Made by a program: the position numbers and the translations under genes
Shown here: piece after piece, positions 1-64,000 of the stretch
Numbering within the stretch: the first letter of the stretch is position 1
How the letters are laid out: the number at the start of each line of letters is the position of its first letter
Notes under the pieces: generated by a model
What the model was told of the DNA's origin: nothing
The model's database searches: none
What the model saw: the letters and a program-made list of their open reading frames with translations, nothing else
NCBI GenBank assembly: GCA_963665325.3
Contig: OZ224045.1
Coordinates: 1,152,001-1,216,000 of the forward strand
Reading direction: 5' to 3'
Length of the DNA stretch: 64,000 nucleotides
DNA from: Alphaproteobacteria bacterium
Lineage (GTDB): Bacteria > Pseudomonadota > Alphaproteobacteria > Bin95

Positions 1-360
1 GCCCAACGCCAGGACTTCCGCCAGAGTTGGGATGCGCGCGCCGTCGCGCGGTTCCTGGTGCGGGAACCTGTTGGCGGTCGGGCCGCCTGTTCTGACTCTG
101 CCGACATCGAAGCCCGACAACGCCGTCATATCCAGGTCCCGGAGGAGCGGCCCGGACGATGCCAGCCACGCTCCGCTGGCGTCGCGCGTGTGGTCCGGGT
201 CGAGCGCCGGGTCGTGATGGACAACGGGAACGCCATCCCGGGTCAGCCCGATGTCGAACTCCAGCCCGTCGACTCCAAGAGCGATCGCACGCTCGAATGC
301 CGGAAGCGTGTTTTCCGGCAACAGCCCGCGCGCGCCGCGATGCCCTTCTATTTCCAGCAT
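1..360 (-). CDS. ugpQ: glycerophosphodiester phosphodiesterase (runs off the window start)
   Basis: Manual minus-strand translation from ATG at 360: MLEIEGHRGARGLLPENTLPAFERAIALGVDGLEFDIGLTRDGVPVVHHD, with the GDPD motifs HRG, ENT, ExD and HD; directly downstream of ugpC. Confidence 0.88.
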   Translation of the reverse strand, partial: MLEIEGHRGARGLLPENTLPAFERAIALGVDGLEFDIGLTRDGVPVVHHDPALDPDHTRDASGAWLASSGPLLRDLDMTALSGFDVGRVRTGGPTANRFPHQEPRDGARIPTLAEVLALG

Positions 361-368
361 CCGTGCGC

Positions 369-1454
369 TCAGACCAGGCGGCAGCCGCTATCGGGATCGA
401 AGAAGTGGACATGCTTCGGCGCAACCGCCAGGGAGAGTGTCTCGCCGGCCGCGACTTGCCGGGCGCCGTCCACGCGCACCGTCACCGTCGCGCTCTCTCC
501 GCCGTCGACCAGCTGTCCGTGGACCAGGCTGTCCGCACCGAGCGCCTCGACGAGTTCGGCGACGACCTCAAGCGCCGCTGCCTCACGGGAAACGGGCTCC
601 AGATGCTCCGGGCGGATACCGACGACGATCCGGCCCCCTTCCGGGAAGACAGGCGGCGCAACGGGCATCGTCCCGCCCGAACCGTCCAGAATCGCGCCGC
701 GCCCGTCTTCCGCGACCGTCCCCGGCAGGAAGTTCATCGCGGGCGATCCGATGAAGCCGGCGACGAACAGGGTGGCGGGCGCATCGTAAATCTCGAGCGG
801 TGTGCCGATTTGCTCCGCCACTCCGGCATTCATCACGATCAGCCGGTCTGCGAGCGTCATCGCCTCCACCTGGTCGTGGGTCACATAGAGGCTGGTGGTT
901 CCGAGAGCGCGCTGCAGCCGTTTGATTTCCAGCCGCATCTGCACGCGCAGCTTGGCGTCGAGATTCGACAGCGGCTCATCGAAGAGAAAGGCCTCCGGCT
1001 CGCGGACGATGGCCCGGCCCATCGCCACGCGTTGGCGCTGGCCGCCGGACAGCTGGGCGGGCCTCCGGTCGAGCAACCCTTCCAGCTGAAGGGTCCCGGC
1101 GGCTTCGGCCACCCGACGCGCGATCTCGCCCCTGGGGGTGCGCCGGTTGCGCAGGCCGTAGGCCATGTTGTCGAACACGCTCATATGGGGATAGAGCGCG
1201 TAGTTCTGGAACACCATCGCGATGTTCCGGTCTGCAGGCTCCAGGTCGTTGACGCGATTTTCGCCGATCCGCACCTCCCCGTCCGTCACCGTTTCGAGCC
1301 CGGCGACCATGCGCAGCAGGGTGGATTTCCCGCAGCCCGACGGACCGACAATGACAACGAATTCGCCGTCGCTGACCGTCATGTCGATTCCGTGGATCGC
1401 CTTCACCCCATTGGGGTAGGTCTTTCGCACACCGACGAATTCCAGCCCGGCCAT
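369..1454 (-). CDS. ugpC: sn-glycerol-3-phosphate ABC transporter ATP-binding protein
   Basis: Walker [14 protein letters not shown] signature, [12 protein letters not shown]-like C-terminus; operon context. Confidence 0.92.
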
Positions 1455-1493
1455 GCCGTCAACTCCCTCGAACCGCCCGCCCGGCGCCGGCGG

Positions 1494-2342
1494 TCATTTC
1501 TCCTGCTCGATCAGCCCCTTCACGAACAGGCGCTGCATGAAGACCACGACCAGGACCGGCGGCAGCATCGCCAGCATCGCGGTCGCCATGATCTGGTGCC
1601 ATGCCGGCTCGGCATCCTCCGCCTGGAGCATGCGCTGAATGCCCATGACGATCGTGTAGAAGCTCTCGTCCGTGGTGACCAGAAGCGGCCACAGATACTG
1701 GTTCCAGCCGAAGATGAAGAGAATGACGAAGAGCGCCGCGATATTGGTCCGGGAGAGGGGCAGCAGGATGTCGCGGAAGAACTTGAGCGGCCCCGCCCCG
1801 TCTATGCGCGCCGCCTCGGCGAGTTCCTCGGGCACGGTCAGGAAGAACTGCCGGAACAGGAATGTCGCCGTCGCGCTCGCGATCAGCGGCACAGACAGGC
1901 CCCAGTAGCTGTTCAGCATATCCAGGCTGGCCACCACAGCGAAGGTCGGCAGGATGCGGACCTCGACCGGCAGCATGAGGGTGATGAAGATGACCCAGAA
2001 GCACGTCTTGCGCAGCGGAAAGCGGAAATAGACGATGGCGAAGGCGGCGATGATCGAGATCGCGATCTTGCCCACGGCGATCATCAGCGCCATGACGAGC
2101 GAATTCCAGAGCATCGTGCCGACCGGGATGCTGCCTGCGGCTTTCACGCCGGAACCGAGCACGGTCGCGTAGTTCTCGAGCATGTTGCCGCCCGGCAACA
2201 GCGGCGTCCGCCCCGACAGCATGGAGTCGGCCGGATGCGTCGAGGCGACGAAGGCAATCCAGATCGGGAGCGCGGTGACCAGCACGCCGAGACAGAGCAC
2301 GACATGCGAGAAAACCGTGAGCCAGGGGCGGTTTTCGACCAT
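1494..2342 (-). CDS. ugpE: sn-glycerol-3-phosphate ABC transporter permease
   Basis: MVENRPWL N-terminus, EAARIDGAG EAA loop, multiple TM segments. Confidence 0.92.
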   Translation of the reverse strand: MVENRPWLTVFSHVVLCLGVLVTALPIWIAFVASTHPADSMLSGRTPLLPGGNMLENYATVLGSGVKAAGSIPVGTMLWNSLVMALMIAVGKIAISIIAAFAIVYFRFPLRKTCFWVIFITLMLPVEVRILPTFAVVASLDMLNSYWGLSVPLIASATATFLFRQFFLTVPEELAEAARIDGAGPLKFFRDILLPLSRTNIAALFVILFIFGWNQYLWPLLVTTDESFYTIVMGIQRMLQAEDAEPAWHQIMATAMLAMLPPVLVVVFMQRLFVKGLIEQEK

Positions 2343-2355
2343 GATCCTCCGCCCC

Positions 2356-3237
2356 TCAGTAGGCCACTTTCCGCTCGATATAGCGGAACTGGAACACGGT
2401 GAGCGTTATGACGACCGCCATGAGCACGACCGACTGCGCCGCCGAGCCGCCGAGGTCGAGTCCGATGAAGCCGTCGCTGAACACCTTGTAGACGAGGATG
2501 GTGGTGGACTGCGCCGGGCCGCCGCTCGTGGTCGCGTGCACGATGCCGAACGTGTCGAAGAACGCATAGACGATGTTGACCACCAGCAGGAAGAAGGCGG
2601 TCGGCGAGAGCAGGGGAAAGACAATCGTCCAGAACCGCTTGAAGGGGCGGGCGCCGTCGATGGCAGCCGCCTCGACGAGGGATCGCGGGATCGCCTGCAG
2701 CCCTGCAAGGAAGAACAGGAAATTATAGCTGACCTGCTTCCAGGACGCCGCCAGGATGACCAGCATCATGGCGTCGGTACCATCCAGATAGTGGTTCCAG
2801 TCGTAACCGATCCCCTTGAGCAGGTAGGCGAGAATCCCGATGGACGGATTGAACATGAAGAACCAGAGCACGCCCGCCACCGCAGGGGCGACAGCATAGG
2901 GCCACACGAGCAGGGTTCGGTAGGCTGTGGCACCCTTCAGCACCCGGTCCGCCATTACCGCAAGAAAGAGCGCGACGCCGAGCGACAGACCCGCCGTTGC
3001 CGCCGAGAAGACGACCGTGCGGGCGAAGCTGTTCAGATAGTAGGGGTCGGAGAAAAGGGCGATGAAATTGTCGAGCCAGACGAACTGGCTCTTGAGGCCG
3101 AAGGCGTCTTCGAGCAGGAGCGACTGGTAAAGCGCCTGACTCGCCGGCCAGATGAAGAAAACCAGCGTGATGACGATCTGCGGGGCCACCAGAAGTATCG
3201 GCAGGCCCAGCTTGGAGAATACGACCCGTTTTTCCAT
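2356..3237 (-). CDS. ugpA: sn-glycerol-3-phosphate ABC transporter permease
   Basis: EAAAIDGA loop, C-terminal [11 protein letters not shown] typical of UgpA. Confidence 0.92.
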
Positions 3238-3320
3238 GGCGCGGCGGTGCAGGACGGCACGCCCGGTGGCTTCGCCCCCCTATTTTCAGGCGAAGCCGCC
3301 GGGCGAACGCGAAGTGCCGG

Positions 3321-4637
3321 TTAGCCTCCGGTCGCCGCCTCGAATTTGCGCAAGAGCGCATTGCCGCGCGAAACGGCGTCGTCCAGCCCTTCCTGCGCCG
3401 ACTTCGAGCCACCCCAGATCGATTCCAGCTCCTCATTGATGATGTCGCGGATCTGGACGAAGCTGCCGAACCGCAGGCCCTTGGAATTCTCGGTCGGGGC
3501 CTTGCCCGTCATCTGCTGGATCGCAACGTCCGTGCCGGGGTTCTTGTCGTAGAAACCCTGCGAGGCGGTCAGCTCATAAGCGGCCGTTGTGATCGGCAGA
3601 TAGCCGGTGAACTGGTGCCAGTCCGCCTGCACTTCCGCCGATGACAGATAGGAGAAGAAGCTGGCCACGGCCTTGTAGTCCTCCGCATCGTGCCCTTGCA
3701 GCACCCAGAGGGTCGCGCCGCCGATAATGGTGTTCTGCGTGGCGGCCCCGACATCCGGCCAGTGGGGCAGTGCGGAGACGCCGAACTCGAAGTCCTTGGC
3801 GTTGGCTCTCACGCCGGCATAGGACGCGGATGAGTTCATGTACATCACGCATTCCTGCCCGTAGAATTTCGGCGCGCTCTCCGAACGCCGGCCGCCATAG
3901 TCGAAAATCTTCGACTTCTGCCACTCGGCGAGCTGCCCGATATGCTTGGCATGCGCCGGGCTGTTGAACACGAACTCGGTATCGGTGCCGGCAAAGCCGT
4001 TGGCCTTCGTGCCGATCGGCAGGTTGTGCCAGGCCGAGAAATTCTCGATCTGCACCCAGGATTGCCAGCCCGTCGTGAAACCGCAGGGATAACCGGCGGC
4101 CTGCGCCTTCATGGCGGCGGCCTCGACCTCCGGCCAGGTTTTCGGGGGCGCGGCAATCCCGGCTTTCTCGAACGCGGTCTTGTTGTAGTAGAGCACCGGC
4201 GTCGAGCTGTTGAAGGGCATGGAAAGCATGTTGCCGTCGGTGTCGGTGTAGTATCCCGCAACCGAAGCCAGATAGTCCTTCGGATCGAAGGCCTCGCCCG
4301 CATCCGCCATCATGCTGTAAACCGGATAGATCGCGCCCTTCGCCGCCATCATGCTGGCCGTGCCGACTTCGAAGACCTGTACGATATGCGGCTGCTCCTT
4401 GGCGCGGAACGCTGCAATCGCGGCTGTCATGGTCTCGGTGTAGTTGCCCTTGTAAACGGGGTTCACCTTATAGTCGGACTGGGATGCGTTGAATCCCTCG
4501 GCGATTTCGACGACCTTCTCGCCGAGCTTGCCGCCCATGGCGTGCCACCATTGGACTTCGGTCGCGGCCAAAGCCGAGCCGGCATAGGCGACGGCCATCG
4601 TTGCGCCGACCGCGGTCAGCAGGAACTTGGGTTTCAT
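3321..4637 (-). CDS. ugpB: sn-glycerol-3-phosphate ABC transporter substrate-binding protein
   Basis: Signal peptide, WWHAMGG, QVFEVGTASMM, NTIIGGATLWV; GGAGG RBS before ATG 4637. Confidence 0.93.
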   Translation of the reverse strand: MKPKFLLTAVGATMAVAYAGSALAATEVQWWHAMGGKLGEKVVEIAEGFNASQSDYKVNPVYKGNYTETMTAAIAAFRAKEQPHIVQVFEVGTASMMAAKGAIYPVYSMMADAGEAFDPKDYLASVAGYYTDTDGNMLSMPFNSSTPVLYYNKTAFEKAGIAAPPKTWPEVEAAAMKAQAAGYPCGFTTGWQSWVQIENFSAWHNLPIGTKANGFAGTDTEFVFNSPAHAKHIGQLAEWQKSKIFDYGGRRSESAPKFYGQECVMYMNSSASYAGVRANAKDFEFGVSALPHWPDVGAATQNTIIGGATLWVLQGHDAEDYKAVASFFSYLSSAEVQADWHQFTGYLPITTAAYELTASQGFYDKNPGTDVAIQQMTGKAPTENSKGLRFGSFVQIRDIINEELESIWGGSKSAQEGLDDAVSRGNALLRKFEAATGG

Positions 4638-5039
4638 CGGGACCTCCAAAGAAATCGTTCGCCGCGGCGGGGCCGGGGCTACGGACTGAGCACTCTACCG
4701 GACTCGAGTTTCCGGCGGTAGGCTTTGTCCTCCGCCCGAGGTGTTCCCGAAGAAACGGACAATCTGAGCATCGGTCCGGCATTCCGGTCCGAGATCGCGG
4801 TGTTCCTTCTCATCACCGAGATCGACAGCACACTACCGGGACGTCGGGCTATCGGAGATTCTTCCTTCGTGACGAAGTTGAACTCCGGGGCATCGCCGCA
4901 ACTGTCCGCCCTCGAGCGGACCCGCGCGTGGACGCGCAAGACTGTCAGCTATGGAGAACGCGCCGCGATCACGCGGTCCAACCAGCCTCACCAAAAGACT
5001 TCCGGAGCCTCGTTGTCCGTCCGTTAACTCCAGCCGTCC

Positions 5040-6011
5040 TCAGAAGCCATAGCGCAGCGACAGCCGCACGCCATGGCCCCGAAGCCTCGCCTCCGTCGGC
5101 GCGAGGTCGAGCGGCCTCGGATCCCTGCTTCCGTCGTGCCAGACCACTTTGCCGGGGCCCCGGTCCGTACGGACCTTCCCGAGATCCGTGTAGCGCCAGG
5201 CCAGATCGAGTGTCGCCCGCTCTCCCACCGCCATGGCGACCCCGGCCGTGACCATCCAGGCCAGCCCCGCGCGGCTCCCGCCCGGCACGGTCGTCGTCGT
5301 CGTGGGAAACGTCATGGTCGTCTTCCCGATCCGGGTATGGACGACGCCAACGCCGGCACCGACGAACGGCGCGAACAGGCCCCGCCTCGGTAGGCCCGTG
5401 CCGTCGAGGTCCACGAAGCCGGCCAGCATCCCGGTAACGGACGACAACTTCGCCGCAACATCCTCGCGGCTCCCCGGCGCCAGGAAGTTCGCCCGGCCCT
5501 CGAACGAATAGTCCGGACGATACTCGACCAGCACCTCGTAGCGCACCGGACCGTCCGCGTAGCCAAGCCCGAGTTCGATCGCAGGAACGGTCCCGAAATC
5601 GCCGACCGACCGGTAGGGCGCGCCGTCACCGCCGGTTCCGCACCCATAGAGCGCGGCCGGCGCGGTGCTGGAGCAATCGGTGTCGGAGAACGTCGTCCTG
5701 TCGGACCGATCCAGCCCGATGCCGCCACGGAGATAGAAGTCACCGGCCAGGGCCTCCATGGGGGCAAGCCATATACCCGCTGCAAACGCGATTGCCGTCA
5801 GGCGGATCGTCCGCGCGCGCCCGCTCGGCGAAGCGATGCGCGCCGACGTCCTCGTACCGTCGGGTCGGGGACAGGGCGCCGCCGGGCAATCCGTAGCTCG
5901 CGACGTGATCGACTTGGGCCCAACTCCCATCACATGGCGATTTGGGCCGCCCGTTCTGTGAACGACTTCCACCATATCCCCGCAAAAGCCAGACATATCA
6001 ATATGTTGCAA
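5040..6011 (-). CDS. outer-membrane beta-barrel protein (opacity/OmpA-like transmembrane family); true start probably downstream
   Basis: Signal-like segment before DFYLRGGIG, APFVGAGVG, LDLAWRYTDLG, C-terminal aromatic LRYGF. Confidence 0.75.
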   Translation of the reverse strand: MQHIDMSGFCGDMVEVVHRTGGPNRHVMGVGPKSITSRATDCPAAPCPRPDGTRTSARIASPSGRARTIRLTAIAFAAGIWLAPMEALAGDFYLRGGIGLDRSDRTTFSDTDCSSTAPAALYGCGTGGDGAPYRSVGDFGTVPAIELGLGYADGPVRYEVLVEYRPDYSFEGRANFLAPGSREDVAAKLSSVTGMLAGFVDLDGTGLPRRGLFAPFVGAGVGVVHTRIGKTTMTFPTTTTTVPGGSRAGLAWMVTAGVAMAVGERATLDLAWRYTDLGKVRTDRGPGKVVWHDGSRDPRPLDLAPTEARLRGHGVRLSLRYGF

Positions 6012-6241
6012 CGCCGATCAGCGTCCTGTATGACAGCCGAATAACAGCCTCGCAACGGTCGGCGCCTTGCTGCATGATCTGGCGGCCGATAGTGACGCGA
6101 AGTATGTCGCGGCGAAGCATTTTCAGGCATCGCAGTCAATCCGTGGCCGTGACGCAACTTATTGGAAACAAAGTGCTTTTAGGGATAACGGAGAAGCCGA
6201 ATAGCAGGAACCAAGGTTCCCACAGGATTTCCGATCCCCTC

Positions 6242-6331
6242 TGGCGGTGGGGGTGGGATTCGAACCCACGGTACGCTTGCGCGTACAACGGTTTTCGAGA
6301 CCGCCCCGTTCAACCGCTCCGGCACCCCACC
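6242..6331 (-). tRNA. tRNA-Ser(CGA)
   Basis: Reverse complement GGTGGGGTGCCGGAGCGGTTGAACGGGGCGGTCTCGAAAACCGT...GGTTCGAATCCCACCCCCACCGCCA; 90 nt, long variable arm, anticodon CGA, encoded CCA. Confidence 0.96.
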
Positions 6332-6505
6332 GCTGACGGGTCGTCGCGCGGGTTCTTATCAGGCAGGCCCGTATTCCGCCAACCTCTTTCTGTGCAGGCG
6401 GGCGGTGGGGGGAGTTGCGAGCGCTGTTGACAGTCTGCCCGGCGGCTGTATGTTGACCCGCCTTGCGCAGCGGGCGCGGTCGGTTTTCGGGCAGGTTCAG
6501 GGGTT

Positions 6506-6850
6506 ATGTTCGCGGTCATTCGCACGGGCGGCAAGCAGTATCGCGTTGCCGAGGGAGAAACCATCCGCGTCGAGCGGCTGGCGGGAGAGGCCGGTGACGG
6601 GCTCGTGTTCGAGGATGTGCTGATGCTCGGCGGCGAGGGAGCCGCGAGGGTTGGCACGCCGCTGGTCGCGGGCGCGCGCGTCTCCGCCACGCTGGTCGAG
6701 CAGGCGCGGGGCGCCAAGGTCATTGTGTTCAAGAAGCGCCGGCGCCAGAATTCGCGGCGCAAGAACGGCCACCGCCAACACTATTCCCTGGTCCGTATCG
6801 ACAGCATTGCGGACGACTCCCAACCTTCCGGAGGCAGCGATGGCGCATAA
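6506..6850 (+). CDS. rplU: 50S ribosomal protein L21
   Basis: [14 protein letters not shown]...KNGHRQ. Confidence 0.97.
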
Positions 6851-7097
6851 GAAGGCAGGCGGCAGCTCCCGCAACGGCCGCGACAGTCCGGGCCAGCGCC
6901 TCGGCGTCAAGAAGTATGGCGGCGAACTCGTCATCCCCGGCAACATTATCGTGCGCCAGCGGGGCACCCGATTCCATCCGGGCGACAATGTAGGCCTCGG
7001 GCGCGACCATACGCTGTTCGCGAAGGCAGAGGGGCGGGTGCAATTCCGCCGCCGCGCCGGCGGACGCCAATACGTCTCGGTGCTGCCCGAGGCGTGA
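6840..7097 (+). CDS. rpmA: 50S ribosomal protein L27
   Basis: [16 protein letters not shown]. Confidence 0.98.
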
Positions 7098-7119
7098 AGC
7101 TGCCGGGACAGCGGCGCCG

Positions 7120-8151
7120 ATGCGCTTTCTGGACGAAGCGAAGGTTTATCTGAAGAGCGGCGACGGCGGACCCGGCGCGATCGGCTTCAGGCGCGAGAAA
7201 TACGTTCCTTTCGGCGGACCGGATGGCGGTGACGGCGGGCGCGGCGGCGATGTGTTCGCCGAGTGTGTCGCAGACCTCAACACGCTGATCGATTTCCGCT
7301 ACCGCCAGCATTTCAAGGCGGCCCGCGGCGGTCACGGCGCGGGCGCCAGGCGCACCGGCCGCGACGGCGCGGGCGCGGTGCTCTCCGTGCCGCCCGGCAC
7401 CCAGATACTCGACGAGGACCGCCGCCTGCTGCTCGCCGACCTCACGCTGCCGGGCGAACGTGTGCTGCTCTGCCGGGGCGGCGCGGGCGGGCGCGGCAAT
7501 GCCCGCTTCAAGTCCTCGACCAACCGGGCGCCGCGCCGCGCCGAGCCGGGTTGGCCGGGCGAGGAGCGCTGGATCTGGCTGCGCCTCAAGCTGATCGCCG
7601 AGATCGGCCTGCTCGGCCTGCCCAATGCCGGCAAATCGACCTTGCTCGCCGCCGTCTCGCGCGCCCGGCCCAGGATCGCCGACTACCCCTTCACGACGCT
7701 CGTGCCGCAGCTCGGCGTGGTGGGCATCGACGATGACAGCTTCACGATGGCGGATATTCCCGGGCTGATCGAGGGCGCGCACCGGGGCGCGGGCCTGGGT
7801 CACCGCTTCCTCGGTCATGTCGAGCGGTGCAGCGGTCTGCTGCATCTGGTGGACGCGACGGGGGACGATCCGGTTGCGGCGTGGCAGACGGTTCGCGGAG
7901 AGCTGGAGGCTTATGGCGACGGCCTTGCCGGGAAACCCGAATTCCTGGCGCTCAACAAGTGCGACGCGGTGGACGGCACCACTGCGGCCGGGCTGACGGC
8001 GGCGCTGGAGCGGCATTCGGGGCGGGAGGTTCTTCGGGTTTCGGGCGCGGCCGGAACTGGCCTCAAGGCCCTCCTGCGCCGTTTGTCGGCAGCAGCGAAG
8101 GCGGGCAGAGTGGCCGCCGATGCACGCAAGGAAACCGCATGGACGCCCTGA
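7120..8151 (+). CDS. obgE: GTPase ObgE/CgtA
   Basis: Gly-rich Obg domain, [21 protein letters not shown]. Confidence 0.97.
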
Positions 8152-9248
8152 AGAATGCCCGGCGTATCGTCGTCAAGATCGGCTCGTCGCTGCTGGTGGA
8201 CGACCGGCGGCGTCTGCGCCGGGCGTGGCTCGACGGGCTCGCCGACGACATTGCGGCGCTCCGCCGGGACGGGCGGGAGGTGCTGGCGGTGTCCTCCGGC
8301 GCCATCGCGCTGGGCCGCGGCGCGCTCGGGCTGAAACGGGGGCAACTCCGGCTGGAGGAAAGCCAGGCCGCCGCCGCCATGGGCCAGATCGTTCTCGCCC
8401 AGGCTTGGCGCCAGGCGCTCGGCCGGCGCGAGGTGCCGGCGGCGCAATTGCTGTTGACGCCGTCTGATACCGAAGACCGTCGCAGCTACCTGAATGCCCG
8501 CAACACCGTCGCGACCTTGCTGCGACACGGCGCGGTGCCGGTCATCAACGAGAACGACACGGTCACGACCGAGGAAATCCGCTTCGGCGACAATGACCGC
8601 CTGGCCGCCCGCGTGGCCCAGATGGCGGGCGCGGACCTCCTGGTGCTGCTGTCCGATGTCGACGGACTTTATACGGCCGACCCGGCGCGCGACCCGAATG
8701 CAGACCATATCGCGCATGTCGATGCGGTGACGGACGAAATCGAGGCGATGGCGGGGCTCACCCGGTCCGATTACGGCAAGGGCGGCATGACGACGAAGCT
8801 CGCCGCCGCGCGCATCGCGCTCGGCGCCGGAACGGCGATGGCGATCTGCGACGGCCGCGCCGACCGTCCGCTCAGCCGTCTGGCAAATGGTGCGCGCGCC
8901 ACATGGTTCCGCCCGCAGGCGACGCCGCGCAGGGCCTACAAGGAGTGGATCCGGGCGACCCTCGGGACGGCCGGGAGCCTGACCGTGGACGACGGCGCGG
9001 CTGCCGCCCTCAGGCGCGGCACCAGCCTGCTGCCCGCCGGTGTCACCGGCATCAGGGGGGCCTTCAAGCGCGGCGACGCGGTTGCGGTCGAGGACGGACA
9101 GGGGCGCGAGCTGGCGCGCGGCCTGGTCGCCTACGATGCCGACGAGGCGCGGCGCATTCTCGGCCTCAGAAGCGCGGACATCGAGGCGGCCCTGGGCTAT
9201 CGTGGCCGCACCGAGATGATCCATCGCGACGACCTGGTGGTGACATGA
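8139..9248 (+). CDS. proB: glutamate 5-kinase
   Basis: [23 protein letters not shown]-terminal PUA domain. Confidence 0.96.
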
Positions 9249-10501
9249 GCGAAGATGCAATCGAGATCGTGGCCCGGCTCGGCCGGGAGGCGCGGGCGGC
9301 GGCGGACTGCCTGGCGGTGACGACGGGCGAGACCAAGGACCGGGCGCTGAGAGCCGCAGCCCAGGCGGTGCGGGACCGGTGTCCGCGCCTGCTGGAAGCG
9401 AATGCGCGCGACCTGGAGAGCGCCGCCCATCTGCGCGCTTCGCTGGTCGACCGGCTCCGGCTCGACGAAGAGCGCGTGGAAGCGATCGCGCAGGGGCTGG
9501 AGGCAGTCGCCGGTCTGCCCGATCCTGTGGGGTCCGTGGCCGGTTCCTGGACGCGGCCCAACGGGTTGCGCTTCGAGCGCATCCGCACGCCGCTCGGCGT
9601 GGTCGGGATCATCTACGAGTCCCGCCCGAATGTGACCGCCGACGCCGGAGGCCTCTGCCTGAAATCCGGCAATGCGGCCATCCTGCGCGGCGGGTCGGAG
9701 AGCTTCCATACCAGCACGGCTATCGTCGAGGCCCTGCATGAGGGGCTGGAGGCGGCCGGCCTGCCGAAGGGCTGCATCCAGCTCGTGCCGACGCGGGACC
9801 GCGCGGCCGTCGGCGCCATGCTGTCCATGCGCGGCGCGATCGATGTTGTGGTGCCGCGCGGCGGCAAGGGATTGATCCAGCGTGTGCTGGACGAGGCGCG
9901 GGTGCCCGTGATCGGCCATCTGGAGGGCCTCTGCCATGTCTATGTTGACGGGGCCGCAGACCTGGAGAAGGCGCGGCGGGTCGCGCTCAACGCCAAGATG
10001 CGCCGCACCGGCGTCTGCGGCGCGGCGGAGACCATCCTGTTCGACCGCGCCTCCGTTGAAAGCCATATGCCGGCGATTCTCGACGACCTGATCGCGGCGG
10101 GCTGCGAGGTACGCGGCGACGCCGATGTGTGCGCCGCCGAAGGCCGGGCGGTGCCAGCCGAGGAGGAGGACTGGAACACGGAATATCTGGACGCCGTGAT
10201 TTCCGCCCGGGTGGTCGATGGCGTGGAGGGCGCGGTCAGCCATATCCAGCGCTACGGCTCTCGGCATACCGACACGATCCTGACCGAGAACGCGGCCGCG
10301 GCGGAGCATTTCCTCGCTCATGTCGATAGCGCCATCGTGCTGCACAACGCCTCCACGCAATTCGCGGACGGCGGCGAGTTCGGCTTCGGTGCGGAAATCG
10401 GAATTTCGACCGACAAGTTCCATGCGCGCGGTCCGGTCGGGGCCGAACAGTTGACGAGTTACAAATATGTGGTGCGGGGCGACGGTACGGTGAGGCCCTG
10501 A
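9245..10501 (+). CDS. proA: gamma-glutamyl phosphate reductase
   Basis: [40 protein letters not shown]. Confidence 0.97.
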
Positions 10502-10504
10502 GCG

Positions 10505-11503
10505 GTGCATCCGGCGCATGTGCGCCTCGCGCCGTCGGCGGCGCGTGTCCGCCTCACGCCGGCGGCGGGGCGCATCGGCCTTCTCGGCGGGTCCTTCAAT
10601 CCCGCCCATGCCGGCCACCGGCATGTCTCGCTGGAAGCACTGAAGCGCTTGCGCCTCGACCGGGTGTGGTGGCTGGTGTCACCGCAGAACCCGCTCAAGG
10701 CGGAAGACGGCATGGCGCCGCTGGAGGAGCGCGAGGCAGTTGCCGCCGCCATCGCCGACCACCCGCGCATCGCCGTGTCCTCGCTCGAGACCGGCCTCGG
10801 CACCCGCTATACGATCGACACCGTAAAGGCGTTGAAGCAGCGGTTCCCGGCGGTCGATTTCGTCTGGCTGATGGGGGCCGACAACCTTCGCCAGATGCCG
10901 CGCTGGCGCCGCTGGCAGCAGTTCTTTCGCGAGGTACCGATTGCCGTCTTCGCGCGCTCGCCCTATCATTCGAATGCGGCCTACGGTATGGCGGCCGTGC
11001 GGTTCGCCGGGGCGCGGCTGCGTCCGGGGCGGGCCGTGCTTCTGGCCGGCGGCAAGCCCCCGCTGTGGTGCTATCTGCCGGTTCGCCGCCATCCGGCGTC
11101 CGCGACGGCCATAAGGAGTACCCGTTCGTCGATGCAGACATCCATTGCGACTGCCCCGGAGTCGCCCGGCAGCCCTGACCTGATGGGGGCCGTGCGCGCG
11201 GTGCTGGACGAAATGAAGGCGCTCGACGTGGTGGAAATCGACATGCGCGGCAAGACGGCCGTTTGCGATGACATGGTCGTCGCGTCCGGCGGCTCGCAGC
11301 GCCATGTCCAGGCGATTGCCGAAAAGCTGGTTGATGCGCTGAAGCCGATGCTCCCCGCCGTGCCGCCGGTCGAGGGCGCGGCCCAGGGGGACTGGGTGCT
11401 CGTCGACGGCGGCGATGTCATCGTCCACCTGTTCCGCCCCGAGGTCCGCGACTTCTACCGGCTGGAGAAGATGTGGGGCTCACTGTCTCTGGACCGCCCG
11501 TAA
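10505..11503 (+). CDS. nadD: nicotinate-nucleotide adenylyltransferase in one reading frame with ribosome silencing factor RsfS (RsfS part from ~11132)
   Basis: GGSFNPAHAGH (HIGH-type motif) and WLMGADNL, then with no stop the RsfS motifs VVASGGSQRHV and WVLVDGGDVIVHLFRPEVRDFYRLEKMW. Confidence 0.9.
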   Translation: MHPAHVRLAPSAARVRLTPAAGRIGLLGGSFNPAHAGHRHVSLEALKRLRLDRVWWLVSPQNPLKAEDGMAPLEEREAVAAAIADHPRIAVSSLETGLGTRYTIDTVKALKQRFPAVDFVWLMGADNLRQMPRWRRWQQFFREVPIAVFARSPYHSNAAYGMAAVRFAGARLRPGRAVLLAGGKPPLWCYLPVRRHPASATAIRSTRSSMQTSIATAPESPGSPDLMGAVRAVLDEMKALDVVEIDMRGKTAVCDDMVVASGGSQRHVQAIAEKLVDALKPMLPAVPPVEGAAQGDWVLVDGGDVIVHLFRPEVRDFYRLEKMWGSLSLDRP

Positions 11504-11989
11504 ATGCGCCTTGCCGTGATCGCTGTCGGCCGGATGCGGGGCGATCCGGCGGCGGCGGTGTTCGAACGCTACCGCAAGCGGTTGCGCGCGCCGCTCGCGC
11601 TCACGGAAGTCGAGGTGGCAGCGGGGCCGGCGCGGGCCCGGCGCGAGGGCGAACGCCTGCTCGCGGCCGTGCCGGCCGGCGCGGCGGTCGCGGTGCTGGA
11701 CGAGGGCGGCGAGATGCTCTCGAGCGAGGGGTTCGCCCGACGCCTTGGAAGCTGGCGCGACGGCGGGCGGCGGGATTGCGCGTTCCTGATCGGCGGCGCC
11801 GACGGGCATGGGGAAAATGTCATGTCGAAGGCCGACTTCCGCCTCTCGCTCGGCGCGATGACATGGCCCCATCTTCTGGTCCGCGCTATGCTGGCCGAGC
11901 AGCTCTACCGGGCGGAGACGATCCTCGCCGACCATCCGTATCACAGGGCCGGACGCAAGCCCGCCTTCCGCAGCAGCGTCTGTCGATGA
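11504..11989 (+). CDS. rlmH: 23S rRNA (pseudouridine1915-N3)-methyltransferase
   Basis: FLIGGADG, MTWPHLLVRAMLAEQLYRA, HPYHR. Confidence 0.95.
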   Translation: MRLAVIAVGRMRGDPAAAVFERYRKRLRAPLALTEVEVAAGPARARREGERLLAAVPAGAAVAVLDEGGEMLSSEGFARRLGSWRDGGRRDCAFLIGGADGHGENVMSKADFRLSLGAMTWPHLLVRAMLAEQLYRAETILADHPYHRAGRKPAFRSSVCR

Positions 11990-12074
11990 TGCGGCGGCGC
12001 GGCGTGCGACGCCTACGCATTCCGGGCCGGCCGAACCTCCGCATCGGCCGGTCGAGAAAGGACAGGTAACCGTC

Positions 12075-13316
12075 ATGGTCATTCGCTTTCTGGCCATCCT
12101 TGCCTTAGCGGCCTTCGCCGGCGCAGCTGCGGCGGAGGAGGATGACAACTACGAACAGATCTCGCTGTTCGGCACTGTGCTGGAACGGATACGGGCGGAC
12201 CATGTGGCCGAGCCCGAGGTCGAGGCGCTGATCGAGGCGGCCATCAACGGCATGCTGTCTTCGCTGGACCCTCATTCGGCTTATCTGTCGCCGCGCAGCT
12301 TCAAGGAAATGCAGGTCCAGTCGAAAGGGGAATTCGGCGGGCTCGGCATCGAGGTCACGATGGAAAACGGCCTCATCAAGGTGGTTTCGCCCATAGACGA
12401 CACGCCCGCCTTCAGGGCCGGCCTCAAGCCCGGGGACCTGATTACCCATATCGACGACGAGGTCGTGCTGGGCCTCACGCTCAGCCAGGCGGTGGACAAG
12501 ATGCGCGGACCGGTCGACGCGCCGATCACGGTTACCGTCAGGCGCGAGGGCGAGGCGCCCTTCGATGTCACCATCGTGCGGGCGGTGATCCAGATCCAGT
12601 CCGTCCGCCGCCGCGCCGAGGACGATGTCGGCTATGTCCGCATAACCTCCTTCAACGGCAACACGCTGACCGGCGTCGAAAACGCCGTCTCCCGCCTGAA
12701 GGAGGAGATCGGCGAGGGGCTGAAAGGCTATGTGCTCGACCTTCGCAACAATCCGGGCGGGCTGCTGGACCAGGCGATTTCGGTCTCCGACGCATTCCTG
12801 GAGCGGGGCGAGATCGTATCCACCCGGGGCCGGGACAAGGATTCCGCCCAGCGCTTCAATGCCAAGCCGGGCGATATCGCCGGCGGCCTGCCGCTGGTGG
12901 TTCTCATCAACGAGGGCTCGGCGTCGGCGTCGGAGATCGTGGCCGGCGCGCTTCGGGACCATCGCCGCGCGATCGTCATGGGCATGGGCTCCTTCGGCAA
13001 GGGGTCGGTGCAATCCATGATCCCGATTACCGGCCACGGGGCGTTGAAGCTCACCACGGCGCGCTACTACACGCCGTCGGGGGTGTCGATACAGGGCAAG
13101 GGCATCGAGCCCGACATCGAGGTGAAGCAGGCGGTGCTGTCCCCGGTCGAAGGCAGGCGCCGGGTGCGCGAGGCGGACCTTCCCGGCACGCTTGACAAGG
13201 TCGAACCGCCGGAGGGCGACGAGGAGCAGAAGCCGGCCGAGCGTTCCGACTACCAGTTGACGCGCGCGCTCGACCTCCTGCGCGCGCTGGCGTTCTACAG
13301 CAGCGCCTCGCACTAG
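12075..13316 (+). CDS. ctpA: S41 carboxyl-terminal processing protease
   Basis: Signal peptide, PDZ (GGLGIEV), DLRNNPGG, SASASEI, FGKGSVQ. Confidence 0.93.
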   Translation: MVIRFLAILALAAFAGAAAAEEDDNYEQISLFGTVLERIRADHVAEPEVEALIEAAINGMLSSLDPHSAYLSPRSFKEMQVQSKGEFGGLGIEVTMENGLIKVVSPIDDTPAFRAGLKPGDLITHIDDEVVLGLTLSQAVDKMRGPVDAPITVTVRREGEAPFDVTIVRAVIQIQSVRRRAEDDVGYVRITSFNGNTLTGVENAVSRLKEEIGEGLKGYVLDLRNNPGGLLDQAISVSDAFLERGEIVSTRGRDKDSAQRFNAKPGDIAGGLPLVVLINEGSASASEIVAGALRDHRRAIVMGMGSFGKGSVQSMIPITGHGALKLTTARYYTPSGVSIQGKGIEPDIEVKQAVLSPVEGRRRVREADLPGTLDKVEPPEGDEEQKPAERSDYQLTRALDLLRALAFYSSASH

Positions 13317-13319
13317 CTG

Positions 13320-13817
13320 GTGAACGTCCGTCCGCCTGCGGGCTACCGGGCCAATGTCGGGATCGTGCTGGTCAATTCAGCCGGCGAGATATTCGTAGGC
13401 CGGCGCCGCGATACGCCCGATGCATGGCAGATGCCGCAGGGCGGGATCGATGCGGGCGAGACGGTACGCGCCGCCGCGGCGCGCGAACTCTCCGAGGAGG
13501 CGGGAACGAACAAGGCCGAGCCGGTCGCCGAGACGCAGGACTGGCTTACATACGACCTGCCGAGAGGCTTGGCCCGACGCCTCTGGGGCGGGCGCTACAG
13601 GGGACAGGCCCAGAAATGGGTGCTGATGCGCTTTACGGGCGCCGACGCCGATATCGACCTGTTCCGGCACAAGCCGCCGGAATTCGATGCCTGGCGGTGG
13701 GTTTCGGTCCCGGAACTGCTGGCCAGCATCGTCGCCTTCAAGCGCCCCGTCTACGAACAGGTGCTCGCCGCCTTCGCCGACGATCTGGAGCTTCTGCGGG
13801 AACAAGGCAGCGCATAG
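13320..13817 (+). CDS. rppH: RNA pyrophosphohydrolase (Nudix)
   Basis: YRANVG, WQMPQGGID, RELSEEAG, YRGQAQKW. Confidence 0.93.
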   Translation: MNVRPPAGYRANVGIVLVNSAGEIFVGRRRDTPDAWQMPQGGIDAGETVRAAAARELSEEAGTNKAEPVAETQDWLTYDLPRGLARRLWGGRYRGQAQKWVLMRFTGADADIDLFRHKPPEFDAWRWVSVPELLASIVAFKRPVYEQVLAAFADDLELLREQGSA

Positions 13818-13922
13818 GGGCAGCGGCCGCGCCCCTTGTTGACCCGCCCAGTCGGAGCGGGTTTGATCCTCGCGGTTTTTCCGAGGGTTGCGCGGTTGCA
13901 TCCTCGTAAGTGGAGGACACAC

Positions 13923-14714
13923 ATGACCCGGCGCATCGTCGATATTTCCGTTCCGCTGAAGGCGGGCATTGCGAGCGACCCGCCGCATATGCTGCCGGAG
14001 ATCGACTATCTCGATCACCACGACACCGCCCCCGCCATGGCCGAATATTTCGGCGTCGGCGTGGACGCCCTGCCGGATGGCGAGTATGCGGCGGTCGAGA
14101 ATGTGCGCATCTCCACCCATAACGGGACGCATCTGGACGCCCCCTGGCATTTCTTCTCGACGATGAACCACGCGCTGAAGGCAGGCGGCGAACCTTCCTG
14201 GCGGATCGACGAGGTGCCGCTGGAGTGGTGCTTCCAGCCGGGCGTCAAGCTGGATTTCCGCCATTTCGACGACGGCTATGTGGTGCAGCCGGAAGATATG
14301 GAGGCGGAGCTGGACCGTATCGGCCATGCGCTGCAGCCGCTGGAAATCGTGCTCGTAAACACCCGCGCGGGCTCGCGCTACGGGGAGGAGGATTTCATTC
14401 ATGCCGGCTGCGGCGTGGGCAAGGCGGCAACGCTCTGGCTGCTGGAGCGGGGCGTGCGCGTCACTGGCACCGACGGCTGGAGCTGGGACGCGCCTTTCTC
14501 GTGGACGAAGGAACGGGTGCAGGAAACGGGGGACGCCGGCCTGATCTGGGAAGGCCACCGGGCCGGGCGCGAGATCGGCTATTGCCACCTGGAGAAACTC
14601 AGCAATCTCGAAACCCTGCCGGCGGACGGCTTCCAGGTCGCCTGCTTCCCGGTCAAGGTGCACCGCGGCTCGGCCGGCTGGACGCGGGCCGTCGCCATCC
14701 TGGACGGAGGCTGA
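13923..14714 (+). CDS. cyclase-family (kynurenine formamidase-like) metal hydrolase
   Basis: HNGTHLDAPWH motif, GTDGWSWD. Confidence 0.88.
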   Translation: MTRRIVDISVPLKAGIASDPPHMLPEIDYLDHHDTAPAMAEYFGVGVDALPDGEYAAVENVRISTHNGTHLDAPWHFFSTMNHALKAGGEPSWRIDEVPLEWCFQPGVKLDFRHFDDGYVVQPEDMEAELDRIGHALQPLEIVLVNTRAGSRYGEEDFIHAGCGVGKAATLWLLERGVRVTGTDGWSWDAPFSWTKERVQETGDAGLIWEGHRAGREIGYCHLEKLSNLETLPADGFQVACFPVKVHRGSAGWTRAVAILDGG

Positions 14715-14715
14715 G

Positions 14716-15474
14716 ATGGGCTTCGCCGACTCCCTGCGGCTGGACGGCAGGACGGCCGTCGTAACCGGTGCCGGGCGCGGACTCGGCCGGGGTTGCGCGC
14801 TGGCGCTGGCGGAACTGGGCGCGCATGTCGTGGCGGCGGCGCGCTCGGCCGGCGAACTGGAGGATCTGGCGGCCGAAATCCGCGCAGACGGCGGCACCGC
14901 CGAAGCCGCCGTGCTGGATGTCACCGACAGCGACGCCGTGCGGCGGCTCTTTGCCGGCCTCCCGCGGGTCGATGTGCTGGTCAACAATGCGGGCTGGAAC
15001 CGGCCCCAGCACATATTCGAGGTCGAGGAGGCGGTGCTTGACGCCATGCTCGCCCTCAATGTCAAGGCGGCCTTCATCGCCGCCCAGGCCGCGGCGCGGC
15101 GCATGGCCGAGGCGGGCGAGGGCGGCGCCATCGTCAACATGTCCTCGCAGATGGGGCATGTCGGCGGACCCGAGCGCACGGTCTATTGCGCGACCAAGCA
15201 CGCGCTGGAAGGCATGACCAAGGCGATGGCCATCGAGCTGGCGCCGCACCGCATCCGCGTGAACACGGTGGGACCGACCTTCGTCGAGACGCCGCTTGCC
15301 GGGCCCTTCCTGCAGAACCCCGAATTTCGCGAATTCGTGCTGGGCAGCATCCCGCTCGGCCGGTTGGGCGAAGTTGCGGAAGTGGCAGCGGCGGTGGCCT
15401 TCCTCGCGTCTCCGGCCGCCTCGCTGATTACCGGGACGAGCCTGCTGGTGGACGGGGGCTGGACCGCGAAGTAA
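14716..15474 (+). CDS. short-chain dehydrogenase/reductase
   Basis: TGAGRGLG, VNNAG, YCATK. Confidence 0.92.
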   Translation: MGFADSLRLDGRTAVVTGAGRGLGRGCALALAELGAHVVAAARSAGELEDLAAEIRADGGTAEAAVLDVTDSDAVRRLFAGLPRVDVLVNNAGWNRPQHIFEVEEAVLDAMLALNVKAAFIAAQAAARRMAEAGEGGAIVNMSSQMGHVGGPERTVYCATKHALEGMTKAMAIELAPHRIRVNTVGPTFVETPLAGPFLQNPEFREFVLGSIPLGRLGEVAEVAAAVAFLASPAASLITGTSLLVDGGWTAK

Positions 15475-16051
15475 GCGCCGCAACCCGCGCCTGAAGTTCG
15501 GGCACGACCTCCGCCTCGAACCAGGGGTTGCGCTTCAGCCAGTTATTGACACGCCAGCTCGGATGCGGAGTGGGCAGGAAGTCGGGCAGGTAGCTGCGCC
15601 ATGCCGCCACGGTCTCGCCGAGCGTGCGCTTGCGCCGTTTCCCGAGATAGCGTGCCTGGGCATAACTTCCGGCGAGCACGGTGAGTTCGACCGCCGGCAG
15701 TTCGGCGCGCAGGCGCGGATGCCAGAGCGGGGCGCATTCCGGCCGGGGCGGGGCGTCGCCGCCGCGCGGCAGCCGGCCCGGATAGCAGAGGCCCATCGGC
15801 AGGATCGCCACCCGGCCCGCATCGTAGAAGTCCTCCGGCGCAAGACCCAGCCAGGCGCGCAGGCGCTGGCCGCTGGGATCGTCCCAGGGAACGCCGCTCG
15901 CGTGGACCCTGGTGCCGGGCGCCTGACCGACGATCATCACCCGCGCGGTCGCTTCGGCGCGCAGTACGGGCCGGGGCCCGAGCGGCAGATGTTCGGCGCA
16001 AAGGGTGCAGGCGCGCACCTCTTCCAGCAGCGCCCCAAGTCGTCCGCTCAA
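15428..16051 (-). CDS. uracil-DNA glycosylase family protein
   Basis: CTLC, IVGQAPG, WDDPSGQRL, PHPSWR; TTG start overlapping the thpR stop. Confidence 0.85.
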   Translation of the reverse strand: MSGRLGALLEEVRACTLCAEHLPLGPRPVLRAEATARVMIVGQAPGTRVHASGVPWDDPSGQRLRAWLGLAPEDFYDAGRVAILPMGLCYPGRLPRGGDAPPRPECAPLWHPRLRAELPAVELTVLAGSYAQARYLGKRRKRTLGETVAAWRSYLPDFLPTPHPSWRVNNWLKRNPWFEAEVVPELQARVAALTSRSSPRPPAGSSR

Positions 16052-16596
16052 GGTGTGAACGCCTCGCCGCCGAAGGGGTAGCGGACCTCCTCGCGATAGA
16101 CCGGCGCCTCGCCGCCGAGCCGGCTCGACATGAGCGAGAAGCCCTCCACGGCGAAGGCGGGCAGACGGAAGGCGCCGCGATCCTCCAGCCAGGCGGCAAC
16201 GGCGCCGGGCCTCGCGCCCGCTGTGCGGGCGAGGGTGACATGCGGTGCGTATTTGCGCTCTTCCGGAGGAAGGCCGGCTCGCACGAGCGCCGATTCGACG
16301 CGCCGCCTGAGCGCGGTCAGCGGTTCCGCGCCGGCGACACCGGCCCAGACGAGACGCGGGCGCGCGCCGCCGAAGCTGCCGAGCGACTGGATCGCCAGTT
16401 CGAAGCCCTCGCTGTCCACATGCGAGAGCGCCTCGGCCAGTTCCTCCGCGAAAGCGCTGTCCACCTCGCCGATGAAGCGCAGCGTCAGGTGGTAGTTCTC
16501 CTCGGGCGACCAGCGCGCTCCGGGAATTCCGCCGGAGAGGCGGGCCAGCTCGCGGCGAACGCTCTCCGGAAGGAGTATGGCGGCGAACAGGCGCAA
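16048..16596 (-). CDS. thpR: RNA 2',3'-cyclic phosphodiesterase (2H family)
   Basis: MRLFAAI start; two HxT motifs (YHLTL, PHVTL). Confidence 0.9.
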   Translation of the reverse strand: MRLFAAILLPESVRRELARLSGGIPGARWSPEENYHLTLRFIGEVDSAFAEELAEALSHVDSEGFELAIQSLGSFGGARPRLVWAGVAGAEPLTALRRRVESALVRAGLPPEERKYAPHVTLARTAGARPGAVAAWLEDRGAFRLPAFAVEGFSLMSSRLGGEAPVYREEVRYPFGGEAFTP

Positions 16597-16607
16597 ATCC
16601 GGCCCAA

Positions 16608-17747
16608 CTACTCGAACAGCGTGATGACGCCCGTATAGCCGTAGATTCGCCCGCCCGAGAACTCGCCATTGGCGAAGAAGCCGGCGAGCGGCAGGTCGCC
16701 GACCTCCTCGCGGACGATCTCGAGTTCGCGGTCCTCGCTGCCGAACATGTGCGGGCCGCGCGCGAGGCAGGAGACATAGACACCGCCCTGCGCCGGCCCG
16801 GAGAGGCGGGCCTTCGCGCCGCGCAGCATCCGGCGCAGGTCCGCTTCGGCTGCAGCCGGGTCGCGGCGCACGAAGATCAGGCGCTCGCCGGGGTCGATCA
16901 GCGCGCCGAGCGCAACGATGCCGTCCTGCGCGTCGAGGCCGATGATGTTACGGACCAGGTAGTCGGCCTCGGAGGAGCCCGGCACCGGCCGGGCGGCGTG
17001 GAGCCAGGGCGCCGCCTCGCGGATGCGCGCGACCGTATTGAAGCCGAGGTCGCTGCAGAGCACGTCGAAGGCGGGTTCCCCGTCGATCTCGACCACGAGA
17101 TTGTTGTGCGAGCGCGTGACCGTGCGCGCCGGCCCGATGGGCGTGCAGCCCTGGCTGAGCCCGGAGACGACCCTGACCGCCTCGCCGAAGACCAGGCCCG
17201 AGACCACCCCTTCCTCGACCGTGCCTGCTAGCTGTGCCGTGCGGCCTTCCGCCGAGGCGATGCCGCCGACAGTGAATGCACCCAGCGTTTCCGAAAGGTC
17301 GGCGACGATTTCTCCCATGCTCTGGTTGCGCGGGTCGGCGTGGAGCAGCGCTGTCGTGCGCGCCTGTCCGGCGGCCCATCCGGCAAGGCCCGCGCCCGCT
17401 TCTCCCGCGTCGTCCCGGACGCCGGGCACCAGCCGCACCGCGGCCTGCGGGAAGTCGAAGGCCGCCGCCGCGACCGCCGGACGGCCGAATGCCGCACGGC
17501 CCGTGCCGCAAACCCCCATACCGACTGTGCCGGCCCAGTCCGTAATGCCGGTATCGGCCGTCAGCGCCTCGACGATTTCGGGCAGTCGGTCGGCCACGTT
17601 GTCGCTGACATAGACGACGCCGGTTGTGGCTGTGCCGCCGGCTTCAGCCAATGCCGCCCGGACCTGGCCCAGCGCCTCCTGCCAGTCTCTGCCTTCGCCG
17701 AACCCGGCTGCTATCGCCGCCGGAGTGCCCTGTCCTGAGCCGCTCAT
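16608..17747 (-). CDS. FIST domain signal-transduction protein
   Basis: SQGCTPIG, YLVRNIIG, YVSCLARG, GFFANGEF. Confidence 0.88.
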   Translation of the reverse strand: MSGSGQGTPAAIAAGFGEGRDWQEALGQVRAALAEAGGTATTGVVYVSDNVADRLPEIVEALTADTGITDWAGTVGMGVCGTGRAAFGRPAVAAAAFDFPQAAVRLVPGVRDDAGEAGAGLAGWAAGQARTTALLHADPRNQSMGEIVADLSETLGAFTVGGIASAEGRTAQLAGTVEEGVVSGLVFGEAVRVVSGLSQGCTPIGPARTVTRSHNNLVVEIDGEPAFDVLCSDLGFNTVARIREAAPWLHAARPVPGSSEADYLVRNIIGLDAQDGIVALGALIDPGERLIFVRRDPAAAEADLRRMLRGAKARLSGPAQGGVYVSCLARGPHMFGSEDRELEIVREEVGDLPLAGFFANGEFSGGRIYGYTGVITLFE

Positions 17748-17748
17748 G

Positions 17749-18429
17749 CTACCCGCCTCGCTCCCGGCCGCTGTCGCCGGGCGCCTTTGAAGATAGTGCC
17801 AGCAGCCGCTTGACGTAAGTCTTCAGGCGGCCGGCGATTTCGGCGACGCCGCGCGCGTTGGGATGGATTCCGTCCGGCTGGTTGAGCAGCGGGTCCGCTG
17901 CCGCGCCGTCCAGGAGGAAGGGGTAGAAGACCACCTCGTAGCGCGTGGCAAGCCGGGGAAAGAGGCTGTCGAAGGCCTCCGTATAGGCCCTGCCCAGATT
18001 GCGCGGCGCCTTCATGCCGGCAAGCAGGACGGGAATGCCCTCGGCCGCCAGACGGTCGAGAATGGCAGCGAGCGAGGCCTCGGTCTCCGCCGGGTCGAGG
18101 CCGCGCAGCGCATCGTTGCCGCCGAGCGCCACGACGGCATGGCTCGGCCGGTCGGCGAGCATCCAGTCGAGGCGCGCAAGCCCGCCCGCCGCCGTGTCCC
18201 CGGAAACGCCGCCGTCGAGCACGGTCGCTGTCACGCCGTCCACGCTCAGCATCCGCTGCAACCGCGCCGCCAGGCCGTCCTCGGGCGCGAGGCCATAGCC
18301 TGCCGTAATTGAATCGCCCAGCAGCAGCAGGCGCGCCTCCGCTGCTGTGGCGCCCGATGTGTGGAAGAGCGCTGTGGCGAGAATGGCGAGGCGGACACAT
18401 AGGCGGGCGGGCATGGAGCAGCTTTCCAT
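17749..18429 (-). CDS. tesA: arylesterase / SGNH hydrolase (TesA-like)
   Basis: LGDSITAGYG, GVSGDT, LGGND, DGIHPN; signal peptide; divergent from ybbA/ybbP. Confidence 0.88.
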   Translation of the reverse strand: MESCSMPARLCVRLAILATALFHTSGATAAEARLLLLGDSITAGYGLAPEDGLAARLQRMLSVDGVTATVLDGGVSGDTAAGGLARLDWMLADRPSHAVVALGGNDALRGLDPAETEASLAAILDRLAAEGIPVLLAGMKAPRNLGRAYTEAFDSLFPRLATRYEVVFYPFLLDGAAADPLLNQPDGIHPNARGVAEIAGRLKTYVKRLLALSSKAPGDSGRERGG

Positions 18430-18541
18430 CGGGCGGTCCGTCCGACGATAACCCCGACCCTGACGATTGCTGAGGCGACGGTCAATCTCCTGTACTATCT
18501 CGGTCCGATGGCATTGCTTGATCAGAAAGGAAGATATCCGC

Positions 18542-18721
18542 GAGATTTTTCCATGGTCCTTCGAATGGAAAGGATTTTTCCATTGCCTAGATAGATGGAA
18601 AAATTCCAGAGAGATTTTTCCATAGTCCTTCGAATGGAAAGGATTTTTCCATTGCCTAGATAGATGGAAAAATTCTAGAGAGATTTTTCCATGATCTTTC
18701 GAATGGAAAGGATTTTTCCAA
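18542..18721. repeat. ~2.6 tandem copies of a 69-bp AT-rich unit made of alternating TTTCCAT/ATGGAAA half-sites
   Basis: Units start at 18542, 18611 and 18680; 11 half-sites in alternating orientation; ends just before the Fic ATG at 18723. Confidence 0.95.
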
Positions 18722-18722
18722 G

Positions 18723-19892
18723 ATGTCCGCCGAGCGCCGTCCGGGACGCCACATAGAGACCGTCGCCTTTGGCGAGACGGTCCGCGCGTTCGTGCCAGCA
18801 CCGCTGCCCCCAGACCCGCCGCTCCATCTCCATCCTCTTCTCAACAAGTTGGCCGATGCCGAGCGGAAGCTCGGGGCGTTGGATGCGATTTCCGACCTTC
18901 TGCCCGATCCGGAACTGTTCCAATACATGTATGCCCGCAAGGAAGCCGTGCTGTCATCGCAGATCGAAGGCACGCAATCCACCCTAACGACCTTGCTGCG
19001 CGCCGACGCCGAAGGAAGAACCCGCCCGCTGAACGACGACCTTCGGGAGGCTTTCAACTACACCGCGGCCATGGACTATGTCCTTGAACGGCTCGAAACC
19101 CTGCCCCTGTCGCTGCGGCTGATCCGTGAAGCGCACGAACAGCTGATGCAAAGCGTGCGCGGTTTCCAGGCGACCCCAGGCGAGTTTCGGCGCTCGCAAA
19201 ACTGGATCGGCGGCACGCGGCCCGGAAATGCGCGCTTCGTGCCCCCGCCGGTCCCGGAGATGCACGAGTGCCTGGACCGTTTCGAACGCTTCATACATAC
19301 AGAGACGCCCGACATGCCGCCTATTGTCCAAGCGGCCCTGCTGCACCATCAATTCGAAACGATCCACCCCTTTCTCGACGGCAATGGCAGAGTCGGTCGA
19401 TTGTTGATCGTCCTCTTCCTCTGCGCGCGCGGCGTCCTGCGCCGCCCGATCCTCTACCCAAGCCTTTACTTCAAGAGACGCAGAGACGAGTACTACGCCG
19501 GGCTTCAGAACGTGCGCGACCATGGCGACTGGGAAAGCTGGATCGCCTTCTTCCTCGAAGCTGTCGCTGAGAGTGCCGCCCATGCATTGGACATGACGCG
19601 CCGCATTCGGGCGATGTTCGAGGAACATCGCGGAACCATTGTCGGCGAGGGCGGTGCACGCGCCTCTTCTGCGCTGCGTGTGCATGACGCGCTCTGCCGC
19701 CGTCCATTCGCGTCGGTGTCGGACCTTGCCAGCGCCGCGCAACTCAGCAGGCCGACGGTTCGGAGTTGCCTGGAACGCCTCTCCGGGTTGGACCTCGTTC
19801 GGGAGGTCACTGGTGCGTCCTACGGCCGGCTGTATAGTTACTATCCCTATGTCGCGCTTCTCGACGAGGATTCCGATCGGCCCTTTGCGTGA
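18723..19892 (+). CDS. Fic family protein with N-terminal extension and C-terminal HTH
   Basis: Fic motif HPFLDGNGRVGR, inhibitory SSQIEG motif, C-terminal SVSDLASAAQLSRPTVRSCLERL HTH. Confidence 0.93.
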   Translation: MSAERRPGRHIETVAFGETVRAFVPAPLPPDPPLHLHPLLNKLADAERKLGALDAISDLLPDPELFQYMYARKEAVLSSQIEGTQSTLTTLLRADAEGRTRPLNDDLREAFNYTAAMDYVLERLETLPLSLRLIREAHEQLMQSVRGFQATPGEFRRSQNWIGGTRPGNARFVPPPVPEMHECLDRFERFIHTETPDMPPIVQAALLHHQFETIHPFLDGNGRVGRLLIVLFLCARGVLRRPILYPSLYFKRRRDEYYAGLQNVRDHGDWESWIAFFLEAVAESAAHALDMTRRIRAMFEEHRGTIVGEGGARASSALRVHDALCRRPFASVSDLASAAQLSRPTVRSCLERLSGLDLVREVTGASYGRLYSYYPYVALLDEDSDRPFA

Positions 19893-19983
19893 TTACCGGC
19901 CAATGCGGCATCCGGCGCGTTGAACGGGGCGGTTGCCGGGCCATATCCGTCGGGAGGAATCGGCCGGAAGAGAAAGCGCGCGC

Positions 19984-20661
19984 ATGGCAGGCTCGGACTG
20001 GGCGGTGGAGCTGGAGGATGTCCACCTCACTCTGGTGAGCGCCGCCGGGCCGGTCAATGTCCTGCGCGGCATCGACCTTGCGGCGGTGCCCGGCGAAACC
20101 CTCGCCGTGGTCGGCCCGTCCGGGTCCGGCAAGACCTCGACCCTGCTGGTGGCCGCCGGGCTGGAACGGGCCACGCAGGGCCGGGTGGCGGTCGCTGGGC
20201 AGGATCTAGGCGGGATGTCCGAAGACGAACTCGCCATGCTGCGGCGCGAGCGGATCGGCATCGTGTTCCAGTCCTTCCACCTTATGGCGACGATGACGGC
20301 GCTCGAGAATGTCGCTGTGCCGCTGGAACTCGCCGGGCGGCGCGATGCGCTGGACCGGGCGCGCGCCTGTCTTGAGGCGGTCGGCCTCGGCGCGCGCACC
20401 GGGCATTATCCGGGCGAGCTTTCGGGAGGCGAGCAGCAGCGGGTCGCGATAGCCCGCGCCTTCGGGCCGGCGCCGGCGGCGATCTTCGCCGACGAGCCGA
20501 CCGGCAATCTCGACGGCGAGACCGGCCGCCGCGCGCTCGACGCGCTGTTCGGCCTCGCGGCGGACGGCGGAACCACGCTGATCCTCGTGACCCACGATCC
20601 CGACCTCGCCGCGCGCTGTGCGCGCCAGGTTCGGATCGAGGACGGGCGCATTGCGAGCTGA
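19984..20661 (+). CDS. ybbA: ABC transporter ATP-binding protein (YbbA-like)
   Basis: GPSGSGKT, LSGGEQQR, DEPTGNLD; tesA/ybbP context. Confidence 0.85.
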   Translation: MAGSDWAVELEDVHLTLVSAAGPVNVLRGIDLAAVPGETLAVVGPSGSGKTSTLLVAAGLERATQGRVAVAGQDLGGMSEDELAMLRRERIGIVFQSFHLMATMTALENVAVPLELAGRRDALDRARACLEAVGLGARTGHYPGELSGGEQQRVAIARAFGPAPAAIFADEPTGNLDGETGRRALDALFGLAADGGTTLILVTHDPDLAARCARQVRIEDGRIAS

Positions 20662-23158
20662 TCCCGCGCTTGCCTGGCGGCTGGCGCGGCGCGAAATGCG
20701 CGGCGGGCTCACGGGCTTCCGGATTTTCCTGCTCTGCATCGCCATCGGTGTCGCGGCGATCGCGGCGGTCCACTCCGTCAGCAAGGCGGTCCAGACCGGC
20801 ATCGCCCGCGACGCCCGCGCGCTGCATGGCGGCGATCTTGCGGTCCGCATGACCTATGTGCCGGCGGATGGCGCCGCGCGAGCGGATTTCGCCGCCCTCG
20901 GGCGCGTCTCGGAAATCGTCGAGATGCGGGCCATGGCGCGCGGCGGCGGCGATGCGGCGCTGGTGGAGCTCAAGGCGGTGGACGGGGCCTATCCGCTCGC
21001 GGGCCGTCTTCGGCTCTCCGGCGGCTTGGCGCTGGAAGACGCGCTCTCCGACGGCGGCGCTGTCGTCGAAGCGACCTTGCTGGAGCGGCTGGGCCTCGCG
21101 GTCGGCGACCGGATCGAGGTCGGCGACGGGTCGTTTGCTGTGCGCGCCACCCTCGAACGCGAGCCGGACCGCGCGGTCGGCCTCTTTTCTTTCGGGCCGC
21201 GCTTCATGGTCGACCTCGATGGGCTCAGGAGAACCGGACTGGTGCAGCCCGGAAGCCTGATCCGATACAAATACCGCATCGCTCTGGACGATCCCGGCCG
21301 CACCGTTGCGGAATACCGCCGCCTCGCGCGGGAATATACCGACCGGGGCTGGCGCGTGACGGGCATCGGTTCGGCCGCCCCCGGGCTCCGGCAGACGATC
21401 CGTCGCCTCACGCTCTTCATGACGCTCGTCGGGCTGGCGGCCTCGATCATCGGCGGCATCGGCGTCGCCAACGCGGTGCGCGCGCATCTGGCGTCACGGC
21501 GGCCGGCGATAGCGACGCTCGGCTGCCTCGGCGCGACGCCCCGGTTGATCGGGCTCACATTCGGTCTCCAGGTCGCAGTCATGACGGTTCTGGCAATCGC
21601 GATCGGGCTCGTCCTGGGCGCGGCTGCGCCCTACCTCTTCGTCGGGTTGCTGGAGACCTATCTGCCCGTCGATCTCGCGCTCGGCGTCTATCCGGGGCCG
21701 CTGATTCTGGCGGCTGCCTTCGGGGCGCTGACCTCTGCCGTGTTCTCGCTGCCGCCGCTGGCCGCCGCCGCCCGCCGCCCGCCGGTTGCACTGTTCCGCG
21801 ATGTCGAGGCGGCGGGAGGAGAGGGAGCGGGGCTTGCCGCAATCCTCGCATCCGCCGGGCTGGCCGTGCTGCTCGCGGCGCTTGCGGTCGCCACGGCGCC
21901 GGATCGCGTGCTGGCGCTCTGGTTCGTGGCCGGAACGCTGGCGGCCTACGGCATTTTCTTCGCCGCGGCCACGGCGACTGTGCGTCTCGCGCGCGGGCTC
22001 AAGAGCGCCGGGCCGGGCGCGCTCCGCCGGGCGCTGGCGGCGCTCGCAAGGCCTGGGGGCGAGACCGGAGGCCTGCTTCTGTCGCTCGGTTTCGGCGTGA
22101 CCGTGCTGGTTGCCGTCGCCTCGGTCGAGGAGGGGCTTTCCCGCCAACTGAGCGAAGAGATTCCCGCCGATGCGCCGACGCATTTCTTCATCGACATCCA
22201 GCCCGACCAGGCGGAGCGCTTCGATGCCGTCATAGCTAAGACGCCCGGCGCGGTGCTGGACCGGCGCACGCCGCATCTGCGCGCCCGCATCGCCTCGATC
22301 GACGGCGTGCCGGCGGCCGACGCGCAGGTGCCCGAGAATGCGCGCTGGGCGATTCGCGGCGAACGCGGCCTCACCTGGTCCGCAGAGCAGCCCGAGGGGA
22401 CGGAGATCGTCTCCGGACGGTGGTGGCCGGCGGACTATCGGGGGCCGCCGCTCGTCTCCTTCGACGCCAATCTGGCTCACGCCTTCGGCCTGGAGCCGGG
22501 GGACCGTATCGCCTTCAACATACTGGGCCGCACCGTGGAGGCGGAGGTCGCCAATCTGCGCCGCATCGCGTGGCGGACGCTCAGGATGCAGTTCACCACG
22601 ATCTTCGCGCCGGGGGCGCTGGAACGCGCGCCGCAGACCTATATCGCCACCGTCCGCACACCGCCGGAGGCCGAGGCGGGCCTGACCGCCGCCATGGCCG
22701 CCGCGCTGCCCAATGTCTCGGCGATCCGGGTGAAGGAGGCGCTGGCGCTGGTGACGGAGCTGGTCGCGCAGATGGGCATCGCCATCCGCCTCGTCGCCGC
22801 GGTCGGGTTGGCGGCGGGCCTCGCCGTGCTGGCAGGCGCCATCGCCGCCGGGCGCCGCCGCCGCCAGCGCGATGCCGTGGTGTTCAAGGTGCTGGGCGCA
22901 ACGCGGGCCGACCTCGTGCGCAGCTACATGCTGGAATTCGCCATTCTCGGCGGCGTGGCGGCCCTGCTCGGCTGCCTGCTCGGCCTCGCCGCCGGCTATG
23001 TGCTGCTGGAGGAGGTCATGGATATCGCCTGGACCGCGCCCGTCGTAACTGCAGCGGCGACGGCGCTCGCCGCCATCGCGGTAACGGCGCTGTTCGGTTT
23101 CCTCGGCACCTGGCGGCTGCTGGGCCAGCCCGCCGCTCCGGCGTTGCGCGAGCCCTAA
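20651..23158 (+). CDS. ybbP: ABC transporter permease, FtsX/MacB-type (YbbP-like)
   Basis: LARREMRGG start, YPLAG, APTHFFIDIQ, two FtsX-like TM blocks. Confidence 0.85.
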   Translation: MRADPALAWRLARREMRGGLTGFRIFLLCIAIGVAAIAAVHSVSKAVQTGIARDARALHGGDLAVRMTYVPADGAARADFAALGRVSEIVEMRAMARGGGDAALVELKAVDGAYPLAGRLRLSGGLALEDALSDGGAVVEATLLERLGLAVGDRIEVGDGSFAVRATLEREPDRAVGLFSFGPRFMVDLDGLRRTGLVQPGSLIRYKYRIALDDPGRTVAEYRRLAREYTDRGWRVTGIGSAAPGLRQTIRRLTLFMTLVGLAASIIGGIGVANAVRAHLASRRPAIATLGCLGATPRLIGLTFGLQVAVMTVLAIAIGLVLGAAAPYLFVGLLETYLPVDLALGVYPGPLILAAAFGALTSAVFSLPPLAAAARRPPVALFRDVEAAGGEGAGLAAILASAGLAVLLAALAVATAPDRVLALWFVAGTLAAYGIFFAAATATVRLARGLKSAGPGALRRALAALARPGGETGGLLLSLGFGVTVLVAVASVEEGLSRQLSEEIPADAPTHFFIDIQPDQAERFDAVIAKTPGAVLDRRTPHLRARIASIDGVPAADAQVPENARWAIRGERGLTWSAEQPEGTEIVSGRWWPADYRGPPLVSFDANLAHAFGLEPGDRIAFNILGRTVEAEVANLRRIAWRTLRMQFTTIFAPGALERAPQTYIATVRTPPEAEAGLTAAMAAALPNVSAIRVKEALALVTELVAQMGIAIRLVAAVGLAAGLAVLAGAIAAGRRRRQRDAVVFKVLGATRADLVRSYMLEFAILGGVAALLGCLLGLAAGYVLLEEVMDIAWTAPVVTAAATALAAIAVTALFGFLGTWRLLGQPAAPALREP
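23117..23158 (+). repeat. direct repeat copy 1 (3' end of ybbP)
   Basis: ctgctgggccagcccgccgctccggcg is identical to 23708-23734; both copies encode LLGQPAAPALREP*. Confidence 0.9.
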
Positions 23159-23202
23159 TCGACGTTACCAGAAGGTAGGGGAGCGGACGTAAGCCAAAAG
23201 GG

Positions 23203-23565
23203 TCAGGGACACTTCTTCTTCAGCTTGGCCTCATAAAGCTGGCGTTCCCTGTCTCGGATTTTTTGGCGAGCGACATGTTCCAACTTCTCATCGGCCATCA
23301 CCGACCACAAGCCGCCCCAGAATATCTGCTTGGCTTGTCCGCTGGTGGCCTCCTCGTCAACACCTCTCTCGTGGCGCTGAAGCAACAAAAACTCCTGCTC
23401 AATGTCCTCGCATGACATAGCCCGTACCTTAGCCGCATCGAGCGGAGGCATTTTCTCGAAATCCTTCGTTGCACAACCGCCAAGTGCAAGGAGCGCTGCT
23501 GCGGCGACAAAGCAGATGGGGGTCTTTGCCTTCACCGAAACGGGAAAAAGCGGTGTTGAGCGCAT
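23203..23565 (-). CDS. hypothetical lipoprotein
   Basis: Hydrophobic stretch plus lipobox LGGC; lower GC than the flanks. Confidence 0.7.
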   Translation of the reverse strand: MRSTPLFPVSVKAKTPICFVAAAALLALGGCATKDFEKMPPLDAAKVRAMSCEDIEQEFLLLQRHERGVDEEATSGQAKQIFWGGLWSVMADEKLEHVARQKIRDRERQLYEAKLKKKCP

Positions 23566-23707
23566 AAGAATAGGACCTCTAGTTTAGGAAGCTGACGCAT
23601 TATGCATCTGCGTAATTGCCTTTAGGCATTCGACCCAAGCGTGTCAATCTTCGCCGCCGTCGAGGCCATCTGCAATGGCGCCATTCGGTTCCTTCGTTAC
23701 ACAACGA

Positions 23708-23749
23708 CTGCTGGGCCAGCCCGCCGCTCCGGCGCTCAGGGAGCCGTAA
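23708..23749 (+). repeat. direct repeat copy 2 (displaced ybbP 3' end)
   Basis: 27 bp identical to 23117-23143, then a synonymous variant to TAA. Confidence 0.9.
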
Positions 23750-23818
23750 AGATTGCTTCCCGGCAGGCGGTGGCGCGCTATGCTGGTCCTGAAACGGGCG
23801 GAAGGGGGAGACGGGTTC

Positions 23819-24586
23819 ATGGCCGGAATGCTGGACGGCAAGGCGGCGCTGATTACCGGGGGCGCGAACGGCATCGGGCGGGCGACGGCGCTGCTCTTCG
23901 CCGAGGAGGGCGCGCGGGTGGCCGCCGCCGATCTCAATCTCGAAGGCGCGGAGGAGACCGCGGCAATGATCCGCGAGGCCGGCGGGGAGGCGGTTGCGCT
24001 CTCCGTCGAGGTGTCGGACGCCGAACAGGTCGAGGCGATGGTGGATGCGACCGTGGAGGCGTTCGGGCGGATCGACTGCGCGTTCAACAATGCCGGCATC
24101 GCCCCGGTCAATGTCGGCAACAATGCCAGGCGGACCCATAGTTGGTCGGAGGAAGGCTTCGACCGGATGATCGAGGTCAACCTCAAGGGCGTGTGGCTCT
24201 GTATGAAGAGTGAGATCGGGCGGATGCTGGAGACGGGCGGCGGCGCCATCGTCAATACCTCGTCCATCGCGGGGCTCGCCGGCCTGCCGACCTCGTCGGG
24301 CTATGTCGCCGCCAAGCACGGCGTCTCCGGGCTCACGCGCACCGCCGGCATCGAATATGCGACTGACGATATCCGCGTGAACGCCGTCTGCCCCGGCTTC
24401 ATCGCCACCGACATGACCCGCGAGGTCATGTCCCGGCGCGGCAATGAGCTCATGGCCCTGGTGCCGGCGCGGCGCATGGGCGATGCGCGTGAGATCGCGG
24501 AGATGGTCTGCTGGCTCTGCTCGGACCGCTCCGGCTTCGTCACCGGCGCCACCTACAATGTCGATGGCGGCTACATGGCGTCCTGA
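23819..24586 (+). CDS. short-chain dehydrogenase/reductase (tandem paralog 1)
   Basis: TGGANGIG, FNNAG, YVAAK. Confidence 0.92.
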   Translation: MAGMLDGKAALITGGANGIGRATALLFAEEGARVAAADLNLEGAEETAAMIREAGGEAVALSVEVSDAEQVEAMVDATVEAFGRIDCAFNNAGIAPVNVGNNARRTHSWSEEGFDRMIEVNLKGVWLCMKSEIGRMLETGGGAIVNTSSIAGLAGLPTSSGYVAAKHGVSGLTRTAGIEYATDDIRVNAVCPGFIATDMTREVMSRRGNELMALVPARRMGDAREIAEMVCWLCSDRSGFVTGATYNVDGGYMAS

Positions 24587-24617
24587 CGGGCGGAACGGAA
24601 CGGGGGAGTAGAGCGAC

Positions 24618-25388
24618 ATGGTCGGAATGCTGGATGGCAAGGCGGCGCTGGTTACCGGAGCTGCCAACGGCATAGGGCGGGCGACGGCGCTGCTCTTCGC
24701 GAAAGAGGGTGCGCGGGTCGCGGCGGCCGACCTCAACCTGGAAGGCGCGGACGAGACGGCCGCCATGATCCGCGAAGCAGGCGGCGAGGCGGTAGCGCTT
24801 GGCGTCGAGGTGACCGAGGCGGAACAGGTCGAGGCGATGCTGGATGCGGCGGTTGAGGCCTTCGGGCGGATCGACTGCGCGTTCAACAATGCCGGCATCG
24901 GGCCGGCCAACCTCAACCATTTCGGCCGCCGCACCCATGAATGGACCGAGGAGAGCTTCGACCGCATGATCGCGGTCAATCTAAAGGGTGTGTGGCTCTG
25001 CATGAAGGGCGAGATCGAGCGGATGACGGCGGACGAGGGCGGCGGGGCCATCGTCAACACCTCCTCGGTCGCCGGCCTGCTCGGCCTGCCGGGCGGCAGC
25101 GCCTATGTCGCGGCAAAGCACGCCGTCTCCGGCATGACGCGCACCGCAGGCATCGAGTACGCCAGCGACAATATTCGCGTCAACGCCGTCTGCCCCGGCT
25201 ATATCGCGACCGACATGACGCGCGAGGCGCGCGCCCGGCGCGGCAATGAGCTCATGAACCGCGTGCCGGCGCGCCGCATGGGCGAGGCGCAGGAGATCGC
25301 GGAGATGGTCTGCTGGCTCTGCTCCGACCGCTCAAGCTACGTCACCGGCGCCACCTACAATGTCGATGGCGGCTACGTGGCTTCGTGA
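24618..25388 (+). CDS. short-chain dehydrogenase/reductase (tandem paralog 2)
   Basis: TGAANGIG, FNNAG, YVAAK; highly similar to the upstream gene. Confidence 0.92.
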   Translation: MVGMLDGKAALVTGAANGIGRATALLFAKEGARVAAADLNLEGADETAAMIREAGGEAVALGVEVTEAEQVEAMLDAAVEAFGRIDCAFNNAGIGPANLNHFGRRTHEWTEESFDRMIAVNLKGVWLCMKGEIERMTADEGGGAIVNTSSVAGLLGLPGGSAYVAAKHAVSGMTRTAGIEYASDNIRVNAVCPGYIATDMTREARARRGNELMNRVPARRMGEAQEIAEMVCWLCSDRSSYVTGATYNVDGGYVAS

Positions 25389-25407
25389 TGCAACCGTAGT
25401 CTGGAGC

Positions 25408-25791
25408 ATGGAACCGCAGCCTCTCATTGCCGTGGCGGATGTGGAGGCGAGCAGCCTCTGGTACCGGCAGCTTCTCGGCTGCGAAAGCGGGCATGGCGGG
25501 CCGGACTATGAGCGGCTGGTATCGGGCAGCAGGCTGGTCCTCCAGCTCCACCGCTGGGACGCGCACGACCATCCGCATATGGGCGATCGCGCATCGCGTC
25601 CTTACGGCAATGGCGTGCTGCTCTGGTTCCGGACCGATGCGTTCGATGCGGCGGTTGGGCGGGCACGCGCGCTCGGCGCCGAAATCCTCGAAGAGCCGCA
25701 TGTGAACCCGAACGCCCGGCACCGCGAATGCTGGCTGCGGGACCCGGACGGCTATGTCGTCGTTCTGGCTGGGGCCGAGGGCGACATCTGA
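25408..25791 (+). CDS. VOC/glyoxalase family protein
   Basis: VADVEASSLWYRQLLG, RDPDGYVV. Confidence 0.85.
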   Translation: MEPQPLIAVADVEASSLWYRQLLGCESGHGGPDYERLVSGSRLVLQLHRWDAHDHPHMGDRASRPYGNGVLLWFRTDAFDAAVGRARALGAEILEEPHVNPNARHRECWLRDPDGYVVVLAGAEGDI

Positions 25792-25909
25792 TCCTCCTCA
25801 ACAGGGTCTCCGGTCGCATTTTCCCCGTTTCGAGTCGCGTCCGGGCGCAAAAGCGTGCTTCGGGCCCGGCAGACTGGACCCTGCCCGGACCCGGCGGAGC
25901 GCCCCCGCG

Positions 25910-27022
25910 ATGAACGACCTGGCGAACGTGCTCAAGCCCATCGAAGCGGCCAGCGGCCTGCCGGGTCGCTGCTACACGGACGCCTTGGCGTTCGAGGAGG
26001 AACGGCGGCGGATCTTCGGCCGCGACTGGTTCTGCATTGGCTTCGCGAGCGACATTGCCGCCCCCGGAGACCTCATGCCGGTGGATGCGATGGGGACGGC
26101 GCTGCTTCTGGTGCGGACCGGGGACGGCGAAATTCGCTGCTTCCACAATGTCTGCCGCCATCGCGGCGTCCGCCTGGTGGAGGAGCCGGCGCGCGGACGC
26201 AAGGCGCTGCGCTGTCCGTACCACAGCTGGACCTACGACCTGGAGGGGCGGCTGCGCGCCACGCCTCATATCGGCGGCATGGGCCGCCACGAAGCGCCAG
26301 GATTCTGCAGGAGCGGGCGCGGGCTCTTCCCGGTGCGCACGGGCGTCTGGCTGGACATGGTGTTCGCCGACCTCTCCGGCGAGGCGCCCGCACTCGAAGA
26401 CTGGCTTGCGCCGCTGCTGGAGCGGTGGCGGGACTTCCCGCTGGCGCGCTACCGGCCGGCGGAGGCGGAGCCGATCCGCTTCCGGCTCCATGCCAACTGG
26501 AAGCTCGCTGTGGAAAACTATTGCGAGGCTTACCACCTGCCCTGGGTGCATCCGGGCCTGAACCGCATCTCGTCCCTTGCCGACCATTATCCCATTGTGG
26601 ATGCGGCCTTCTCCGGCCAGGGGTCATCCCGATATGCGGCCCGTGGCGGGCTGCCCTGCGCGGACGAGAGCGAACTGTCCGAATATGTGGCCCTCTATCC
26701 GAACCTGCTGCTTGGCGCGCATACGGACCATTTCTTTGCCATGCGCCTCGATCCTCTCGCTCCGGACGAGACCGTGGAAGAAGCCCGGCTATGGTGCCTC
26801 GAAGAAGCGGCGGCAGCGCCGGAATATGCGGACGCGCGTCAGCGGCTGCGGGCGCGCTGGGAAGAGGTTTTCCGGGAGGATGTCGACATTGTCGAGCGGA
26901 TGCAGAAGGGACGCCTGTCGCCGGCTTTCGACGGCGGCTGTTTCTCGCCTGTCATGGACGTGCCGAGCCATGCTTTCCACAGATGGGCAGCGTTTCGCCT
27001 CGTGGCGAAGGAGTCTGCTTGA
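25910..27022 (+). CDS. Rieske aromatic-ring-hydroxylating / choline monooxygenase-like oxygenase alpha subunit
   Basis: Rieske motifs CRHRG and CPYHSW; [14 protein letters not shown]; EDVDIVE. Confidence 0.88.
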
Positions 27023-27087
27023 CGGCAACCGGACGGCGGTCCTATAAGCCGCCCCAACCAAGACCGGAACGGAAACCGACCGACATC

Positions 27088-27354
27088 ATGGCCCATTCGA
27101 CCCAAGCCAGGAAGCGGGTTCGCCAGAACCTGCGCCGCGCCACACGCAACCGCGCCCGTGCCAGCCGTGTGCGGACCTTCATAAAGAAGGTCGAGGCCGC
27201 GATAGACAGCGGCGACCGGGAAGAGGCGCGGGCTGCACTCAGAAACGCCGAGCCCGAGATGGCGCGCGGCGCCCAAAAGGGAAAATTTCATCGCAACACG
27301 ATGCAGCGCAAGCTCTCGAGATTGTCGAAGAAAATCAAAGAGTTAAGTGCCTAG
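27088..27354 (+). CDS. rpsT: 30S ribosomal protein S20
   Basis: [13 protein letters not shown]...[12 protein letters not shown]; rpsT-dnaA context. Confidence 0.95.
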
Positions 27355-27380
27355 CGCGCGACCTGTAGCCGGACATGCCG

Positions 27381-27409
27381 CCGCCGCTTTCGAGCGGCGG
27401 ATTTTTTTT
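27381..27409 (+). terminator. rho-independent terminator after rpsT
   Basis: CCGCCGCT-TTCG-AGCGGCGG followed by ATTTTTTTT. Confidence 0.85.
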
Positions 27410-27640
27410 GTCAAAAAAATGTTACGCCTTGCTAAGGCTTTAGGGAGTTCGCAGGCCGGGTTCGCTGCTTGGCCCTCTTGCGAGGGGGACGGAGCCTAGT
27501 AGCCTTCTTCGTGTCCCATCAAGTCGGCCACCGGCCGGATCGGGTCGGACAGGAGCGGTTGTCGGGAGCGACCGCCTCTGCCGCCTCAGGGTCCGGCCGG
27601 CCGGTTGCCGGGCGGGGCGTCGGGAGAAGGAGCAGCACCG

Positions 27641-28051
27641 ATGACCTATGCCGGGGACCTCTCGCCGCGAGAAGCCTGGGAGATGCTGGAGACCGCGAAG
27701 GACGCGATCCTCGTGGATGTCCGCACCTTGCCCGAGTGGCAGTTCGTCGGCTTGCCGGACCTGGCGGCACTCGGGCGTCCGGCGTCGCTGATATCCTGGC
27801 AGGTCTGGCCCGGGATGGGGGTAAACGCGAATTTCGTCGATGAAGTGGCCGCCTCGTCGCGGGGCGGTCCACTGCTGTTCATCTGCCGGTCCGGCGTCCG
27901 GTCGGCCCATGCGGCGGCGGCGGTGACGGAGCGGGGCCTCGGACCCTGCTACAATGTTTCCGAAGGGTTCGAAGGCGACCGGGACGGCGAAGGGCATCGA
28001 GGCCGGGCAGGGGGCTGGAAGGCCGCCGGCCTGCCCTGGATGCAGGAGTGA
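27641..28051 (+). CDS. rhodanese-like domain protein
   Basis: LVDVRTLPEW, ICRSGVRS, GFEGD, GGWK; stop overlaps the dnaA start. Confidence 0.9.
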   Translation: MTYAGDLSPREAWEMLETAKDAILVDVRTLPEWQFVGLPDLAALGRPASLISWQVWPGMGVNANFVDEVAASSRGGPLLFICRSGVRSAHAAAAVTERGLGPCYNVSEGFEGDRDGEGHRGRAGGWKAAGLPWMQE

Positions 28052-29409
28052 CCGGCATGGCGGGCGCGAAACCCGACCGCCAGGTCGAATGGATGCGTAT
28101 CCGTGGGCAGCTTCAGGCCGAGTACGGGGACGGGATTTTCAAGAGCTGGCTGAAGCCGATGACCCTGGTGGACAAGGGCACGAACGGCATTGTCATCCAG
28201 CTCCCGACGCGGTTCATGCGCGACCGGGTCCAGGGCAGCTATGGCGAGCGCATCCGCGCGCTCTGGCTGGAGGCGGAGCCGGCGCTGTCCGAAGTCGGGT
28301 TCGAGGTCAATCCGGTACTGCAAGGGGCGCCGGCCCAGCCGGCCCAGCGTCCGGCTCCGGCCGGAAACGGCGTTCTGGACGAGTTCTCCACGCCGTTCCA
28401 GCCAACTCTCAACTTCGAGAACTTCATCGCCGGCGAATCGAACGCATTGGCGCATGGCCTCTGGCTCGGTGTGGCCGACGGCAACGTGCAGCCGACCGGC
28501 CCGCTTTACCTTTTCGGCGGCGTCGGCCTCGGCAAGACCCACCTCATGCAGGCCCTGGCGATCAGGCTTCGTCGGGACCGGCCGGATTGCTCGGTCCTCT
28601 ACTTCAACTCGGACGATTTTCGCCAGCATTACATCGACGCCGTGAATGCCAAGGGAGTTGCGGGCTTCAGGAGGAGAATCCGATCCTTCGACGTGTTGAT
28701 GATCGACGATGTACATCTCCTGCGCCGCAGTCCGGGCACCCAGGAAGAGCTGCTTCACACCATCAACGCGTTTGCGAACCGGAACCGCCTGATGGCGATT
28801 TCCGGGAACGAGTCGCCGGTCGGCCTCGAGGGAATCGACGAACGGATACGCTCCCGGCTCAGCATAGGCGTGTCGGCCCCGATCCTGCCGCTCGAGACGG
28901 ACTACCCGTTGCGCCTGGCCTATCTGGAGCGCAGGGCATTCGAGACAACGCTGCCCGCGCCGCAGGACGTGCTGGTTTTCCTCGCGGAGCGGATCACTTC
29001 CAACATGCGCGTGTTACAGGGCGCGATTAACCGGCTGGGATCGCATTACCGGCAGTTCGGCGGCGAGATATCGGTGGACCGCGCGGAGAAGGTGCTGGAG
29101 GACCTGTTGCCGGCCAATGACCGGACGCCAACGGTCGAGGCAATCAAGAGGACCGTATGCGAACGCTACAATGTCCGCCCGGCCGAGATGGATTCGCCAA
29201 GGCGCGCCCGTTCCGTTGCGCGGCCGCGCCAGGTGGCGATGTATCTCGCCAAGCAGCTCACCTCGCTGTCGCTGCCGGATATCGGCCGCAAGTTCGGGCG
29301 TGACCACTCGACGGTGCTCCACGGCGTTCGCAAGATCGAAAAGCTGATGGAAGACGACAAGGCGCTGGAAGAGGAAGTGGAGGCACTGCGCCGCAAGCTG
29401 GAGCTCTGA
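28048..29409 (+). CDS. dnaA: chromosomal replication initiator DnaA
   Basis: GGVGLGKTHL, LMIDDV, RPRQVAMYL, SLPDIGRKFGRDHSTV. Confidence 0.95.
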   Translation: MTGMAGAKPDRQVEWMRIRGQLQAEYGDGIFKSWLKPMTLVDKGTNGIVIQLPTRFMRDRVQGSYGERIRALWLEAEPALSEVGFEVNPVLQGAPAQPAQRPAPAGNGVLDEFSTPFQPTLNFENFIAGESNALAHGLWLGVADGNVQPTGPLYLFGGVGLGKTHLMQALAIRLRRDRPDCSVLYFNSDDFRQHYIDAVNAKGVAGFRRRIRSFDVLMIDDVHLLRRSPGTQEELLHTINAFANRNRLMAISGNESPVGLEGIDERIRSRLSIGVSAPILPLETDYPLRLAYLERRAFETTLPAPQDVLVFLAERITSNMRVLQGAINRLGSHYRQFGGEISVDRAEKVLEDLLPANDRTPTVEAIKRTVCERYNVRPAEMDSPRRARSVARPRQVAMYLAKQLTSLSLPDIGRKFGRDHSTVLHGVRKIEKLMEDDKALEEEVEALRRKLEL

Positions 29410-29455
29410 GGACGCCTTGCCAGCCTTGGGCGGGTTGCCTATTTTGCGCGCCCGT

Positions 29456-29531
29456 GCCGCAGTAGCTCAGCTGGTAGAGCAGCGCATTCGTAATGCGCGG
29501 GTCGGGAGTTCAAGTCTCTCCTGCGGCACCA
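29456..29531 (+). tRNA. tRNA-Thr(CGT)
   Basis: GCCGCAGTAGCTCAGCTGGTAGAGC-AGCGCATTCGTAATGCGC-...TTCAAGTCTCTCCTGCGGCACCA, 76 nt, anticodon CGT. Confidence 0.97.
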
Positions 29532-29668
29532 CCCCTCTTTCCCATAGCTGATCGCTGATCCTCATATATTATTGAAATAGCGCAGTATTTTTCTTTCTTG
29601 CATCTCACCGCCGAACACTGATATACGCTGATGCTCGGCATTTGGGGTGGTCTAAAAGGTGGCTTAAA

Positions 29669-30814
29669 ATGACGAAGAGTGCTGCACTCACACACGTGAA
29701 GGCCAAGTCGCTCAACAAAGGGAAATACGCTGACGGGCAAGGGCTCTGGCTCGTCAAGGCACGCAAGGATGCCGGTAGGTGGATGCTTCGTCTGTTGGTC
29801 AAGGGTAAACGGCGAGAAATGGGCCTCGGCAGATATCCCGATGTCTCCATTGCGGAGGCTCGGGAAAATGCCCGACAGGCGCGAACAATCCTCCGCTCCG
29901 GTCTCGATCCGATCAAGGAGCGGCAAAGACAACGGACGGGTCGTCTCTCCGTCCGTGATGCCGTGCATGGCTGTTTCAGTGCCAGACAGGCGGAACTCAA
30001 ACAGGACGGCAAGGCGGGACGCTGGCTCTCCCCTCTGGAAGTGCATGTCCTTCCTCGGGTCGGCGACATGTGCATTGAGGACATTGACCAGCATGACCTT
30101 GTCCGAGTCCTCCAAAGTATCTGGCACGACAAGTCTGATACTGCTCGAAAAGCTCTGAACCGACTGAACCTTACCCTACGCCATGCGGCCGCCCTTGGGC
30201 TCGATGTTGACCTGCAAGCGGTCATGAAGGCACGGGCTTTGCTCGGCAAGCAGCGGCACGAAGTCATTCATATTCCGTCTCTGCCATACCACGAGGTGCC
30301 GGCATTTTACCGTTGGCTGTGCACCAAATCGATGACTGCTCCACTCGCGCTCCGTTTCCTGATTCTCACGGTCGCACGGACAAGCGAAATCCGTTTCGCT
30401 ACCTTCGATGAAATCAAGGGGAACGTCTGGCACCTGCCGTCCAAGAGAACAAAGACCGGTAGGGAACACCGTATTCCGCTCTCGGAGGAAACACAGGTTG
30501 TTATCGCTCAGGCACGACATATGGATGACCAGGAACTGCTTTTCCCCACGTATCGCGGCAAACCGATGTCGGATGCCGCCATGTCACGGTTCATGGAACG
30601 GGAGGGCTATACCGCCAGACCGCACGGCTTTCGGGCAACCTTCCGCACCTGGGTGGAGGAGGCAACCGATACGCCTTTTGAGGTCAAGGAGAGTGCCTTG
30701 GGGCATCAGGTGGACGATGGCGTTGTTCGCGCCTATCAGCGCTCCGATCGTCTTGAAAAACGTCAGCACCTGATGGAGCAATGGGCTCGGTTCCTAACCT
30801 CGCCGGTCTCCTGA
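29669..30814 (+). CDS. P4-like tyrosine integrase with arm-binding domain
   Basis: DGQGLWL and REMGLGRYPDVSIAEAR arm domain; catalytic R(ARTSE), K(TKTG), HGFR, LGH, Y(RAY). Confidence 0.95.
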   Translation: MTKSAALTHVKAKSLNKGKYADGQGLWLVKARKDAGRWMLRLLVKGKRREMGLGRYPDVSIAEARENARQARTILRSGLDPIKERQRQRTGRLSVRDAVHGCFSARQAELKQDGKAGRWLSPLEVHVLPRVGDMCIEDIDQHDLVRVLQSIWHDKSDTARKALNRLNLTLRHAAALGLDVDLQAVMKARALLGKQRHEVIHIPSLPYHEVPAFYRWLCTKSMTAPLALRFLILTVARTSEIRFATFDEIKGNVWHLPSKRTKTGREHRIPLSEETQVVIAQARHMDDQELLFPTYRGKPMSDAAMSRFMEREGYTARPHGFRATFRTWVEEATDTPFEVKESALGHQVDDGVVRAYQRSDRLEKRQHLMEQWARFLTSPVS

Positions 30815-30940
30815 TTCCCGACAAGCAGGATTGAGCGGCGGTATCATGCTGCCCGCGGCACAGCACACCATGATGGTCGGCAGGAACATGCACCAGAGCA
30901 TGTTGCTCCGTTCATTCCCACAACCGAGAAGGAAACCATC

Positions 30941-31246
30941 ATGGCTGCCCCGAATGTGACCGTACGGATATCGAGCACCTTTCTGACCCACTACTTCGGT
31001 AAGGGGCTTACCGACGAGCTCTACGCGATTGAACGCTACAAGACGACGATAGATGGCGAGATTCGCCGTCTTTCGAAGGGGCGGCAGGTAGACTGTCTGG
31101 CGCTCTCCCTCGCGGTCGTCCTTGAACTGCGGCCGGCAAGGAACGAGATAATCATATGCACGGGCAAGCGGCGTCGGGGTGGTATCCAATATTGGGGTGA
31201 CCTAGCGACGGGGCTTTTTGCCGAAGGCAAGCGGAAGCGGCAGTGA
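30941..31246 (+). CDS. hypothetical protein
   Basis: AAGGA RBS plus ATG; stop overlaps the next gene (GTGA). Confidence 0.55.
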   Translation: MAAPNVTVRISSTFLTHYFGKGLTDELYAIERYKTTIDGEIRRLSKGRQVDCLALSLAVVLELRPARNEIIICTGKRRRGGIQYWGDLATGLFAEGKRKRQ

Positions 31247-31860
31247 TGTTGGTCATTCCGTTCCCGACGAAACGACGGAGACGACCACACCGTCCAGGTA
31301 TCCGAGCTCTCTTTGCCATGCGACGTGCCGCAGGGCTCTGTCCTGAATGCGGCACGGCTCCACCAGAGAAAGGGTATCCCCTTTGTGCCACGTGTCTCGC
31401 CATCCGGCGACACCTACAGAAAATGGATATGCGTGATCGGACCGCCCTTAGGCGCAAGAAGGGCCTCTGCACTCGCTGTGGCAATAATCCTCCCGAGCCA
31501 GATATCGACAGCTGCCTAGCATGTGCTACGAGGGATCGCGCAAAAGCATTGCGTAATTACCGCCGTAGTTCAGCCATGCGCAAAGCGAGCCGCCTCTGTG
31601 TCCGGTGCGGTAAGAGACCGCCGGAGCGGGGAACGGATGACTGCGGGCAGTGTCGCGATCAACAACGACACCTCCGTCATCGCGCCATTCCATGTTTTCC
31701 CACCCGGTACACCGTCATCGAGCGACGGACCGGTGAGGATCATGGAACCTGGGAGAGCCTTGCCGAGGTTGCTGCCGCTCTGGCATATGCGAAGCTCTCG
31801 GCTGCTGACGTAGAGATCTTCACGGATGCCTCGCCCGCATATCCGCTCACCCTGCACTAG
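31243..31860 (+). CDS. Cys-rich repeat protein (three CxxC...CxxC units; putative zinc-binding)
   Basis: GLCPECG...CATC, GLCTRCG...CLAC, RLCVRCG...CGQC. Confidence 0.7.
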   Translation: MMLVIPFPTKRRRRPHRPGIRALFAMRRAAGLCPECGTAPPEKGYPLCATCLAIRRHLQKMDMRDRTALRRKKGLCTRCGNNPPEPDIDSCLACATRDRAKALRNYRRSSAMRKASRLCVRCGKRPPERGTDDCGQCRDQQRHLRHRAIPCFPTRYTVIERRTGEDHGTWESLAEVAAALAYAKLSAADVEIFTDASPAYPLTLH

Positions 31861-33075
31861 CAAGACTTATGTCCTAATGACCACCTTTGGGGGTGACACC
31901 GTGCGTGTCGCCCCATCATTTTGATAACGAATTATTTCCAAGGCGATCTTGCCTATTCGACATATATATAGAAAAGGGGCAACGGACGAATCCGTTGCCC
32001 CCGGAGGAGGAAAAGTGCGTGGTCCAAGAAGATACAAAGCATTTCAGCACCAGAGATGAACCACTCTGACCGACTAGGAAAGGACACAGACCGGTGAGAA
32101 TAACACTCCCCACTGGGAAATCCAACCACGTTGCCCGCACAGGGTGCGCAGGCACTCACAATTCCTCCCACCACAACAGGATGTCCTAAAGCCGTATTGG
32201 AGTCAAGCCGCAGGTCCGAACTGAGAATCGACAGTGAACGGGTATGACCACCACCGTACCAGTGCTCGACCAACGTCAGGGCTCATCCCCCATGCCGGTC
32301 ACACTGCATCTTCCTTACCTGTCTCGTCATCGCCAGCTCCCCATGCATATTGCTCAATATTATTATTGACTCCGGCGTCGTACTCTGCCAGCCTCCTGTC
32401 GTTCAGCACCAGAACTGAATCAGAGAATGACAGAATAGGAAAGGAAACCAACTATGCTGGTATAGCCAAGGTCAACCACTTACCGGTGGTGCTGACCTTC
32501 ATTCGCGGAGCCTTGCCGATCGGGAGGTTCCGCGAACACTTGTCCACGAACTCCGAATTACCCGTCATGTCGACCGCCTCACCCGAGGCGGCAACCCTAT
32601 ACTCAGAAACTACGACCATGGAGAAACACCATGACTGACTTCAAAATGCTAGCCTTACCTCTTTTCTGCCCCCTGACGTCGCCTGTCATTTGTATGACGA
32701 GCTCACACCGAAGGAATAGATGGCGATGGCGTCATTAACAGTATATTGCCGCCAGTGCTTGAGAACTTGGTGTGCTGAGGCATTACCTGATATAATTCGC
32801 CAATGCAACAGAGAACACTGCCCTCGACAGGCACCTGATAGCAAACAGTTTGATGCAAAGGCAGCGCTCTCTTTATTGGGTTCATTTGGCGCCCGAACAA
32901 CGGGTTATAAGATGTCCGCTCTAATTCATTACCTCGAGTAACTACAATCGTATAGAAAACACCATAATCTCTTCGCCTTGACTAACTCACCGTTGATCCC
33001 TTTTCATTTCCTGCAAAATGTCATTCAACTACCGACCATAATGAGACGCTGGATTCACGTCAACCTATTACAGAC

Positions 33076-33417
33076 TTGGTCAATCCCAATATTGATGAAC
33101 AAGAACAAGCACCTTATGAATTCATAAGAACATTCACAGTGGGTGCGACTGGAGACGATGTAAAGATATTGCAGAGATATTTGAATAACTTTGGATTTAT
33201 CGTCTCAGAGGTAGGATGGGGCTCACCAGGAAATGAGAGCACGTACTTCGGAATCAAGACAAAGCGGGCACTTGCACAGTACCAAGCCCACTACCACGAA
33301 GACATCCTCCTACCACTTGGTTTGAGTTATGGAACAGGTTATTTTGGCAAGAGCACAATCGCACATATAAATGGAAAAATTGTTGAAAAGCAGCTGAGTA
33401 TGCTGTTGACCAAATAG
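33076..33417 (+). CDS. peptidoglycan-binding domain protein (possibly a 5'-truncated fragment)
   Basis: GATGDDVKILQRYLN...YFGIKTKRALAQYQ...GYFGKST; frame open from 32986 without an ATG. Confidence 0.7.
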   Translation: MVNPNIDEQEQAPYEFIRTFTVGATGDDVKILQRYLNNFGFIVSEVGWGSPGNESTYFGIKTKRALAQYQAHYHEDILLPLGLSYGTGYFGKSTIAHINGKIVEKQLSMLLTK

Positions 33418-33480
33418 GGCATTTGGCGATTGAAAGTCGTTCCAGCAATTCCAACATACTGGCCATTCTTCCTTCCGATT

Positions 33481-34974
33481 TCAAAAATATCGTTCAAACA
33501 AGCACGATATTGGTTTTGGCACTTCAAAAGTTTGATTTGTAACTCGGTTTGGGAGGCCAGAAAAGACACTACCGCCTTTCTGAGCCTGACAAACCCAATC
33601 GTGTGGCTTGAAATAAGGAGTTTTCCCGATTACTGTCCGGTTCGAAAACGTGTTTTCAATCAGTATACGCTTTTCTGTGGGATCAAGTGTTTCGTATAGT
33701 AATGAAAGGCGTTTTGTGAGTTCGATAAAGTGTTTGAGATGATGGGAGAGGATGTTGGGATTTGGAAGCTGGTGGAGTTGTTCCTTTAGTTCTGTAAGTG
33801 TAGTTATCGTTTCATGTTTTTTTGTTAGATATGTTTGATTGTCAAGTGTTCCATCCACGAGTAGATCGGTGATACGTTCAAGTCGTTTCTCTTCTGCATG
33901 TATTCGTAGTTTCAAGGAGTGTTGTTGATGTTTCTGCTCAAGCTCGATACACGCGGCATTCCAGTTGCTTTCCATTTGGTCGCAAGCGTCCTTGGTAAAC
34001 TCGTACATTCGTAGTGCAGAAGTGATGTGTTCGTCCAAAACTTCTTCACGCAATGTCTTGGTCGGACAGTTGCGTCCATGACAGCGGTAATAAACATGTC
34101 CTTTCTGCAACTCGGGTGTCATAGGAAGTTTGCAAAGCCCGCAACGAAATAGACCACGAAACACATGGTGGTGCTTAGTCTTCTTGGGACCATACTTGCC
34201 AGCCTTGATGTCTTGTACTCGCTTGAACAGAGAAACGGGAATGATTGGTTCATGTATTCCTTGGTAAGTTTCACCGCATCCTCGCAAGAAAATGACTCCG
34301 GTATAGAAAGGGTTGCGAAGCATGGTCTCAATTCCACACATACTGAGAGGACGACCGTTCTGGTTTCTGAAGCCCTGCCGGTGTATCTCTTCGCGCAGAC
34401 TCCGTAGTGAGTGCTGGCCGGTGGCATACAACTCGAAGGCTTGTCTGACAAGCTGTGCTGTCGTCGGGCATGGTGTCTTCGCCTGTCCTTTCCCGTTGTC
34501 CAGATATCCCAAAGGTGCTCGGAAGGGATACAACCCCTGCTTTAGGCGGCCTCGGATACCCTTCCTGGTCTCCTCACGGAGGTTGCGGATATAGTCGGCG
34601 GCAATGACAGCGAGCATGTCAGCCGTGAGCCGTCCTCCCCGGGTAGTGAAGTCAAGACTTTCGGTCGCGACGTAGACGTCTATTCCCTGGTCGGGAAGCT
34701 CGGAGACAATCGACCAATCCTTGAGGTTCCTGGCGGAGCGGTCAATCTTGTGCATGATGAGACCTGTCGCCGCCCCCTTTCGCAGCTGTCGGAGCATGTT
34801 GTTGAAGACTGGCCTGCCGCTCTTTGCAGCAGTTTCTTTTTCTTCAAACCATTTCGTGACGTACAGCTCATTTTTTTGAGCAAAGGAGACAATAGCGTCC
34901 TTCTGCTCCTGCAAGGATACCCCCTCCCCTTGCTTCACTGTACTGACCCTAATGTATCCGTAACAAGTTTTCAT
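33481..34974 (-). CDS. large serine recombinase (resolvase + recombinase + zinc ribbon)
   Basis: YIRVST catalytic Ser, DRSAR, PLGY, NPFYTG, HEPII, CGLC...YYRC. Confidence 0.93.
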   Translation of the reverse strand: MKTCYGYIRVSTVKQGEGVSLQEQKDAIVSFAQKNELYVTKWFEEKETAAKSGRPVFNNMLRQLRKGAATGLIMHKIDRSARNLKDWSIVSELPDQGIDVYVATESLDFTTRGGRLTADMLAVIAADYIRNLREETRKGIRGRLKQGLYPFRAPLGYLDNGKGQAKTPCPTTAQLVRQAFELYATGQHSLRSLREEIHRQGFRNQNGRPLSMCGIETMLRNPFYTGVIFLRGCGETYQGIHEPIIPVSLFKRVQDIKAGKYGPKKTKHHHVFRGLFRCGLCKLPMTPELQKGHVYYRCHGRNCPTKTLREEVLDEHITSALRMYEFTKDACDQMESNWNAACIELEQKHQQHSLKLRIHAEEKRLERITDLLVDGTLDNQTYLTKKHETITTLTELKEQLHQLPNPNILSHHLKHFIELTKRLSLLYETLDPTEKRILIENTFSNRTVIGKTPYFKPHDWVCQAQKGGSVFSGLPNRVTNQTFEVPKPISCLFERYF

Positions 34975-35176
34975 ATATACAAATGATTAGTCATGACATT
35001 TCGATTCTCGCGTACTTTCAGAAAATTGCAAGTGAGTATCATCGCTCCACGGGAAGGAGTCTTCTTTCAGCATGCGAAGAAATACCTGCCGACACAGGTG
35101 CAGATATCGTTCAAGCTGTTCGTCATGTTCCATGGACAGCACTTTCAATGCGGAAGGCGTAAAAAAAAAGTCCCCG

Positions 35177-36346
35177 TCACTCCCGTCCAGGGGGAGGCAA
35201 GGTAGTCATGGTGAATGGTCGGCTCGGCTCGCCGTCGATCATCATGCGGATGAAGGCGTGATGGTTGTGCAGGTTCACCAGGTCCCGCGCTTCGCCGTAG
35301 TCAAGCTGCGCGGCGAGGAGCGGTGCGTCAGAGGCGCCGACCCTGAAGCAAATCATGGTACCGACATTCCCCATGATTGAGGCAAGGACCGTATCGCGGT
35401 TCTGTTTCGTGTGTTGCTGACTGAGGACGACGCCGAGGCAATATTTTCTTGTCTCCGAGAGCAGGTCGGCAAGGGTCTCGGTCGTGAAGGAATGAAACTC
35501 GTCGACGTAGAGGAAGAAGGCACGCCGATTCCCCTCGGGCACGTCGTGTCGGGTGAACGCGGCGTTTGTCATCGCGGACACCAGCAATCCGCCGAGGACG
35601 TTGGTAATGTCGCCCCCGATACGTCCCTTGGCGAGATTGACGATGAGTGTCTGCCCTTCGTCCATGATCCTACGGAACCGCAGCGGTTCCTTCGGCTCGC
35701 AGAGTGCGGTACGGACCACGGGATGGGCGAGGAACGCTCCGAGCTTGTTGGCGATCGGGGCCAATCCGTCCGCTGCCTTCTTGTAGTTCATCGCCGGATA
35801 TTCCCTGATCCAGAACTGCTTGACCTGTGGGTCCGCGATATGAGCGATGGTCTGCTTCCTGAAGGCGCTGTCGAGGAAGAGGCGCAGAATATCGCGAAGG
35901 TCGGTGCTGGGGGTATCGAGCAGTGCCAGGATGGCGTGGCGCAGCAAGTGCTCCATGCGCACGCCCCAGGCATCCGTCCACTGCTTGCGCAAGGTTTCGA
36001 TCAATCCGGAGGCGATGAGCGGTCGGAGTGCTGGCGAGGTCCGCGTCAGCGGGTTGTAACCGTACGGGCTGTTTGGATCGGCAATATCCCATGAAATGGC
36101 AGTGTCGGCACAACGCTCGGAGAGAGCGTCAGCAAGATCGCCATGCGGATCGATGAGAGCGAACCCTGTCCCGTGTTCGGCGTCCTGCACCGCCATATTC
36201 AAAAGCAGGGTGGATTTCCCCGTGCCGGTCTGACCGATGATATAGGTGTGCATGAAGCGGTCGTGCTCCCGAAGACCGAACGGCACCATGCCCTGCCGGT
36301 CATTCGCCCGGCCGAGTATGAGAAGTGGGTTGTTTGCACTTGCCAT
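35177..36346 (-). CDS. VirD4/TrwB-like coupling ATPase (HerA/DUF87-type), no TM anchor
   Basis: HTYIIGQTGTGKS, LIDPHGD, VNLAKGRIG, LYVDEFH, ETRKY, FRVG. Confidence 0.88.
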   Translation of the reverse strand: MASANNPLLILGRANDRQGMVPFGLREHDRFMHTYIIGQTGTGKSTLLLNMAVQDAEHGTGFALIDPHGDLADALSERCADTAISWDIADPNSPYGYNPLTRTSPALRPLIASGLIETLRKQWTDAWGVRMEHLLRHAILALLDTPSTDLRDILRLFLDSAFRKQTIAHIADPQVKQFWIREYPAMNYKKAADGLAPIANKLGAFLAHPVVRTALCEPKEPLRFRRIMDEGQTLIVNLAKGRIGGDITNVLGGLLVSAMTNAAFTRHDVPEGNRRAFFLYVDEFHSFTTETLADLLSETRKYCLGVVLSQQHTKQNRDTVLASIMGNVGTMICFRVGASDAPLLAAQLDYGEARDLVNLHNHHAFIRMMIDGEPSRPFTMTTLPPPGRE

Positions 36347-36797
36347 GGGGCAATGATGGCGTTTCGTCCTGCCGTGTACCACTCCCTGCCGTTCTCGATC
36401 ATCGCCATTCCCGAATATCGGGAATGGTCGGTACTTTGTTGCCGTCCCTTCGTTCTCCATTATGGATACAGAACCAAAGGAAGAAGGCCCAGGAAGTACT
36501 GAGGACGACGGACGTAGACATGTCTTACATATCGTGTTGTGGCAGTCGTGCCGGTCGTCATTGCTTTGGCGGTCATCTTGTTCGTTTTCGAGCCGGATAT
36601 ACCCGTTCTTCCCAAGGAGGATCGGTCGGCTCTGGATTGAGGCGTTCACGTCGATGAACCTGTCTCAGTCGGGGAGAGAGTAATCGCCGTTTGCGAGTCT
36701 CGTGCTCGGAGCAATGGGGTGAAAGGACGGCAGTCCTTTCGCGTCTCTTGTCTCCGGAGCGCGCTATATCTCCCACCTTACTCGCTACAGATATACC

Positions 36798-37154
36798 ATG
36801 CTCAAAGAATTTCTCTACGACCTGAAGTCCGCCAGAAAGCGTGCCGGTCTCACGCAATCCGATTGCGGCCACCTCGTCGGTGTCTCCAACAACGTCATCT
36901 CCCAGATTGAACTCGGACAGCGCCTTCCGACCGTGCGGGAGCTCTGCGCTCTCTCCGTCATTTACAATCAGCGCTTCGACAGTCTGTACACCGCCATTCT
37001 GCGCCGTGTATGCAGTGACGTTGCGGTAAAGCTCGCGTCATTGCCGGAAGCGCCCCACACTTGGCTCATCCGTCACGGACAGAGACGGACGCGGACGCTT
37101 GCTCGGCTGACGAAGACCTTACAAGCCGATTCCCTTAAGACGATATGCGGGTAG
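36798..37154 (+). CDS. XRE-family helix-turn-helix protein
   Basis: RKRAGLTQSDCGHLVGVSNNVISQIELGQRLP. Confidence 0.85.
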   Translation: MLKEFLYDLKSARKRAGLTQSDCGHLVGVSNNVISQIELGQRLPTVRELCALSVIYNQRFDSLYTAILRRVCSDVAVKLASLPEAPHTWLIRHGQRRTRTLARLTKTLQADSLKTICG

Positions 37155-37636
37155 GCAGTCAGCGTGTGCTCTCCGTCGCCACACGCACCGAGCGGGTTGG
37201 CTGCGTCGTCATGGAAGATGGCGACCTGATGTTCTGGCAAGGAGCCGCGAACGCCGGCAGAGACCCGATGGAGGCTGGTGCCCGGCTTGCCCGCTGGGTC
37301 CGCGACTACCGCCCCGACATCATCGTCTCTCAGGACCCCAACGCGCCCGGCAGGAAGCACGGCACTCAGGTCGATATCCTCCGGGCATTTGCCCGTGTCG
37401 CGGGCGAAGCTGTGGCGGTCAACCTTGTCGTGCGACGCGAGCATCCCTTTGAAAATGTATATGTCGAAGCGCAACATCTGGCAGCGCAGTTTCCGGACTT
37501 GCAGGACATGACACCGGAGAAACCTCCGATCTGGCGCAAGGAACCATACCGTCTGGTGTTCTTCGAGGCCCTGGCGCTGGTGCGGGACGCGGGTCTGCTC
37601 GCGCCATTCTCGCAGATGCCCGAGGACGACCGGTAG
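37145..37636 (+). CDS. hypothetical protein, possibly a degenerate RuvC/RNase H-like fold
   Basis: RVLSVATRTERVGCVVMEDG three-strand start and YRPDIIVSQD resemble the RuvC pattern, with the acidic residues altered. Confidence 0.55.
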   Translation: MRVGSQRVLSVATRTERVGCVVMEDGDLMFWQGAANAGRDPMEAGARLARWVRDYRPDIIVSQDPNAPGRKHGTQVDILRAFARVAGEAVAVNLVVRREHPFENVYVEAQHLAAQFPDLQDMTPEKPPIWRKEPYRLVFFEALALVRDAGLLAPFSQMPEDDR

Positions 37637-37784
37637 CCAACCGGTTCGTTTGATTGTTGCGTAGTGCCGTCGTGGCATCGACGTCTGTGCGCATGCGCTT
37701 GCGTGCCCGCCGGCGAGGCAATGGCGATATTGCCTTGCGCGCGGTCATGTGCTTGGCTCCATGTTGCAAACACGCCTTGGACTT

Positions 37785-37945
37785 CCCGCTCTGTCGGGTC
37801 GTCCGCTGAATAGAAGAGCCTGATACCCGGCAAGGGGTAGCTCCCCGCGCTTGGCGAATAAGCGGAAACCTCCTGATTCCAGGGTGTGTTTGCAACGGCC
37901 CGACGCCAGCCGGCGTCGAGCTACGCAACCGACTGGAGGAAGACC
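37785..37945 (+). promoter_or_regulatory. conserved structured 161-nt leader, copy 1
   Basis: Homologous to 44109-44269; contains the GGGG-TAGCT-CCCC hairpin and the GGAGG RBS. Confidence 0.75.
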
Positions 37946-38848
37946 ATGTTCAACCGCTTCGCCATTACCACCGCCATCGCCTTTGCGCTTGCCGCCTGTG
38001 GAGGCGGCGGGTCGGGAGGCAGTCCGAAAACCACCATGAACGACGAGAGTAAGACCGGAAATACGCCCATGGCGGAAAGGCCAGCCCCGCAAGCCGTAAG
38101 GACCTTAGGTGAAAACGAACTGCTAATCGGCAGGGCTAGTAGGTCTCAGCATGTAGTGGGCTCGGAGTATATCAGAAAGCCGATTCCCGCTGGGGTTACG
38201 TGGGTAACGGCGACTGAATATCGCGTATACGATGTTGTCAATAGGAGTTACAGCCCTCAAGCAGCAGAGGAAGATGGACTGCTTAGCCAGTCCTTCTATT
38301 ACGGTCATTGGTCAGACAGAAATATGATGCTGTATTTCGGCGGTTGGCAATACGATCCGCTGACGATAAGGCGGATAGCTCGTTTCAACGTCAGCCTAGG
38401 GAATGATGAAATCATAGGGTCGGTTTCTGGCGTTCAGCCACTAACAAAATTTGCAGACAGTCCCCGCATCCAATCTCAGAAGATGGTGAATTACGGCGGG
38501 ACTCTTGTTGGTTTTACCACAAGCAACAAACAGCCTTTGGGAGCAGAAGTAAGCATCCAACTCAACTTAGGAAACGACGTGACAGGCACATTTGATCTCG
38601 CCGGGCTCTCCACAATTGAACGCGATGGCTCTCTGAAACCCTTTCTTGGGGGGAACCTCCACCATGACATTGCTGTCACCGGCAATACCTTCACTACAAC
38701 GGGCGGTGACCCTGGAACCGTAACAGGCTTCTTTGCCGGTGAGACTCACCAAGCCGCAGCAGGAACAGTCCAGCATTCCGCTTTCACCGGCGCTTTCGGT
38801 GCCGAACCTTTTGGCTCCTCGGAACCAACGGCGCGAGCGCCGAATTGA
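37946..38848 (+). CDS. surface lipoprotein with TbpB-like C-terminal beta-barrel
   Basis: Lipobox LAAC-GGGGSGG; C-terminal VTGFFAGETHQAAAGTV...GAFGA. Confidence 0.75.
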   Translation: MFNRFAITTAIAFALAACGGGGSGGSPKTTMNDESKTGNTPMAERPAPQAVRTLGENELLIGRASRSQHVVGSEYIRKPIPAGVTWVTATEYRVYDVVNRSYSPQAAEEDGLLSQSFYYGHWSDRNMMLYFGGWQYDPLTIRRIARFNVSLGNDEIIGSVSGVQPLTKFADSPRIQSQKMVNYGGTLVGFTTSNKQPLGAEVSIQLNLGNDVTGTFDLAGLSTIERDGSLKPFLGGNLHHDIAVTGNTFTTTGGDPGTVTGFFAGETHQAAAGTVQHSAFTGAFGAEPFGSSEPTARAPN

Positions 38849-39061
38849 CAGCCTCCGATAGTTATGGCGAGGCCATCAACGACACTCGTATTCGCAGCAC
38901 CGGTGGTGTCAGCGGAACGCTCCTCGCCCGCCTTTACGGAAACGACCATGAACAAATCGCAGGCTCAATCGAGCGTGAAGACCTCATAGCAGCGACTCCC
39001 GCTCAAGCCCAAGGGTAGTCGCGTAAGCGAGCTAATGTCGCAAAGCAGCGTTCAGGGTTGG

Positions 39062-40024
39062 TCATACCCGACCGATCCTGAACGCCGACAATTCTGCCCT
39101 GAGCCAGTCGCCCTCCAGCAGATCAAGGTCGGGCATCGGTGGTGAGAATACCGTGCCGAATACCTCCCATGACCGAAACAGCATCCGCGAGCGCACCGAT
39201 GGTGCGTACTGCTCAACCAGCGGGAGGAGTTGTGCGAGGCGTGCTTCGTCGTTGACAACCGTCAAGACTAGCATCGGTGCACGGAGCCGGAGGTGGTCGC
39301 GGTAGCGGTTGCCTCCGAGATAGTTTTCATATTGCAAGAGCGAGCGCCGCCAGCTCTTTCTGTTGAAATTTGCCGACACGGCTGGTTCGGTTGCGCGATC
39401 GGCCTCAACAAGAAAGCAGCGATACCGACTGCCCTCGGGTGTCTTGTACTCCAGGCCGAAGAGCGCGTCGGGAACAAGGTCGATGCAACGCGTCTGCCCC
39501 TCGTCGTGGATATGCACCGGAGCGCGAAGCGCGACATCGGCGCGACCGAGAAGAAACGACTGCGAGAGGAACGCGAGGTCATCCCGTCCCCTCACCGCCG
39601 CTTCAATCGACGCGGTGATGCAGGCGACCATGCAGGCATGCAGCCACGGACCGTTCGTTGCCGGACGATGCAGATACCAGTACCCCGCGTCACTGAGCGC
39701 TTGCTCTGAGGCTGGCGTGAGATCGTAGACCAACTGCTTGTAGCGGCTGTCGAGCGTGCGGAACTGTTGTGGCGGCCGGGAGAGGTAGGCGCTGCCGTGC
39801 GGTGTGTTCTCCTCGTTGAAGAGATCCGTGAGTCGCTCTTTCGCGCGTTTCCCGCTTTTGTGCGTGTCCTTGGCGAGTGCCAGAAGAAACGACGATGGGA
39901 GCGGTCCATGCTCGTAGAGTTTTTGAAACCATAGAAGGTCGCGGTCCGTCGGTGTAACCCGCTTGCCGCTCGATATGCGATGCGCGCGCTTGCGCCGTCC
40001 GATGGCGTCGTGCTGTTCGCTCAT
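39062..40024 (-). CDS. replication-relaxation (Replic_Relax) family protein
   Basis: N-terminal HTH-like TDRDLLWFQKL, YDLT, WLH, PDALFGL...FLVEADRATEP (PD-(D/E)xK-like); directly after a coupling-protein gene. Confidence 0.85.
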   Translation of the reverse strand: MSEQHDAIGRRKRAHRISSGKRVTPTDRDLLWFQKLYEHGPLPSSFLLALAKDTHKSGKRAKERLTDLFNEENTPHGSAYLSRPPQQFRTLDSRYKQLVYDLTPASEQALSDAGYWYLHRPATNGPWLHACMVACITASIEAAVRGRDDLAFLSQSFLLGRADVALRAPVHIHDEGQTRCIDLVPDALFGLEYKTPEGSRYRCFLVEADRATEPAVSANFNRKSWRRSLLQYENYLGGNRYRDHLRLRAPMLVLTVVNDEARLAQLLPLVEQYAPSVRSRMLFRSWEVFGTVFSPPMPDLDLLEGDWLRAELSAFRIGRV

Positions 40025-40025
40025 C

Positions 40026-42245
40026 TCAGAGCTCAAAGCCGGCGTCGGTCCCGCTCTCGTCTTGAGGACGCCGTTTGTTCGACCGGTTGCTCTTGCCAGT
40101 CGGTGTTTCCATGGACGGGGCCGGTGTCTCGTCCTGTCCGCCATTCCGGTGCCTGCGCCGCCTGCCTCGGCGCTGTTCTTGTCTCGGTTCGTCCTTCTGT
40201 TCAACCGTTTCGGAGGCCATTGGCCCTCGCGTTTGGAACTGCTGATCAATGACGGAGTGGTGCTCCGCGTAGCGCTTGCGCATGCTCGACCGCAGGCCGT
40301 CTCTCTCCTTCGGAGTCATTCTCGGTTGCCGTTCAAGCGCGCCGAGGGGGAACCGGAGCGGCACCGCCGTTCTTGTCGTGCCCCGCAGATGTGCGGCGAA
40401 GCAACCCTTGGGCTGTCGTTCAATGAAGTCCGGGTCGCAGGAGAGCATCGATGCAAGTGCGCGAGCGTCCTTGGCGGAGACGCCACCGGCGAACTTTATG
40501 GACGTATTGGCAGCGAAGGCGTCCTGCAAACGTGGCTCAAGCTGTCCGAGGTACTGGTGCGCCAGCACCATACCCACCTTGTACTTGCGCGCCTGGGCGA
40601 GGATGATGCCGATGTTGCGGTCGAAATAGTCGGCTGCCTCGTCGATATAGACAAATGTGGGCAGCCGTTCCCGTTCCGGCAGGGTCGCCCGCTCCTGTGC
40701 CGCTTGGGCGATGAGCGCGATAAAGAAGCGCCCGAATATCTCGGTGCCCTGTTCCTTGAGCAAATCCTTGGCGGTGTTGATGAGGATAACCTTGCCGGCG
40801 TTCATCTCGTTGAAGAGGTCGAGCTTCGAGCGTGGCGAAGAGAACATCCGATCGAAGGTCTGATTCTCGAGAATACCCCAGAGCCGGCGCAGTATCTGCT
40901 TTTTGGTCAGGTCGAACTCGCGCGAGGAAAATTCGGTCTCGAAGAAGTGCCGCGCGGAGCCCGTGAGCGTGGCAATGTGCTCGGCGAACTGCACATGGCC
41001 GTTTGGTTCCATAAGTTGACGGAGGGTATGGATGGTGGCGTTCGGCACCACGAGCATGAGTCGGGTGACGTAGCGGAATACCACATTCTGCTTCTGCGTC
41101 ATTTCGGCGGAAAGGAGCGACCCGAGCACGAAATCGTAGAGCTCCAGAATGGAATTAGTCAGTCGTTCTCGTTCAAGCGGCGCGTAGCCGGTAAGGCGGT
41201 CAAGGCCCGCGTCAAAGAGATTGAGCGATACCGGATACTCGACATCGCTCGGATCGATCAGCACGATTCGGTCGTGCAATGCTCCGCCAGGGGCAAACAC
41301 CGCGAGGCCGGCGATGGTCTCGATGAGGTCGCCCTGACTGTCGAGGACAATCACGGAGCGCTTCCCTGCCGCCACCGCCTCAAGGTCGCAGCCAACAAGG
41401 TACTGCAAGGTCTGGGTTTTGCCGTGTCCGCTGCCGGCAACGATATGGTGGTGCTCAAAGCGCGCGTCGGTCGGTAGCGGGAAGTCGATCTGCTGCGTGA
41501 AGAAATCAACAAGCGGCGTGCCACCAAGATAGGTGTCGAGAAGCTCCGCCGGATCGCTGAGTAACGATCTTGACGGTAGCTTCGGTGCACGGGAGAGTGC
41601 CTTCGCATTGTCGGGATTGCCTCCCGATGCGGCAATCGCGTTTCGCTCCAGACGACCGCGCAGCCGATTGCCTACGTCGGCGCGGACCAGCTCCTCGTCA
41701 AAGAATGCCGAGCAGGCGTTCTCCGTCATGGCGCCGGCACGGTCGAGATTGTTGACGAGATCGGTGGCGACGGTGATGTCCGTGTCGCTTGGCGCCTCCG
41801 CGAGGAGCGCAGGACAGGCGTGAAAGATCGGGGAGAGGAACCCCACGACCGCCTGTTGCAGCACCGCTCTCGCCTGCGGAAGGTTTCTGACAAGCGCGAG
41901 TTGGTAGTTGAGCGCGTCGCGCACTTCCCACCACTCAGCCACCGTGCGCTTCGTACACCAGTCGATGTCGGGAAGCCGGAACATAGATTCATAGTTGAAC
42001 AGTCGGGTTACCAGAATGGCGATCGGCTCAGCCTGGCGATGCTCGGCACTCAATCCGAAGGCGCTGAGCACATCGACGACAACATCCACAATGAGCCGGT
42101 CGCGCCCATGCGCTTCGATAAGGTCATGCTTTCTGAACAATCGACGCGCACGGTCTGCAAGCGCCCGTGCTTCATCCTCGTCATCGTACCAGAAGAGGCC
42201 ATGCGTGAAGGCGTGCCATCGGGGACCGAGGTGGAGGCGAAGCAT
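40026..42245 (-). CDS. VirD4/TraD-like type IV coupling ATPase with long N-terminal extension
   Basis: HHHIVAGSGHGKT, VLDSQGD, VYIDEA, AQARKYKVGMVLAHQYLGQ. Confidence 0.88.
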   Translation of the reverse strand: MLRLHLGPRWHAFTHGLFWYDDEDEARALADRARRLFRKHDLIEAHGRDRLIVDVVVDVLSAFGLSAEHRQAEPIAILVTRLFNYESMFRLPDIDWCTKRTVAEWWEVRDALNYQLALVRNLPQARAVLQQAVVGFLSPIFHACPALLAEAPSDTDITVATDLVNNLDRAGAMTENACSAFFDEELVRADVGNRLRGRLERNAIAASGGNPDNAKALSRAPKLPSRSLLSDPAELLDTYLGGTPLVDFFTQQIDFPLPTDARFEHHHIVAGSGHGKTQTLQYLVGCDLEAVAAGKRSVIVLDSQGDLIETIAGLAVFAPGGALHDRIVLIDPSDVEYPVSLNLFDAGLDRLTGYAPLERERLTNSILELYDFVLGSLLSAEMTQKQNVVFRYVTRLMLVVPNATIHTLRQLMEPNGHVQFAEHIATLTGSARHFFETEFSSREFDLTKKQILRRLWGILENQTFDRMFSSPRSKLDLFNEMNAGKVILINTAKDLLKEQGTEIFGRFFIALIAQAAQERATLPERERLPTFVYIDEAADYFDRNIGIILAQARKYKVGMVLAHQYLGQLEPRLQDAFAANTSIKFAGGVSAKDARALASMLSCDPDFIERQPKGCFAAHLRGTTRTAVPLRFPLGALERQPRMTPKERDGLRSSMRKRYAEHHSVIDQQFQTRGPMASETVEQKDEPRQEQRRGRRRRHRNGGQDETPAPSMETPTGKSNRSNKRRPQDESGTDAGFEL

Positions 42246-42254
42246 CTGAATGCC

Positions 42255-42761
42255 TCAGAGCACAAACCGTCGAGCTTCCTCGACCGGAAGCGGACGAACC
42301 TTACGTTGCTCGGTACCGCCCCAGTGCTTTGCACTCTCAAGCAGTTGGCGGAGATAGCCGGCGGCATTCTCCAGCCATGCCTCTTTGCGAATGAGCTCGA
42401 CGACACTGACGCAGGAGAAGTATCGACCGTGGAGCAAATCCTTGACCAGAATTGTCTCTCGCTTCTCGGTGAAATACCAGAAAGCGCCGCCGCCTCCCGC
42501 AAACACGCTCAAAAGAAATGCCAGCACCATACCCAACCCCATCGCGAGAAGAGCGAATACGATGAGAAAGATCGCGACCCCTGCGATGACGGTGTTTCTG
42601 AACAAGTGTTCCTGTTCCGCCTGAATCATGACCGCGTTGTCGAGTCGGTAGCGCTTGAGCAATTCCTTCTCCTCGTCATCCAGCTCAATCTTGCCCCATA
42701 ACTTGAATCGTACTCTTCTCAGTCTTCCAAGGGTTTGTTCCCGTTTGAATAGCAGTTCCAT
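42255..42761 (-). CDS. hypothetical two-TM membrane protein, first gene of the mobilisation operon
   Basis: AAGGAAG RBS; hydrophobic hairpin IAGVAIFLIVFALLAMGLGMVLAFLLSVFAGG. Confidence 0.75.
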   Translation of the reverse strand: MELLFKREQTLGRLRRVRFKLWGKIELDDEEKELLKRYRLDNAVMIQAEQEHLFRNTVIAGVAIFLIVFALLAMGLGMVLAFLLSVFAGGGGAFWYFTEKRETILVKDLLHGRYFSCVSVVELIRKEAWLENAAGYLRQLLESAKHWGGTEQRKVRPLPVEEARRFVL

Positions 42762-43104
42762 TTCTTCTTCCTTTTCTGTCTCTCTGCTATTCCCGTTCTC
42801 TCTCAATGTGACCGTAGGGAACATTGGGAGAGGGGAGAGGGCGAGGGGTGGGGTTTGGGGTAGCTATGCATGAACCCGCCCAGGGTTCATTCTCTTTGGA
42901 GGAGGAAAGAGAATGAAGTCGCGGAAAGCGGCGGAGACGCGGGGGCATGGAATGTGTCGCTCTGGATGGGGATATGGTCGGCAGGGTCATGGGGATACAG
43001 GAAGTCCTTGGGCGTGTCCCCATCGGGAGGGCTCGCGGGTTTAGCATGATTGGATAGAGAGATGGGCGGCCGGGTGTGTGCACGCCCGACCGCCCTGCTC
43101 CCAT

Positions 43105-43302
43105 TCAGGAGTGTCGGGCAGGAGTTTCGCGACGGTCCATCCTGGACTGGAGCCAGTCGAGCACCTCCTCCTCTACCCATCCCACGCGGTTCTCGCCGAG
43201 CTTGACCCGCTTGGGGAATCTGCCCGCCTTTTCCAGCCGTGCGATGTGCTGCGGTGAGTACAAGACCAACTCCTTCAGCTGGCGTTTTGAAAGTATCCTC
43301 AT
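43105..43302 (-). CDS. AlpA-family regulator / excisionase
   Basis: RLEKAGRFPKRVKLGENRVGWVEEEV; typical partner of P4-like integrases. Confidence 0.9.
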   Translation of the reverse strand: MRILSKRQLKELVLYSPQHIARLEKAGRFPKRVKLGENRVGWVEEEVLDWLQSRMDRRETPARHS

Positions 43303-43402
43303 CTCGATGCCTCCGTGAGTGGAGAGCATCGCGATGCCCCAGGGTTGACAATGACCTAGGTGGCGCGATGGTAGCGGCAATCTGGAGTACGGAAAAGCGC
43401 CC

Positions 43403-44017
43403 ATGTCCGCACAGACAGTCGTTGCAGAAACGAGACGAAGGGCAACCTACCAGGATGTGCTCAATGCGCCGCCGCACAAGGTGGCCGAGGTTGTTGAGGG
43501 AGTGCTCTACACCAACCCGAGACCGGCACCACGACATGCGATAGCCAGTTCCGGAATTGGCGCAAGCATTTCACCTCCTTTCAACTACGGACGCGGCGGC
43601 CCTGGTGGCTGGTGGATCATCGATGAGCCGGAACTGCATCTCGATGAAGATATATTGGTGCCCGACCTCGCAGGCTGGCGGCGGGAGCGTATGTCGGCGA
43701 TCCCCGCCACCGCGTATTTCACGCTTGCTCCGGACTGGGTGTGCGAAGTGCTCTCGCCCTCCACTCGAGCGCTCGACCAGGGACGGAAACGGGCACTCTA
43801 TGCCCGCGAAGGGGTAGGCTATCTGTGGTTCGTCGATCCCGACGCCCGCACGCTTGAAGCGTTTGAGCTGAACGACCGCCGCTGGGTGTTGCTTGAGACA
43901 CTGACGGGCGATGCCACGGTCTCGCTGCCGCCGTTCGAGGCGATCCAATTCAGCCTCAGTGACCTCTGGGTCGATATAGAGTCGGAGCAGGACACCGGTC
44001 GGGACGGAACCGTCTAG
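43403..44017 (+). CDS. Uma2 family endonuclease
   Basis: ATYQD, EPELHL, PDLAGW, PDWVCEVLSPST, K..LYA. Confidence 0.92.
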   Translation: MSAQTVVAETRRRATYQDVLNAPPHKVAEVVEGVLYTNPRPAPRHAIASSGIGASISPPFNYGRGGPGGWWIIDEPELHLDEDILVPDLAGWRRERMSAIPATAYFTLAPDWVCEVLSPSTRALDQGRKRALYAREGVGYLWFVDPDARTLEAFELNDRRWVLLETLTGDATVSLPPFEAIQFSLSDLWVDIESEQDTGRDGTV

Positions 44018-44108
44018 CCTGATCGGTCCCCTCATGGACGGCCCTCAGCACACTGCTTGACTCATTCTTTGCCCGCTTTTACCGTCATATCTGCGACGTT
44101 CACACAGA

Positions 44109-44269
44109 CCCGCTCTGTCGGGTCGCCCGCTGAATATAACAGCCTGATACCCAGCACGGGGTAGCTCCCCATGCGTGGTGAATAGGCGGGACTTCACATC
44201 TGTTCTGTGTGACGTCGCAACGGCCCGGCGCCAGCCGGTGCGGGTCACGCAACCGACTGGAGAGGGATC
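44109..44269 (+). promoter_or_regulatory. conserved structured 161-nt leader, copy 2
   Basis: Homologous to 37785-37945; GACCCG-CTCTGT-CGGGTC and GGGG-TAGCT-CCCC hairpins. Confidence 0.75.
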
Positions 44270-45250
44270 ATGTTCAACCGCTTCACTATTGCTGCCGCCG
44301 TCATCCTTGCGCTTGCCGCCTGCGGAGGCGGCGGTTCAGCAGTTGTTGGGCCGGTTGGCTCCAAGATGGAATCTGAATCCAGCTCAGGCACCAACAGTGT
44401 GCTATCCAAGTACCATCGCCATCTAAACGACGGAGATTCAAATGACGCATGGCCTGAAGTCGGAGACTACACCCATATCTTTCATTTCCTCGTTGGCGAA
44501 TCCATCGGTGATGGATTATTTGCCATAGCTCCATCAAATGTTTCGTGTCAGGAAGAGAGTTGTTGGGCTTCCGAAGCAGCGGCTAATTCGCTAGGGTCGG
44601 TTGCGGGAGTTCAACGTGTTATGGAGCATGCCAATATCCCCGTGTATCGAATACACGGAGAGAATACCTTTGCGGGGTTCGACTACAACACCTACGGAGC
44701 GTGGCTCGAATTCTCATCGTTCACCGTTGCGCGCACCTGTGACATCGGCGAAGATTGCGGCTTACGCGCCGCCTTCGACAGTGCCATACCAGCCGTTGGC
44801 GGCCAGCCGTCTGGATCCAAACCGAGAGGGCTAGGGTCGGCCTCTTGGCTCGGTGTCGTGATTGCCGCCGATACGCAAACTTACAATCTCATCCTCGGTG
44901 ACGCGGAGATAAGTATTAACGACCTAACTGCAGTCACTCCTCTTGTGGATGTCACACTGACTAGGCTGTGGGATGTCGATGCCGGTATCGCACGCGCCGA
45001 CATTCGATGGCATGGCCTTCCCATTAGTGATAGCAGTCAAACCATCAATGTGCCTGTAGTCAACGCTTCGCCGGCTGGTGCGTTTGGGCGTGGCCACATC
45101 CCGTTTCCCTACTCCGGTGTAGTCACCCACGACGGACGCGATGACTACGTAATGGGACAGTTCTTCGGCAATGCGCATCAGGAGGTAAGCGGAAAATTCG
45201 TACATCGAGCCACATCCACGGCAGGAGTGTTCGGCGGGAAACGTCAATGA
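44270..45250 (+). CDS. surface lipoprotein with TbpB-like C-terminal beta-barrel
   Basis: Lipobox LAAC-GGGGS; YGAWLE, ASWLG, MGQFFGNAHQEVSGKF...GVFGGKR. Confidence 0.78.
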   Translation: MFNRFTIAAAVILALAACGGGGSAVVGPVGSKMESESSSGTNSVLSKYHRHLNDGDSNDAWPEVGDYTHIFHFLVGESIGDGLFAIAPSNVSCQEESCWASEAAANSLGSVAGVQRVMEHANIPVYRIHGENTFAGFDYNTYGAWLEFSSFTVARTCDIGEDCGLRAAFDSAIPAVGGQPSGSKPRGLGSASWLGVVIAADTQTYNLILGDAEISINDLTAVTPLVDVTLTRLWDVDAGIARADIRWHGLPISDSSQTINVPVVNASPAGAFGRGHIPFPYSGVVTHDGRDDYVMGQFFGNAHQEVSGKFVHRATSTAGVFGGKRQ

Positions 45251-45655
45251 GGCGACGCGCTTGCGAATGCTGATCGGCGAGCTGCCGACGACGTGCCAGT
45301 TCGTCTGGTGGACCGAGTCCGCGTTGCTGGTGAACGCTCAATGCCCCAAGCAGCATGCTAACGCCGCTAATGTCGGGGCAGGACGAGTTGCCACCACCAC
45401 CAACAAGGTGATTGACACTGTCTGCTCACGGAGGCATTAGCAGATACCGAACGGCGGACTGTCCAGACGAACCTCGCGGTCGGGGATAATCTGCTGCTTC
45501 GCCCCGTTCTCTGGAGGACGCATATCCTCCGGAGAACATTCTCTCGCAATACCATACTCCCTCACCGAGTCACCTTCTGGATGGGGGATAGAAAGGTGGA
45601 TAGATATTTGTCTAGAGACAAATTACCTACTAATAACAACATATTGTCACATGCG

Positions 45656-45677
45656 TCAAGTCTCTCCTGCGGCACCA
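45656..45677 (+). repeat. attR: duplicated 3' end of tRNA-Thr
   Basis: Exact match to 29510-29531. Confidence 0.95.
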
Positions 45678-45794
45678 TTCCCGGATTCGGCGGCCTTTCG
45701 GTATTCTCCGCTTGAGAGCGTTTGGCGGGGCCTGTCCGAACGGGAAATACCTGTCTGCGAAGACCAGCAGGCGCGGGGGGGATACGGCGGCGGC

Positions 45795-47156
45795 ATGATC
45801 GAGTTGTTCGGGGGCGTGGTCGGCGGGCTCGGCCTTTTCGTCGTCGGGATGCGGTTCCTGACGGAGAACCTGAAGAAACTGGCGAGCCGGCGGCTGCGCC
45901 GGACGGCGCAACGCTTGACCGGGCGTCCCCTTATCGCCTTCTGCTGGGGTGTGCTTGCCGGCGGCGCCACCCAGAGCATGACCGCATTGGTCTTTATCGT
46001 GGTGAGCATCCTGCGCTCGGGGCTGACAACGACGAAAGGCGCATTTGCGCTTACTTTAGGCGGCACCGCCGGGACGACGCTTCTTGTGCTGGTCGTCACC
46101 TTCGACATCAGGGCGGTTTCGCTGTTTGTACTGGGTATTGCCGGCGTTGCGGTGGCCAGTGAAGCCATGGCGAAATACCGCTCGGTTGCGGCGTCGTTGT
46201 TCGGCGGTGCCATGATTATTCTCGGGCTGACACTGCTGAAAGATGCGGCGGCGCCGCTGGCCGACCAGCCCTGGTTCCGGGATATGCTGGAATGGGCCGG
46301 GGATTCGCCGATTCTCGCCTGTCTGGTCGCTGCAATGCTGACAGCCGTGGTGCAATCCTCGAGCGCGGTGTCAGTATTCGGCATCAGCCTGGCGGCCGTC
46401 GGGGTCCTCACTGCGGACCAGACCATCATGGTCATCTACGGCAGCTTCATCGGCTCCGGCGCGATCATGTACATTTTGTCGGTGAACCTGAAAGGCAGGT
46501 CCCGCCAGGTCGCCATGTATCTGGTGTCTTTGAACCTGGCGATCTGCGCGATCGCGATCCCCCTGTTCTATCTCGAACTCCATCTCGGCATTCCAGCGGT
46601 CAAGGCCCTCGTTCTTTCCCCGCCTCGCGATCTGGACCAGCAGCTGGCCCTCGCTTACCTCATCATCACCATAGTCCCCATTCCTGTCTTGCTCCTGCTG
46701 CTTGGACCGACGGCCGTGGCTTTCGAGAAACTCTGGCCGGAATCGCCCATCGACGAGTTGTCGAAGGCGCAATTCATTTACGATCATGCTTCGGTGGATA
46801 TCGGCACATCGGCAATGCTCGTCGAACTTGAGCAGAAGCGCGTGTTCCGGATGCTGTCGCGGTATTTCGACGCCGTGCGGCGGGATGCAGACCTGAGGCA
46901 GATACGGACCGCATGCCGGAATGTGCTGGCCGAGGTCTCCCATTTTCTGGATGACCTTCACGAGACTCATCCCATGCAGGGAATGGAAAGCCGCAACACG
47001 ATGCTGAGCCGCCTGAAGCTTCTTTCGTGGATGGAAAGTGCGGTAGGGGATATGTGCGAGGCCCTGCTGGATCTCAAGGGCCGGCCGGGGCTGGAAAAGT
47101 TCCGCATGGACATTTGCGAGGGGGTGGACACCGTATTGCGCACCGATGGGTGCTAA
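45795..47156 (+). CDS. Na/Pi cotransporter family protein, probably 3'-truncated
   Basis: GGLGLFVVGM, ATQSMTA, VVQSSSA repeats; the PhoU-like tail ends abruptly at AT-rich sequence before the integrases. Confidence 0.8.
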   Translation: MIELFGGVVGGLGLFVVGMRFLTENLKKLASRRLRRTAQRLTGRPLIAFCWGVLAGGATQSMTALVFIVVSILRSGLTTTKGAFALTLGGTAGTTLLVLVVTFDIRAVSLFVLGIAGVAVASEAMAKYRSVAASLFGGAMIILGLTLLKDAAAPLADQPWFRDMLEWAGDSPILACLVAAMLTAVVQSSSAVSVFGISLAAVGVLTADQTIMVIYGSFIGSGAIMYILSVNLKGRSRQVAMYLVSLNLAICAIAIPLFYLELHLGIPAVKALVLSPPRDLDQQLALAYLIITIVPIPVLLLLLGPTAVAFEKLWPESPIDELSKAQFIYDHASVDIGTSAMLVELEQKRVFRMLSRYFDAVRRDADLRQIRTACRNVLAEVSHFLDDLHETHPMQGMESRNTMLSRLKLLSWMESAVGDMCEALLDLKGRPGLEKFRMDICEGVDTVLRTDGC

Positions 47157-47258
47157 CTATCTGATATAGAGCTGTTTTTTCTCCCGAAATGTGGCAGTCG
47201 GGGAAGTGGAGTGCAATCCCTTTCTTCCCAGGCTGCAACCGGAGCCGGGAGAAATCCG

Positions 47259-48383
47259 TTGCCGAGAACCAACCTCACCGAGACCCGCGTCAGGGTGCTC
47301 AGGCCTCGCAAGTCCGTCCGCGAGGTTCGCGACAGCAAGCTCAAGGGCTTTGGCGTCCGTGTGTCGCCCTCGGGCCGCAAGCAGTTCTTCATCCACTGCC
47401 AGCATAGCGGCGAACGCATCTGGAAGATCGTCGGCGACGCCGGAAGCATGAGCGTCATGGACGCGCGGGCTTCGGCTGCCGAAATGCTCACCGCCATCAG
47501 GCGCGGCAAGGAGGCGCTCCACGCGCCCGGCGAGACACTGTTCGAAGCCATCGCCGAAGCCGCCTTCCAGCGTCACGAGCGGCGCTGGAAACCGGGTACG
47601 ATGGTCGTGAACCGCAGTCATCTGCGCAACCGGATCATGCCGCATTTCGCCGGGCGACAGATTGCCGAGATCGACCGGCAGGAGGTGAGGAACTGGTTCG
47701 CCCGCCTGCGCGCGACGCCAGTTGCGGCAGACAGGTCCATGCCGGTCCTGTCCGTCATCATGAGGGAGGCGGAACGGATGGGCATGCGTCCGGAGGGTTC
47801 CAATCCCTGCCGGGGCATCCGGCGCTACCGTCGCAAGGGTCGCGAGCGGTTCCTCTCCGACGACGAAATCCGCCGGCTGTCCGCAAGGCTCAGGGTGTAT
47901 GAGACCCGTTGGGTGCCGCAGGTCGCCATCATCCGCCTGTTGCTGCTCACGGGCTGCCGCAAGAGCGAAATCCTGACCCTGCAATGGTCCGACTACCGCG
48001 ACGGCCGCCTGTTCCTGCGCGACGGCAAGACGGGGCCCCGAACCGTGTGGCTGTCCGACCCGGCCCGGGCCATTCTCGACGACCTTGCGCCGAAGGGCCG
48101 ATGGGTATTTCCCGCATCGCGGGCCGACCGGCCCGGCAGCGCGGCCTGGCTCGACAGGTTCTGGATCAGGGTCCGAGCCGAGGCGGAACTGGAGGATGTG
48201 CATCTTCATGACCTGCGCCATACCGTAGCCAGCCTGGCTCTCAGGCAGGGCGAGACCGTTCTGTCCATCGGCCGGCTGCTCGGACATCGCAGGGCGGAGA
48301 CGACGCTGAAATACATCCACCTCGCGGACGCCATGGTGCAGGACGCGGCCGAGACGGTCGGAAATGCGCTGGAGGGAGAGTGA
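47259..48383 (+). CDS. tyrosine integrase with arm-binding domain (tandem copy A)
   Basis: DSKLKGFGVRVSPSGRK arm domain; TGCRKSE, KTG, HDLRHT, LLGH, TLKY. Confidence 0.93.
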   Translation: MPRTNLTETRVRVLRPRKSVREVRDSKLKGFGVRVSPSGRKQFFIHCQHSGERIWKIVGDAGSMSVMDARASAAEMLTAIRRGKEALHAPGETLFEAIAEAAFQRHERRWKPGTMVVNRSHLRNRIMPHFAGRQIAEIDRQEVRNWFARLRATPVAADRSMPVLSVIMREAERMGMRPEGSNPCRGIRRYRRKGRERFLSDDEIRRLSARLRVYETRWVPQVAIIRLLLLTGCRKSEILTLQWSDYRDGRLFLRDGKTGPRTVWLSDPARAILDDLAPKGRWVFPASRADRPGSAAWLDRFWIRVRAEAELEDVHLHDLRHTVASLALRQGETVLSIGRLLGHRRAETTLKYIHLADAMVQDAAETVGNALEGE

Positions 48384-49576
48384 TGGCGGGCAGGGAACGG
48401 ATGAAACTTACCGACGCCGCCGTCTCCCGGCTTCGCCCCCGCGAGCGGGAATACACGGTCTGGGACACGCGCGTGGCCGGCCTCGGCGTCCGCGTGCGGC
48501 CTTCCGGCGGGCGCAGCTATGTGCTGCTTCTGGACATAGGTGGGCGCACGAAGCGCGTCTCGCTCGGTCCGGTCGGTGTGAAGAGCCTGGACGAGGTTCG
48601 CAGGGAATGCCATGCCCGCAGGGCGAACCCGGAGCCGGAGGAAAAGCCCGTGCCGGCTCGTCAGGTCCCGCTGTTCCGGGACTTCGTCGCCGGCGCATGG
48701 AAGGAAGCCCATTTCGACGGCTACAAGCCTTCGACGCAGAAAACCGCCCGGTATCAATTGTCAGGCCAGCTTCTGCCGACATTCGGAGCGAAGCCGTTGA
48801 ACCGCCTCGGGGAAGCCGGAATCAAGCGCTGGTTCGACCGCCACAGCCGGACAGCCCCGAGCAACGCCAATCACTGCCTTGCCTGCCTCCGACAGATCCT
48901 GAACTTCGCCGTCGCCTGCGGTTATATCGAAAGCAACCCCGCCAATGGCATCGAGTGCAACCGGCGCCCGAAGCTCACCCGATTCCTGTCCCGGGAGGAA
49001 CTCAGACGCCTCTACGCTGCCCTCGACGTGGAGACGGGCAAGGGGAACATGCAGCCGGCCGACATCATCCGCCTCCTGCTGCTGACCGGCTGCCGCAAGA
49101 GCGAGATCGTCAACCTCAGCTGGTCGGAAGTCCGTGAAGAGGGATTGGCCCTCACGGACTCGAAGACCGGTCCGAGGACGGTCCCGCTGGGCAGTCGGGC
49201 GCGCGCCATTCTCGACCGGCAGCCGCGCAGCGAGAGCCCTTTCGTGTTTCCCTCGCCGCTCGACCCCGTACGCCCGCGCGATTCCGATCTCCCGTTCTGG
49301 TACCGCGTCAGGCGCGAAGCCGGCATCGAGGACGTGCGCCTTCATGACCTGCGTCATACGATGGCCAGCCACGCCGTGATGAACGGCGTGCCGGTGCCGG
49401 TGGTCTCGCGCCTGCTCGGGCACTCCAATGTTCATATGACGCTGCGCTACGCCCATCTCGCCGACCGCGATATCGAGGCGGCGGCAGAGCGGACCGGGCA
49501 GGCGATGGCGCAACTCATGGGACTGGGCCTTCAAATGCACCCCTTGGATACGCCGAACGGCGGGTCGTCCGGATAA
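48380..49576 (+). CDS. tyrosine integrase with arm-binding domain (tandem copy B)
   Basis: WDTRVAGLGVRVRPSG; TGCRKSE, KTG, HDLRHT, LLGH, TLRY; overlaps copy A (GTGA). Confidence 0.93.
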   Translation: MMAGRERMKLTDAAVSRLRPREREYTVWDTRVAGLGVRVRPSGGRSYVLLLDIGGRTKRVSLGPVGVKSLDEVRRECHARRANPEPEEKPVPARQVPLFRDFVAGAWKEAHFDGYKPSTQKTARYQLSGQLLPTFGAKPLNRLGEAGIKRWFDRHSRTAPSNANHCLACLRQILNFAVACGYIESNPANGIECNRRPKLTRFLSREELRRLYAALDVETGKGNMQPADIIRLLLLTGCRKSEIVNLSWSEVREEGLALTDSKTGPRTVPLGSRARAILDRQPRSESPFVFPSPLDPVRPRDSDLPFWYRVRREAGIEDVRLHDLRHTMASHAVMNGVPVPVVSRLLGHSNVHMTLRYAHLADRDIEAAAERTGQAMAQLMGLGLQMHPLDTPNGGSSG

Positions 49577-49770
49577 CGCATCCGTTTCATCCGCTTCACG
49601 GCCGCGAGTTTCCGCTGGTCGAGACCGCATCGGTGATGGGGGTGGGGCGGGTTCATTACACGGCTGACGGCTGACGACTGACGACGGGACGCTGCGCACG
49701 ATCCGTCAGTCGTCGGAGACATGTCGGGCCATATCCGAAGCCGCATGATCTGAAGGCCTCGCGGAAGCGG
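49531..49770 (+). pseudogene. remnant of a DUF5372 (y4bD/pK-like) mobile-element gene
   Basis: Alternative frame SNAP...VVRITHPFHPLHGREFPLV; broken by a short CTGACG reiteration near 49663-49683. Confidence 0.55.
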
Positions 49771-50017
49771 TTGTCGCGGCCCGGGGCCGACACTCGAAAT
49801 AGCCGCGAGGCCGCCTTTCCATGGAGCGGGGAATATCCCCGGCCCCCGTCTTTCACCGATCAACACGAGGTCCGGGCGTGACGGTCCCGGACCTCGAGGG
49901 AGACTATATCGAAAAGTCAGCCCTTGACCCGCCAACCTGCCGTAGATCACTTTTCGGATTGAACGAAGTAGCGCTTCCCGGTTGTAGAGGCGCTATCGAA
50001 TGGCAAGGGAGGAAGAA

Positions 50018-51313
50018 ATGCCGAAAGACTCGCAAGAAACGAAGGGCCTTTACGCGTGGTTCGCGGAGAACCCGGAAGAAGCGCATCGACAATTTTTCGA
50101 GCCGAAGCCGGGGTTGAGCCGCCGCGGTTTCTTTGCCGGGGCGGGGCTGGCGGCTGCGGGCGGCCTGCTCGGCATGACGATCCCGTTCTACGCCAACATG
50201 CCGCGCGGGCTGGTGCCGGCCGCCTTTGCCTCGGAGGATGTTCTGGTCGGTAAGGACGGGCTGACGCTCCTCAATGACCGGCCGATCAATGCCGAGACGC
50301 CGGCGCACCTGCTCGACGACGCGATCACGCCTACCGCCCGGCACTTCATCCGAAATAACGGCCTGCCGCCGGAAGACGCCGACGCCGCAGGCTGGATGCT
50401 CACCGTGGACGGGCTCGTGGAAAACTCGATGGAGCTGTCCATCGAGAACCTGAAGGCCGGGTTCGAGGTGGTGACCATGGCGCTCACCATCGAATGCGGC
50501 GGCAACGGCCGGGCCTTTTTCGATCCGCCGGCGAAGGGCAACCAGTGGACGGTCGGCGCCGTCGGCTGCTCGGAGTGGACCGGCGTCAGGCTCGCCGACG
50601 TGTTGAAGAAGGCCGGGGTCAAACCGGGCGTGGTCTATACCGCCCATTACGGTGCCGACACCCACCTCTCCGGCAAGGAGGGCAAGCTGCCGATCTCACG
50701 CGGCGTACCGATTGCCAAGGCAATGACCGACAATGTGCTCATCGCGTTTGCGATGAACGGCGGGCCGCTGCACAGGCAGAACGGCGCGCCGCTCCGCCTG
50801 GTCGTACCGGGCTGGCCGGGCTCCTGCTCGCAGAAGTGGCTGAAGCGCATCCAGCTCCGCGACATCGTGCATGACGGGCCGAAGATGACCGGCACCTCCT
50901 ACCGCGTGCCGGGCTATCCGGTCGCTCCCGGCGACAAGGTGCCGAAGGAGGATTTCGAGATCATCGAGCGCATGCCGGTGAAGGCCCTCGTGACAGCGCC
51001 GGAAAATGGCGGCGCAGCAGGCAGGGAGGTGGAAGTGCGCGGCCATGCCTGGTCGGGCGACCGCACCGTTGCCGCAGTCGATCTTTCCATCGATTTCGGC
51101 AAGAGCTGGATGGCGGCCGAGCTGGACAGGCCGGTCAATCCGGGCGCCTGGCAGAACTGGCGGCGCACGGTCGCATTCCCCGAGGCCGGCTATTACGAGG
51201 TCTGGGCGCGGGCGACCGACAGCGCGGGCGAGATGCAGCCCTTCGCCATCGACTGGAACCCGAAGGGCTATCTCAACAACACCATGCACCGCACGGCGTT
51301 GCGCGTGTCCTGA
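50018..51313 (+). CDS. periplasmic sulfite oxidase/dehydrogenase molybdoprotein (SorA/SoxC-like)
   Basis: Tat motif SRRGFF, FIRNNG, ECGGNGR Mo ligand, NGAPLRLVVPG. Confidence 0.9.
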   Translation: MPKDSQETKGLYAWFAENPEEAHRQFFEPKPGLSRRGFFAGAGLAAAGGLLGMTIPFYANMPRGLVPAAFASEDVLVGKDGLTLLNDRPINAETPAHLLDDAITPTARHFIRNNGLPPEDADAAGWMLTVDGLVENSMELSIENLKAGFEVVTMALTIECGGNGRAFFDPPAKGNQWTVGAVGCSEWTGVRLADVLKKAGVKPGVVYTAHYGADTHLSGKEGKLPISRGVPIAKAMTDNVLIAFAMNGGPLHRQNGAPLRLVVPGWPGSCSQKWLKRIQLRDIVHDGPKMTGTSYRVPGYPVAPGDKVPKEDFEIIERMPVKALVTAPENGGAAGREVEVRGHAWSGDRTVAAVDLSIDFGKSWMAAELDRPVNPGAWQNWRRTVAFPEAGYYEVWARATDSAGEMQPFAIDWNPKGYLNNTMHRTALRVS

Positions 51314-51337
51314 CCGTTAGCGCCGGAATTCTGCGGA

Positions 51338-52042
51338 ATGCGGGCCGCCATTGCGGCGGCGCTGCTGCTGCTCGCTTGTGCGGCAGCGGCAGCGCCGGTT
51401 AGTGCGGCTGACCTGGAAGCGCGTCTTGCCGCGGCCGATCCCGGCCGCGGCAAGAAGGTGTTCCGCAAATGCGCTGCCTGCCACACGGCGGAGAAGGGCG
51501 GTCGAAACAAGATTGGGCCCAATCTCTGGGGCATTGTCGGCGCGCCGGCAGGGGCCAGCGAAGGGTTCCGCTATTCGAAGGCGATGAAGGCGTTCGGCGC
51601 CAGCTGGACGCCGGAGCGCCTCGATGTCTATCTGACGAAGCCGCGCGCGCTCGTGAAGGCCGGCTCCATGACCTTCGCCGGCCTGAAACGCGAGAGGGAC
51701 CGCGCCGATGTCATCGCCTTCCTGAACGAAATGGGCGACAGCCCGGCCGATTTTGGGAGCGCGTCTGCAGCGCCAGCGGTTCCGCAGACGCCGGAGCCGG
51801 AAGATTTCGGCCTGATGGTCAGCGCGCCGGGCGCCTCCGAGACTTTCGACGCCTGCACGCCCTGCCACTCGGAACGGATCGTCGTTCAGCAGGGCCTGAC
51901 GCGAGAGCAATGGGACGAGCTTATGGTGTGGATGGTGGAGGAGCAGGAGATGGAGCCGATAGAGAACGGCGAGCTCGCGGTCATCCTCGACTATCTGGCG
52001 GAGCATTACGGCCCCGACCGCCCGAACTTCCCGCGCCGATAG
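51338..52042 (+). CDS. di-heme cytochrome c, partner of the sulfite dehydrogenase
   Basis: CAACH (cytochrome c2-like domain, KIGPNL) and CTPCH. Confidence 0.88.
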   Translation: MRAAIAAALLLLACAAAAAPVSAADLEARLAAADPGRGKKVFRKCAACHTAEKGGRNKIGPNLWGIVGAPAGASEGFRYSKAMKAFGASWTPERLDVYLTKPRALVKAGSMTFAGLKRERDRADVIAFLNEMGDSPADFGSASAAPAVPQTPEPEDFGLMVSAPGASETFDACTPCHSERIVVQQGLTREQWDELMVWMVEEQEMEPIENGELAVILDYLAEHYGPDRPNFPRR

Positions 52043-52864
52043 GCGGTACTCCGCCGGTAAGGATTGCAGCGTCCGCCCGCAGCAGTGCCCTTCAGGACGG
52101 CTCGCAGGCGGCCGGGGCGTCGCCAGAGACGTGCCGCGAAGCGCCCCTTCAATCTCTACCAGTGGGTATTGTCACCCTACTGACTGCGGGCGCCGCTCGG
52201 CAGCGCGTTGGCGGCGAATCCAAGGACTCTGTAGGCTCACCCCGCACCCGTCACAACACAAGCGCCAGGCGGTCTCCATGCGTTTCGTGCGGAGTGAACC
52301 GCCAATCGGAAGGGAAGATTGACCATGCGGCCTCACGCCTTTCCCGTTCAAATTCGCAGCGTCAAACCACCTGCCGGACATCACCGTAAGCCCATTCCCA
52401 AGCAGCCTCCTGCACCAGCCGCAAGATTGCCCATTGACCGATTTAGTTCAGTCCCGCGATAGCAAAGTCGGCGCCTCTGGAGTAACTGACGAACAGCGAG
52501 CGGACGCTCTCTACGCCCTTCTGTGGGGACCCTATGGTGCCGAAGAGCGGGTGCTCATCCTTCGGGAGTGTGCGCGGGATGCGGCCTCTTGAACTTTGGT
52601 CAGATCTGCGACGGCCTCCGGAAGGCGACGGGGCGGAGTTGGCTTTCTCCAGCCGTACTCGCTGAATCGGACCTCGATTGGGGCGAACGCCATTTGCCCG
52701 ATCCTTGTTGGTTTAGTCTGGGCAATATGCAACGCTACTTTACCAGCGCGGGATCGGAGGCACCTCCTTTGACAGCAAGCCATCCTTCGCGGTAATCGGC
52801 ACCGGTATGGTAGGCATCTGCTGCGCCTTCTGCCTAGGGAACGAAGAGTTCAATGTCGCCCTAG

Positions 52865-54514
52865 CCCGCATTTCTCACCGTGGTTGTCATGGGAAGGCGT
52901 TTTGTGTGTTTGCGAGGTCTTGGGAGTGGCGCGCCGGTTTTCTGCTTTTGACGGCGCAGGGGTATCGGTTGCGCCTGAGGCGCTCTGGCGTCCGGGGTAT
53001 GTTTCCTTGTTGTTGACGGTCTGGTTGAGTTGGAGCCTTGGGCTCAGGTCAGCTGCATAATCGCCGGTATGCGTGGGCGAAGATATCGGCATGGGGACAG
53101 GCGGATGCCATGGCGATGCGGATACGCCTTGCGCTGCGTCGGACCTGAGCGCCGACTTTGAGGAGCTTGAGGCGTATGGAGCCGCATGTGGCTCTGGCGA
53201 GGCGAGTGCCTGCGAGCGCGATGCGCCTCAGGGCGGAGAGCAGGACATAGGCCATGGAGGCGAACCAGAGGCGGAGCTGGTTGGCGCGCATGGCGGTTGT
53301 GGAGGTGCGGTCGGCGAAGAGGTCGAGCTGACACTCCTTGATGCGGTTTTCCATCTCGCCTCTGGCGCAATAGAACTGTTCGTAGAGGACCCGCCGGTCG
53401 ATGACAGCCCGGCTCAGCGAGGTGACGATGAAGCGCGGGTTGGCGCGGCCCGGCAGCCACTCCGCCTTGCCGACGACGCGGCGCGGGCGCGACCAGGTCT
53501 TCAGGGTTCGATAGCGGAACTCGGTGAACAGGCGCGCGGGCTCTGCGCTTTTCTGCGAGCGCGCCTCGGCCCGGTCCAGGGCCGGCTGCAGGCGGGCTGC
53601 CAGCCGCGTGTTGCGCGCCAGGCCGAAGACGTAGTCGACGGCATTGTCCTCGCACCATGCCATCAGCAGCTCGCGGGCAAAGCCCGAGTCGGCGCGGAGC
53701 ACGATCTCCACTGCCGGCCAGCGGGCGCGGATCTGTCCGACAATCCGCTCCACCTCCTCGACCGCGCCGGCGCTGGCATCGATGTTGGCACGCCTCAGCT
53801 TTGCCGCCAGAAGATGGTCGCCGCAGAAGATGTAGAGCGGCAGGTAGCAGTAGCAGTCGTAATAGCCGTGGAAGAACCGGCCCTCCTGGCGTCCGTGCAG
53901 CGGGTCGTCGGTGGCGTCGAGGTCGAGCACCAGCCGCTCCGGCGCGCGCTCGTGGGCGTCGAGAAACAGGTCCACGAACAGCGCCTCGATCGCACCGGCA
54001 TCGTGGCCGATGCGCCGATAGCGATGCGCGCCCACCGGCGCGTGCTCCAGACGGTTCAGCGTCGACTTGCCTGCCAGCGGCGCACAATCCCGCCGACGCG
54101 CCTCCAGACGGCCCAGAACCGCGCCCAGAACAGGGTCGCGGCGCAACTCGTCGTGGTCCACAAGGTCCTCGTAGCCCAGCGCAATCCCGAACACACGCTG
54201 GCCCACCAGCGTCTCCACATCGTGCACAACACGATACGAAGAGCGACCGTCCCAAAAGCAATCCGAAAACCGATCTACCAGGCCTATCGCCCGGTCCGTC
54301 GCCCCCAGAAGCAGCGCGCCTGCGTCCGAGGTCATCGTACCGCCGCCGAAATCCGCCACAACATCGCGGCCCTTCAGCCGTGCAAATCGCATCGAAACCG
54401 GGTTACACTCTGTCGGCATCGGGGAGCTCCTCTGCAACCGGACAAGTCTTTGTCACAAAAGAACTTTCTCACATGCAGACCCCCGATGCACCTACCCACG
54501 GTGAGAAATGCGGG
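52865..54514 (-). mobile_element. IS1380-family insertion sequence (1650 bp)
   Basis: 19-bp terminal inverted repeats CCCGCATTTCTCACCGTGG; CTAG duplicated at 52861-52864 and 54515-54518. Confidence 0.95.
53049..54419 (-). CDS. IS1380 DDE transposase
   Basis: FGGGTMTSDAG, LDLDATDDPLHG.QEG, RADSGF, RGEMENRIKE. Confidence 0.95.
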   Translation of the reverse strand: MPTECNPVSMRFARLKGRDVVADFGGGTMTSDAGALLLGATDRAIGLVDRFSDCFWDGRSSYRVVHDVETLVGQRVFGIALGYEDLVDHDELRRDPVLGAVLGRLEARRRDCAPLAGKSTLNRLEHAPVGAHRYRRIGHDAGAIEALFVDLFLDAHERAPERLVLDLDATDDPLHGRQEGRFFHGYYDCYCYLPLYIFCGDHLLAAKLRRANIDASAGAVEEVERIVGQIRARWPAVEIVLRADSGFARELLMAWCEDNAVDYVFGLARNTRLAARLQPALDRAEARSQKSAEPARLFTEFRYRTLKTWSRPRRVVGKAEWLPGRANPRFIVTSLSRAVIDRRVLYEQFYCARGEMENRIKECQLDLFADRTSTTAMRANQLRLWFASMAYVLLSALRRIALAGTRLARATCGSIRLKLLKVGAQVRRSARRIRIAMASACPHADIFAHAYRRLCS

Positions 54515-55013
54515 CTAGTGGAACCGGGCCGGTTCGAGCGATGAGGCCTCGTTCAGCAATCTCTGCGGCTTCGTCAAGGCCTCCTGCCCACCGGCCGCCA
54601 TGCTGCGTGTGCTCCAAAAGGCGCCCGGAAGGTGCGCGTGCCCAGGAGGGACACGAGCGACATACCGGTCCGGAATGTCGTGGTGGTGGCCGGCGTCTGG
54701 TCGCGGCCATGCTCGGCACGAAGGTCCCGCTGGAGGCGGAGGGCGTGCGCCTCCGGCGGCGTCGCCGAGTTCGCACCGCCGGAGGCGCCGGAGGCCCCCC
54801 GGGTCGCCACCCGTGTCCGCCGCCACGGGGACGCGCTGTTCCCGGAGATGAAGGGCGGACGGGTTACCGAATGGATGGGCCCGCGCCCCTCGCATCCGGA
54901 TTCGAAGCCGGTCATCGGCCGCCCGCCGAGCGTGGACCTGGCGCCCTTCCGGCCCGACCGGTTCTAGAACGCGGACTCCGCCCGAGAGCCGCCGCAGACG
55001 GAGACAGGAAGCC

Positions 55014-55676
55014 ATGGAACACAACTGGGATTTCTACACCGTCTTCATCGGCTACGAAGGGTGGTGGCTGAAAGGCCTGCTCGTCACCATTGCCTATGCG
55101 ACCGGAACCGTGATCGGCGGCCTCATCATCGGCGTCGTCTGCGGCATGGGCCTGCTCGCGAACCGCTGGTGGCTGACCGTCCCGATTCACGCCTATGTGG
55201 AGCTGTTTCGCTGCACGCCGGTGCTGGTCCAGATCATCTGGTTCTTCTTCGCCCTGCCGATCGTCATCCAGGTCGATCTGCCCGGCTGGCTGGCCGCCGG
55301 CATCGGGCTCACGCTCTATATGGGCTGTTTCGCCACCGAGATCTTCCGGGGCGGCATCATCTCTATCGACAAGGGCCAGTGGCAGGCGGCGCGGGCCATC
55401 GGCATGACCTACCGGGAGATGATGCAGCACATCATCCTGCCGCAGGCCGTCCGCCGGATGGTGCCGCCCTTCGTCAACCAGTCGGTCATCCAGTTCAAGA
55501 ACACCGCCCTCCTCTATGTCGTCGCGGTGCCGGACATGATGTACACGGGCTATCTGGTGGTGGCCGACACCTACCGGCCGCTGGAGGTCTATACAGGCGT
55601 CGCGGTCGCCTATTTCGTGCTGCTCTACCCGATCACGCAGTGGGGCAAACGGCTGGAGGCGCGCAGTGATCAATAG
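55014..55676 (+). CDS. polar amino acid ABC transporter permease
   Basis: [24 protein letters not shown]. Confidence 0.9.
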
Positions 55677-56466
55677 CTCCGGAACCGGCCCCCGCAGCCA
55701 CCCGACGGTGTCCCTGCGCAACCTCCGCAAGAACTACGGTTCGGTCGAGGCCGTGCGGGGCGTGTCCCTCGATGTCCATGCGGGTGAGGTGGTCGTTATC
55801 ATCGGCCCGTCCGGTTGCGGCAAGTCCACGACATTGCGCTGCCTCAACCTGCTGGAGGAGCCGACCGGCGGCACGCTGCGCGTCGGCGACCGGGAACTGG
55901 ACTTCGCCAACCGGCGCAGCCTGCCTACGGGCCGCAACCTGGCGCGCTTCCGCGCCCAGTTCGGCATGGTATTCCAGCAATTCGACCTGTTCGCCCACAA
56001 GACGGCGCTGCAGAACGTCATGGTCGGCCCGACGGTGGTCCAGAGGATTCCGGCGGCGGAAGCCCGCAGCCTCGCCGTGGAGCACCTGGCCCGCGTCGGC
56101 CTCTCGGGCATGGAGGACCGGCTGCCGCGCGAGCTCTCCGGCGGCCAGCAGCAGCGCGTGGCCATAGCCCGCGCGCTTGCGATGAAGCCCGAGGTGCTGC
56201 TGTTCGACGAGGTGACCTCGGCGCTCGACCCGGAGCTGGTCGGCGAGGTGCTGGCCGTAATGCAGGGGCTGGCCCGCGACGGCGCCACCATGGTGGTCGT
56301 GACCCACGAAATGGGCTTCGCGCAGGACGTGGCGGACCGGGTGATCTTCATGGACATGGGAGAGGTGATCGAGGAGGGCTCAGCCGGCGAAGTGCTGACA
56401 AACCCGCAAAGCCCCCGCACCCGCTCCTTCCTGACGCGGTTCCACCGGCAGGAGGCGGAGGGGTAG
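55666..56466 (+). CDS. polar amino acid ABC transporter ATP-binding protein
   Basis: [35 protein letters not shown]. Confidence 0.92.
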
Positions 56467-56580
56467 AAGGGCTCTCAGCCGTCTTTGTCGAGAACCTCGA
56501 CCCGCCGGCCATACCTTCCGCCAAAAGCAGGCCGAAGCCGCCAAGCCCGATTTTCGACGGAGGATGGGAGGCCGCGCCCG

Positions 56581-57723
56581 TCATTCCAGCAGCAGGGTCC
56601 GGTATGCGGCGAGCCGGTCCGTATCGACCGCAATGCCGAGGCCCGGCCCGTCCGGGACATGCACCATGCCGCCGCGGACCGGGAACGGCTCCGCCAGGAT
56701 GTCCTCCCTGAGATAATAGGTGGACATGTAGAACTCGCAGCCGAGATGCAGGTCGGGGAGCGCCGCCATCAGGTGCGCGCCCGCCGCGTGGGCGACCCCG
56801 GTTTCGAACATGCAACCGCCATAGACGTCGATGCCGCCGAGCCGCGCAATCGCCGCCACCTCCAGAGCGCGCCTTATACCGCCGGATTTCATGATCTTGA
56901 GCGCGAAGATATCGGCAAGGCGCATGGACACGCCTTCCATCGCCTCGCGCGGATCGAACACCGACTCGTCCGCCATCACCGGCGTGTCGATGGCGCGGGT
57001 TATGTCTGCAAGCGCGGCGCGTTCGTGGCGCTTCACCGGCTGCTCGATGAAGGCCAGCCCGAACGCCTCCAGGTCCTTCAGGGTGCGAATGGCGTCGGTG
57101 GCCCGCAGCCCCTGGTTGTAGTCGATGCGGATGCTGAGGGTGTCGCCGTAGAGGGCACGCAGCTTCTCCAGCCGCATCCGGTCGAAGGCGTGGTTGTCGA
57201 AACCGGTCTTGAGCTTCAGGACACTCACGCCGTCGCCGGTAATGCGCGCGATGTCGTCGAGGTCGGCGTCGAAATCGGGGTTGGCGACGGAAAAGCTGAG
57301 CGGCACCGCCTCGCGGTGGCGGCCGCCGACCAGTTCCGATACCGACAGGCCGCTTATCTGCCCCGCAATGTCGAGCAGGGCGGTCTCCAGCGCCGCCTTC
57401 GCCTCCGGGCAGCCGACGACGACCCGGTCCGCCATCGACAGGTGCGTCTCGACCTGGACCGGGTCCCGGCCGATCAGATGGGGGCGCAGATGGACATGGA
57501 GGGCCGCGGCATTCGCTTCGGCAGTGCCGGTGAATACCGGCCAGGGCGATGCCTCGCCCCATCCGGTGATGCCGCCATCCGTCCAGACCTCCAGAATGAC
57601 GCTGTTGACGCCCGCGACATCGCCGCTGCCGTGGGAGTGAACCGCCTGAACCGGAATGCTGACGGTATGGACCCGCAGCCCTTCGATCTTCTGCCGGCCG
57701 GGCGCCCCGGTCACGCGATCCAC
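56581..57723 (-). CDS. enolase superfamily (muconate cycloisomerase / mandelate racemase-like) enzyme
   Basis: GITGWGE, KLK, DYNQ, EQP, ADES, LKIMKSGG. Confidence 0.88.
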   Translation of the reverse strand: MDRVTGAPGRQKIEGLRVHTVSIPVQAVHSHGSGDVAGVNSVILEVWTDGGITGWGEASPWPVFTGTAEANAAALHVHLRPHLIGRDPVQVETHLSMADRVVVGCPEAKAALETALLDIAGQISGLSVSELVGGRHREAVPLSFSVANPDFDADLDDIARITGDGVSVLKLKTGFDNHAFDRMRLEKLRALYGDTLSIRIDYNQGLRATDAIRTLKDLEAFGLAFIEQPVKRHERAALADITRAIDTPVMADESVFDPREAMEGVSMRLADIFALKIMKSGGIRRALEVAAIARLGGIDVYGGCMFETGVAHAAGAHLMAALPDLHLGCEFYMSTYYLREDILAEPFPVRGGMVHVPDGPGLGIAVDTDRLAAYRTLLLE

Positions 57724-59417
57724 TCGCTCACGGGTGCGGCCGCCTCGTTCAGCGGCTGGCTGATGACATCGACGAGCGTGGGGCCGTCATGCTCGACCGC
57801 CTTCCTGAGCGTGGCTTCGAGGGCATCCGGGTCTTCGACGCGCCACGACTTGACTCCGAAGGCCGACGCGATGGCGGCATGGTCCGAGCGCTCGAAATCG
57901 ACGGAGAAGTAGCGTTCGCCGAAGCCCGCCCGCTGGCCTGCCTTGATCCAGCCGAAGACGGCGTTGGAGAACACGATGAAGGTAATCGGCATTTTGCGGC
58001 GCACGACCGTTTCGAACTCGCCGCAGGTGAAGCCGAAACTGCCGTCGCCCATGAGCGAGACGACCTTCCTGTCCGGCCGGCCGACCCAGGCCCCCATCGC
58101 GGCGGACATGGAATAGCCGAGCGCACCATGCGCCCGGTTGGAGAACAGCGTGCGGCCCGTGGTTCGCAACTCGTAGAAGGCCGACACATAGGGGCAGGGC
58201 GTGCCCGGATCGGCAACCACGATGGCGTCGTCGTCGAGCACCGCACGGAGCGCGGCGACAGTCCTTTCGGGCTTGATCGGCCGGTCCCCGCTCTCGGCAA
58301 GCGGACGGAACGCCGCCCATTTCCTCGCCTTTGCCGGGGCGACGGCCGCCGCCCCGCCGAACCCGGCCGGCGGGGACTTGCGGGCGTCGAGCAACCGGTT
58401 CAACGCCGCCAGCCCGAGCCTTGCATCGCACACCATGCCCGCCTCGGTGCGGTAGGACGCGGCGATAACCTGGGGATCGCAGTCGAGATGGACGATGCGC
58501 GTGGACCTGGACGGCGTGCGCCAGCGCTCGGTCGTGACGGAGCCCGCCCGGCAGCCGATGAAGAACACGAGGTCGGCCGTGTCCAGGAAGTCCTTCGTGG
58601 CCGGCACGCCGCCGTTCGAGCCGACGACGCCCACATTGTTCGCATGCGTCTCCGGCAGGCTGCCCTGGCCGGAAACGGTCGTCGCCACCGCGATGTCGAG
58701 CCCTTCGACGAAGCGCCGGAACTCGGCCTCGCCGCCCGAAAGCACGATGCCGCCGCCGCAGACGACCGCCGGGAACCGGGCGGTCAGCAGCGCCTCCAGC
58801 AGCGCCGCCGCATCCTCCTCCGGCGGCGCCGAGGGGAAGGCCGGATAGGCCGCGTGGCGCGGCTCCGCCCAGATCGTGTCCGGATCGACAGGATCGCGCT
58901 GCACGTCGATGGGGAAGCCGAGATGGGCGGCGCCCGGACGGCCCGTAGTCATGGCCCGGAAGGCGGCGCGCACCATGTCGGGCAGCATGTCGGACCGGTT
59001 GAGCACGGCGTTCCACTTGGTCAGCGGGCGCATCAGGCCTTCCTGGTCCAGCTCCGTCAGCGGGTAGTGGCCGCGCGAGGAGACCGAGACGTCCGAGGTG
59101 ATCGAGAGGACGGGCACGGAGGATTCGTTCGCCTCGACCAGCCCCGGCAGGATGTAGGTCGCGCCGCCGCCCGACGGGCCTTCGCAGATGCCCGGCCGGT
59201 GCGTCACGCGCGCATAGCCGTCCGCCATATAGGCGGCCGAGCGTTCGTCGCGCGTCAGGATATGGTCGATCTTGTGGTCGAGCCGGTAGAGCGCATCGTA
59301 GAAGGGCAGCGTGGTGTCCCCGCAAAGGCCGAAAATATGCCGGACACCATGCGCCTCCAGCATCCGCACCATCGCCTCGGCGCCGTTCAGGACGTTTCCG
59401 GGAGCATCCCCTGTCAT
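57711..59417 (-). CDS. thiamine pyrophosphate-dependent enzyme (acetolactate synthase-like)
   Basis: RDERSAAYMADGYAR; GDGS...N TPP motif. Confidence 0.9.
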   Translation of the reverse strand: MTGDAPGNVLNGAEAMVRMLEAHGVRHIFGLCGDTTLPFYDALYRLDHKIDHILTRDERSAAYMADGYARVTHRPGICEGPSGGGATYILPGLVEANESSVPVLSITSDVSVSSRGHYPLTELDQEGLMRPLTKWNAVLNRSDMLPDMVRAAFRAMTTGRPGAAHLGFPIDVQRDPVDPDTIWAEPRHAAYPAFPSAPPEEDAAALLEALLTARFPAVVCGGGIVLSGGEAEFRRFVEGLDIAVATTVSGQGSLPETHANNVGVVGSNGGVPATKDFLDTADLVFFIGCRAGSVTTERWRTPSRSTRIVHLDCDPQVIAASYRTEAGMVCDARLGLAALNRLLDARKSPPAGFGGAAAVAPAKARKWAAFRPLAESGDRPIKPERTVAALRAVLDDDAIVVADPGTPCPYVSAFYELRTTGRTLFSNRAHGALGYSMSAAMGAWVGRPDRKVVSLMGDGSFGFTCGEFETVVRRKMPITFIVFSNAVFGWIKAGQRAGFGERYFSVDFERSDHAAIASAFGVKSWRVEDPDALEATLRKAVEHDGPTLVDVISQPLNEAAAPVSEWIA

Positions 59418-59685
59418 GTTCCGCAATCCATCGCCAGCCGTCCCTCTGAAGGCTGAGCGCTTCCGTCCCACGCTGCCCGTTCCGTATAGGGGCCGGCATG
59501 CCGGGTCAATAGTACTCCCCAACCTCCTGGTATCCTGGCCGATACCTCGGAAGGCACCCCGTAGCGGCGGCAGAACTATTTCCTTGCCCGGAGGTTCTCG
59601 ACGGCAGACTATGACCAAGAGGCGGACCGGCCGTCTCAATGGAGAACTCGGCCGTTGGTCGCCTCGCACAAGGAGGAGGAAACTC

Positions 59686-60516
59686 ATGAAGAGGATTTTC
59701 GCAGCCTTGGCATCGGCTTTCGTGGCTGCGACGCTGCTGGTCGGCGGCACGACCGCGGGCCAGGCGGAGTCCACCTGGGAGCGGATCAAGAGCAGCGGCG
59801 AGGTCAAGTTCGCGGTGTTCAACTATCCGCCCTATTTCGTGAAGGACAAGGACACCAACGAGTGGGGCGGCGCGCTGATCGAGATGGCGAAGGATGTCGC
59901 CAAGGAGCTCAAGGTCGAGCTCAACATGGTCGAGGTCGGCGGCTGGAGCGAGCTGGTTCTGGCGATCTCCTCCGGCAAGGTGGACTTCGCGGCCGGCATG
60001 CAGGCGACGCCCGTGCGGGCGACGGCGATCGACTTCGCGGGCCCGATCTACTGGATCGAGTGGGTGACCGTGAACAACAAGAACTTCGAGGGCAAGAACT
60101 GGGCCGACTACAACAATCCCGACGTGAAGGTCGCGGTGATGACCGGAACCTCGGACCAGCTCCTGCTTGAAAAATGGGCGCCCAAGGCGACCCAGGTCCA
60201 GTTCAAGGAGTTCTCGCAGATCATCCTTGCGGTCAGCTCCGGGCGGGCCGACGCCTTCACCACCACGGTGCTGTCCAGCATGATCGCCAAGGAGAAGAAC
60301 CCCGAACTCGGCACCTTCAACAATCCGAAGCCGCGCGCGGCGCTGCCCGGCTATTTTGGCATTCGCAGCGAGATGGACCCCACCTTCAAGAAGTTCCTGA
60401 ACTGGTGGGCGGAGTGGAACAACCTTCTGGGCCACAATGAGCGGCGCATGAAGGAAGCGATGCTGAAATACAGCGAGATCACGGAAATCCCGGACACGGT
60501 GTCCTTCTCGCCGTAG
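59686..60516 (+). CDS. amino acid ABC transporter substrate-binding protein (family 3)
   Basis: AGGAGG RBS, signal peptide, ERIKSSGEVK, SGKVD, TPVRATAIDF. Confidence 0.9.
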   Translation: MKRIFAALASAFVAATLLVGGTTAGQAESTWERIKSSGEVKFAVFNYPPYFVKDKDTNEWGGALIEMAKDVAKELKVELNMVEVGGWSELVLAISSGKVDFAAGMQATPVRATAIDFAGPIYWIEWVTVNNKNFEGKNWADYNNPDVKVAVMTGTSDQLLLEKWAPKATQVQFKEFSQIILAVSSGRADAFTTTVLSSMIAKEKNPELGTFNNPKPRAALPGYFGIRSEMDPTFKKFLNWWAEWNNLLGHNERRMKEAMLKYSEITEIPDTVSFSP

Positions 60517-60526
60517 CTGTCCCAGG

Positions 60527-60561
60527 GAAAGCCCCGCCGCCCAGCGGGGCTTTCGCCTTTT
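60527..60561 (+). terminator. probable intrinsic terminator
   Basis: GAAAGCCCCGC-CGCCCA-GCGGGGCTTTC followed by GCCTTTT. Confidence 0.75.
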
Positions 60562-60639
60562 ATGTCCCAAAATTCAGTAACCAAATGAGAGGGCAGAAAA
60601 GTTGCGCTAGGCCAGCAGTGCCGAAGGGGGTTAAGCCCT

Positions 60640-60900
60640 GTGGACGAGGCCGGCGAAGTCCTACCGCCCTTCCACCGGGAGCCGGATCGGCGGCTCATGC
60701 TGCGCGCGATGCTGGATGCAATCTCTTTCCACCTCTGCGGCGTTACCGGCCGCAACGACATCCGCTGCATCTACTCGACCTTCCACTTCGTCGAGCGTGG
60801 AGAAGCAGGTGCGGGGCCACTGCCGCTCCTGCGACCTCTGCCTCGCCCGGACGAGCGCGCTCGAGGCGGGCCAGCCCAACGCGGTGAACCCAGGCGTTTC
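60640..60900 (+). pseudogene. C-terminal remnant of a large Eco57I-like restriction-modification enzyme
   Basis: PPF..EPDRRLMLRAMLDAISFHLCGVTGRNDIRCIYSTF, then in a shifted frame GHCRSCDLCL...ALEAGQP. Confidence 0.5.
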
Positions 60901-60936
60901 GCAGCGGTGTTACATTGGCTACCGTGGAGGGGACGC

Positions 60937-62107
60937 ATGCTGACCCTCACCGAAGAAGTCCTGCTGCTGCTGGGCGATGAGGAAGGAACATTCCTACCGG
61001 TCGACAAGCACGCCTTCGACTGCGCTCTGGCGGGGGCGGTGTTGCTGGACCTGGCGTTTGCCTACCGGATCGATACCGACCCGCAGGTGCTCACGGTGAT
61101 CGATCCCGCGCCGACCGGAATGCCCATGCTCGACCGCATCCTGGCCAAGCTCGCGTCGCGCGCGGACGCGGTGGATGCCGCGAGTTGGATCGGGGAGTTA
61201 TCCACGGACGATGCCGAGACCGTTCGCGAGCAGGCGTTGGCCAGCCTGGTCGAGCGCGAAATCCTGGAGAGAAAGGAAGAACCTTTCCTGTGGGTTTTCC
61301 GTCCCGTCCGCTATCCGATGATCGATGGGGAAGCGGTGCAGGAGATCAAGCTGCGGATCGACGACGTGCTGTCCGACCCCCGGGATGTCGCTCTGCTGAG
61401 CCTGGTGGACGCCTGCCAGATCCTCCCCGACCTCTTCCCCGACCGGAAGCTCAACGAGGTGACTCCCCGGATCGGGCTGCTGCGCAAGATGGACCTGATC
61501 GGACGCGAAGTCGCCGGAATGATCGCCAATATCCAGCGCACGATCATTCTCGCGGCCCGGGCGGAGGCGGCCCGGTTCAAGAAGTTGCGGCTGATCCTTG
61601 CCGCCGTCGGCGATGCCGCGGCTGCCGTCACGCTTTTCGCGCCTCGGGTTCCGGTCCCGGACAGTTACGGTCCGAACTTGCTCGAGCATCTTTGGTTCGA
61701 CGGCATCTGGCGGCAATGGAGCGGATACCTGATTCTCGGCCTCGCTATCCTGGGGTTGGCCATTGCCATCGTTATCAAGAAGCGGCTGGTCACGCAGATC
61801 GCTCGCTCCCATCGATGGAGGCTCTCCCATTTCGTCCTCGGTGCGGGCTGCGTGCTCGTCCTGTTCGCCCATACCGGCTTTCGCCTGGGCTCCGACCTCA
61901 ACGCGGCGCTGATCGGTTTCTTCCTCGCGGTGCTGCTGACCGGCGCGCTCGCCGAAATTTGCACCGGCACCCCATCCCGGCTGCGGGCGATTGGGATCGC
62001 CAAAGCCCGCCAGGCTGCGCCAGCATCTGATGCGGCTCCATATCATGGCCATATGTCCTCTGCCGGCGCTACTGATCGTCCATATCCTCACGGCCTACCG
62101 GTACTGA
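60937..62107 (+). pseudogene. GPP34/GOLPH3-domain protein fused to a His-containing multi-TM domain; frameshift near 62010
   Basis: MLTLTEEVLLL, ALAGAVLLDL...RID; TM part with WRLSH and AHTGFRLG; the last helix (RLHIMAICPLPALLIVHILTAYRY*) is in another frame. Confidence 0.72.
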
Positions 62108-62119
62108 CGGGATCGGCGG

Positions 62120-63604
62120 GTGTCTCGGAGAGCTATTTCTTGGCTTGTGTCGGGGACGCTGCTGGCTTCCGCCTTCGTTGTGGCGTCGATGTTCGTGAGC
62201 GGGGACCGGCGGATACCGCCCGCCGGCGCGATGACCGATGCCCACCATCAGCTGGAGATGTCCTGTGAGACCTGTCACGGCACAACAGCCTTCGCCGATA
62301 CGGCAGCAGCGGTGAAGGCGCTGAACAGGTCCTGTCTGGCCAGTCACGAGGACGAACTGAAGGCTGCCGACGACAGCCATCCGCGCAAGACCTTCCGCAA
62401 CCCGAGAATGGCCGCTTACTGGGAAAAGCTCGACGCGCGCCTTTGCACTACCTGTCACGTCGAGCACCGCCCGGAGATCACCAAGGTGGGCGCGGTCACG
62501 GTCGCGATGGATTTCTGCATGGCATGCCACGCCGAGGGCGAACAGGACGTGCGGACCCGGCAGCCGAGTCACGCCGGCCTGACCTTCGACAGCTGTGCAT
62601 TGAGCGGCTGCCACAACTACCACGACAACCGCGCGCTCTATGAGGATTTCTTGGTCAAGCACTCCCATAAGGCCTGGCTCGCGCTTACTCCGATGCACGC
62701 GCTCGCCGCGCGGGCCCGCACGGCGAGCGTGGAGTCCGCGGCAACGCCGCTCGAACCGGGCGACGCCGTGGCGCCCGCCTCTGCACTCGCCGGTCCCGCC
62801 GTCCTCGAAGACTGGGCGGGCTCCGGCCATGCAGCGGCCGGGATCAACTGCGGCGCCTGCCATGCGCCCGCTGCCAGGGACGCGTCACTGGAGGCGATCG
62901 AAGCCGACTGGGTGGACGCGCCGGAAATGTCAGTCTGCTAAGACTGCCATAGAATATAGGCAAGGACCTTCGTCAGGGGCCGGCACGGCATGCGCCAGCA
63001 TCCTCGGATCGCAAAGCCGCGCGATCCGCACCATGCCATAAAGGGGTTGGGGCTCGATGGAGTGCTCCCGGAGACCGTCATGGTGTGGCTCGAAGACCCG
63101 GCCGTGCCCGAACGCATGACCGCCGGGGAGGCGCGGTTGCCCATGCGTGACGCCGCCGCCGACCAGGATCTCGATTGCGGCACCTGCCACATGCCTCATG
63201 CAGTCGATGTCATGCGTGCAGCGGTCGAAGCCTGCACGTCCTGCCATGACGACGAGCACAGCCGCGCCTTTTTCGACAGCCCTCACCACGCGCTCTGGCT
63301 GGCCGAACGCGACGGCCTAGCGGAGCCGGGTACCGGTGTCAGCTGCGCCACCTGCCACATGAGCAAGATCGAGCGCCGCGGAAAGATCGCGACCGACTAC
63401 AACCAGAACGACAATCTGCGACCGAACGAGAAGATGATCCGGACCGTGTGCCTCGATTGCCACGGCCTCGCCTTCTCTCTAGACGCGTTGGCAGACGCTG
63501 ACCTGATCGACCGCAATTTCTCCGGCAGGCCCATGGTCCATGTCGAAAGCATCGAATGGGCGGTGCGCCGGGCGGAGGAGCAAAAGCAGAAGGGCGGCAA
63601 TTGA
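62120..63604 (+). pseudogene. multiheme cytochrome c (~11 heme motifs) with two in-frame stops
   Basis: CETCH, CLASH (degenerate), CTTCH, CMACH, CALSGCH, CGACH, C*DCH, CGTCH, CTSCH, CATCH, CLDCH all in one frame; TAA at 62939-62941 and TAG at 62957-62959. Confidence 0.85.
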
Positions 63605-63662
63605 CAGGCGCTTCCGTGCGCATTCGTCAATCCGAGCCCCGACCACAGGGAGGACCAGCAGA

Positions 63663-64000
63663 ATGAAACGAAAATCGCTCTGGATGGCCGGGCTTGCGCT
63701 TGGCCTTGGAACAGCGACGGCGGCCGCCGCGGCCGACGGGATCTCGTACCAGCGGGCGGCCGACATGCTTTACCGGGTGATGTCCGCGGACCGGGAAGTC
63801 TATACCCGCGTAGTGGTGCAACGCCTCACGGTAGACGAGAAGATCATAACCGCGTCGGAGCATTTCGGTGACGACGCAGCATTGCCTCTCCCGGTTCAGA
63901 TGTTCCGCTTCGGCGCCGAAAGGGTCATGGACGAGACCGGGGACTTCTCCTACTCGCTGCTCTCGCTGGATCCTATCAACAAGAAGAAGGGCCCGGGCAC
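63663..64000 (+). CDS. DUF3365 / Tll0287-like heme protein (runs off the window end)
   Basis: Signal peptide, ADREVYTRVVVQRL, ASEHF, LPLPVQMFRFGAE, YSLLSLDPIN. Confidence 0.8.
   Translation, partial: MKRKSLWMAGLALGLGTATAAAAADGISYQRAADMLYRVMSADREVYTRVVVQRLTVDEKIITASEHFGDDAALPLPVQMFRFGAERVMDETGDFSYSLLSLDPINKKKGPG

Follow-up and report, generated by a model that had tools for sequence, protein, structure and literature searches.

The island at positions 29510 to 45677 of the window, by which we mean the whole 64,000-nucleotide stretch of DNA analysed here, is a 16.1-kb mobile element of low GC content located at a tRNA-Thr(CGT) gene and flanked by perfect 22-bp repeats. Together with its relatives, it forms a widespread family of alphaproteobacterial elements that integrate at tRNA genes and lack a mating pore. 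Mobilisation is the most likely function of the conserved backbone. We assign a probability of roughly one half to the reading that the island can be mobilised by means of a MOBC-like relaxase and a split coupling protein of its own, in the manner of CloDF13, pAD1, and IME_Class_8.

Boundaries and gene content of the island

The 22-bp repeat TCAAGTCTCTCCTGCGGCACCA was present in 2 exact copies, at positions 29510-29531 and 45656-45677. No further copies were identified in the window, even when up to 3 mismatches were allowed, and none of 100 shuffles contained a match, which confirms the perfect attL and attR sites proposed in an earlier interpretation, here called the sequence-only reading. 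The GC content was about 0.67 outside the island and about 0.57 inside it, with values of 0.42 to 0.46 in a patch at 32.5 to 34.5 kb. The start codons of 3 genes, coding for the Replic_Relax protein, the soluble ATPase, and the membrane protein, were revised by homologue alignment, and all 3 genes were shortened. The island contained the following features:

29456-29531, plus strand: tRNA-Thr(CGT) gene, the integration target, 3' end forms attL (ARAGORN; Rfam tRNA, 68.6 bits)
29510-29531, no strand: attL core, 22-bp direct repeat, perfect copy
29642-30814, plus strand: int1, P4-type tyrosine integrase (Pfam Arm-DNA-bind_3 2e-18, Phage_int_M, Phage_integrase)
30941-33417, plus strand: cargo slot 3, includes the lowest-GC patch (ORF calls, Pfam)
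30941-31246 and 32234-32638, plus strand: putative slot-3 ORFs without a family match (Pfam)
31243-31860, plus strand: slot-3 Cys-rich zinc-ribbon-like ORF (sequence)
33076-33417, plus strand: slot-3 PG_binding_1 protein (Pfam)
33481-34974, minus strand: LSR, intact large serine recombinase, 497 aa (Pfam Resolvase 3.5e-30, Recombinase, Zn_ribbon_recom)
35177-36346, minus strand: ATP490, soluble TrwB-fold ATPase, 389 aa with corrected start (Pfam TrwB_AAD_bind)
36798-37154, plus strand: XRE-family HTH regulator, divergent from ATP490 (Pfam HTH_3 6e-10)
37145-37636, plus strand: orf163, conserved, RNase H/RuvC-like fold as the only lead (alignment of 19 homologues)
37946-38848, plus strand: cargo slot 2, lipoprotein with lipobox LAAC (ORF and sequence inspection)
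39062-40024, minus strand: RelRep, Replic_Relax PF13814, 320 aa with corrected start (Pfam 38.4 bits, cut-off 25.3)
40026-42245, minus strand: ATP739, paralogue of ATP490 (Pfam TrwB_AAD_bind)
42255-42761, minus strand: mem, 168 aa with corrected start, first gene of the operon (homologue alignment; hydropathy)
42870-43027, minus strand: conserved non-coding element, candidate oriT (repeats, GACTTCA, and hairpin at the operon head)
43105-43302, minus strand: AlpA-family excisionase/regulator, 66 aa (Pfam Phage_AlpA 4.7e-10; phrog_2790)
43403-45250, plus strand: attR-side cargo as a whole (Uma2 nuclease and second lipoprotein)
43403-44017, plus strand: Uma2 (PD-(D/E)XK) nuclease (Pfam; PADLOC PDC-S03 3e-17 for the attR-side cargo)
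44270-45250, plus strand: second lipoprotein (weak C-terminal TbpB_B_D and slam_lipo matches, below cut-offs)
45656-45677, no strand: attR core, 22-bp direct repeat, perfect copy

The sequence-only reading had paired a P4-like integrase with AlpA; both are present, but at opposite ends of the island. The int1 gene probably starts with the ATG at position 29669, and its product matched NF007246 (NCBIfam) at 4.7e-37, which is under the cut-off of that model. The intact LSR described in the same reading was recovered with all 3 Pfam domains and has an N-terminal YIRVSTVKQ. Pfam matches and ORFs likewise supported the minus-strand operon of mem, ATP739, and RelRep, in which the start of RelRep overlaps the stop of ATP739 (ATGA). 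In agreement with the previously noted absence of VirB and phage structural genes, no VirB/MPF or phage structural families were detected in the island ORFs in scans with Pfam, NCBIfam, PHROGs, and PADLOC. It was also noted that the region around AlpA (43073-43336) matched Rfam RF02649, "Trans44 sRNA", with 193 bits.

Recurrence of the backbone in other genomes

For the synteny analysis, 18 proteins of the window were compared with 80 loci by tblastn, and 7 identical duplicate contigs (L030-L036) were excluded from the counts. Among the 30 loci with an ATP739 homologue of at least 50% identity and flanks of 8 kb or more on either side, mem was found in 29, the second ATPase in 20, XRE in 17, orf163 in 16, the LSR in 14, and AlpA in 20 (mostly at 60% to 82% identity), while RelRep was found in at least 26, an undercount resulting from the overlap filter. 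The XRE/orf163 partnership was kept in 16 to 17 of the 30 loci. Having 2 ATPases is a recurrent trait of the element family, with a second ATPase located within 10 kb in 27 of 38 loci in which ATP739 was at least 40% identical. The LSR homologues were 44% to 65% identical and adjoined the ATP490 homologue.

A search for the gene order across genomes, as suggested in the sequence-only reading, showed that LSR, ATP490, XRE/orf163, RelRep, ATP739, mem, and AlpA have a common arrangement in at least 13 further genomes of Alphaproteobacteria, which belong to different orders. This bears on the composite origin that had been offered as an explanation, according to which a P4-type integrase/AlpA islet captured an unrelated serine-recombinase element by chance, and the 2 recombinases and 2 ATPases would stem from different elements. 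The single island does contain 2 recombinase families, the LSR is situated in the lowest-GC patch, and sister loci differ in the type of tyrosine integrase and in its location. However, the whole backbone, including the LSR, travels together in these 13 or more loci, the paralogous ATPases belong to one operon in 6 sister loci, in which an ATP490-like gene is located immediately upstream of mem, and a 17-bp tRNA-Leu repeat surrounds the full gene set, LSR included, in locus L019. We consider a chance composite highly improbable, and the synteny of the sister loci largely refutes it.

Of 400 other alphaproteobacterial genomes sampled, 10 contained the module; it was absent from all 3 genomes of the same genus or family, and its distribution is patchy. 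The sole plasmid with the module was typed as non-mobilizable (MOB-suite, via PLSDB). The relatives contained variable cargo in fixed slots between the backbone genes, mainly anti-phage systems such as restriction-modification, Gabija-like, Thoeris-TIR, CBASS-like, and STAND systems.

Two ATPases with a coupling-protein fold

Profile comparison identifies ATP490 and ATP739 as paralogues (hhalign probability 99.8, E 1.8e-30). Both have the TrwB-type coupling-protein fold without a membrane anchor, and no transmembrane segment was detected in either protein by Kyte-Doolittle hydropathy. The Walker A and B motifs are GQTGTGKS and VDEF in ATP490 and GSGHGKT and IDEA in ATP739. Relative to ATP490, ATP739 has an additional N-terminal domain of 240 aa, and its C-terminal tail is charged. 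The ATP490 profile matched TrwB (3.6e-11), HerA (3.8e-5), and DotL (5.5e-5) in the PDB, and the AF2 model (pLDDT 90.6) was aligned to TrwB with a Z of 30.0 and an rmsd of 3.2 over 346 residues, as compared to Z values of 28.8 for VirB4, 27.6 for DotL, 21 to 24 for HerA, and about 19 for FtsK. Clustering with HerA, which the sequence-only reading had named as an outcome contrary to its interpretation, was therefore not observed. The model also aligned to the restriction-system domain DndH-C with a Z of 29.0, a tie with TrwB that counts against the mobilisation reading.

All NCBIfam T4CP models scored far under their cut-offs for the island ATPases, PF02534 (Pfam) was matched by neither ATPase in the window, and the ATP739 profile retrieved no ATPase- or coupling-protein-related chain from the PDB at E <= 1. 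At the sequence level, both ATPases are distant from canonical coupling proteins. More than 2,226 homologues of ATP739 were identified, the best 120 of which were 59% to 74% identical, and the alignment showed 55% to 69% identity across records from Sphingomonadales, Rhodobacterales, Hyphomicrobiales, and Rhodospirillales.

RelRep and a candidate oriT

The assignment of RelRep to the Replic_Relax family, made in the sequence-only reading, stands. In the AF2 model (pLDDT 90.5), the N-terminus resembled a wHTH domain (Z about 8) and residues 126-309 the PaqCI nuclease (Z 7.7); D186, E207, D209, K223, and Q231/Y235 were invariant among homologues. The model indicates a winged helix followed by a C-terminal PD-(D/E)XK nuclease, which is the architecture of MOBC relaxases, and the same domain plan is given for the MOBC protein TraX in the available text of PMC12857230. 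PF13814 corresponds to MOBC under CONJscan, according to the available part of PMC5357655. The RelRep profile showed no significant similarity to the Replic_Relax protein of pTEF1 (hhalign probability 0.1) or to the six-frame translation of CloDF13, the record of which appears frameshifted. The mem protein, encoded by the first gene of the operon, has a central hydrophobic 2-helix hairpin (Kyte-Doolittle peak 2.91) with a conserved soluble domain on each side.

The non-coding element contains 3 TATCCCCAT-type repeats (42966-42974, 42989-42997, and, inverted, 43014-43023), the motif GACTTCA (42914-42920), and a hairpin with a 12-bp stem (arms 42886-42897 and 42906-42917). It was present in 35 of 49 loci in addition to the window. 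In 19 of 100 loci, the exact pattern was found a single time, invariably on the operon strand. The 5.58-Mb host genome likewise contained one copy, and no occurrence of the reversed control. A perfect stem of at least 7 bp was located at the motif in 17 of 36 sequences, with 16 distinct arm sequences (mean 0.10 and maximum 1 in 300 shuffles); the hairpin co-varies among relatives. A Sulfitobacter plasmid copy without AlpA retained GTGACTTCA and the hairpin, while the repeats differed. The element is a candidate oriT, and could equally be read as an operator or an iteron-bearing replication origin.

Comparison with known mobilisation systems

The available texts on CloDF13 MobC/MobB and pAD1/pTEF1 TraX describe a relaxase with wHTH and restriction-endonuclease folds adjoining a coupling-type ATPase of about 740 aa (PMC12857230, PMC5704250). 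The gene order in pTEF1, which is typed MOBC by MOB-suite, is identical to that of the island, with a 737-aa coupling protein, a small ORF, and a "replication-relaxation family protein" that matches PF13814 with 28.5 bits. As far as described there, the repeats bound by TraX are separated from its cut site by tens of bases, and the repeats in the island are located about 45 to 110 bp from the hairpin. Direct sequence similarity between the island proteins and those of pTEF1 or CloDF13 was not detectable. In contrast to CloDF13 and pAD1, the island is chromosomal, tRNA-integrated, and alphaproteobacterial, and has a second, paralogous ATPase and a separate small membrane protein instead of an anchor in the ATPase itself. 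Furthermore, plasmids of the pAD1 type encode mating functions of their own, unlike the island.

The streptococcal IME_Class_8, as described in the accessible part of Coluzzi et al. (2017, PMC5357655), is also integrated, combines a serine recombinase with a PF13814/MOBC relaxase and a coupling protein of the VirD4 type, and likewise lacks mating-pore genes. Only 2 examples are given there, both in Firmicutes, with a compact block of coupling protein, relaxase, optional excisionase, and integrase. In the island, however, the LSR is 4 kb away beside the second ATPase and the XRE/orf163 pair, the att sites at the tRNA gene are set by a tyrosine integrase with AlpA, and there are large cargo slots. 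The available sections of a 2017 review list IMEs with a MobC relaxase and their own VirD4 coupling protein for Streptococcus only, and state that canonical IMEs, with a relaxase and no coupling protein, are not known in Proteobacteria (PMC5704250). The sequence-only reading had named a match to a described IME family as an outcome contrary to its interpretation, and by these sources this is partly the case, as the core of the island (serine recombinase, PF13814/MOBC relaxase, and own coupling protein) corresponds to IME_Class_8 and is similar to CloDF13 and pAD1. The "unusual IME" of the sequence-only reading is the best-supported, if tentative, explanation, given the Replic_Relax/MOBC protein, coupling-type ATPase, candidate oriT, absence of MPF genes, and possible helpers (below).

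If the island is mobilisable, the P4-type integrase would excise the 16.1-kb element by attL x attR recombination, an activity predicted from the observed repeats and genes, with AlpA as a putative excision factor or regulator. RelRep would bind the TATCCCCAT-type repeats and cut near the GACTTCA hairpin upstream of the operon, which would serve as oriT. ATP739, presumably tethered to the membrane by the co-transcribed mem, would form a split coupling protein with it and pass the DNA to the T4SS of a co-resident conjugative element. ATP490 probably partners ATP739, our guess being a second ring or a hetero-oligomer, and the LSR may, as a further guess, offer a second integration or resolution route. 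The fixed slots hold cargo, here surface lipoproteins and the Uma2 nuclease.

Possible helper systems and possible transfer without a T4SS

The host genome contained 7 VirB4-like ORFs (E 1e-50 to 1e-60), 6 of which had a TraG/VirD4-family ORF at a distance of about 14 kb, and these 6 gene pairs are possible helper T4SSs for the island. A VirB4-like match (TIGR00929, E <= 1e-30) was found in 3 of 10 other sampled carriers versus 105 of 400 genomes in the whole sample, and carriers are thus not enriched for helpers. Furthermore, no MPF families were identified among 176 ORFs from 15 sister loci, which suggests that the lineage is stably pore-less.

The 7 carriers without a VirB4-like gene and the pore-less sister loci would also fit a backbone that exports or maintains DNA independently of a T4SS, which we regard as unlikely. 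In one version, the donor would push DNA in the manner of TdtA of ICEth1 in Thermus thermophilus (transjugation). The accessible text on ICEth1 (14 kb, against a range of about 14 to 16 kb for both elements) describes insertion at a tRNA 3' end, direct repeats, an integrase, and an operon with a hexameric, membrane-associated ring ATPase and nucleases; a mating pore is absent (PMC5365140). By its description there, TdtA is HerA/FtsK-like, whereas the island ATPases are nearest to TrwB and VirB4; the nucleases are NurA and a type II enzyme, neither of which was found in the island with Pfam, versus Replic_Relax; and the Thermus system depends on recipient competence, in which it differs from the island. 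In the other version, the excised circle would be replicated or segregated, with RelRep as the initiator that binds the iterons and the ring ATPases acting as translocases. The cis-element does resemble iterons with a hairpin, and the Pfam family name partly denotes plasmid replication in the available text of PMC3424549. Against this reading as a whole, scans of the island and sister loci detected no primase, helicase, or partition gene in the backbone, and the nearest solved folds are T4SS ATPases. We also know of no pore-less crossing of a diderm envelope in Proteobacteria.

Defence-like traits, cargo, and the XRE/orf163 pair

The triad of mem, ATP739, and RelRep together with ATP490 might instead be an anti-phage or anti-plasmid system that rides on defence-collecting integrase/AlpA islands, as an ATPase-nuclease module like MADS MAD7/MAD8, DndFGH, or HerA-nuclease pairs. 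The PADLOC mad8 HMM matched both ATP490 (1.4e-17) and ATP739 (8.2e-8), MAD7/MAD8 is an ATPase-nuclease module in the available text of PMC13662399, and the DndH-C alignment, the predicted restriction-endonuclease fold of RelRep, the overwhelmingly defence-related neighbours in sister loci, and the lack of VirB4 enrichment point in the same direction. On the other hand, the module forms a constant frame that the defence genes fill variably, AlpA and a dedicated, conserved non-coding element hold fixed positions with respect to it, and the identity of ATP739 across 4 orders is unusually high in comparison with fast-evolving defence genes. PADLOC identified no further MADS or Dnd component in the island, and the module acts as a backbone with its own cis-site. 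The wHTH domain of RelRep also looks sequence-specific, and the repeats co-vary with RelRep in the distant plasmid copy. A defence function for the module is doubtful, and mobilisation remains the preferred reading. Like the island, P4-like satellites and other defence-carrying islands have a P4-type integrase together with AlpA at a tRNA gene, and the relatives of the island resemble them in the fixed slots that hold varying anti-phage systems. The island has a transfer-type backbone instead of primase-helicase or capsid-hijack genes, neither of which was found with Pfam or PHROGs.

The sequence-only reading had placed the soluble ATPase beside an XRE/RuvC-like pair. The ATPase and XRE were confirmed, but the RuvC-like label for orf163 is only a lead: orf163 had no Pfam match, a single ESM-Atlas cluster (rank 15, score 0.92) contained RuvC as 20% of its members, and the position that we take to be the first catalytic Asp of RuvC is Ala or Ser in the orf163 alignment. 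The Uma2 nuclease, the PG_binding_1 protein, and the 2 lipoprotein genes were missing from the gene list of that reading. TbpB_B_D lipoproteins were found in slot 2 of another locus (L053), and the slot-2 lipoprotein gene of the island has a promoter and signal peptide in common with the gene at 44270.

Boundaries and gene content of the island

The 16.1-kb island is delimited by the tRNA-Thr(CGT) gene, which is the integration target, and by a perfect repeat of the last 22 bases of this gene at 45656-45677. When up to 3 mismatches were allowed, no further copy of the repeat was found in the window, and there was no match in shuffled sequences. The GC content is about 0.57 between the repeats vs. 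about 0.67 outside, with a patch of 0.42 to 0.46 at 32.5 to 34.5 kb. All gene classes listed in the sequence-only reading were recovered when the island genes were typed with Pfam, NCBIfam, PHROGs and PADLOC scans, and three genes were made shorter by alignment with their homologues.

Main features of the island
29456-29531, tRNA-Thr(CGT), integration target
29642-30814, P4-type tyrosine integrase
33481-34974, minus strand, large serine recombinase, intact
35177-36346, minus strand, soluble ATPase (ATP490), divergent from the XRE gene
36798-37154, XRE gene, adjoining a conserved ORF of 163 aa (orf163)
39062-40024, minus strand, Replic_Relax protein (RelRep), with its own ATG overlapping the ATPase stop
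40026-42245, minus strand, ATPase of 739 aa (ATP739)
42255-42761, minus strand, membrane protein (Mem), in the same operon as ATP739 and RelRep
43105-43302, AlpA

The P4-like integrase and AlpA had been named together and are both present, but AlpA is located at the island end opposite to the integrase. Likewise, the XRE member of the suggested XRE/RuvC-like pair was identified, whereas the RuvC-like label of orf163 is a lead only. As in an IME, there is an integration module with flanking att repeats (the 22-bp repeat, the P4-type integrase and AlpA), and no genes for mating-pair formation were found in the island or among the 176 ORFs of 15 sister loci, that is, homologous modules in other genomes. 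No mating-pore or phage structural families were identified among the island genes in the Pfam, NCBIfam, PHROGs and PADLOC scans. A P4-like phage satellite was also considered and rejected, as the Pfam and PHROGs scans of the island revealed no primase-helicase, capsid-size/psu-type or capsid-hijack genes. Sampled words of window positions 38000-46000 were present at 58% to 100% in five DNA runs of one organism, and no RNA runs holding such words were found among the matches listed.

A recurrent gene order in sister loci

More than 2,226 homologues of ATP739 were found; the best 120 were 59% to 74% identical, and those with names among the homologues listed were mostly from Alphaproteobacteria. 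We took 80 loci from species-representative genomes and probed them with 18 window proteins. The genes recurred in the order AlpA, variable slot, Mem-ATP739-RelRep, an optional variable slot, orf163 and XRE in divergent orientation, an optional DUF3768 gene, ATP490 and the large serine recombinase, variable slot, and integrase. For the synteny counts, from which seven identical duplicate contigs were left out, we used 30 loci with at least 50% identity and at least 8 kb on each side. Mem was present in 29 of these, RelRep in at least 26, the second ATPase and AlpA in 20 each, XRE in 17, orf163 in 16 and the large serine recombinase in 14. At an identity threshold of at least 40%, the second ATPase was located at most 10 kb away in 27 of 38 loci.

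The least constant part of the backbone was the tyrosine integrase: a protein similar to that in the window was encoded at the serine recombinase end in 3 loci, and a different P4-type integrase adjoined AlpA in 7 loci. Furthermore, the whole gene set in locus L019 is enclosed by a 17-bp repeat of tRNA-Leu, with the tRNA gene at the AlpA end. The recurrent gene order, the variable integrase and the repeat enclosing all genes in L019 leave the earlier suggestion of a P4 islet joined to a serine-recombinase element unsupported. These comparisons indicate that the island belongs to a family, and a chance composite, despite the 2 recombinase types, is very improbable. In locus L041, the tRNA-Thr gene adjoins AlpA, and neither a tyrosine integrase nor a direct repeat of at least 14 bp was found within 22 kb.

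A gene for a DUF3768 protein adjoined the ATP490 homologue, or was located a short distance upstream of it, in L002, L015, L041, L073 and L077, distant relatives included, and an RNase_T-type exonuclease gene recurred in L041 and L042. Both may be further backbone genes, and both are absent from the window. Longer ATP739-like proteins of 893 to 942 aa were encoded in four distant relatives (L070, L072, L076, L077), where we did not detect a Replic_Relax protein encoded separately. The C-terminal extension in L076, the one protein tested, was not significantly similar to RelRep (hhalign probability 0.3).

An identical (100%) module-bearing contig of 12,678 bp was found in eight MAGs from one project that were labelled as different genera (L029-L036). 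A sequence of about 30 nt at its start is present again, as the reverse complement, about 50 nt from the opposite end. We rejected the contig as a circular form, since it has no terminal direct overlap and identical copies are present in MAGs of different genera; it is likely an artefact of binning, or else a small replicon that is shared.

Two related ATPases and a membrane protein

ATP490 and ATP739 are paralogues (BLASTP 1e-18; hhalign probability 99.8, E 1.8e-30), with invariant Walker A/B residues in both alignments of homologues. The best match of the ATP490 profile in PDB was TrwB (3.6e-11), with HerA, DotL and DptH behind. The AF2 model of ATP490 (pLDDT 90.6) aligned to TrwB over 346 of 389 residues (Z 30.0, rmsd 3.2), followed by DndH-C (Z 29.0), VirB4 (Z 28.8), DotL (Z 27.6), HerA (Z 21-24) and FtsK (Z about 19). 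The model contains the nucleotide-binding domain (Walker A/B) and the all-alpha domain of coupling proteins, and ATP739 would share these by paralogy. Judging from the structural Z scores of the model, both ATPases have the coupling-protein/VirB4 fold and stand apart from HerA, contrary to the concern that they would cluster with the HerA families.

No N-terminal transmembrane anchor was identified in either protein (maximum 19-residue hydropathy 1.50 in ATP739 and 1.44 in ATP490). However, the 168-aa Mem protein encoded upstream of ATP739 contains a strong hydrophobic hairpin of 2 helices between 2 conserved soluble domains. A predicted complex of Mem (residues 22-189 of the ORF) and full-length ATP739, run without controls, had a score of 0.00. 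In six sister loci, the gene for the ATP490-like protein was located directly upstream of mem, and the resulting operon of four genes follows the conserved non-coding element described below, which suggests that the 2 motors are functionally tied.

Several results count against a simple coupling-protein label. Among the T4CP family models, only PF10412 (TrwB_AAD_bind) was above cut-off for the window ATPases; neither of them matched PF02534, and the curated NCBIfam TraD/VirD4 models scored 16 to 30 bits vs. cut-offs of 250 to 650. The ATP739 profile retrieved no solved relative by sequence, the only PDB match being XPF at E 0.11. Both ATPases matched the PADLOC mad8 model and, as noted, the closest structures include DndH-C from a restriction system. 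MAD7 and MAD8 are described as an ATPase-nuclease defence module in an excerpt of PMC13662399, and the shared fold and the mad8 matches would agree with a defence ATPase-nuclease system. However, the PADLOC scan of the 16 island proteins gave only mad8 and HerA (the ATPases), generic HTH models and PDC-S03 (Uma2), and the remaining genes of the MADS/Dnd systems (methyltransferase, kinase, MAD1-7; DndF/G) were not found in the island. We regard the defence interpretation of the module as unlikely.

The Replic_Relax protein and the MOBC plan

RelRep matched PF13814 with 38.4 bits, above the cut-off. In the AF2 model (pLDDT 90.5), residues 22-117 form a MarR/PadR-like winged helix (Z 7.0-8.4), and residues 126-309 form a PD-(D/E)XK domain, for which the similarity to the PaqCI nuclease was modest (Z 7.7, rmsd 4.0, 139 residues aligned) and the Foldseek matches to restriction enzymes were weak. 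The residues D186, E207, D209, K223 and the Q231...Y235 motif are invariant in the alignment of homologues. Both domains correspond to the MOBC relaxase plan as outlined in an excerpt of PMC12857230, in which a wHTH is combined with a restriction-endonuclease-like catalytic domain and the binding repeats are distant from the nick. PF13814 proteins are called MOBC by CONJscan, according to a passage in Coluzzi et al. (PMC5357655).

The same local order is present in pTEF1 (pAD1-like, MOBC by MOB-suite), which encodes a coupling protein of 737 aa, a small ORF and a "replication-relaxation family protein". The latter scored 28.5 bits on PF13814, below the 38.4 bits of RelRep, and a direct comparison of the 2 proteins showed no detectable similarity (hhalign probability 0.1). 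No HMMER match to the RelRep, ATP739 and ATP490 profiles was found in six-frame segments of CloDF13 (PLSDB record), a weak negative result given that the mob region was split into short ORFs. The RelRep profile had no match in PDB at E ≤ 10, and a homologue was present in only 1 of 72,556 PLSDB plasmids, which was typed as non-mobilizable by MOB-suite.

We put at roughly 0.5 the probability that the island is a mobilisable element that combines a MOBC relaxase with a coupling protein of its own, in an alphaproteobacterial version with a split coupling protein, a paired second motor, a large serine recombinase that travels along and slots for defence cargo. Such a version of the plan, with its split coupling protein, would be new; full-text searches of the literature on Replic_Relax, MOBC and IMEs revealed no account of this family in Alphaproteobacteria, although supplementary tables might list members. 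The streptococcal IME_Class_8 also combines a serine recombinase, a PF13814 relaxase and a VirD4-type coupling protein in one integrated element, but its compact gene order is not kept in the island and the host phylum differs.

To our knowledge, the means of transfer are not known for most genomic islands. The family described here provides a defined and widespread test case, with a conserved pore-less backbone and a precise candidate cis-site. If the MOBC-like reading holds, mobilisation by a relaxase plus its own coupling protein would reach chromosomal elements of Proteobacteria, in a clade missed by standard typing tools, and a split coupling protein (a soluble motor and a membrane adaptor) with a paired second motor would be open to experiment. 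If not, the same genes would represent either a novel module for defence or DNA export by a pore-independent route.

A candidate oriT upstream of the operon

Alignment of the DNA upstream of mem across loci revealed a shared non-coding architecture (42870-43027 in the window). Three TATCCCCAT-type repeats, of which 2 are direct and one is inverted, are separated by a spacer from the motif G(C/T)GACTTCA, within which a hairpin begins. This arrangement was present in 35 of the 49 loci examined, in addition to the window. In the 6 loci of a second type (type B), the element was instead located upstream of the ATP490-like gene. The exact pattern was identified in 19 of 100 loci, in each case once and on the same strand as the operon. 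The host genome (5.58 Mb) contained one copy and no match to the reversed control.

A perfect Watson-Crick stem of at least 7 bp from motif positions 3-9 was present in 17 of 36 sequences, with 16 different arm sequences, compared with an average of 0.10 and at most 1 in 300 shuffles. This count was anchor-based and replaced RNAalifold on the MAFFT alignment, in which the 3' arms were unaligned and no consensus hairpin was obtained. The many different arms, with stem counts far above the shuffles, suggest that compensatory changes have preserved the stem. On a Sulfitobacter plasmid, a distant copy without AlpA and with a RelRep only 29% identical has kept GTGACTTCA and a hairpin, with different repeats. 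The pattern fits a conserved cut site combined with specificity repeats that track the DNA-binding protein, and we consider the element a candidate oriT. Alternatively, it may serve as an operator or as an origin of the iteron type.

A full-length match to Rfam family RF02649, "Ruegeria trans44 sRNA", was observed nearby at 43073-43336 on the minus strand (193 bits vs. a gathering score of 108). It coincides exactly with the AlpA coding region plus short UTRs, and so this "sRNA" family looks like the AlpA mRNA of these elements.

Potential helpers and distribution

The host genome (five contigs, C1 to C5, 100% complete) contains a single copy of the module. Seven VirB4-like ORFs were identified (E-values between 1e-50 and 1e-60, short of the curated cut-off), 6 of which were located about 14 kb from an ORF of the TraG/VirD4 family; the seventh is on C2. 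No match to PF03135 was found in the host genome. The 6 pairs suggest that the genome holds many similar conjugative elements.

Positions of the VirB4-like/TraG-VirD4-like pairs in the host genome
C1:515451/529413
C1:589185/603262
C3:1035495/1049648
C4:53745/67904
C4:847055/833250
C5:27576/14108

The module was present in 10 of 400 other sampled alphaproteobacterial species genomes and in none of 3 genomes from the same genus or family. VirB4-like matches were found in only 3 of the 10 other carriers vs. 105 of the 400 genomes overall, so that carriers are not enriched for helpers. With respect to strict helper dependence, this result is neutral to negative, although hitchhiking elements often reside without their helpers.

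The module could alternatively be a pore-independent export or maintenance machine, which we find improbable. In a specific version, the 2 anchor-less TrwB-fold ATPases, the membrane adaptor and the Replic_Relax nuclease would carry out self-sufficient, pore-independent DNA donation at the GACTTCA-hairpin site, as an alphaproteobacterial counterpart of "transjugation" in Thermus. The stable lack of MPF genes in the lineage and the absence of a VirB4 gene from most carriers would thereby be accounted for, and defence-laden islands would then spread without a conjugative helper, but we hold it to be quite improbable.

Cargo genes and flanking regions

Pfam scans of the 176 ORFs from the 15 sister loci identified type I and type II restriction-modification systems, Gabija-like OLD/UvrD pairs and a Thoeris-type TIR gene in the variable slots, as well as Nmad2/MazG_C/UDG genes, SMODS/AGS_C genes, nSTAND3 and SMC-like ATPases. 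By way of these slots, restriction-modification, Gabija-like, Thoeris-TIR, CBASS-like and STAND systems would be carried from one order to another. The AlpA-proximal slot in the window is almost empty, and the island instead carries genes for a Uma2 nuclease, a PG-binding protein and 2 lipoproteins.

A duplication of about 230 bp (37785-38018 and 44109-44342, 82% to 88% identity) gives the 2 otherwise diverged lipoprotein genes the same upstream region and signal peptide (MFNRF...LAACGGGGS). The C-termini of both proteins weakly resemble TbpB/Slam-dependent surface lipoproteins. Fifteen matches to PF04575 (the Slam translocon family; for example C2:191994-192878 and C3:705641-706498) were found in the host genome vs. 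none in 14 control genomes, an unusual expansion that fits the lipoprotein cargo of the island.

On the left side, a full-length DnaA gene (DnaA_N, Bac_DnaA, Bac_DnaA_C) is located at 28048-29409, directly upstream of the tRNA-Thr gene, so that the island adjoins dnaA. To the right of attR (45651-49576), the GC content is still about 0.60 across a Na/Pi-cotransporter gene, beyond which are tandem genes for P4-type tyrosine integrases (47211-48383 and 48380-49576); this region may be another island or an island remnant. A DDE_Tnp_1_4 transposase gene of an IS element is located further into the right flank (53049-54437, minus strand).

Follow-up and report, generated by a model that had tools for sequence, protein, structure and literature searches.

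sRNA-Xcc1 (Rfam RF02221) is a known RNA family that is mechanistically unexplained. One report describes it as an 88-nt RNA on the basis of Northern blot and end mapping (PMC2996969). Other accounts place it upstream of symE, in the same orientation, in Xanthomonas integron cassettes (bioRxiv 10.1101/2025.06.18.660453), and list seven homologs expressed in Xylella (PMC12189769). We have analyzed two leaders, A (37785-37945) and B (44109-44269), that precede lipoprotein genes in a 64,000-nt stretch of an alphaproteobacterial genome (the window). The RF02221 model scores copy A at 27.2 bits and another family member (L023) at 31.7 bits, and the aligned parts are helix S1, helix P3, the loops, and helix P4. 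Leaders A and B both stay below the Rfam threshold for sRNA-Xcc1.

Short relatives found with the leader model, by contrast, attain this threshold. Three of these score 55.3, 53.3, and 51.4 bits against RF02221, for which the gathering score is 53, and three more score 34-37 bits. Among the long forms, 115 of 117 have a long helix termed P1, as do 12 of the 16 short ones; it is absent from the three best RF02221 scorers. Leader and sRNA-Xcc1 have in common the architecture of S1, P3, the loops, and P4, whereas the leader differs in its P5 extension and in a second helix that is formed from the 5′ end of the transcript rather than as a local hairpin. Because short relatives reach the RF02221 threshold while the window copies fall below it, we read the leader as a probable long-form variant of the sRNA-Xcc1 family. 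A preliminary description of this DNA had suggested an undescribed cis-regulatory RNA. In light of the sRNA-Xcc1 relationship the leader is not wholly undescribed.

The two copies were correctly recognized at the outset as homologous leaders of the same length. Each has 161 nt and ends directly before the ATG, and an ungapped comparison gives 10 mismatches in nucleotides 1-80 and 46 in nucleotides 81-161; the pair was also aligned with MAFFT. Both contain CCCGCTCTGTCGGG and GGGGTAGCTCCCC, the latter flanked by CCG/TGG in copy A and CCA/TGG in copy B, as had been noted for an invariant GGGG-TAGCT-CCCC top, and CGCAACCGACTGGAG precedes both start codons. The 5′ boundaries first given were too late. 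Because the 5′ strand of P1 sits upstream of 37785 and 44109, the RNA begins at 37763 in copy A (22 nt upstream) and at 44092 in copy B (17 nt upstream). The folds of leaders A and B as single sequences are unexceptional (z of -1.05 and -2.01).

P1 has 14-25 bp, and its sequence varies among copies while complementarity is kept. Among 35 copies from the genus, which carry 23 different 5′ strands, the pairing energy is -27.5 kcal/mol for matched strands versus -11.0 for 1156 mismatched combinations, and the own partner is the best partner for 22 of 23 representatives. In a cross-phylum set of 80 copies the values are -28.5 matched versus -14.0 mismatched, with 77 of 80 at or below -18. The P1 pairs include 174 G.U versus six A.C mismatches, which therefore indicates selection on the sense-strand RNA. 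Among 59 distinct sequences, two-sided changes occur at 19 of 26 core pairs; shuffled controls gave 7.5 ± 1.8 pairs and reached 19 in none of 500 trials. Core cells in these sequences are paired in 93.9% of cases, versus 28%-54% when slid. Similarly, 78 distinct cross-phylum sequences carry two-sided changes at 18 of 26 pairs (188 cells versus 46 ± 10), and the inner three pairs of S1 show up to six pair types. The alignments (A7 and A8) were fitted to the covariance model of the leader. Some of the conservation in A8 is built in, as the search pattern behind it preset the first six bases of S1 and portions of both loops.

Covariation and the G.U asymmetry show that the leader is a genuine RNA structure encoded on the gene strand. 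One helix of the original model fared less well. The CCCG-CTCTGT-CGGG sequence (P2) is present in both copies, and CCCG/CGGG pairing is kept in 86.9%, but no covariation was found for it, and its 3′ arm, CGGG, belongs to a different, covarying long-range helix.

Table 1. Positions of the island, gene, and leader features in the window
Feature	Position	Strand	Basis or remark
tRNA-Thr (CGT)	29456..29531	+	ARAGORN, Rfam tRNA match
Left 22-nt direct repeat	29510-29531	+	Last 22 nt of tRNA-Thr; exact repeat search
Tyrosine integrase gene	29642..30814	+	Pfam Arm-DNA-bind_3 2e-18, Phage_integrase 4e-12, Phage_int_M 3.7e-11
Large serine recombinase gene	33481..34974	-	Pfam Resolvase 3.5e-30, Recombinase, Zn_ribbon_recom
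Leader A candidate -35, CTTGCG	37734..37739	+	Putative, from sequence and family statistics; 23 nt upstream of P1a, below family mode of 29-30 nt
Leader A P1 5′ strand (P1a)	37763..37781	+	RNAduplex and family test; 19 bp with 37878-37896, -32.8 kcal/mol
Leader A region 1, CTTCCCGCTCT	37782..37792	+	Conserved CCCG; contains 5′ arm of CCCG-CTCTGT-CGGG hairpin
Leader A S1 5′ strand, GTCGGGTCG	37793..37801	+	Partner 37896-37904; RNAalifold and pair counts
Leader A core (P3, loops, P4, P5)	37802..37866	+	Pair counts with two-sided changes
Leader A P3	37802-37807 with 37861-37866	+	
Leader A conserved loops, GAATAGAAGA and GAATA	within 37802..37866	+	
Leader A P4, GCC with GGC	37818-37820 with 37853-37855	+	
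Leader A P5	37827-37852	+	GGGG-TAGCT-CCCC top
Leader A pyrimidine-rich linker, AACCTCCTGAT	37867..37877	+	Sequence
Leader A P1 3′ strand (P1b)	37878..37895	+	RNAduplex
Leader A S1 3′ strand (S1b), CGGCCCGAC	37896..37904	+	RNAalifold and pair counts
Leader A GCCA tail 3′ of S1 and 3′ arm of possible hairpin	37905..37918	+	CGACGCC-AGCC-GGCGTCG with S1b; pairing not specific
Leader A Shine-Dalgarno, GGAGG	37935..37939	+	Sequence
Lipoprotein gene A (P0001, 300 aa)	37946..38848	+	Translation
Replic_Relax protein gene, transfer-type (provisional start)	39062-40249	-	Pfam
Coupling-protein-like ATPase gene, transfer-type (provisional start)	40026-42245	-	Pfam; ORF call overlaps Replic_Relax call
Leader B putative -35, CTTGAC	44056..44061	+	Sequence and family statistics; 30 nt upstream of P1a
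Leader B P1 5′ strand	44092..44108	+	RNAduplex; 16 bp, one bulge, with 44204-44219, -27.5 kcal/mol
Leader B from region 1 to GCCA tail	44109..44236	+	Covariance-model match, 139.5 bits
Leader B region 1	44109-44116	+	
Leader B S1a	44117-44125	+	
Leader B P3a	44126-44131	+	
Leader B loops, P4, and P5	44132-44184	+	
Leader B P3b	44185-44190	+	
Leader B linker	44191-44203	+	
Leader B P1b	44204-44219	+	
Leader B S1b	44221-44229	+	
Leader B GCCA tail	44230-44236	+	
Lipoprotein gene B (P0002, 326 aa)	44270..45250	+	Translation
Right 22-nt direct repeat	45656..45677	+	attR-like, island end; exact repeat search

The genetic setting agrees with the mobile island that had been suspected (Table 1). Repeats of the 22-nt 3′ end of tRNA-Thr bound a 16-kb island that holds both lipoprotein genes, together with integrase, recombinase, and transfer-type genes. 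P0001 comprises a LAAC lipobox, a GGGG linker, and a C-terminal barrel, and its family profile matches the NHBA/GNA2132 barrel over about 105 residues (E 7e-4). P0002 scores 22.4 bits against Pfam TbpB_B_D, under the cut-off of 26, and all 14 PDB rows in its profile search are TbpB, LbpB, or NHBA chains (E 0.02-0.39). Judged by sequence, both genes encode lipoproteins with a common TbpB/NHBA-like C-terminal barrel. The barrel likeness had been anticipated as a short terminal motif; its extent is greater, since the family profiles align by hhalign over about 107 C-terminal columns (probability 98.8%, E 1e-16).

Protein comparison also agrees with the early claim that homology ends after the signal peptide, as P0001 and P0002 have the start MFNRF..LAACGGGGS in common and diverge beyond it. 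Their signal-peptide codons are identical at 57 of 69 nt. As first observed, the mature parts are lower in G+C (52.8% and 54.4%) than the window (64.1%). All eight closest homologs of P0002 (43%-67% identical) carry other signal peptides, and MFNRF..LAACGGGG is found again on P0011-P0014 as well as on P0019 and P0020, which are more distant. Promoter, leader, and signal peptide behave as a 5′ module to which different bodies are attached, in keeping with the modular cassette that had been envisaged.

In 90 of 126 copies, the first P1 pair is preceded by a TTG(A/C)N hexamer whose end lies 24-33 nt upstream of it (mode 29-30), compared with a -35-like hexamer in eight of 126 for a control window. 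Positions -11 and -7 are enriched in A and T, respectively. We infer that the leader has its own promoter, whose -35 spacing would place transcription initiation at the P1 base. Coupling to the following gene is tight. A same-strand ORF call lies behind 119 of 133 distinct leaders and starts, by a simple heuristic, a median of 26 nt past the model match (60 nt or less in 99). Neither a terminator, nor masking of the ribosome site, nor c4-like self-targeting gave a general signal. Of 122 copies, 19 show a T-run within 51 nt past S1, and leaders A and B are not among them. With the S1 3′ strand sequestered, the predicted Shine-Dalgarno accessibility shifts by more than 0.1 in just 30 of 89 copies, falling in 16 and rising in 14. 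A hairpin competing with S1 reaches -10 kcal/mol or below for 100 of 122 own pairings, but also for 76% of mismatched ones, and is thus unspecific.

The reading that we favor, and regard as reasonably probable, is a promoter-plus-leader module with a junction of P1, S1, and an arm that would act in cis on the next gene through a structure-dependent step. Each stretch would be one copy of this self-contained module. Transcription would start at the base of the long, copy-specific P1, and the leader of roughly 150 nt folds to a junction of P1, S1, and the P3-P4-P5 arm. In this fold the 9-bp S1 joins GUCGGGNNN to NNNCCCGRC across P1, and the arm presents the near-invariant purine-rich loops GAAUAnAAnA and RAAUAR. 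The leader would then regulate the gene starting about 25-50 nt downstream, here each of the two genes for surface lipoproteins. It would most likely do so once transcription has begun, through a step that depends on structure, perhaps competition for the S1 3′ strand or, alternatively, processing or stabilization of the 5′ end, and the reader of this step may be a factor that many phyla have in common. Of this picture, the fold, the spacing of the promoter, the close coupling to the ORF, the spread of the family, and its link to sRNA-Xcc1 are demonstrated by the analysis; a regulatory role and its mechanism are inferred.

Several other functions for this RNA were weighed against the cis-acting module. 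The leader might instead be a gene for a stable trans-acting small RNA, as proposed for sRNA-Xcc1 and Bartonella Brt1, in which case termination or cleavage would precede the ORF, and the gene would be reached by occasional read-through alone. Published accounts describe a distinct ~100-nt band with mapped ends for sRNA-Xcc1 (PMC2996969) and the Brt RNAs as abundant 194- to 203-nt species with barely transcribed XRE genes behind them (PMC5387305), an analogy that may extend to the leader. The seven homologs expressed in Xylella (PMC12189769) point the same way, as do L170 and L107, the short forms nearest RF02221 with an ORF call, which precede XRE-type HTH genes. We nevertheless consider this unlikely given the scarcity of T-runs past S1, the constant, short spacing to an ORF that has a Shine-Dalgarno site, and the coinheritance of the leader 3′ part and the signal peptide. 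Moreover, in the portions of the published reports available to us, claims of trans action rest on prediction, knock-down, or over-expression, and no mapped target was found. A riboswitch, in which the invariant P3-P4 loops bind a small molecule or ion, stabilize S1, and alter envelope-gene expression, is distinctly improbable. It would suit the invariant unpaired purines framed by covarying helices, a closing helix whose 3′ strand can also pair downstream, and the spread across many phyla, and the Brt report proposes a riboswitch as well (PMC5387305). However, the downstream genes have no common metabolic theme, no general terminator or ribosome-site platform was found, and 13 copies in one genome precede very different genes.

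It is quite unlikely that the core is a tRNA-acceptor-like processing signal at which RNase P cuts 5′ of S1, freeing P1a and leaving an mRNA with a structured 5′ end, much as the phage P1/P7 C4 RNA precursor is cited as an RNase P substrate in PMC4919922. The same source states that the bacterial enzyme base-pairs with an RCCA at the 3′ end and favors U(-1). S1 begins with G, U precedes S1a in 71 of 122 copies, and NCC, RCC, and RCCA follow S1b in 95, 79, and 53 of 122; the Rfam sRNA-Xcc1 model begins at S1 base 1 and has aCCC after S1, and a universal enzyme would suit the cross-phylum spread. Yet U(-1) in just 58% of copies and RCCA in 43% are modest frequencies, NCCA could be the mere loop of a downstream hairpin, S1 plus P3 has 15 bp instead of 12, in the S1-P3 stack it is the 5′ strand that runs through unbroken, as in a mirror image of tRNA, and ARAGORN called no tRNA-like gene at the leaders. 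In the immI system of phage P1, a1 and b1 pair with C4, and P1a pairs with P1b in much the same manner. A C4-type antisense cassette, which had been offered as a guess, would have P1b serve as a barcode that also pairs with the translation start region of its own gene, as the a′/b′ loops of C4 do with a2/b2. Although C4, IsrK, and sRNA-Xcc1 stand side by side in a Xylella genome table (PMC12189769), this is very improbable. Four Rfam scans at E≤1 to 10 gave no C4, c4-2, or c4-a1b1 match. The pairing energy of P1b is -13.96 kcal/mol with its own start region and -12.10 (sd 3.77) with those of other copies, beating 61% (87 copies), and with its own 260 nt downstream it is -19.3 versus -18.2 for others, beating 59% (122 copies), small shifts that shared base composition would give. 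Finally, an ordinary duplication or MITE-like inverted DNA repeat devoid of RNA function has almost no probability. The copies do lie 6.3 kb apart on one island with a signal peptide in common, and some genome copies are truncated or degenerate (C1:804499, C1:813436, C4:731455, C5:250718). Transposon ends would be alike, however, whereas the arms here vary and remain complementary; orientation, ORF distance, and promoter spacing are fixed, four further helices covary, and the covariation and strand asymmetry refute a DNA-level origin.

Leaders A and B are members of a dispersed family, and not a private feature of two genes. The covariance model finds 13 matches in the source genome at E≤0.01, including two duplicate pairs on contig C3, and locates the leader in 15 of 16 genomes of the genus. 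Farther afield, it turns up in nine of 150 other families belonging to the class and in records that span many phyla. At the 13 places in the source genome and in many phyla it stands before glycosyltransferase-25 genes and before genes for further lipoproteins and secreted proteins. The genes behind it are varied and include those for glycosyltransferase 25 (10), CsgG (five), outer-membrane barrels (four), and TbpB-like lipoproteins (three), as well as ankyrin, LRR, and Sel1 repeat proteins, XRE regulators, and many orphans. The leader is a widespread folded RNA before surface and secreted-protein genes in many phyla.

Leaders A and B, the two copies in front of the genes for lipoproteins P0001 and P0002, are each 161 nt long, as had been claimed in the preliminary description, and end directly 5' of an ATG. 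In an ungapped comparison, 10 of their first 80 positions are mismatched versus 46 of their last 81, which agrees with the near-identical first part reported previously, and a gapped alignment of the two copies contains one indel. All of the common features originally listed were found in both leaders. The signal peptide region is still homologous, with 57 of 69 nt identical and MFNRF..LAACGGGGS encoded in both genes, but nothing beyond it is. The mature parts indeed have a lower G+C content (52.8% and 54.4%) than the 64.1% of the window. The initial observation on the paired leaders is therefore confirmed.

The proposal that these genes reside on a mobile island also held, because a tRNA gene, an adjacent integrase, a far-border repeat, and a deviating composition (G+C of 54-60% versus 63-68% outside) are all present. 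Other island genes encode a large serine recombinase, HerA/TraD-like and coupling-protein-like ATPases, Replic_Relax, and a Uma2 nuclease. A full-length match to the Rfam family "Ruegeria trans44 sRNA" (RF02649; 193 bits, gathering score 108) is located inside the island and overlaps an open reading frame (ORF) that has no Pfam family. This match may represent a conserved island feature and not a free-standing sRNA.

Positions of the leaders, their structural elements, and the island features in the window
Feature	Position	Strand	Description
Island	29456-45677		about 16.2 kb, at tRNA-Thr
tRNA-Thr gene	29456-29531		left border
Direct repeat	29510-29531 and 45656-45677		identical 22-nt copies of the tRNA-Thr 3' end, at both borders
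Tyrosine integrase gene	29642-30814		beside tRNA-Thr
Leader A	37785-37945		RNA proper starts at 37763
Terminator-like site	37871-37884		weak, inside leader A
P0001 gene	37946-38848		lipoprotein behind leader A
216-aa ORF	42887-43537	-	overlapped by the RF02649 match
RF02649 match	43073-43336	-	inside the island
Leader B	44109-44269		RNA proper starts at 44092
P0002 gene	44270-45250		lipoprotein behind leader B
Region 1			inside P1, first element; CCCGCUCU
S1a			inside P1, second element; GUCGGGUCG
Arm			inside P1; P3, loop GAAUAnAAnA, P4, P5 capped GGGG-UAGCU-CCCC, loop RAAUAR
Linker	37867-37877		inside P1, after the arm; pyrimidine-rich
S1b			after P1b and (C)AA; CGGCCCGRC, pairs with S1a

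The decisive element of the leader RNA is a long, copy-specific helix, P1, which lies outside the interval originally considered. It is formed by the 15-22 nt directly 5' of CCCGC (strand P1a) and the 15-22 nt directly 5' of CAACGG (strand P1b). Among 35 copies from the genus, which carry 23 different 5' strands, matched strands pair at -27.5 kcal/mol versus -11.0 kcal/mol for mismatched ones (1156 combinations), and the own partner is the best one for 22 of the 23 representatives. The cross-phylum set gives a similar picture, with -28.5 kcal/mol for matched and -14.0 kcal/mol for mismatched strands; here 77 of 80 copies reach -18 kcal/mol or better, and 60 of the 80 pair best with their own partner. 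Over the 122 copies that have it, P1 comprises 14-25 pairs (mean 17.9). These helices contain 174 G.U pairs versus 6 A.C single mismatches, which argues for selection as an RNA with the sense of the gene strand. RNAalifold missed P1 on the MAFFT alignment because its strands are not alignable by sequence, and MAFFT likewise split P1b in a six-sequence seed meant for a P1-containing model. Single-sequence folds of the two window leaders were uninformative (z of -1.05 and -2.01).

The remaining helices, namely the 9-bp S1 (strands S1a and S1b) and P3, P4, and P5 of the arm, are supported by pair counts in three alignments. In the MAFFT alignment A4, with 31 distinct sequences, 95.0% of cells are paired (32-56% when the pairing is slid), and 9 pairs are changed on both sides versus 2.1 +/- 1.1 in shuffles (0/500). 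Alignment A7, whose 59 distinct sequences were fitted to our own covariance model, R1, has 93.9% of cells paired (28-54% when slid) and 19 of 26 pairs changed on both sides, versus 7.5 +/- 1.8 pairs in shuffles (0/500). Alignment A8 (78 distinct sequences) was also fitted to R1 and came from a search pattern that fixed GTCGGG and parts of both loops; it has 96.1% of cells paired (27-54% when slid), with 18 of 26 pairs and 188 cells changed on both sides versus 46 +/- 10 cells in shuffles. The inner three pairs of S1, which are free of this pattern bias, occur as up to six pair types. Loop conservation in A7 and in a further leader alignment, A6, adds invariant unpaired nucleotides to the conserved structured core, a combination that a riboswitch aptamer would also show.

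The CCCG/CGGG hairpin of the preliminary description, here called P2, was rejected. Although its pairing is kept in 86.9% of cells, covariation is absent and its 3' arm belongs to S1. The coexistence of S1 and P1 fits the data, since both helices covary. Taken together, a real structured leader RNA is strongly supported.

It had been considered that the two leaders might be a private duplicated pair. This possibility was dismissed because they are members of a dispersed family that occupies 13 places in their own genome, whether searched by blastn with copy A as the query (E<=1e-3) or with R1 (E<=0.01), a model of 137 positions and 26 pairs built from 31 copies from the genus. The places found with R1 include two that are duplicate pairs on a second contig, as well as degenerate or truncated ones. 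In one identical pair of places (C1:804384-813438 and C3:1328980-1337951 of this genome), each has two degenerate or truncated leaders together with ORFs resembling glycosyltransferase family 25, and the identity reflects either a large duplication or assembly redundancy.

As sampled, the order comprises one family, three genera, and 37 genomes. R1 matches occur in 15 of the 16 other genomes of the genus, with 3-12 per genome, and in none of 20 genomes from the two sister genera. Among 150 other families of the class, each represented by one genome, nine have R1 matches, often 2-4 per genome. An IUPAC pattern derived from the core and run on a collection of species-representative genomes recovered at least 97 stretches and at least 80 loci, and R1 confirmed 79 of the 80 pattern-found loci listed, nearly all across the full model length. 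Record titles among the matches listed include Alphaproteobacteria, Gammaproteobacteria, Pseudomonadales, Acidobacteria, Bryobacterales, and Vicinamibacterales, as well as Latescibacterota, Binatota, Gemmatimonadota, Nitrospirales, Rhodothermales, Dehalococcoidia, and others.

By record assignment, long-form leaders with a near-identical core (loci L103-L182) are found in at least eight phyla, mostly in metagenome-assembled genomes. The spread of such cores over so many phyla suggests horizontal transfer of the leader module. The core pattern also matches four stretches of viral contigs, and a blastn search of a plasmid collection gave no match to the leader at E<=1e-3.

Whether this is an undescribed cis-regulatory RNA, as was initially supposed, has a divided answer. 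The leader is related to sRNA-Xcc1, a family already catalogued as Rfam RF02221, but its long form falls below the Rfam threshold. A search of Rfam at gathering scores gave nothing on either leader. In E-value mode, RF02221 matches copy A with 27.2 bits (E 0.012; gathering score 53), copy B has no match to this family at E<=10, and L023 alone among 20 related loci was matched (31.7 bits). In the RF02221 alignment, P3 and P4 with the loops correspond to the first hairpin, and S1 corresponds to the helix that closes the structure. Short forms without P5 were found among the distant R1 matches, and 6 of 13 such loci match RF02221: L170 with 55.3 bits, L088 with 53.3, L107 with 51.4, and L087, L084, and L151 with 34-37. 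R1 was built from long forms only, yet it finds these RF02221-matching short forms.

Several features are common to the leaders and sRNA-Xcc1. These include the 9-bp GC-rich closing helix S1, an arm composed of P3, an internal loop with AAUAnAAnA facing GAAUAR, and a three-pair P4, and the sequence (A/G)CC after S1. The two kinds of RNA are also alike in being multi-copy, in residing on mobile DNA, and in preceding a gene of the same orientation. Intermediates found with a single model link the window copies to sequences above the Rfam threshold. In contrast to sRNA-Xcc1, the window copies carry a P5 insertion of about 31 nt in P4, and they have an ORF directly behind them and no U-tract after S1. 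Moreover, their second helix is not a local hairpin but is P1 (14-25 bp), which is formed with the 5' end of the transcript, such that S1 crosses P1. P1b sits where the classic second hairpin would have its 3' strand. Consequently, S1, P3, and P1 can form the same three-helix junction, with S1 as a pseudoknot across P1. Among 133 distinct leaders, P1 is present in 115 of 117 long forms and in 12 of 16 short forms; L170, L107, and L088, which are nearest to RF02221, lack it and have a local hairpin or nothing clear instead.

We read these relationships as one superfamily with three grades: classic sRNA-Xcc1, short forms with the 5'-end helix, and long forms with both the 5'-end helix and P5, to which the window copies belong. 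The leader thus adds a new long form to an RNA family that is known but unexplained. In the published accounts available, sRNA-Xcc1 is described as an 88-nt RNA of Xanthomonas (PMC2996969). It precedes symE in the integron cassette that is most widespread in this genus (bioRxiv 10.1101/2025.06.18.660453), and in APSE phages it precedes an ORF6N gene (bioRxiv 10.1101/2020.03.17.996009). Its Rfam structure is listed as revised using R-scape (PMC11701678, Table 2), and seven expressed copies are reported for Xylella (PMC12189769). The accessible text of this literature contains no long form, 5'-end helix, or cross-phylum leader class, and supplementary homologue lists may include such forms.

One further genome (G003) carries, on its contig C3, three leaders on one strand that are about 1.1-1.3 kb apart (locus L066, matches 441-577 and 1501-1637; the third at C3:1262200). 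Each precedes a lipoprotein-like ORF, and the resulting tandem array resembles a Xylella island for which five copies of sRNA-Xcc1 are reported.

A TTG(A/C)N hexamer that ends 24-33 nt (mode 29-30) 5' of the first P1 pair occurs in 90 of 126 copies versus 8 of 126 for a control window, with an excess of A at -11 and of T at -7. The position of the hexamer would place the start site at the base of P1. A scan of 37400-45400 with the E. coli-type sigma-70 consensus gave no promoter upstream of either leader.

Behind 119 of the 133 distinct leaders there is an ORF call on the same strand, which begins a median of 26 nt after the model match (IQR 21-37) and within 60 nt in 99 cases. By a crude heuristic, the 107 distinct products that start within 120 nt comprise 36 that are lipoprotein-like, 33 with a hydrophobic N-terminus, and 38 with neither property. 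Most of these products lack a Pfam family; those identified include Glyco_transf_25 (10), CsgG (5), OMP_b-brl (4), TbpB_B_D (3), and Peptidase_S8, LpoB, HTH_3, and Rhodanese (2 each), with LRR, ankyrin, and Sel1 repeats in single proteins. Repeat proteins of the latter three types are found among the products behind loci L103-L182.

Neither a terminator nor control of the ribosome-binding site emerged as a general mode of action of the leaders. A T-run occurs within 51 nt after S1 in just 19 of 122 copies and in neither window leader, so an intrinsic terminator at this position was rejected. Among 15 terminator-like sites in 37400-45400, none is situated between a leader and its gene except for the weak one inside leader A. 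In 59 of 89 copies, making S1b unavailable leaves the predicted accessibility of the Shine-Dalgarno sequence unchanged; shifts larger than 0.1 are seen in the other 30, as a decrease in 16 and an increase in 14. Masking of the ribosome site coupled to S1 was rejected because no consistent change emerges. Thus, no riboswitch-type expression platform tied to the closing helix was found among the 122 copies examined for terminators or the 89 examined for Shine-Dalgarno accessibility. Pairing of S1b with the 36 nt that follow it reaches -10 kcal/mol or better in 100 of 122 copies, as it does in 76% of mismatched combinations, and with matched and mismatched pairings nearly alike, a hairpin that competes with S1 is only putative. 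The leader also contains GGGGTAGC, which we take to resemble ops. Antitermination of the RfaH/ops or LoaP type was nevertheless rejected, since the genome has a single NusG-family match, making an RfaH- or LoaP-type partner unlikely.

Antisense action was another candidate, in that the preliminary description had guessed at a resemblance to phage C4-type elements. The C4 antisense RNA of phages P1 and P7 is embedded in the leader of an operon that is under C4 control, and sequences upstream are complementary to C4 RNA. The window leader can be likened to C4 by this location within a leader, by the complementary upstream sequences, and by the RNase P processing that is cited for C4. However, neither gathering-score searches of the window nor four E-value scans gave a C4 match (RF01695, c4 motifs). 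Strand P1b pairs with its own start region at -13.96 kcal/mol versus -12.10 kcal/mol for the start regions of other copies, and with its own 260 downstream nt at -19.3 versus -18.2 kcal/mol. These differences between own and foreign targets are small and make c4-like self-targeting improbable; with no covariance-model match and weak self-targeting, the leader was not assigned to the C4 group. The linker between P3b and P1b is anti-Shine-Dalgarno-like in leader A and in other copies (CCUCC, CUCUC, CUUCC). For the whole segment from P3b to S1b (linker and P1b), pairing with the own start region gives -16.90 kcal/mol versus -14.74 kcal/mol with those of other copies. The nearest experimentally studied analogue, judging by published description, is the set of Brt1-9 RNAs of Bartonella. 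These are described as strongly structured RNAs of about 200 nt that occur in multiple copies, each directly 5' of a gene (Tu et al. 2016, PMC5387305). As presented there, the Brt authors propose a cis switch that possibly acts in trans too. Short forms L170 and L107, which precede XRE-type HTH genes, invite this comparison, whereas Brt RNAs have a proposed terminator at their end and a nearly silent downstream gene (PMC5387305) and the window copies lack a T-run. Our literature search returned no paper mentioning both sRNA-Xcc1 and Bartonella.

The sequence around S1 might point to a partner of the leader. In the 122 copies, the first base of S1 is G, a U precedes S1 in 71, and S1 is followed by NCC in 95, RCC in 79, and RCCA in 53. 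Section 5.1 of one review names U(-1) and a 3' RCCA as features used by the RNase P of bacteria, and the same source cites the phage C4 precursor as an RNase P substrate (PMC4919922). Accordingly, one can imagine that the long and short forms are a single RNA device found across phyla, and that a universal cellular machine reads its junction core, with RNase P as the prime candidate and S1 as an acceptor-like element (U / G-stem-RCCA). We consider this improbable, and offer it as the boldest reading of the leader, not as the best one. If true, a single and so far undescribed form of post-transcriptional control would cover envelope, surface, and mobile-element genes in Proteobacteria, Acidobacteriota, Gemmatimonadota, Latescibacterota, Nitrospirota, Bacteroidota, and Chloroflexota, and the copy-specific P1 would keep the severed 5' piece attached.

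P0001 and P0002, the proteins behind the two window leaders, each have an LAAC lipobox at residues 15-18 followed by a Gly-rich linker. Besides the queries, 10 relatives were found for P0001 and 8 for P0002, and some 107 C-terminal columns of the two family profiles can be aligned with each other (98.8%, E 1e-16). The TbpB-like terminal barrel that had been noted, an eight-stranded fold in the TbpB_B_D type, is a candidate feature favoured by this homology of the C-terminal domains and by profile matches, but not by Pfam, since TbpB_B_D scores below its cut-off on P0002 (22.4 bits versus 26) and has no match on P0001. The P0001 profile matches the barrel of NHBA (GNA2132) over about 105 residues (E 7e-4), and all 14 PDB rows for the P0002 profile are TbpB, LbpB, or NHBA chains (E 0.02-0.39). 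The AlphaFold models of both lipoproteins are too poor for fold comparison (pLDDT 32.7 and 32.9), and no known relatives of the N-terminal halves were found.

The lipobox, Gly-rich linker, and barrel profile matches liken these proteins to Slam-dependent lipoproteins of the TbpB, LbpB, NHBA/GNA2132, and fHbp type, making the P0001 and P0002 genes candidates for Slam-type surface lipoprotein genes on the tRNA-Thr island. The Slam family (PF04575) is represented by 15 matches in the genome, of which several form pairs on contigs C2, C4, and C5, and this unusually large set implies many surface lipoproteins. A Slam translocator is usually encoded next to such a lipoprotein. None of the matches is located in the window, and the nearest is at C1:1229642, about 13.6 kb past the end of the window. 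Elsewhere in the genome, a leader copy at C5:260437-260570 (-) precedes a Slam match at C5:255393-256250 (-) by about 4 kb, and this same-strand arrangement suggests a leader-lipoprotein-Slam operon.

The concept of a modular cassette with a swappable passenger was borne out by these families. All eight P0002 homologues have other signal peptides and the MFNRF signal recurs on other bodies, which indicates that a unit of promoter, leader, and signal has been joined to different passengers. The Vlp and Vsp lipoproteins of mycoplasmas similarly have a conserved 5' untranslated region and signal peptide joined to divergent mature parts. This likeness is an analogy only; the 5' region of the window genes is a folded RNA found across phyla, and no site-specific inversion or repeat-length switch is evident at these genes.

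In catalogues, sRNA-Xcc1 stands as a small RNA that acts in trans, is carried by plant pathogens and mobile elements, and has no mechanism assigned to it. The window reveals its core within a much larger, uncatalogued class that has a 5'-end helix, an extra arm, and a putative promoter of its own. Members of this long-form class directly precede lipoprotein, outer-membrane protein, LPS glycosyltransferase, and repeat-protein genes, with up to a dozen copies per genome in many phyla by record, and they are missed by Rfam's model. Strong conservation of the fold and wide spread, combined with the lack of a recognizable terminator or ribosome-site platform, point to a control step that is so far undescribed. 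For the window genes, the putative promoter travels together with the leader and the signal peptide, and this unit becomes attached to differing lipoprotein bodies. The leader family also serves as an annotation handle for sets of co-controlled surface genes.
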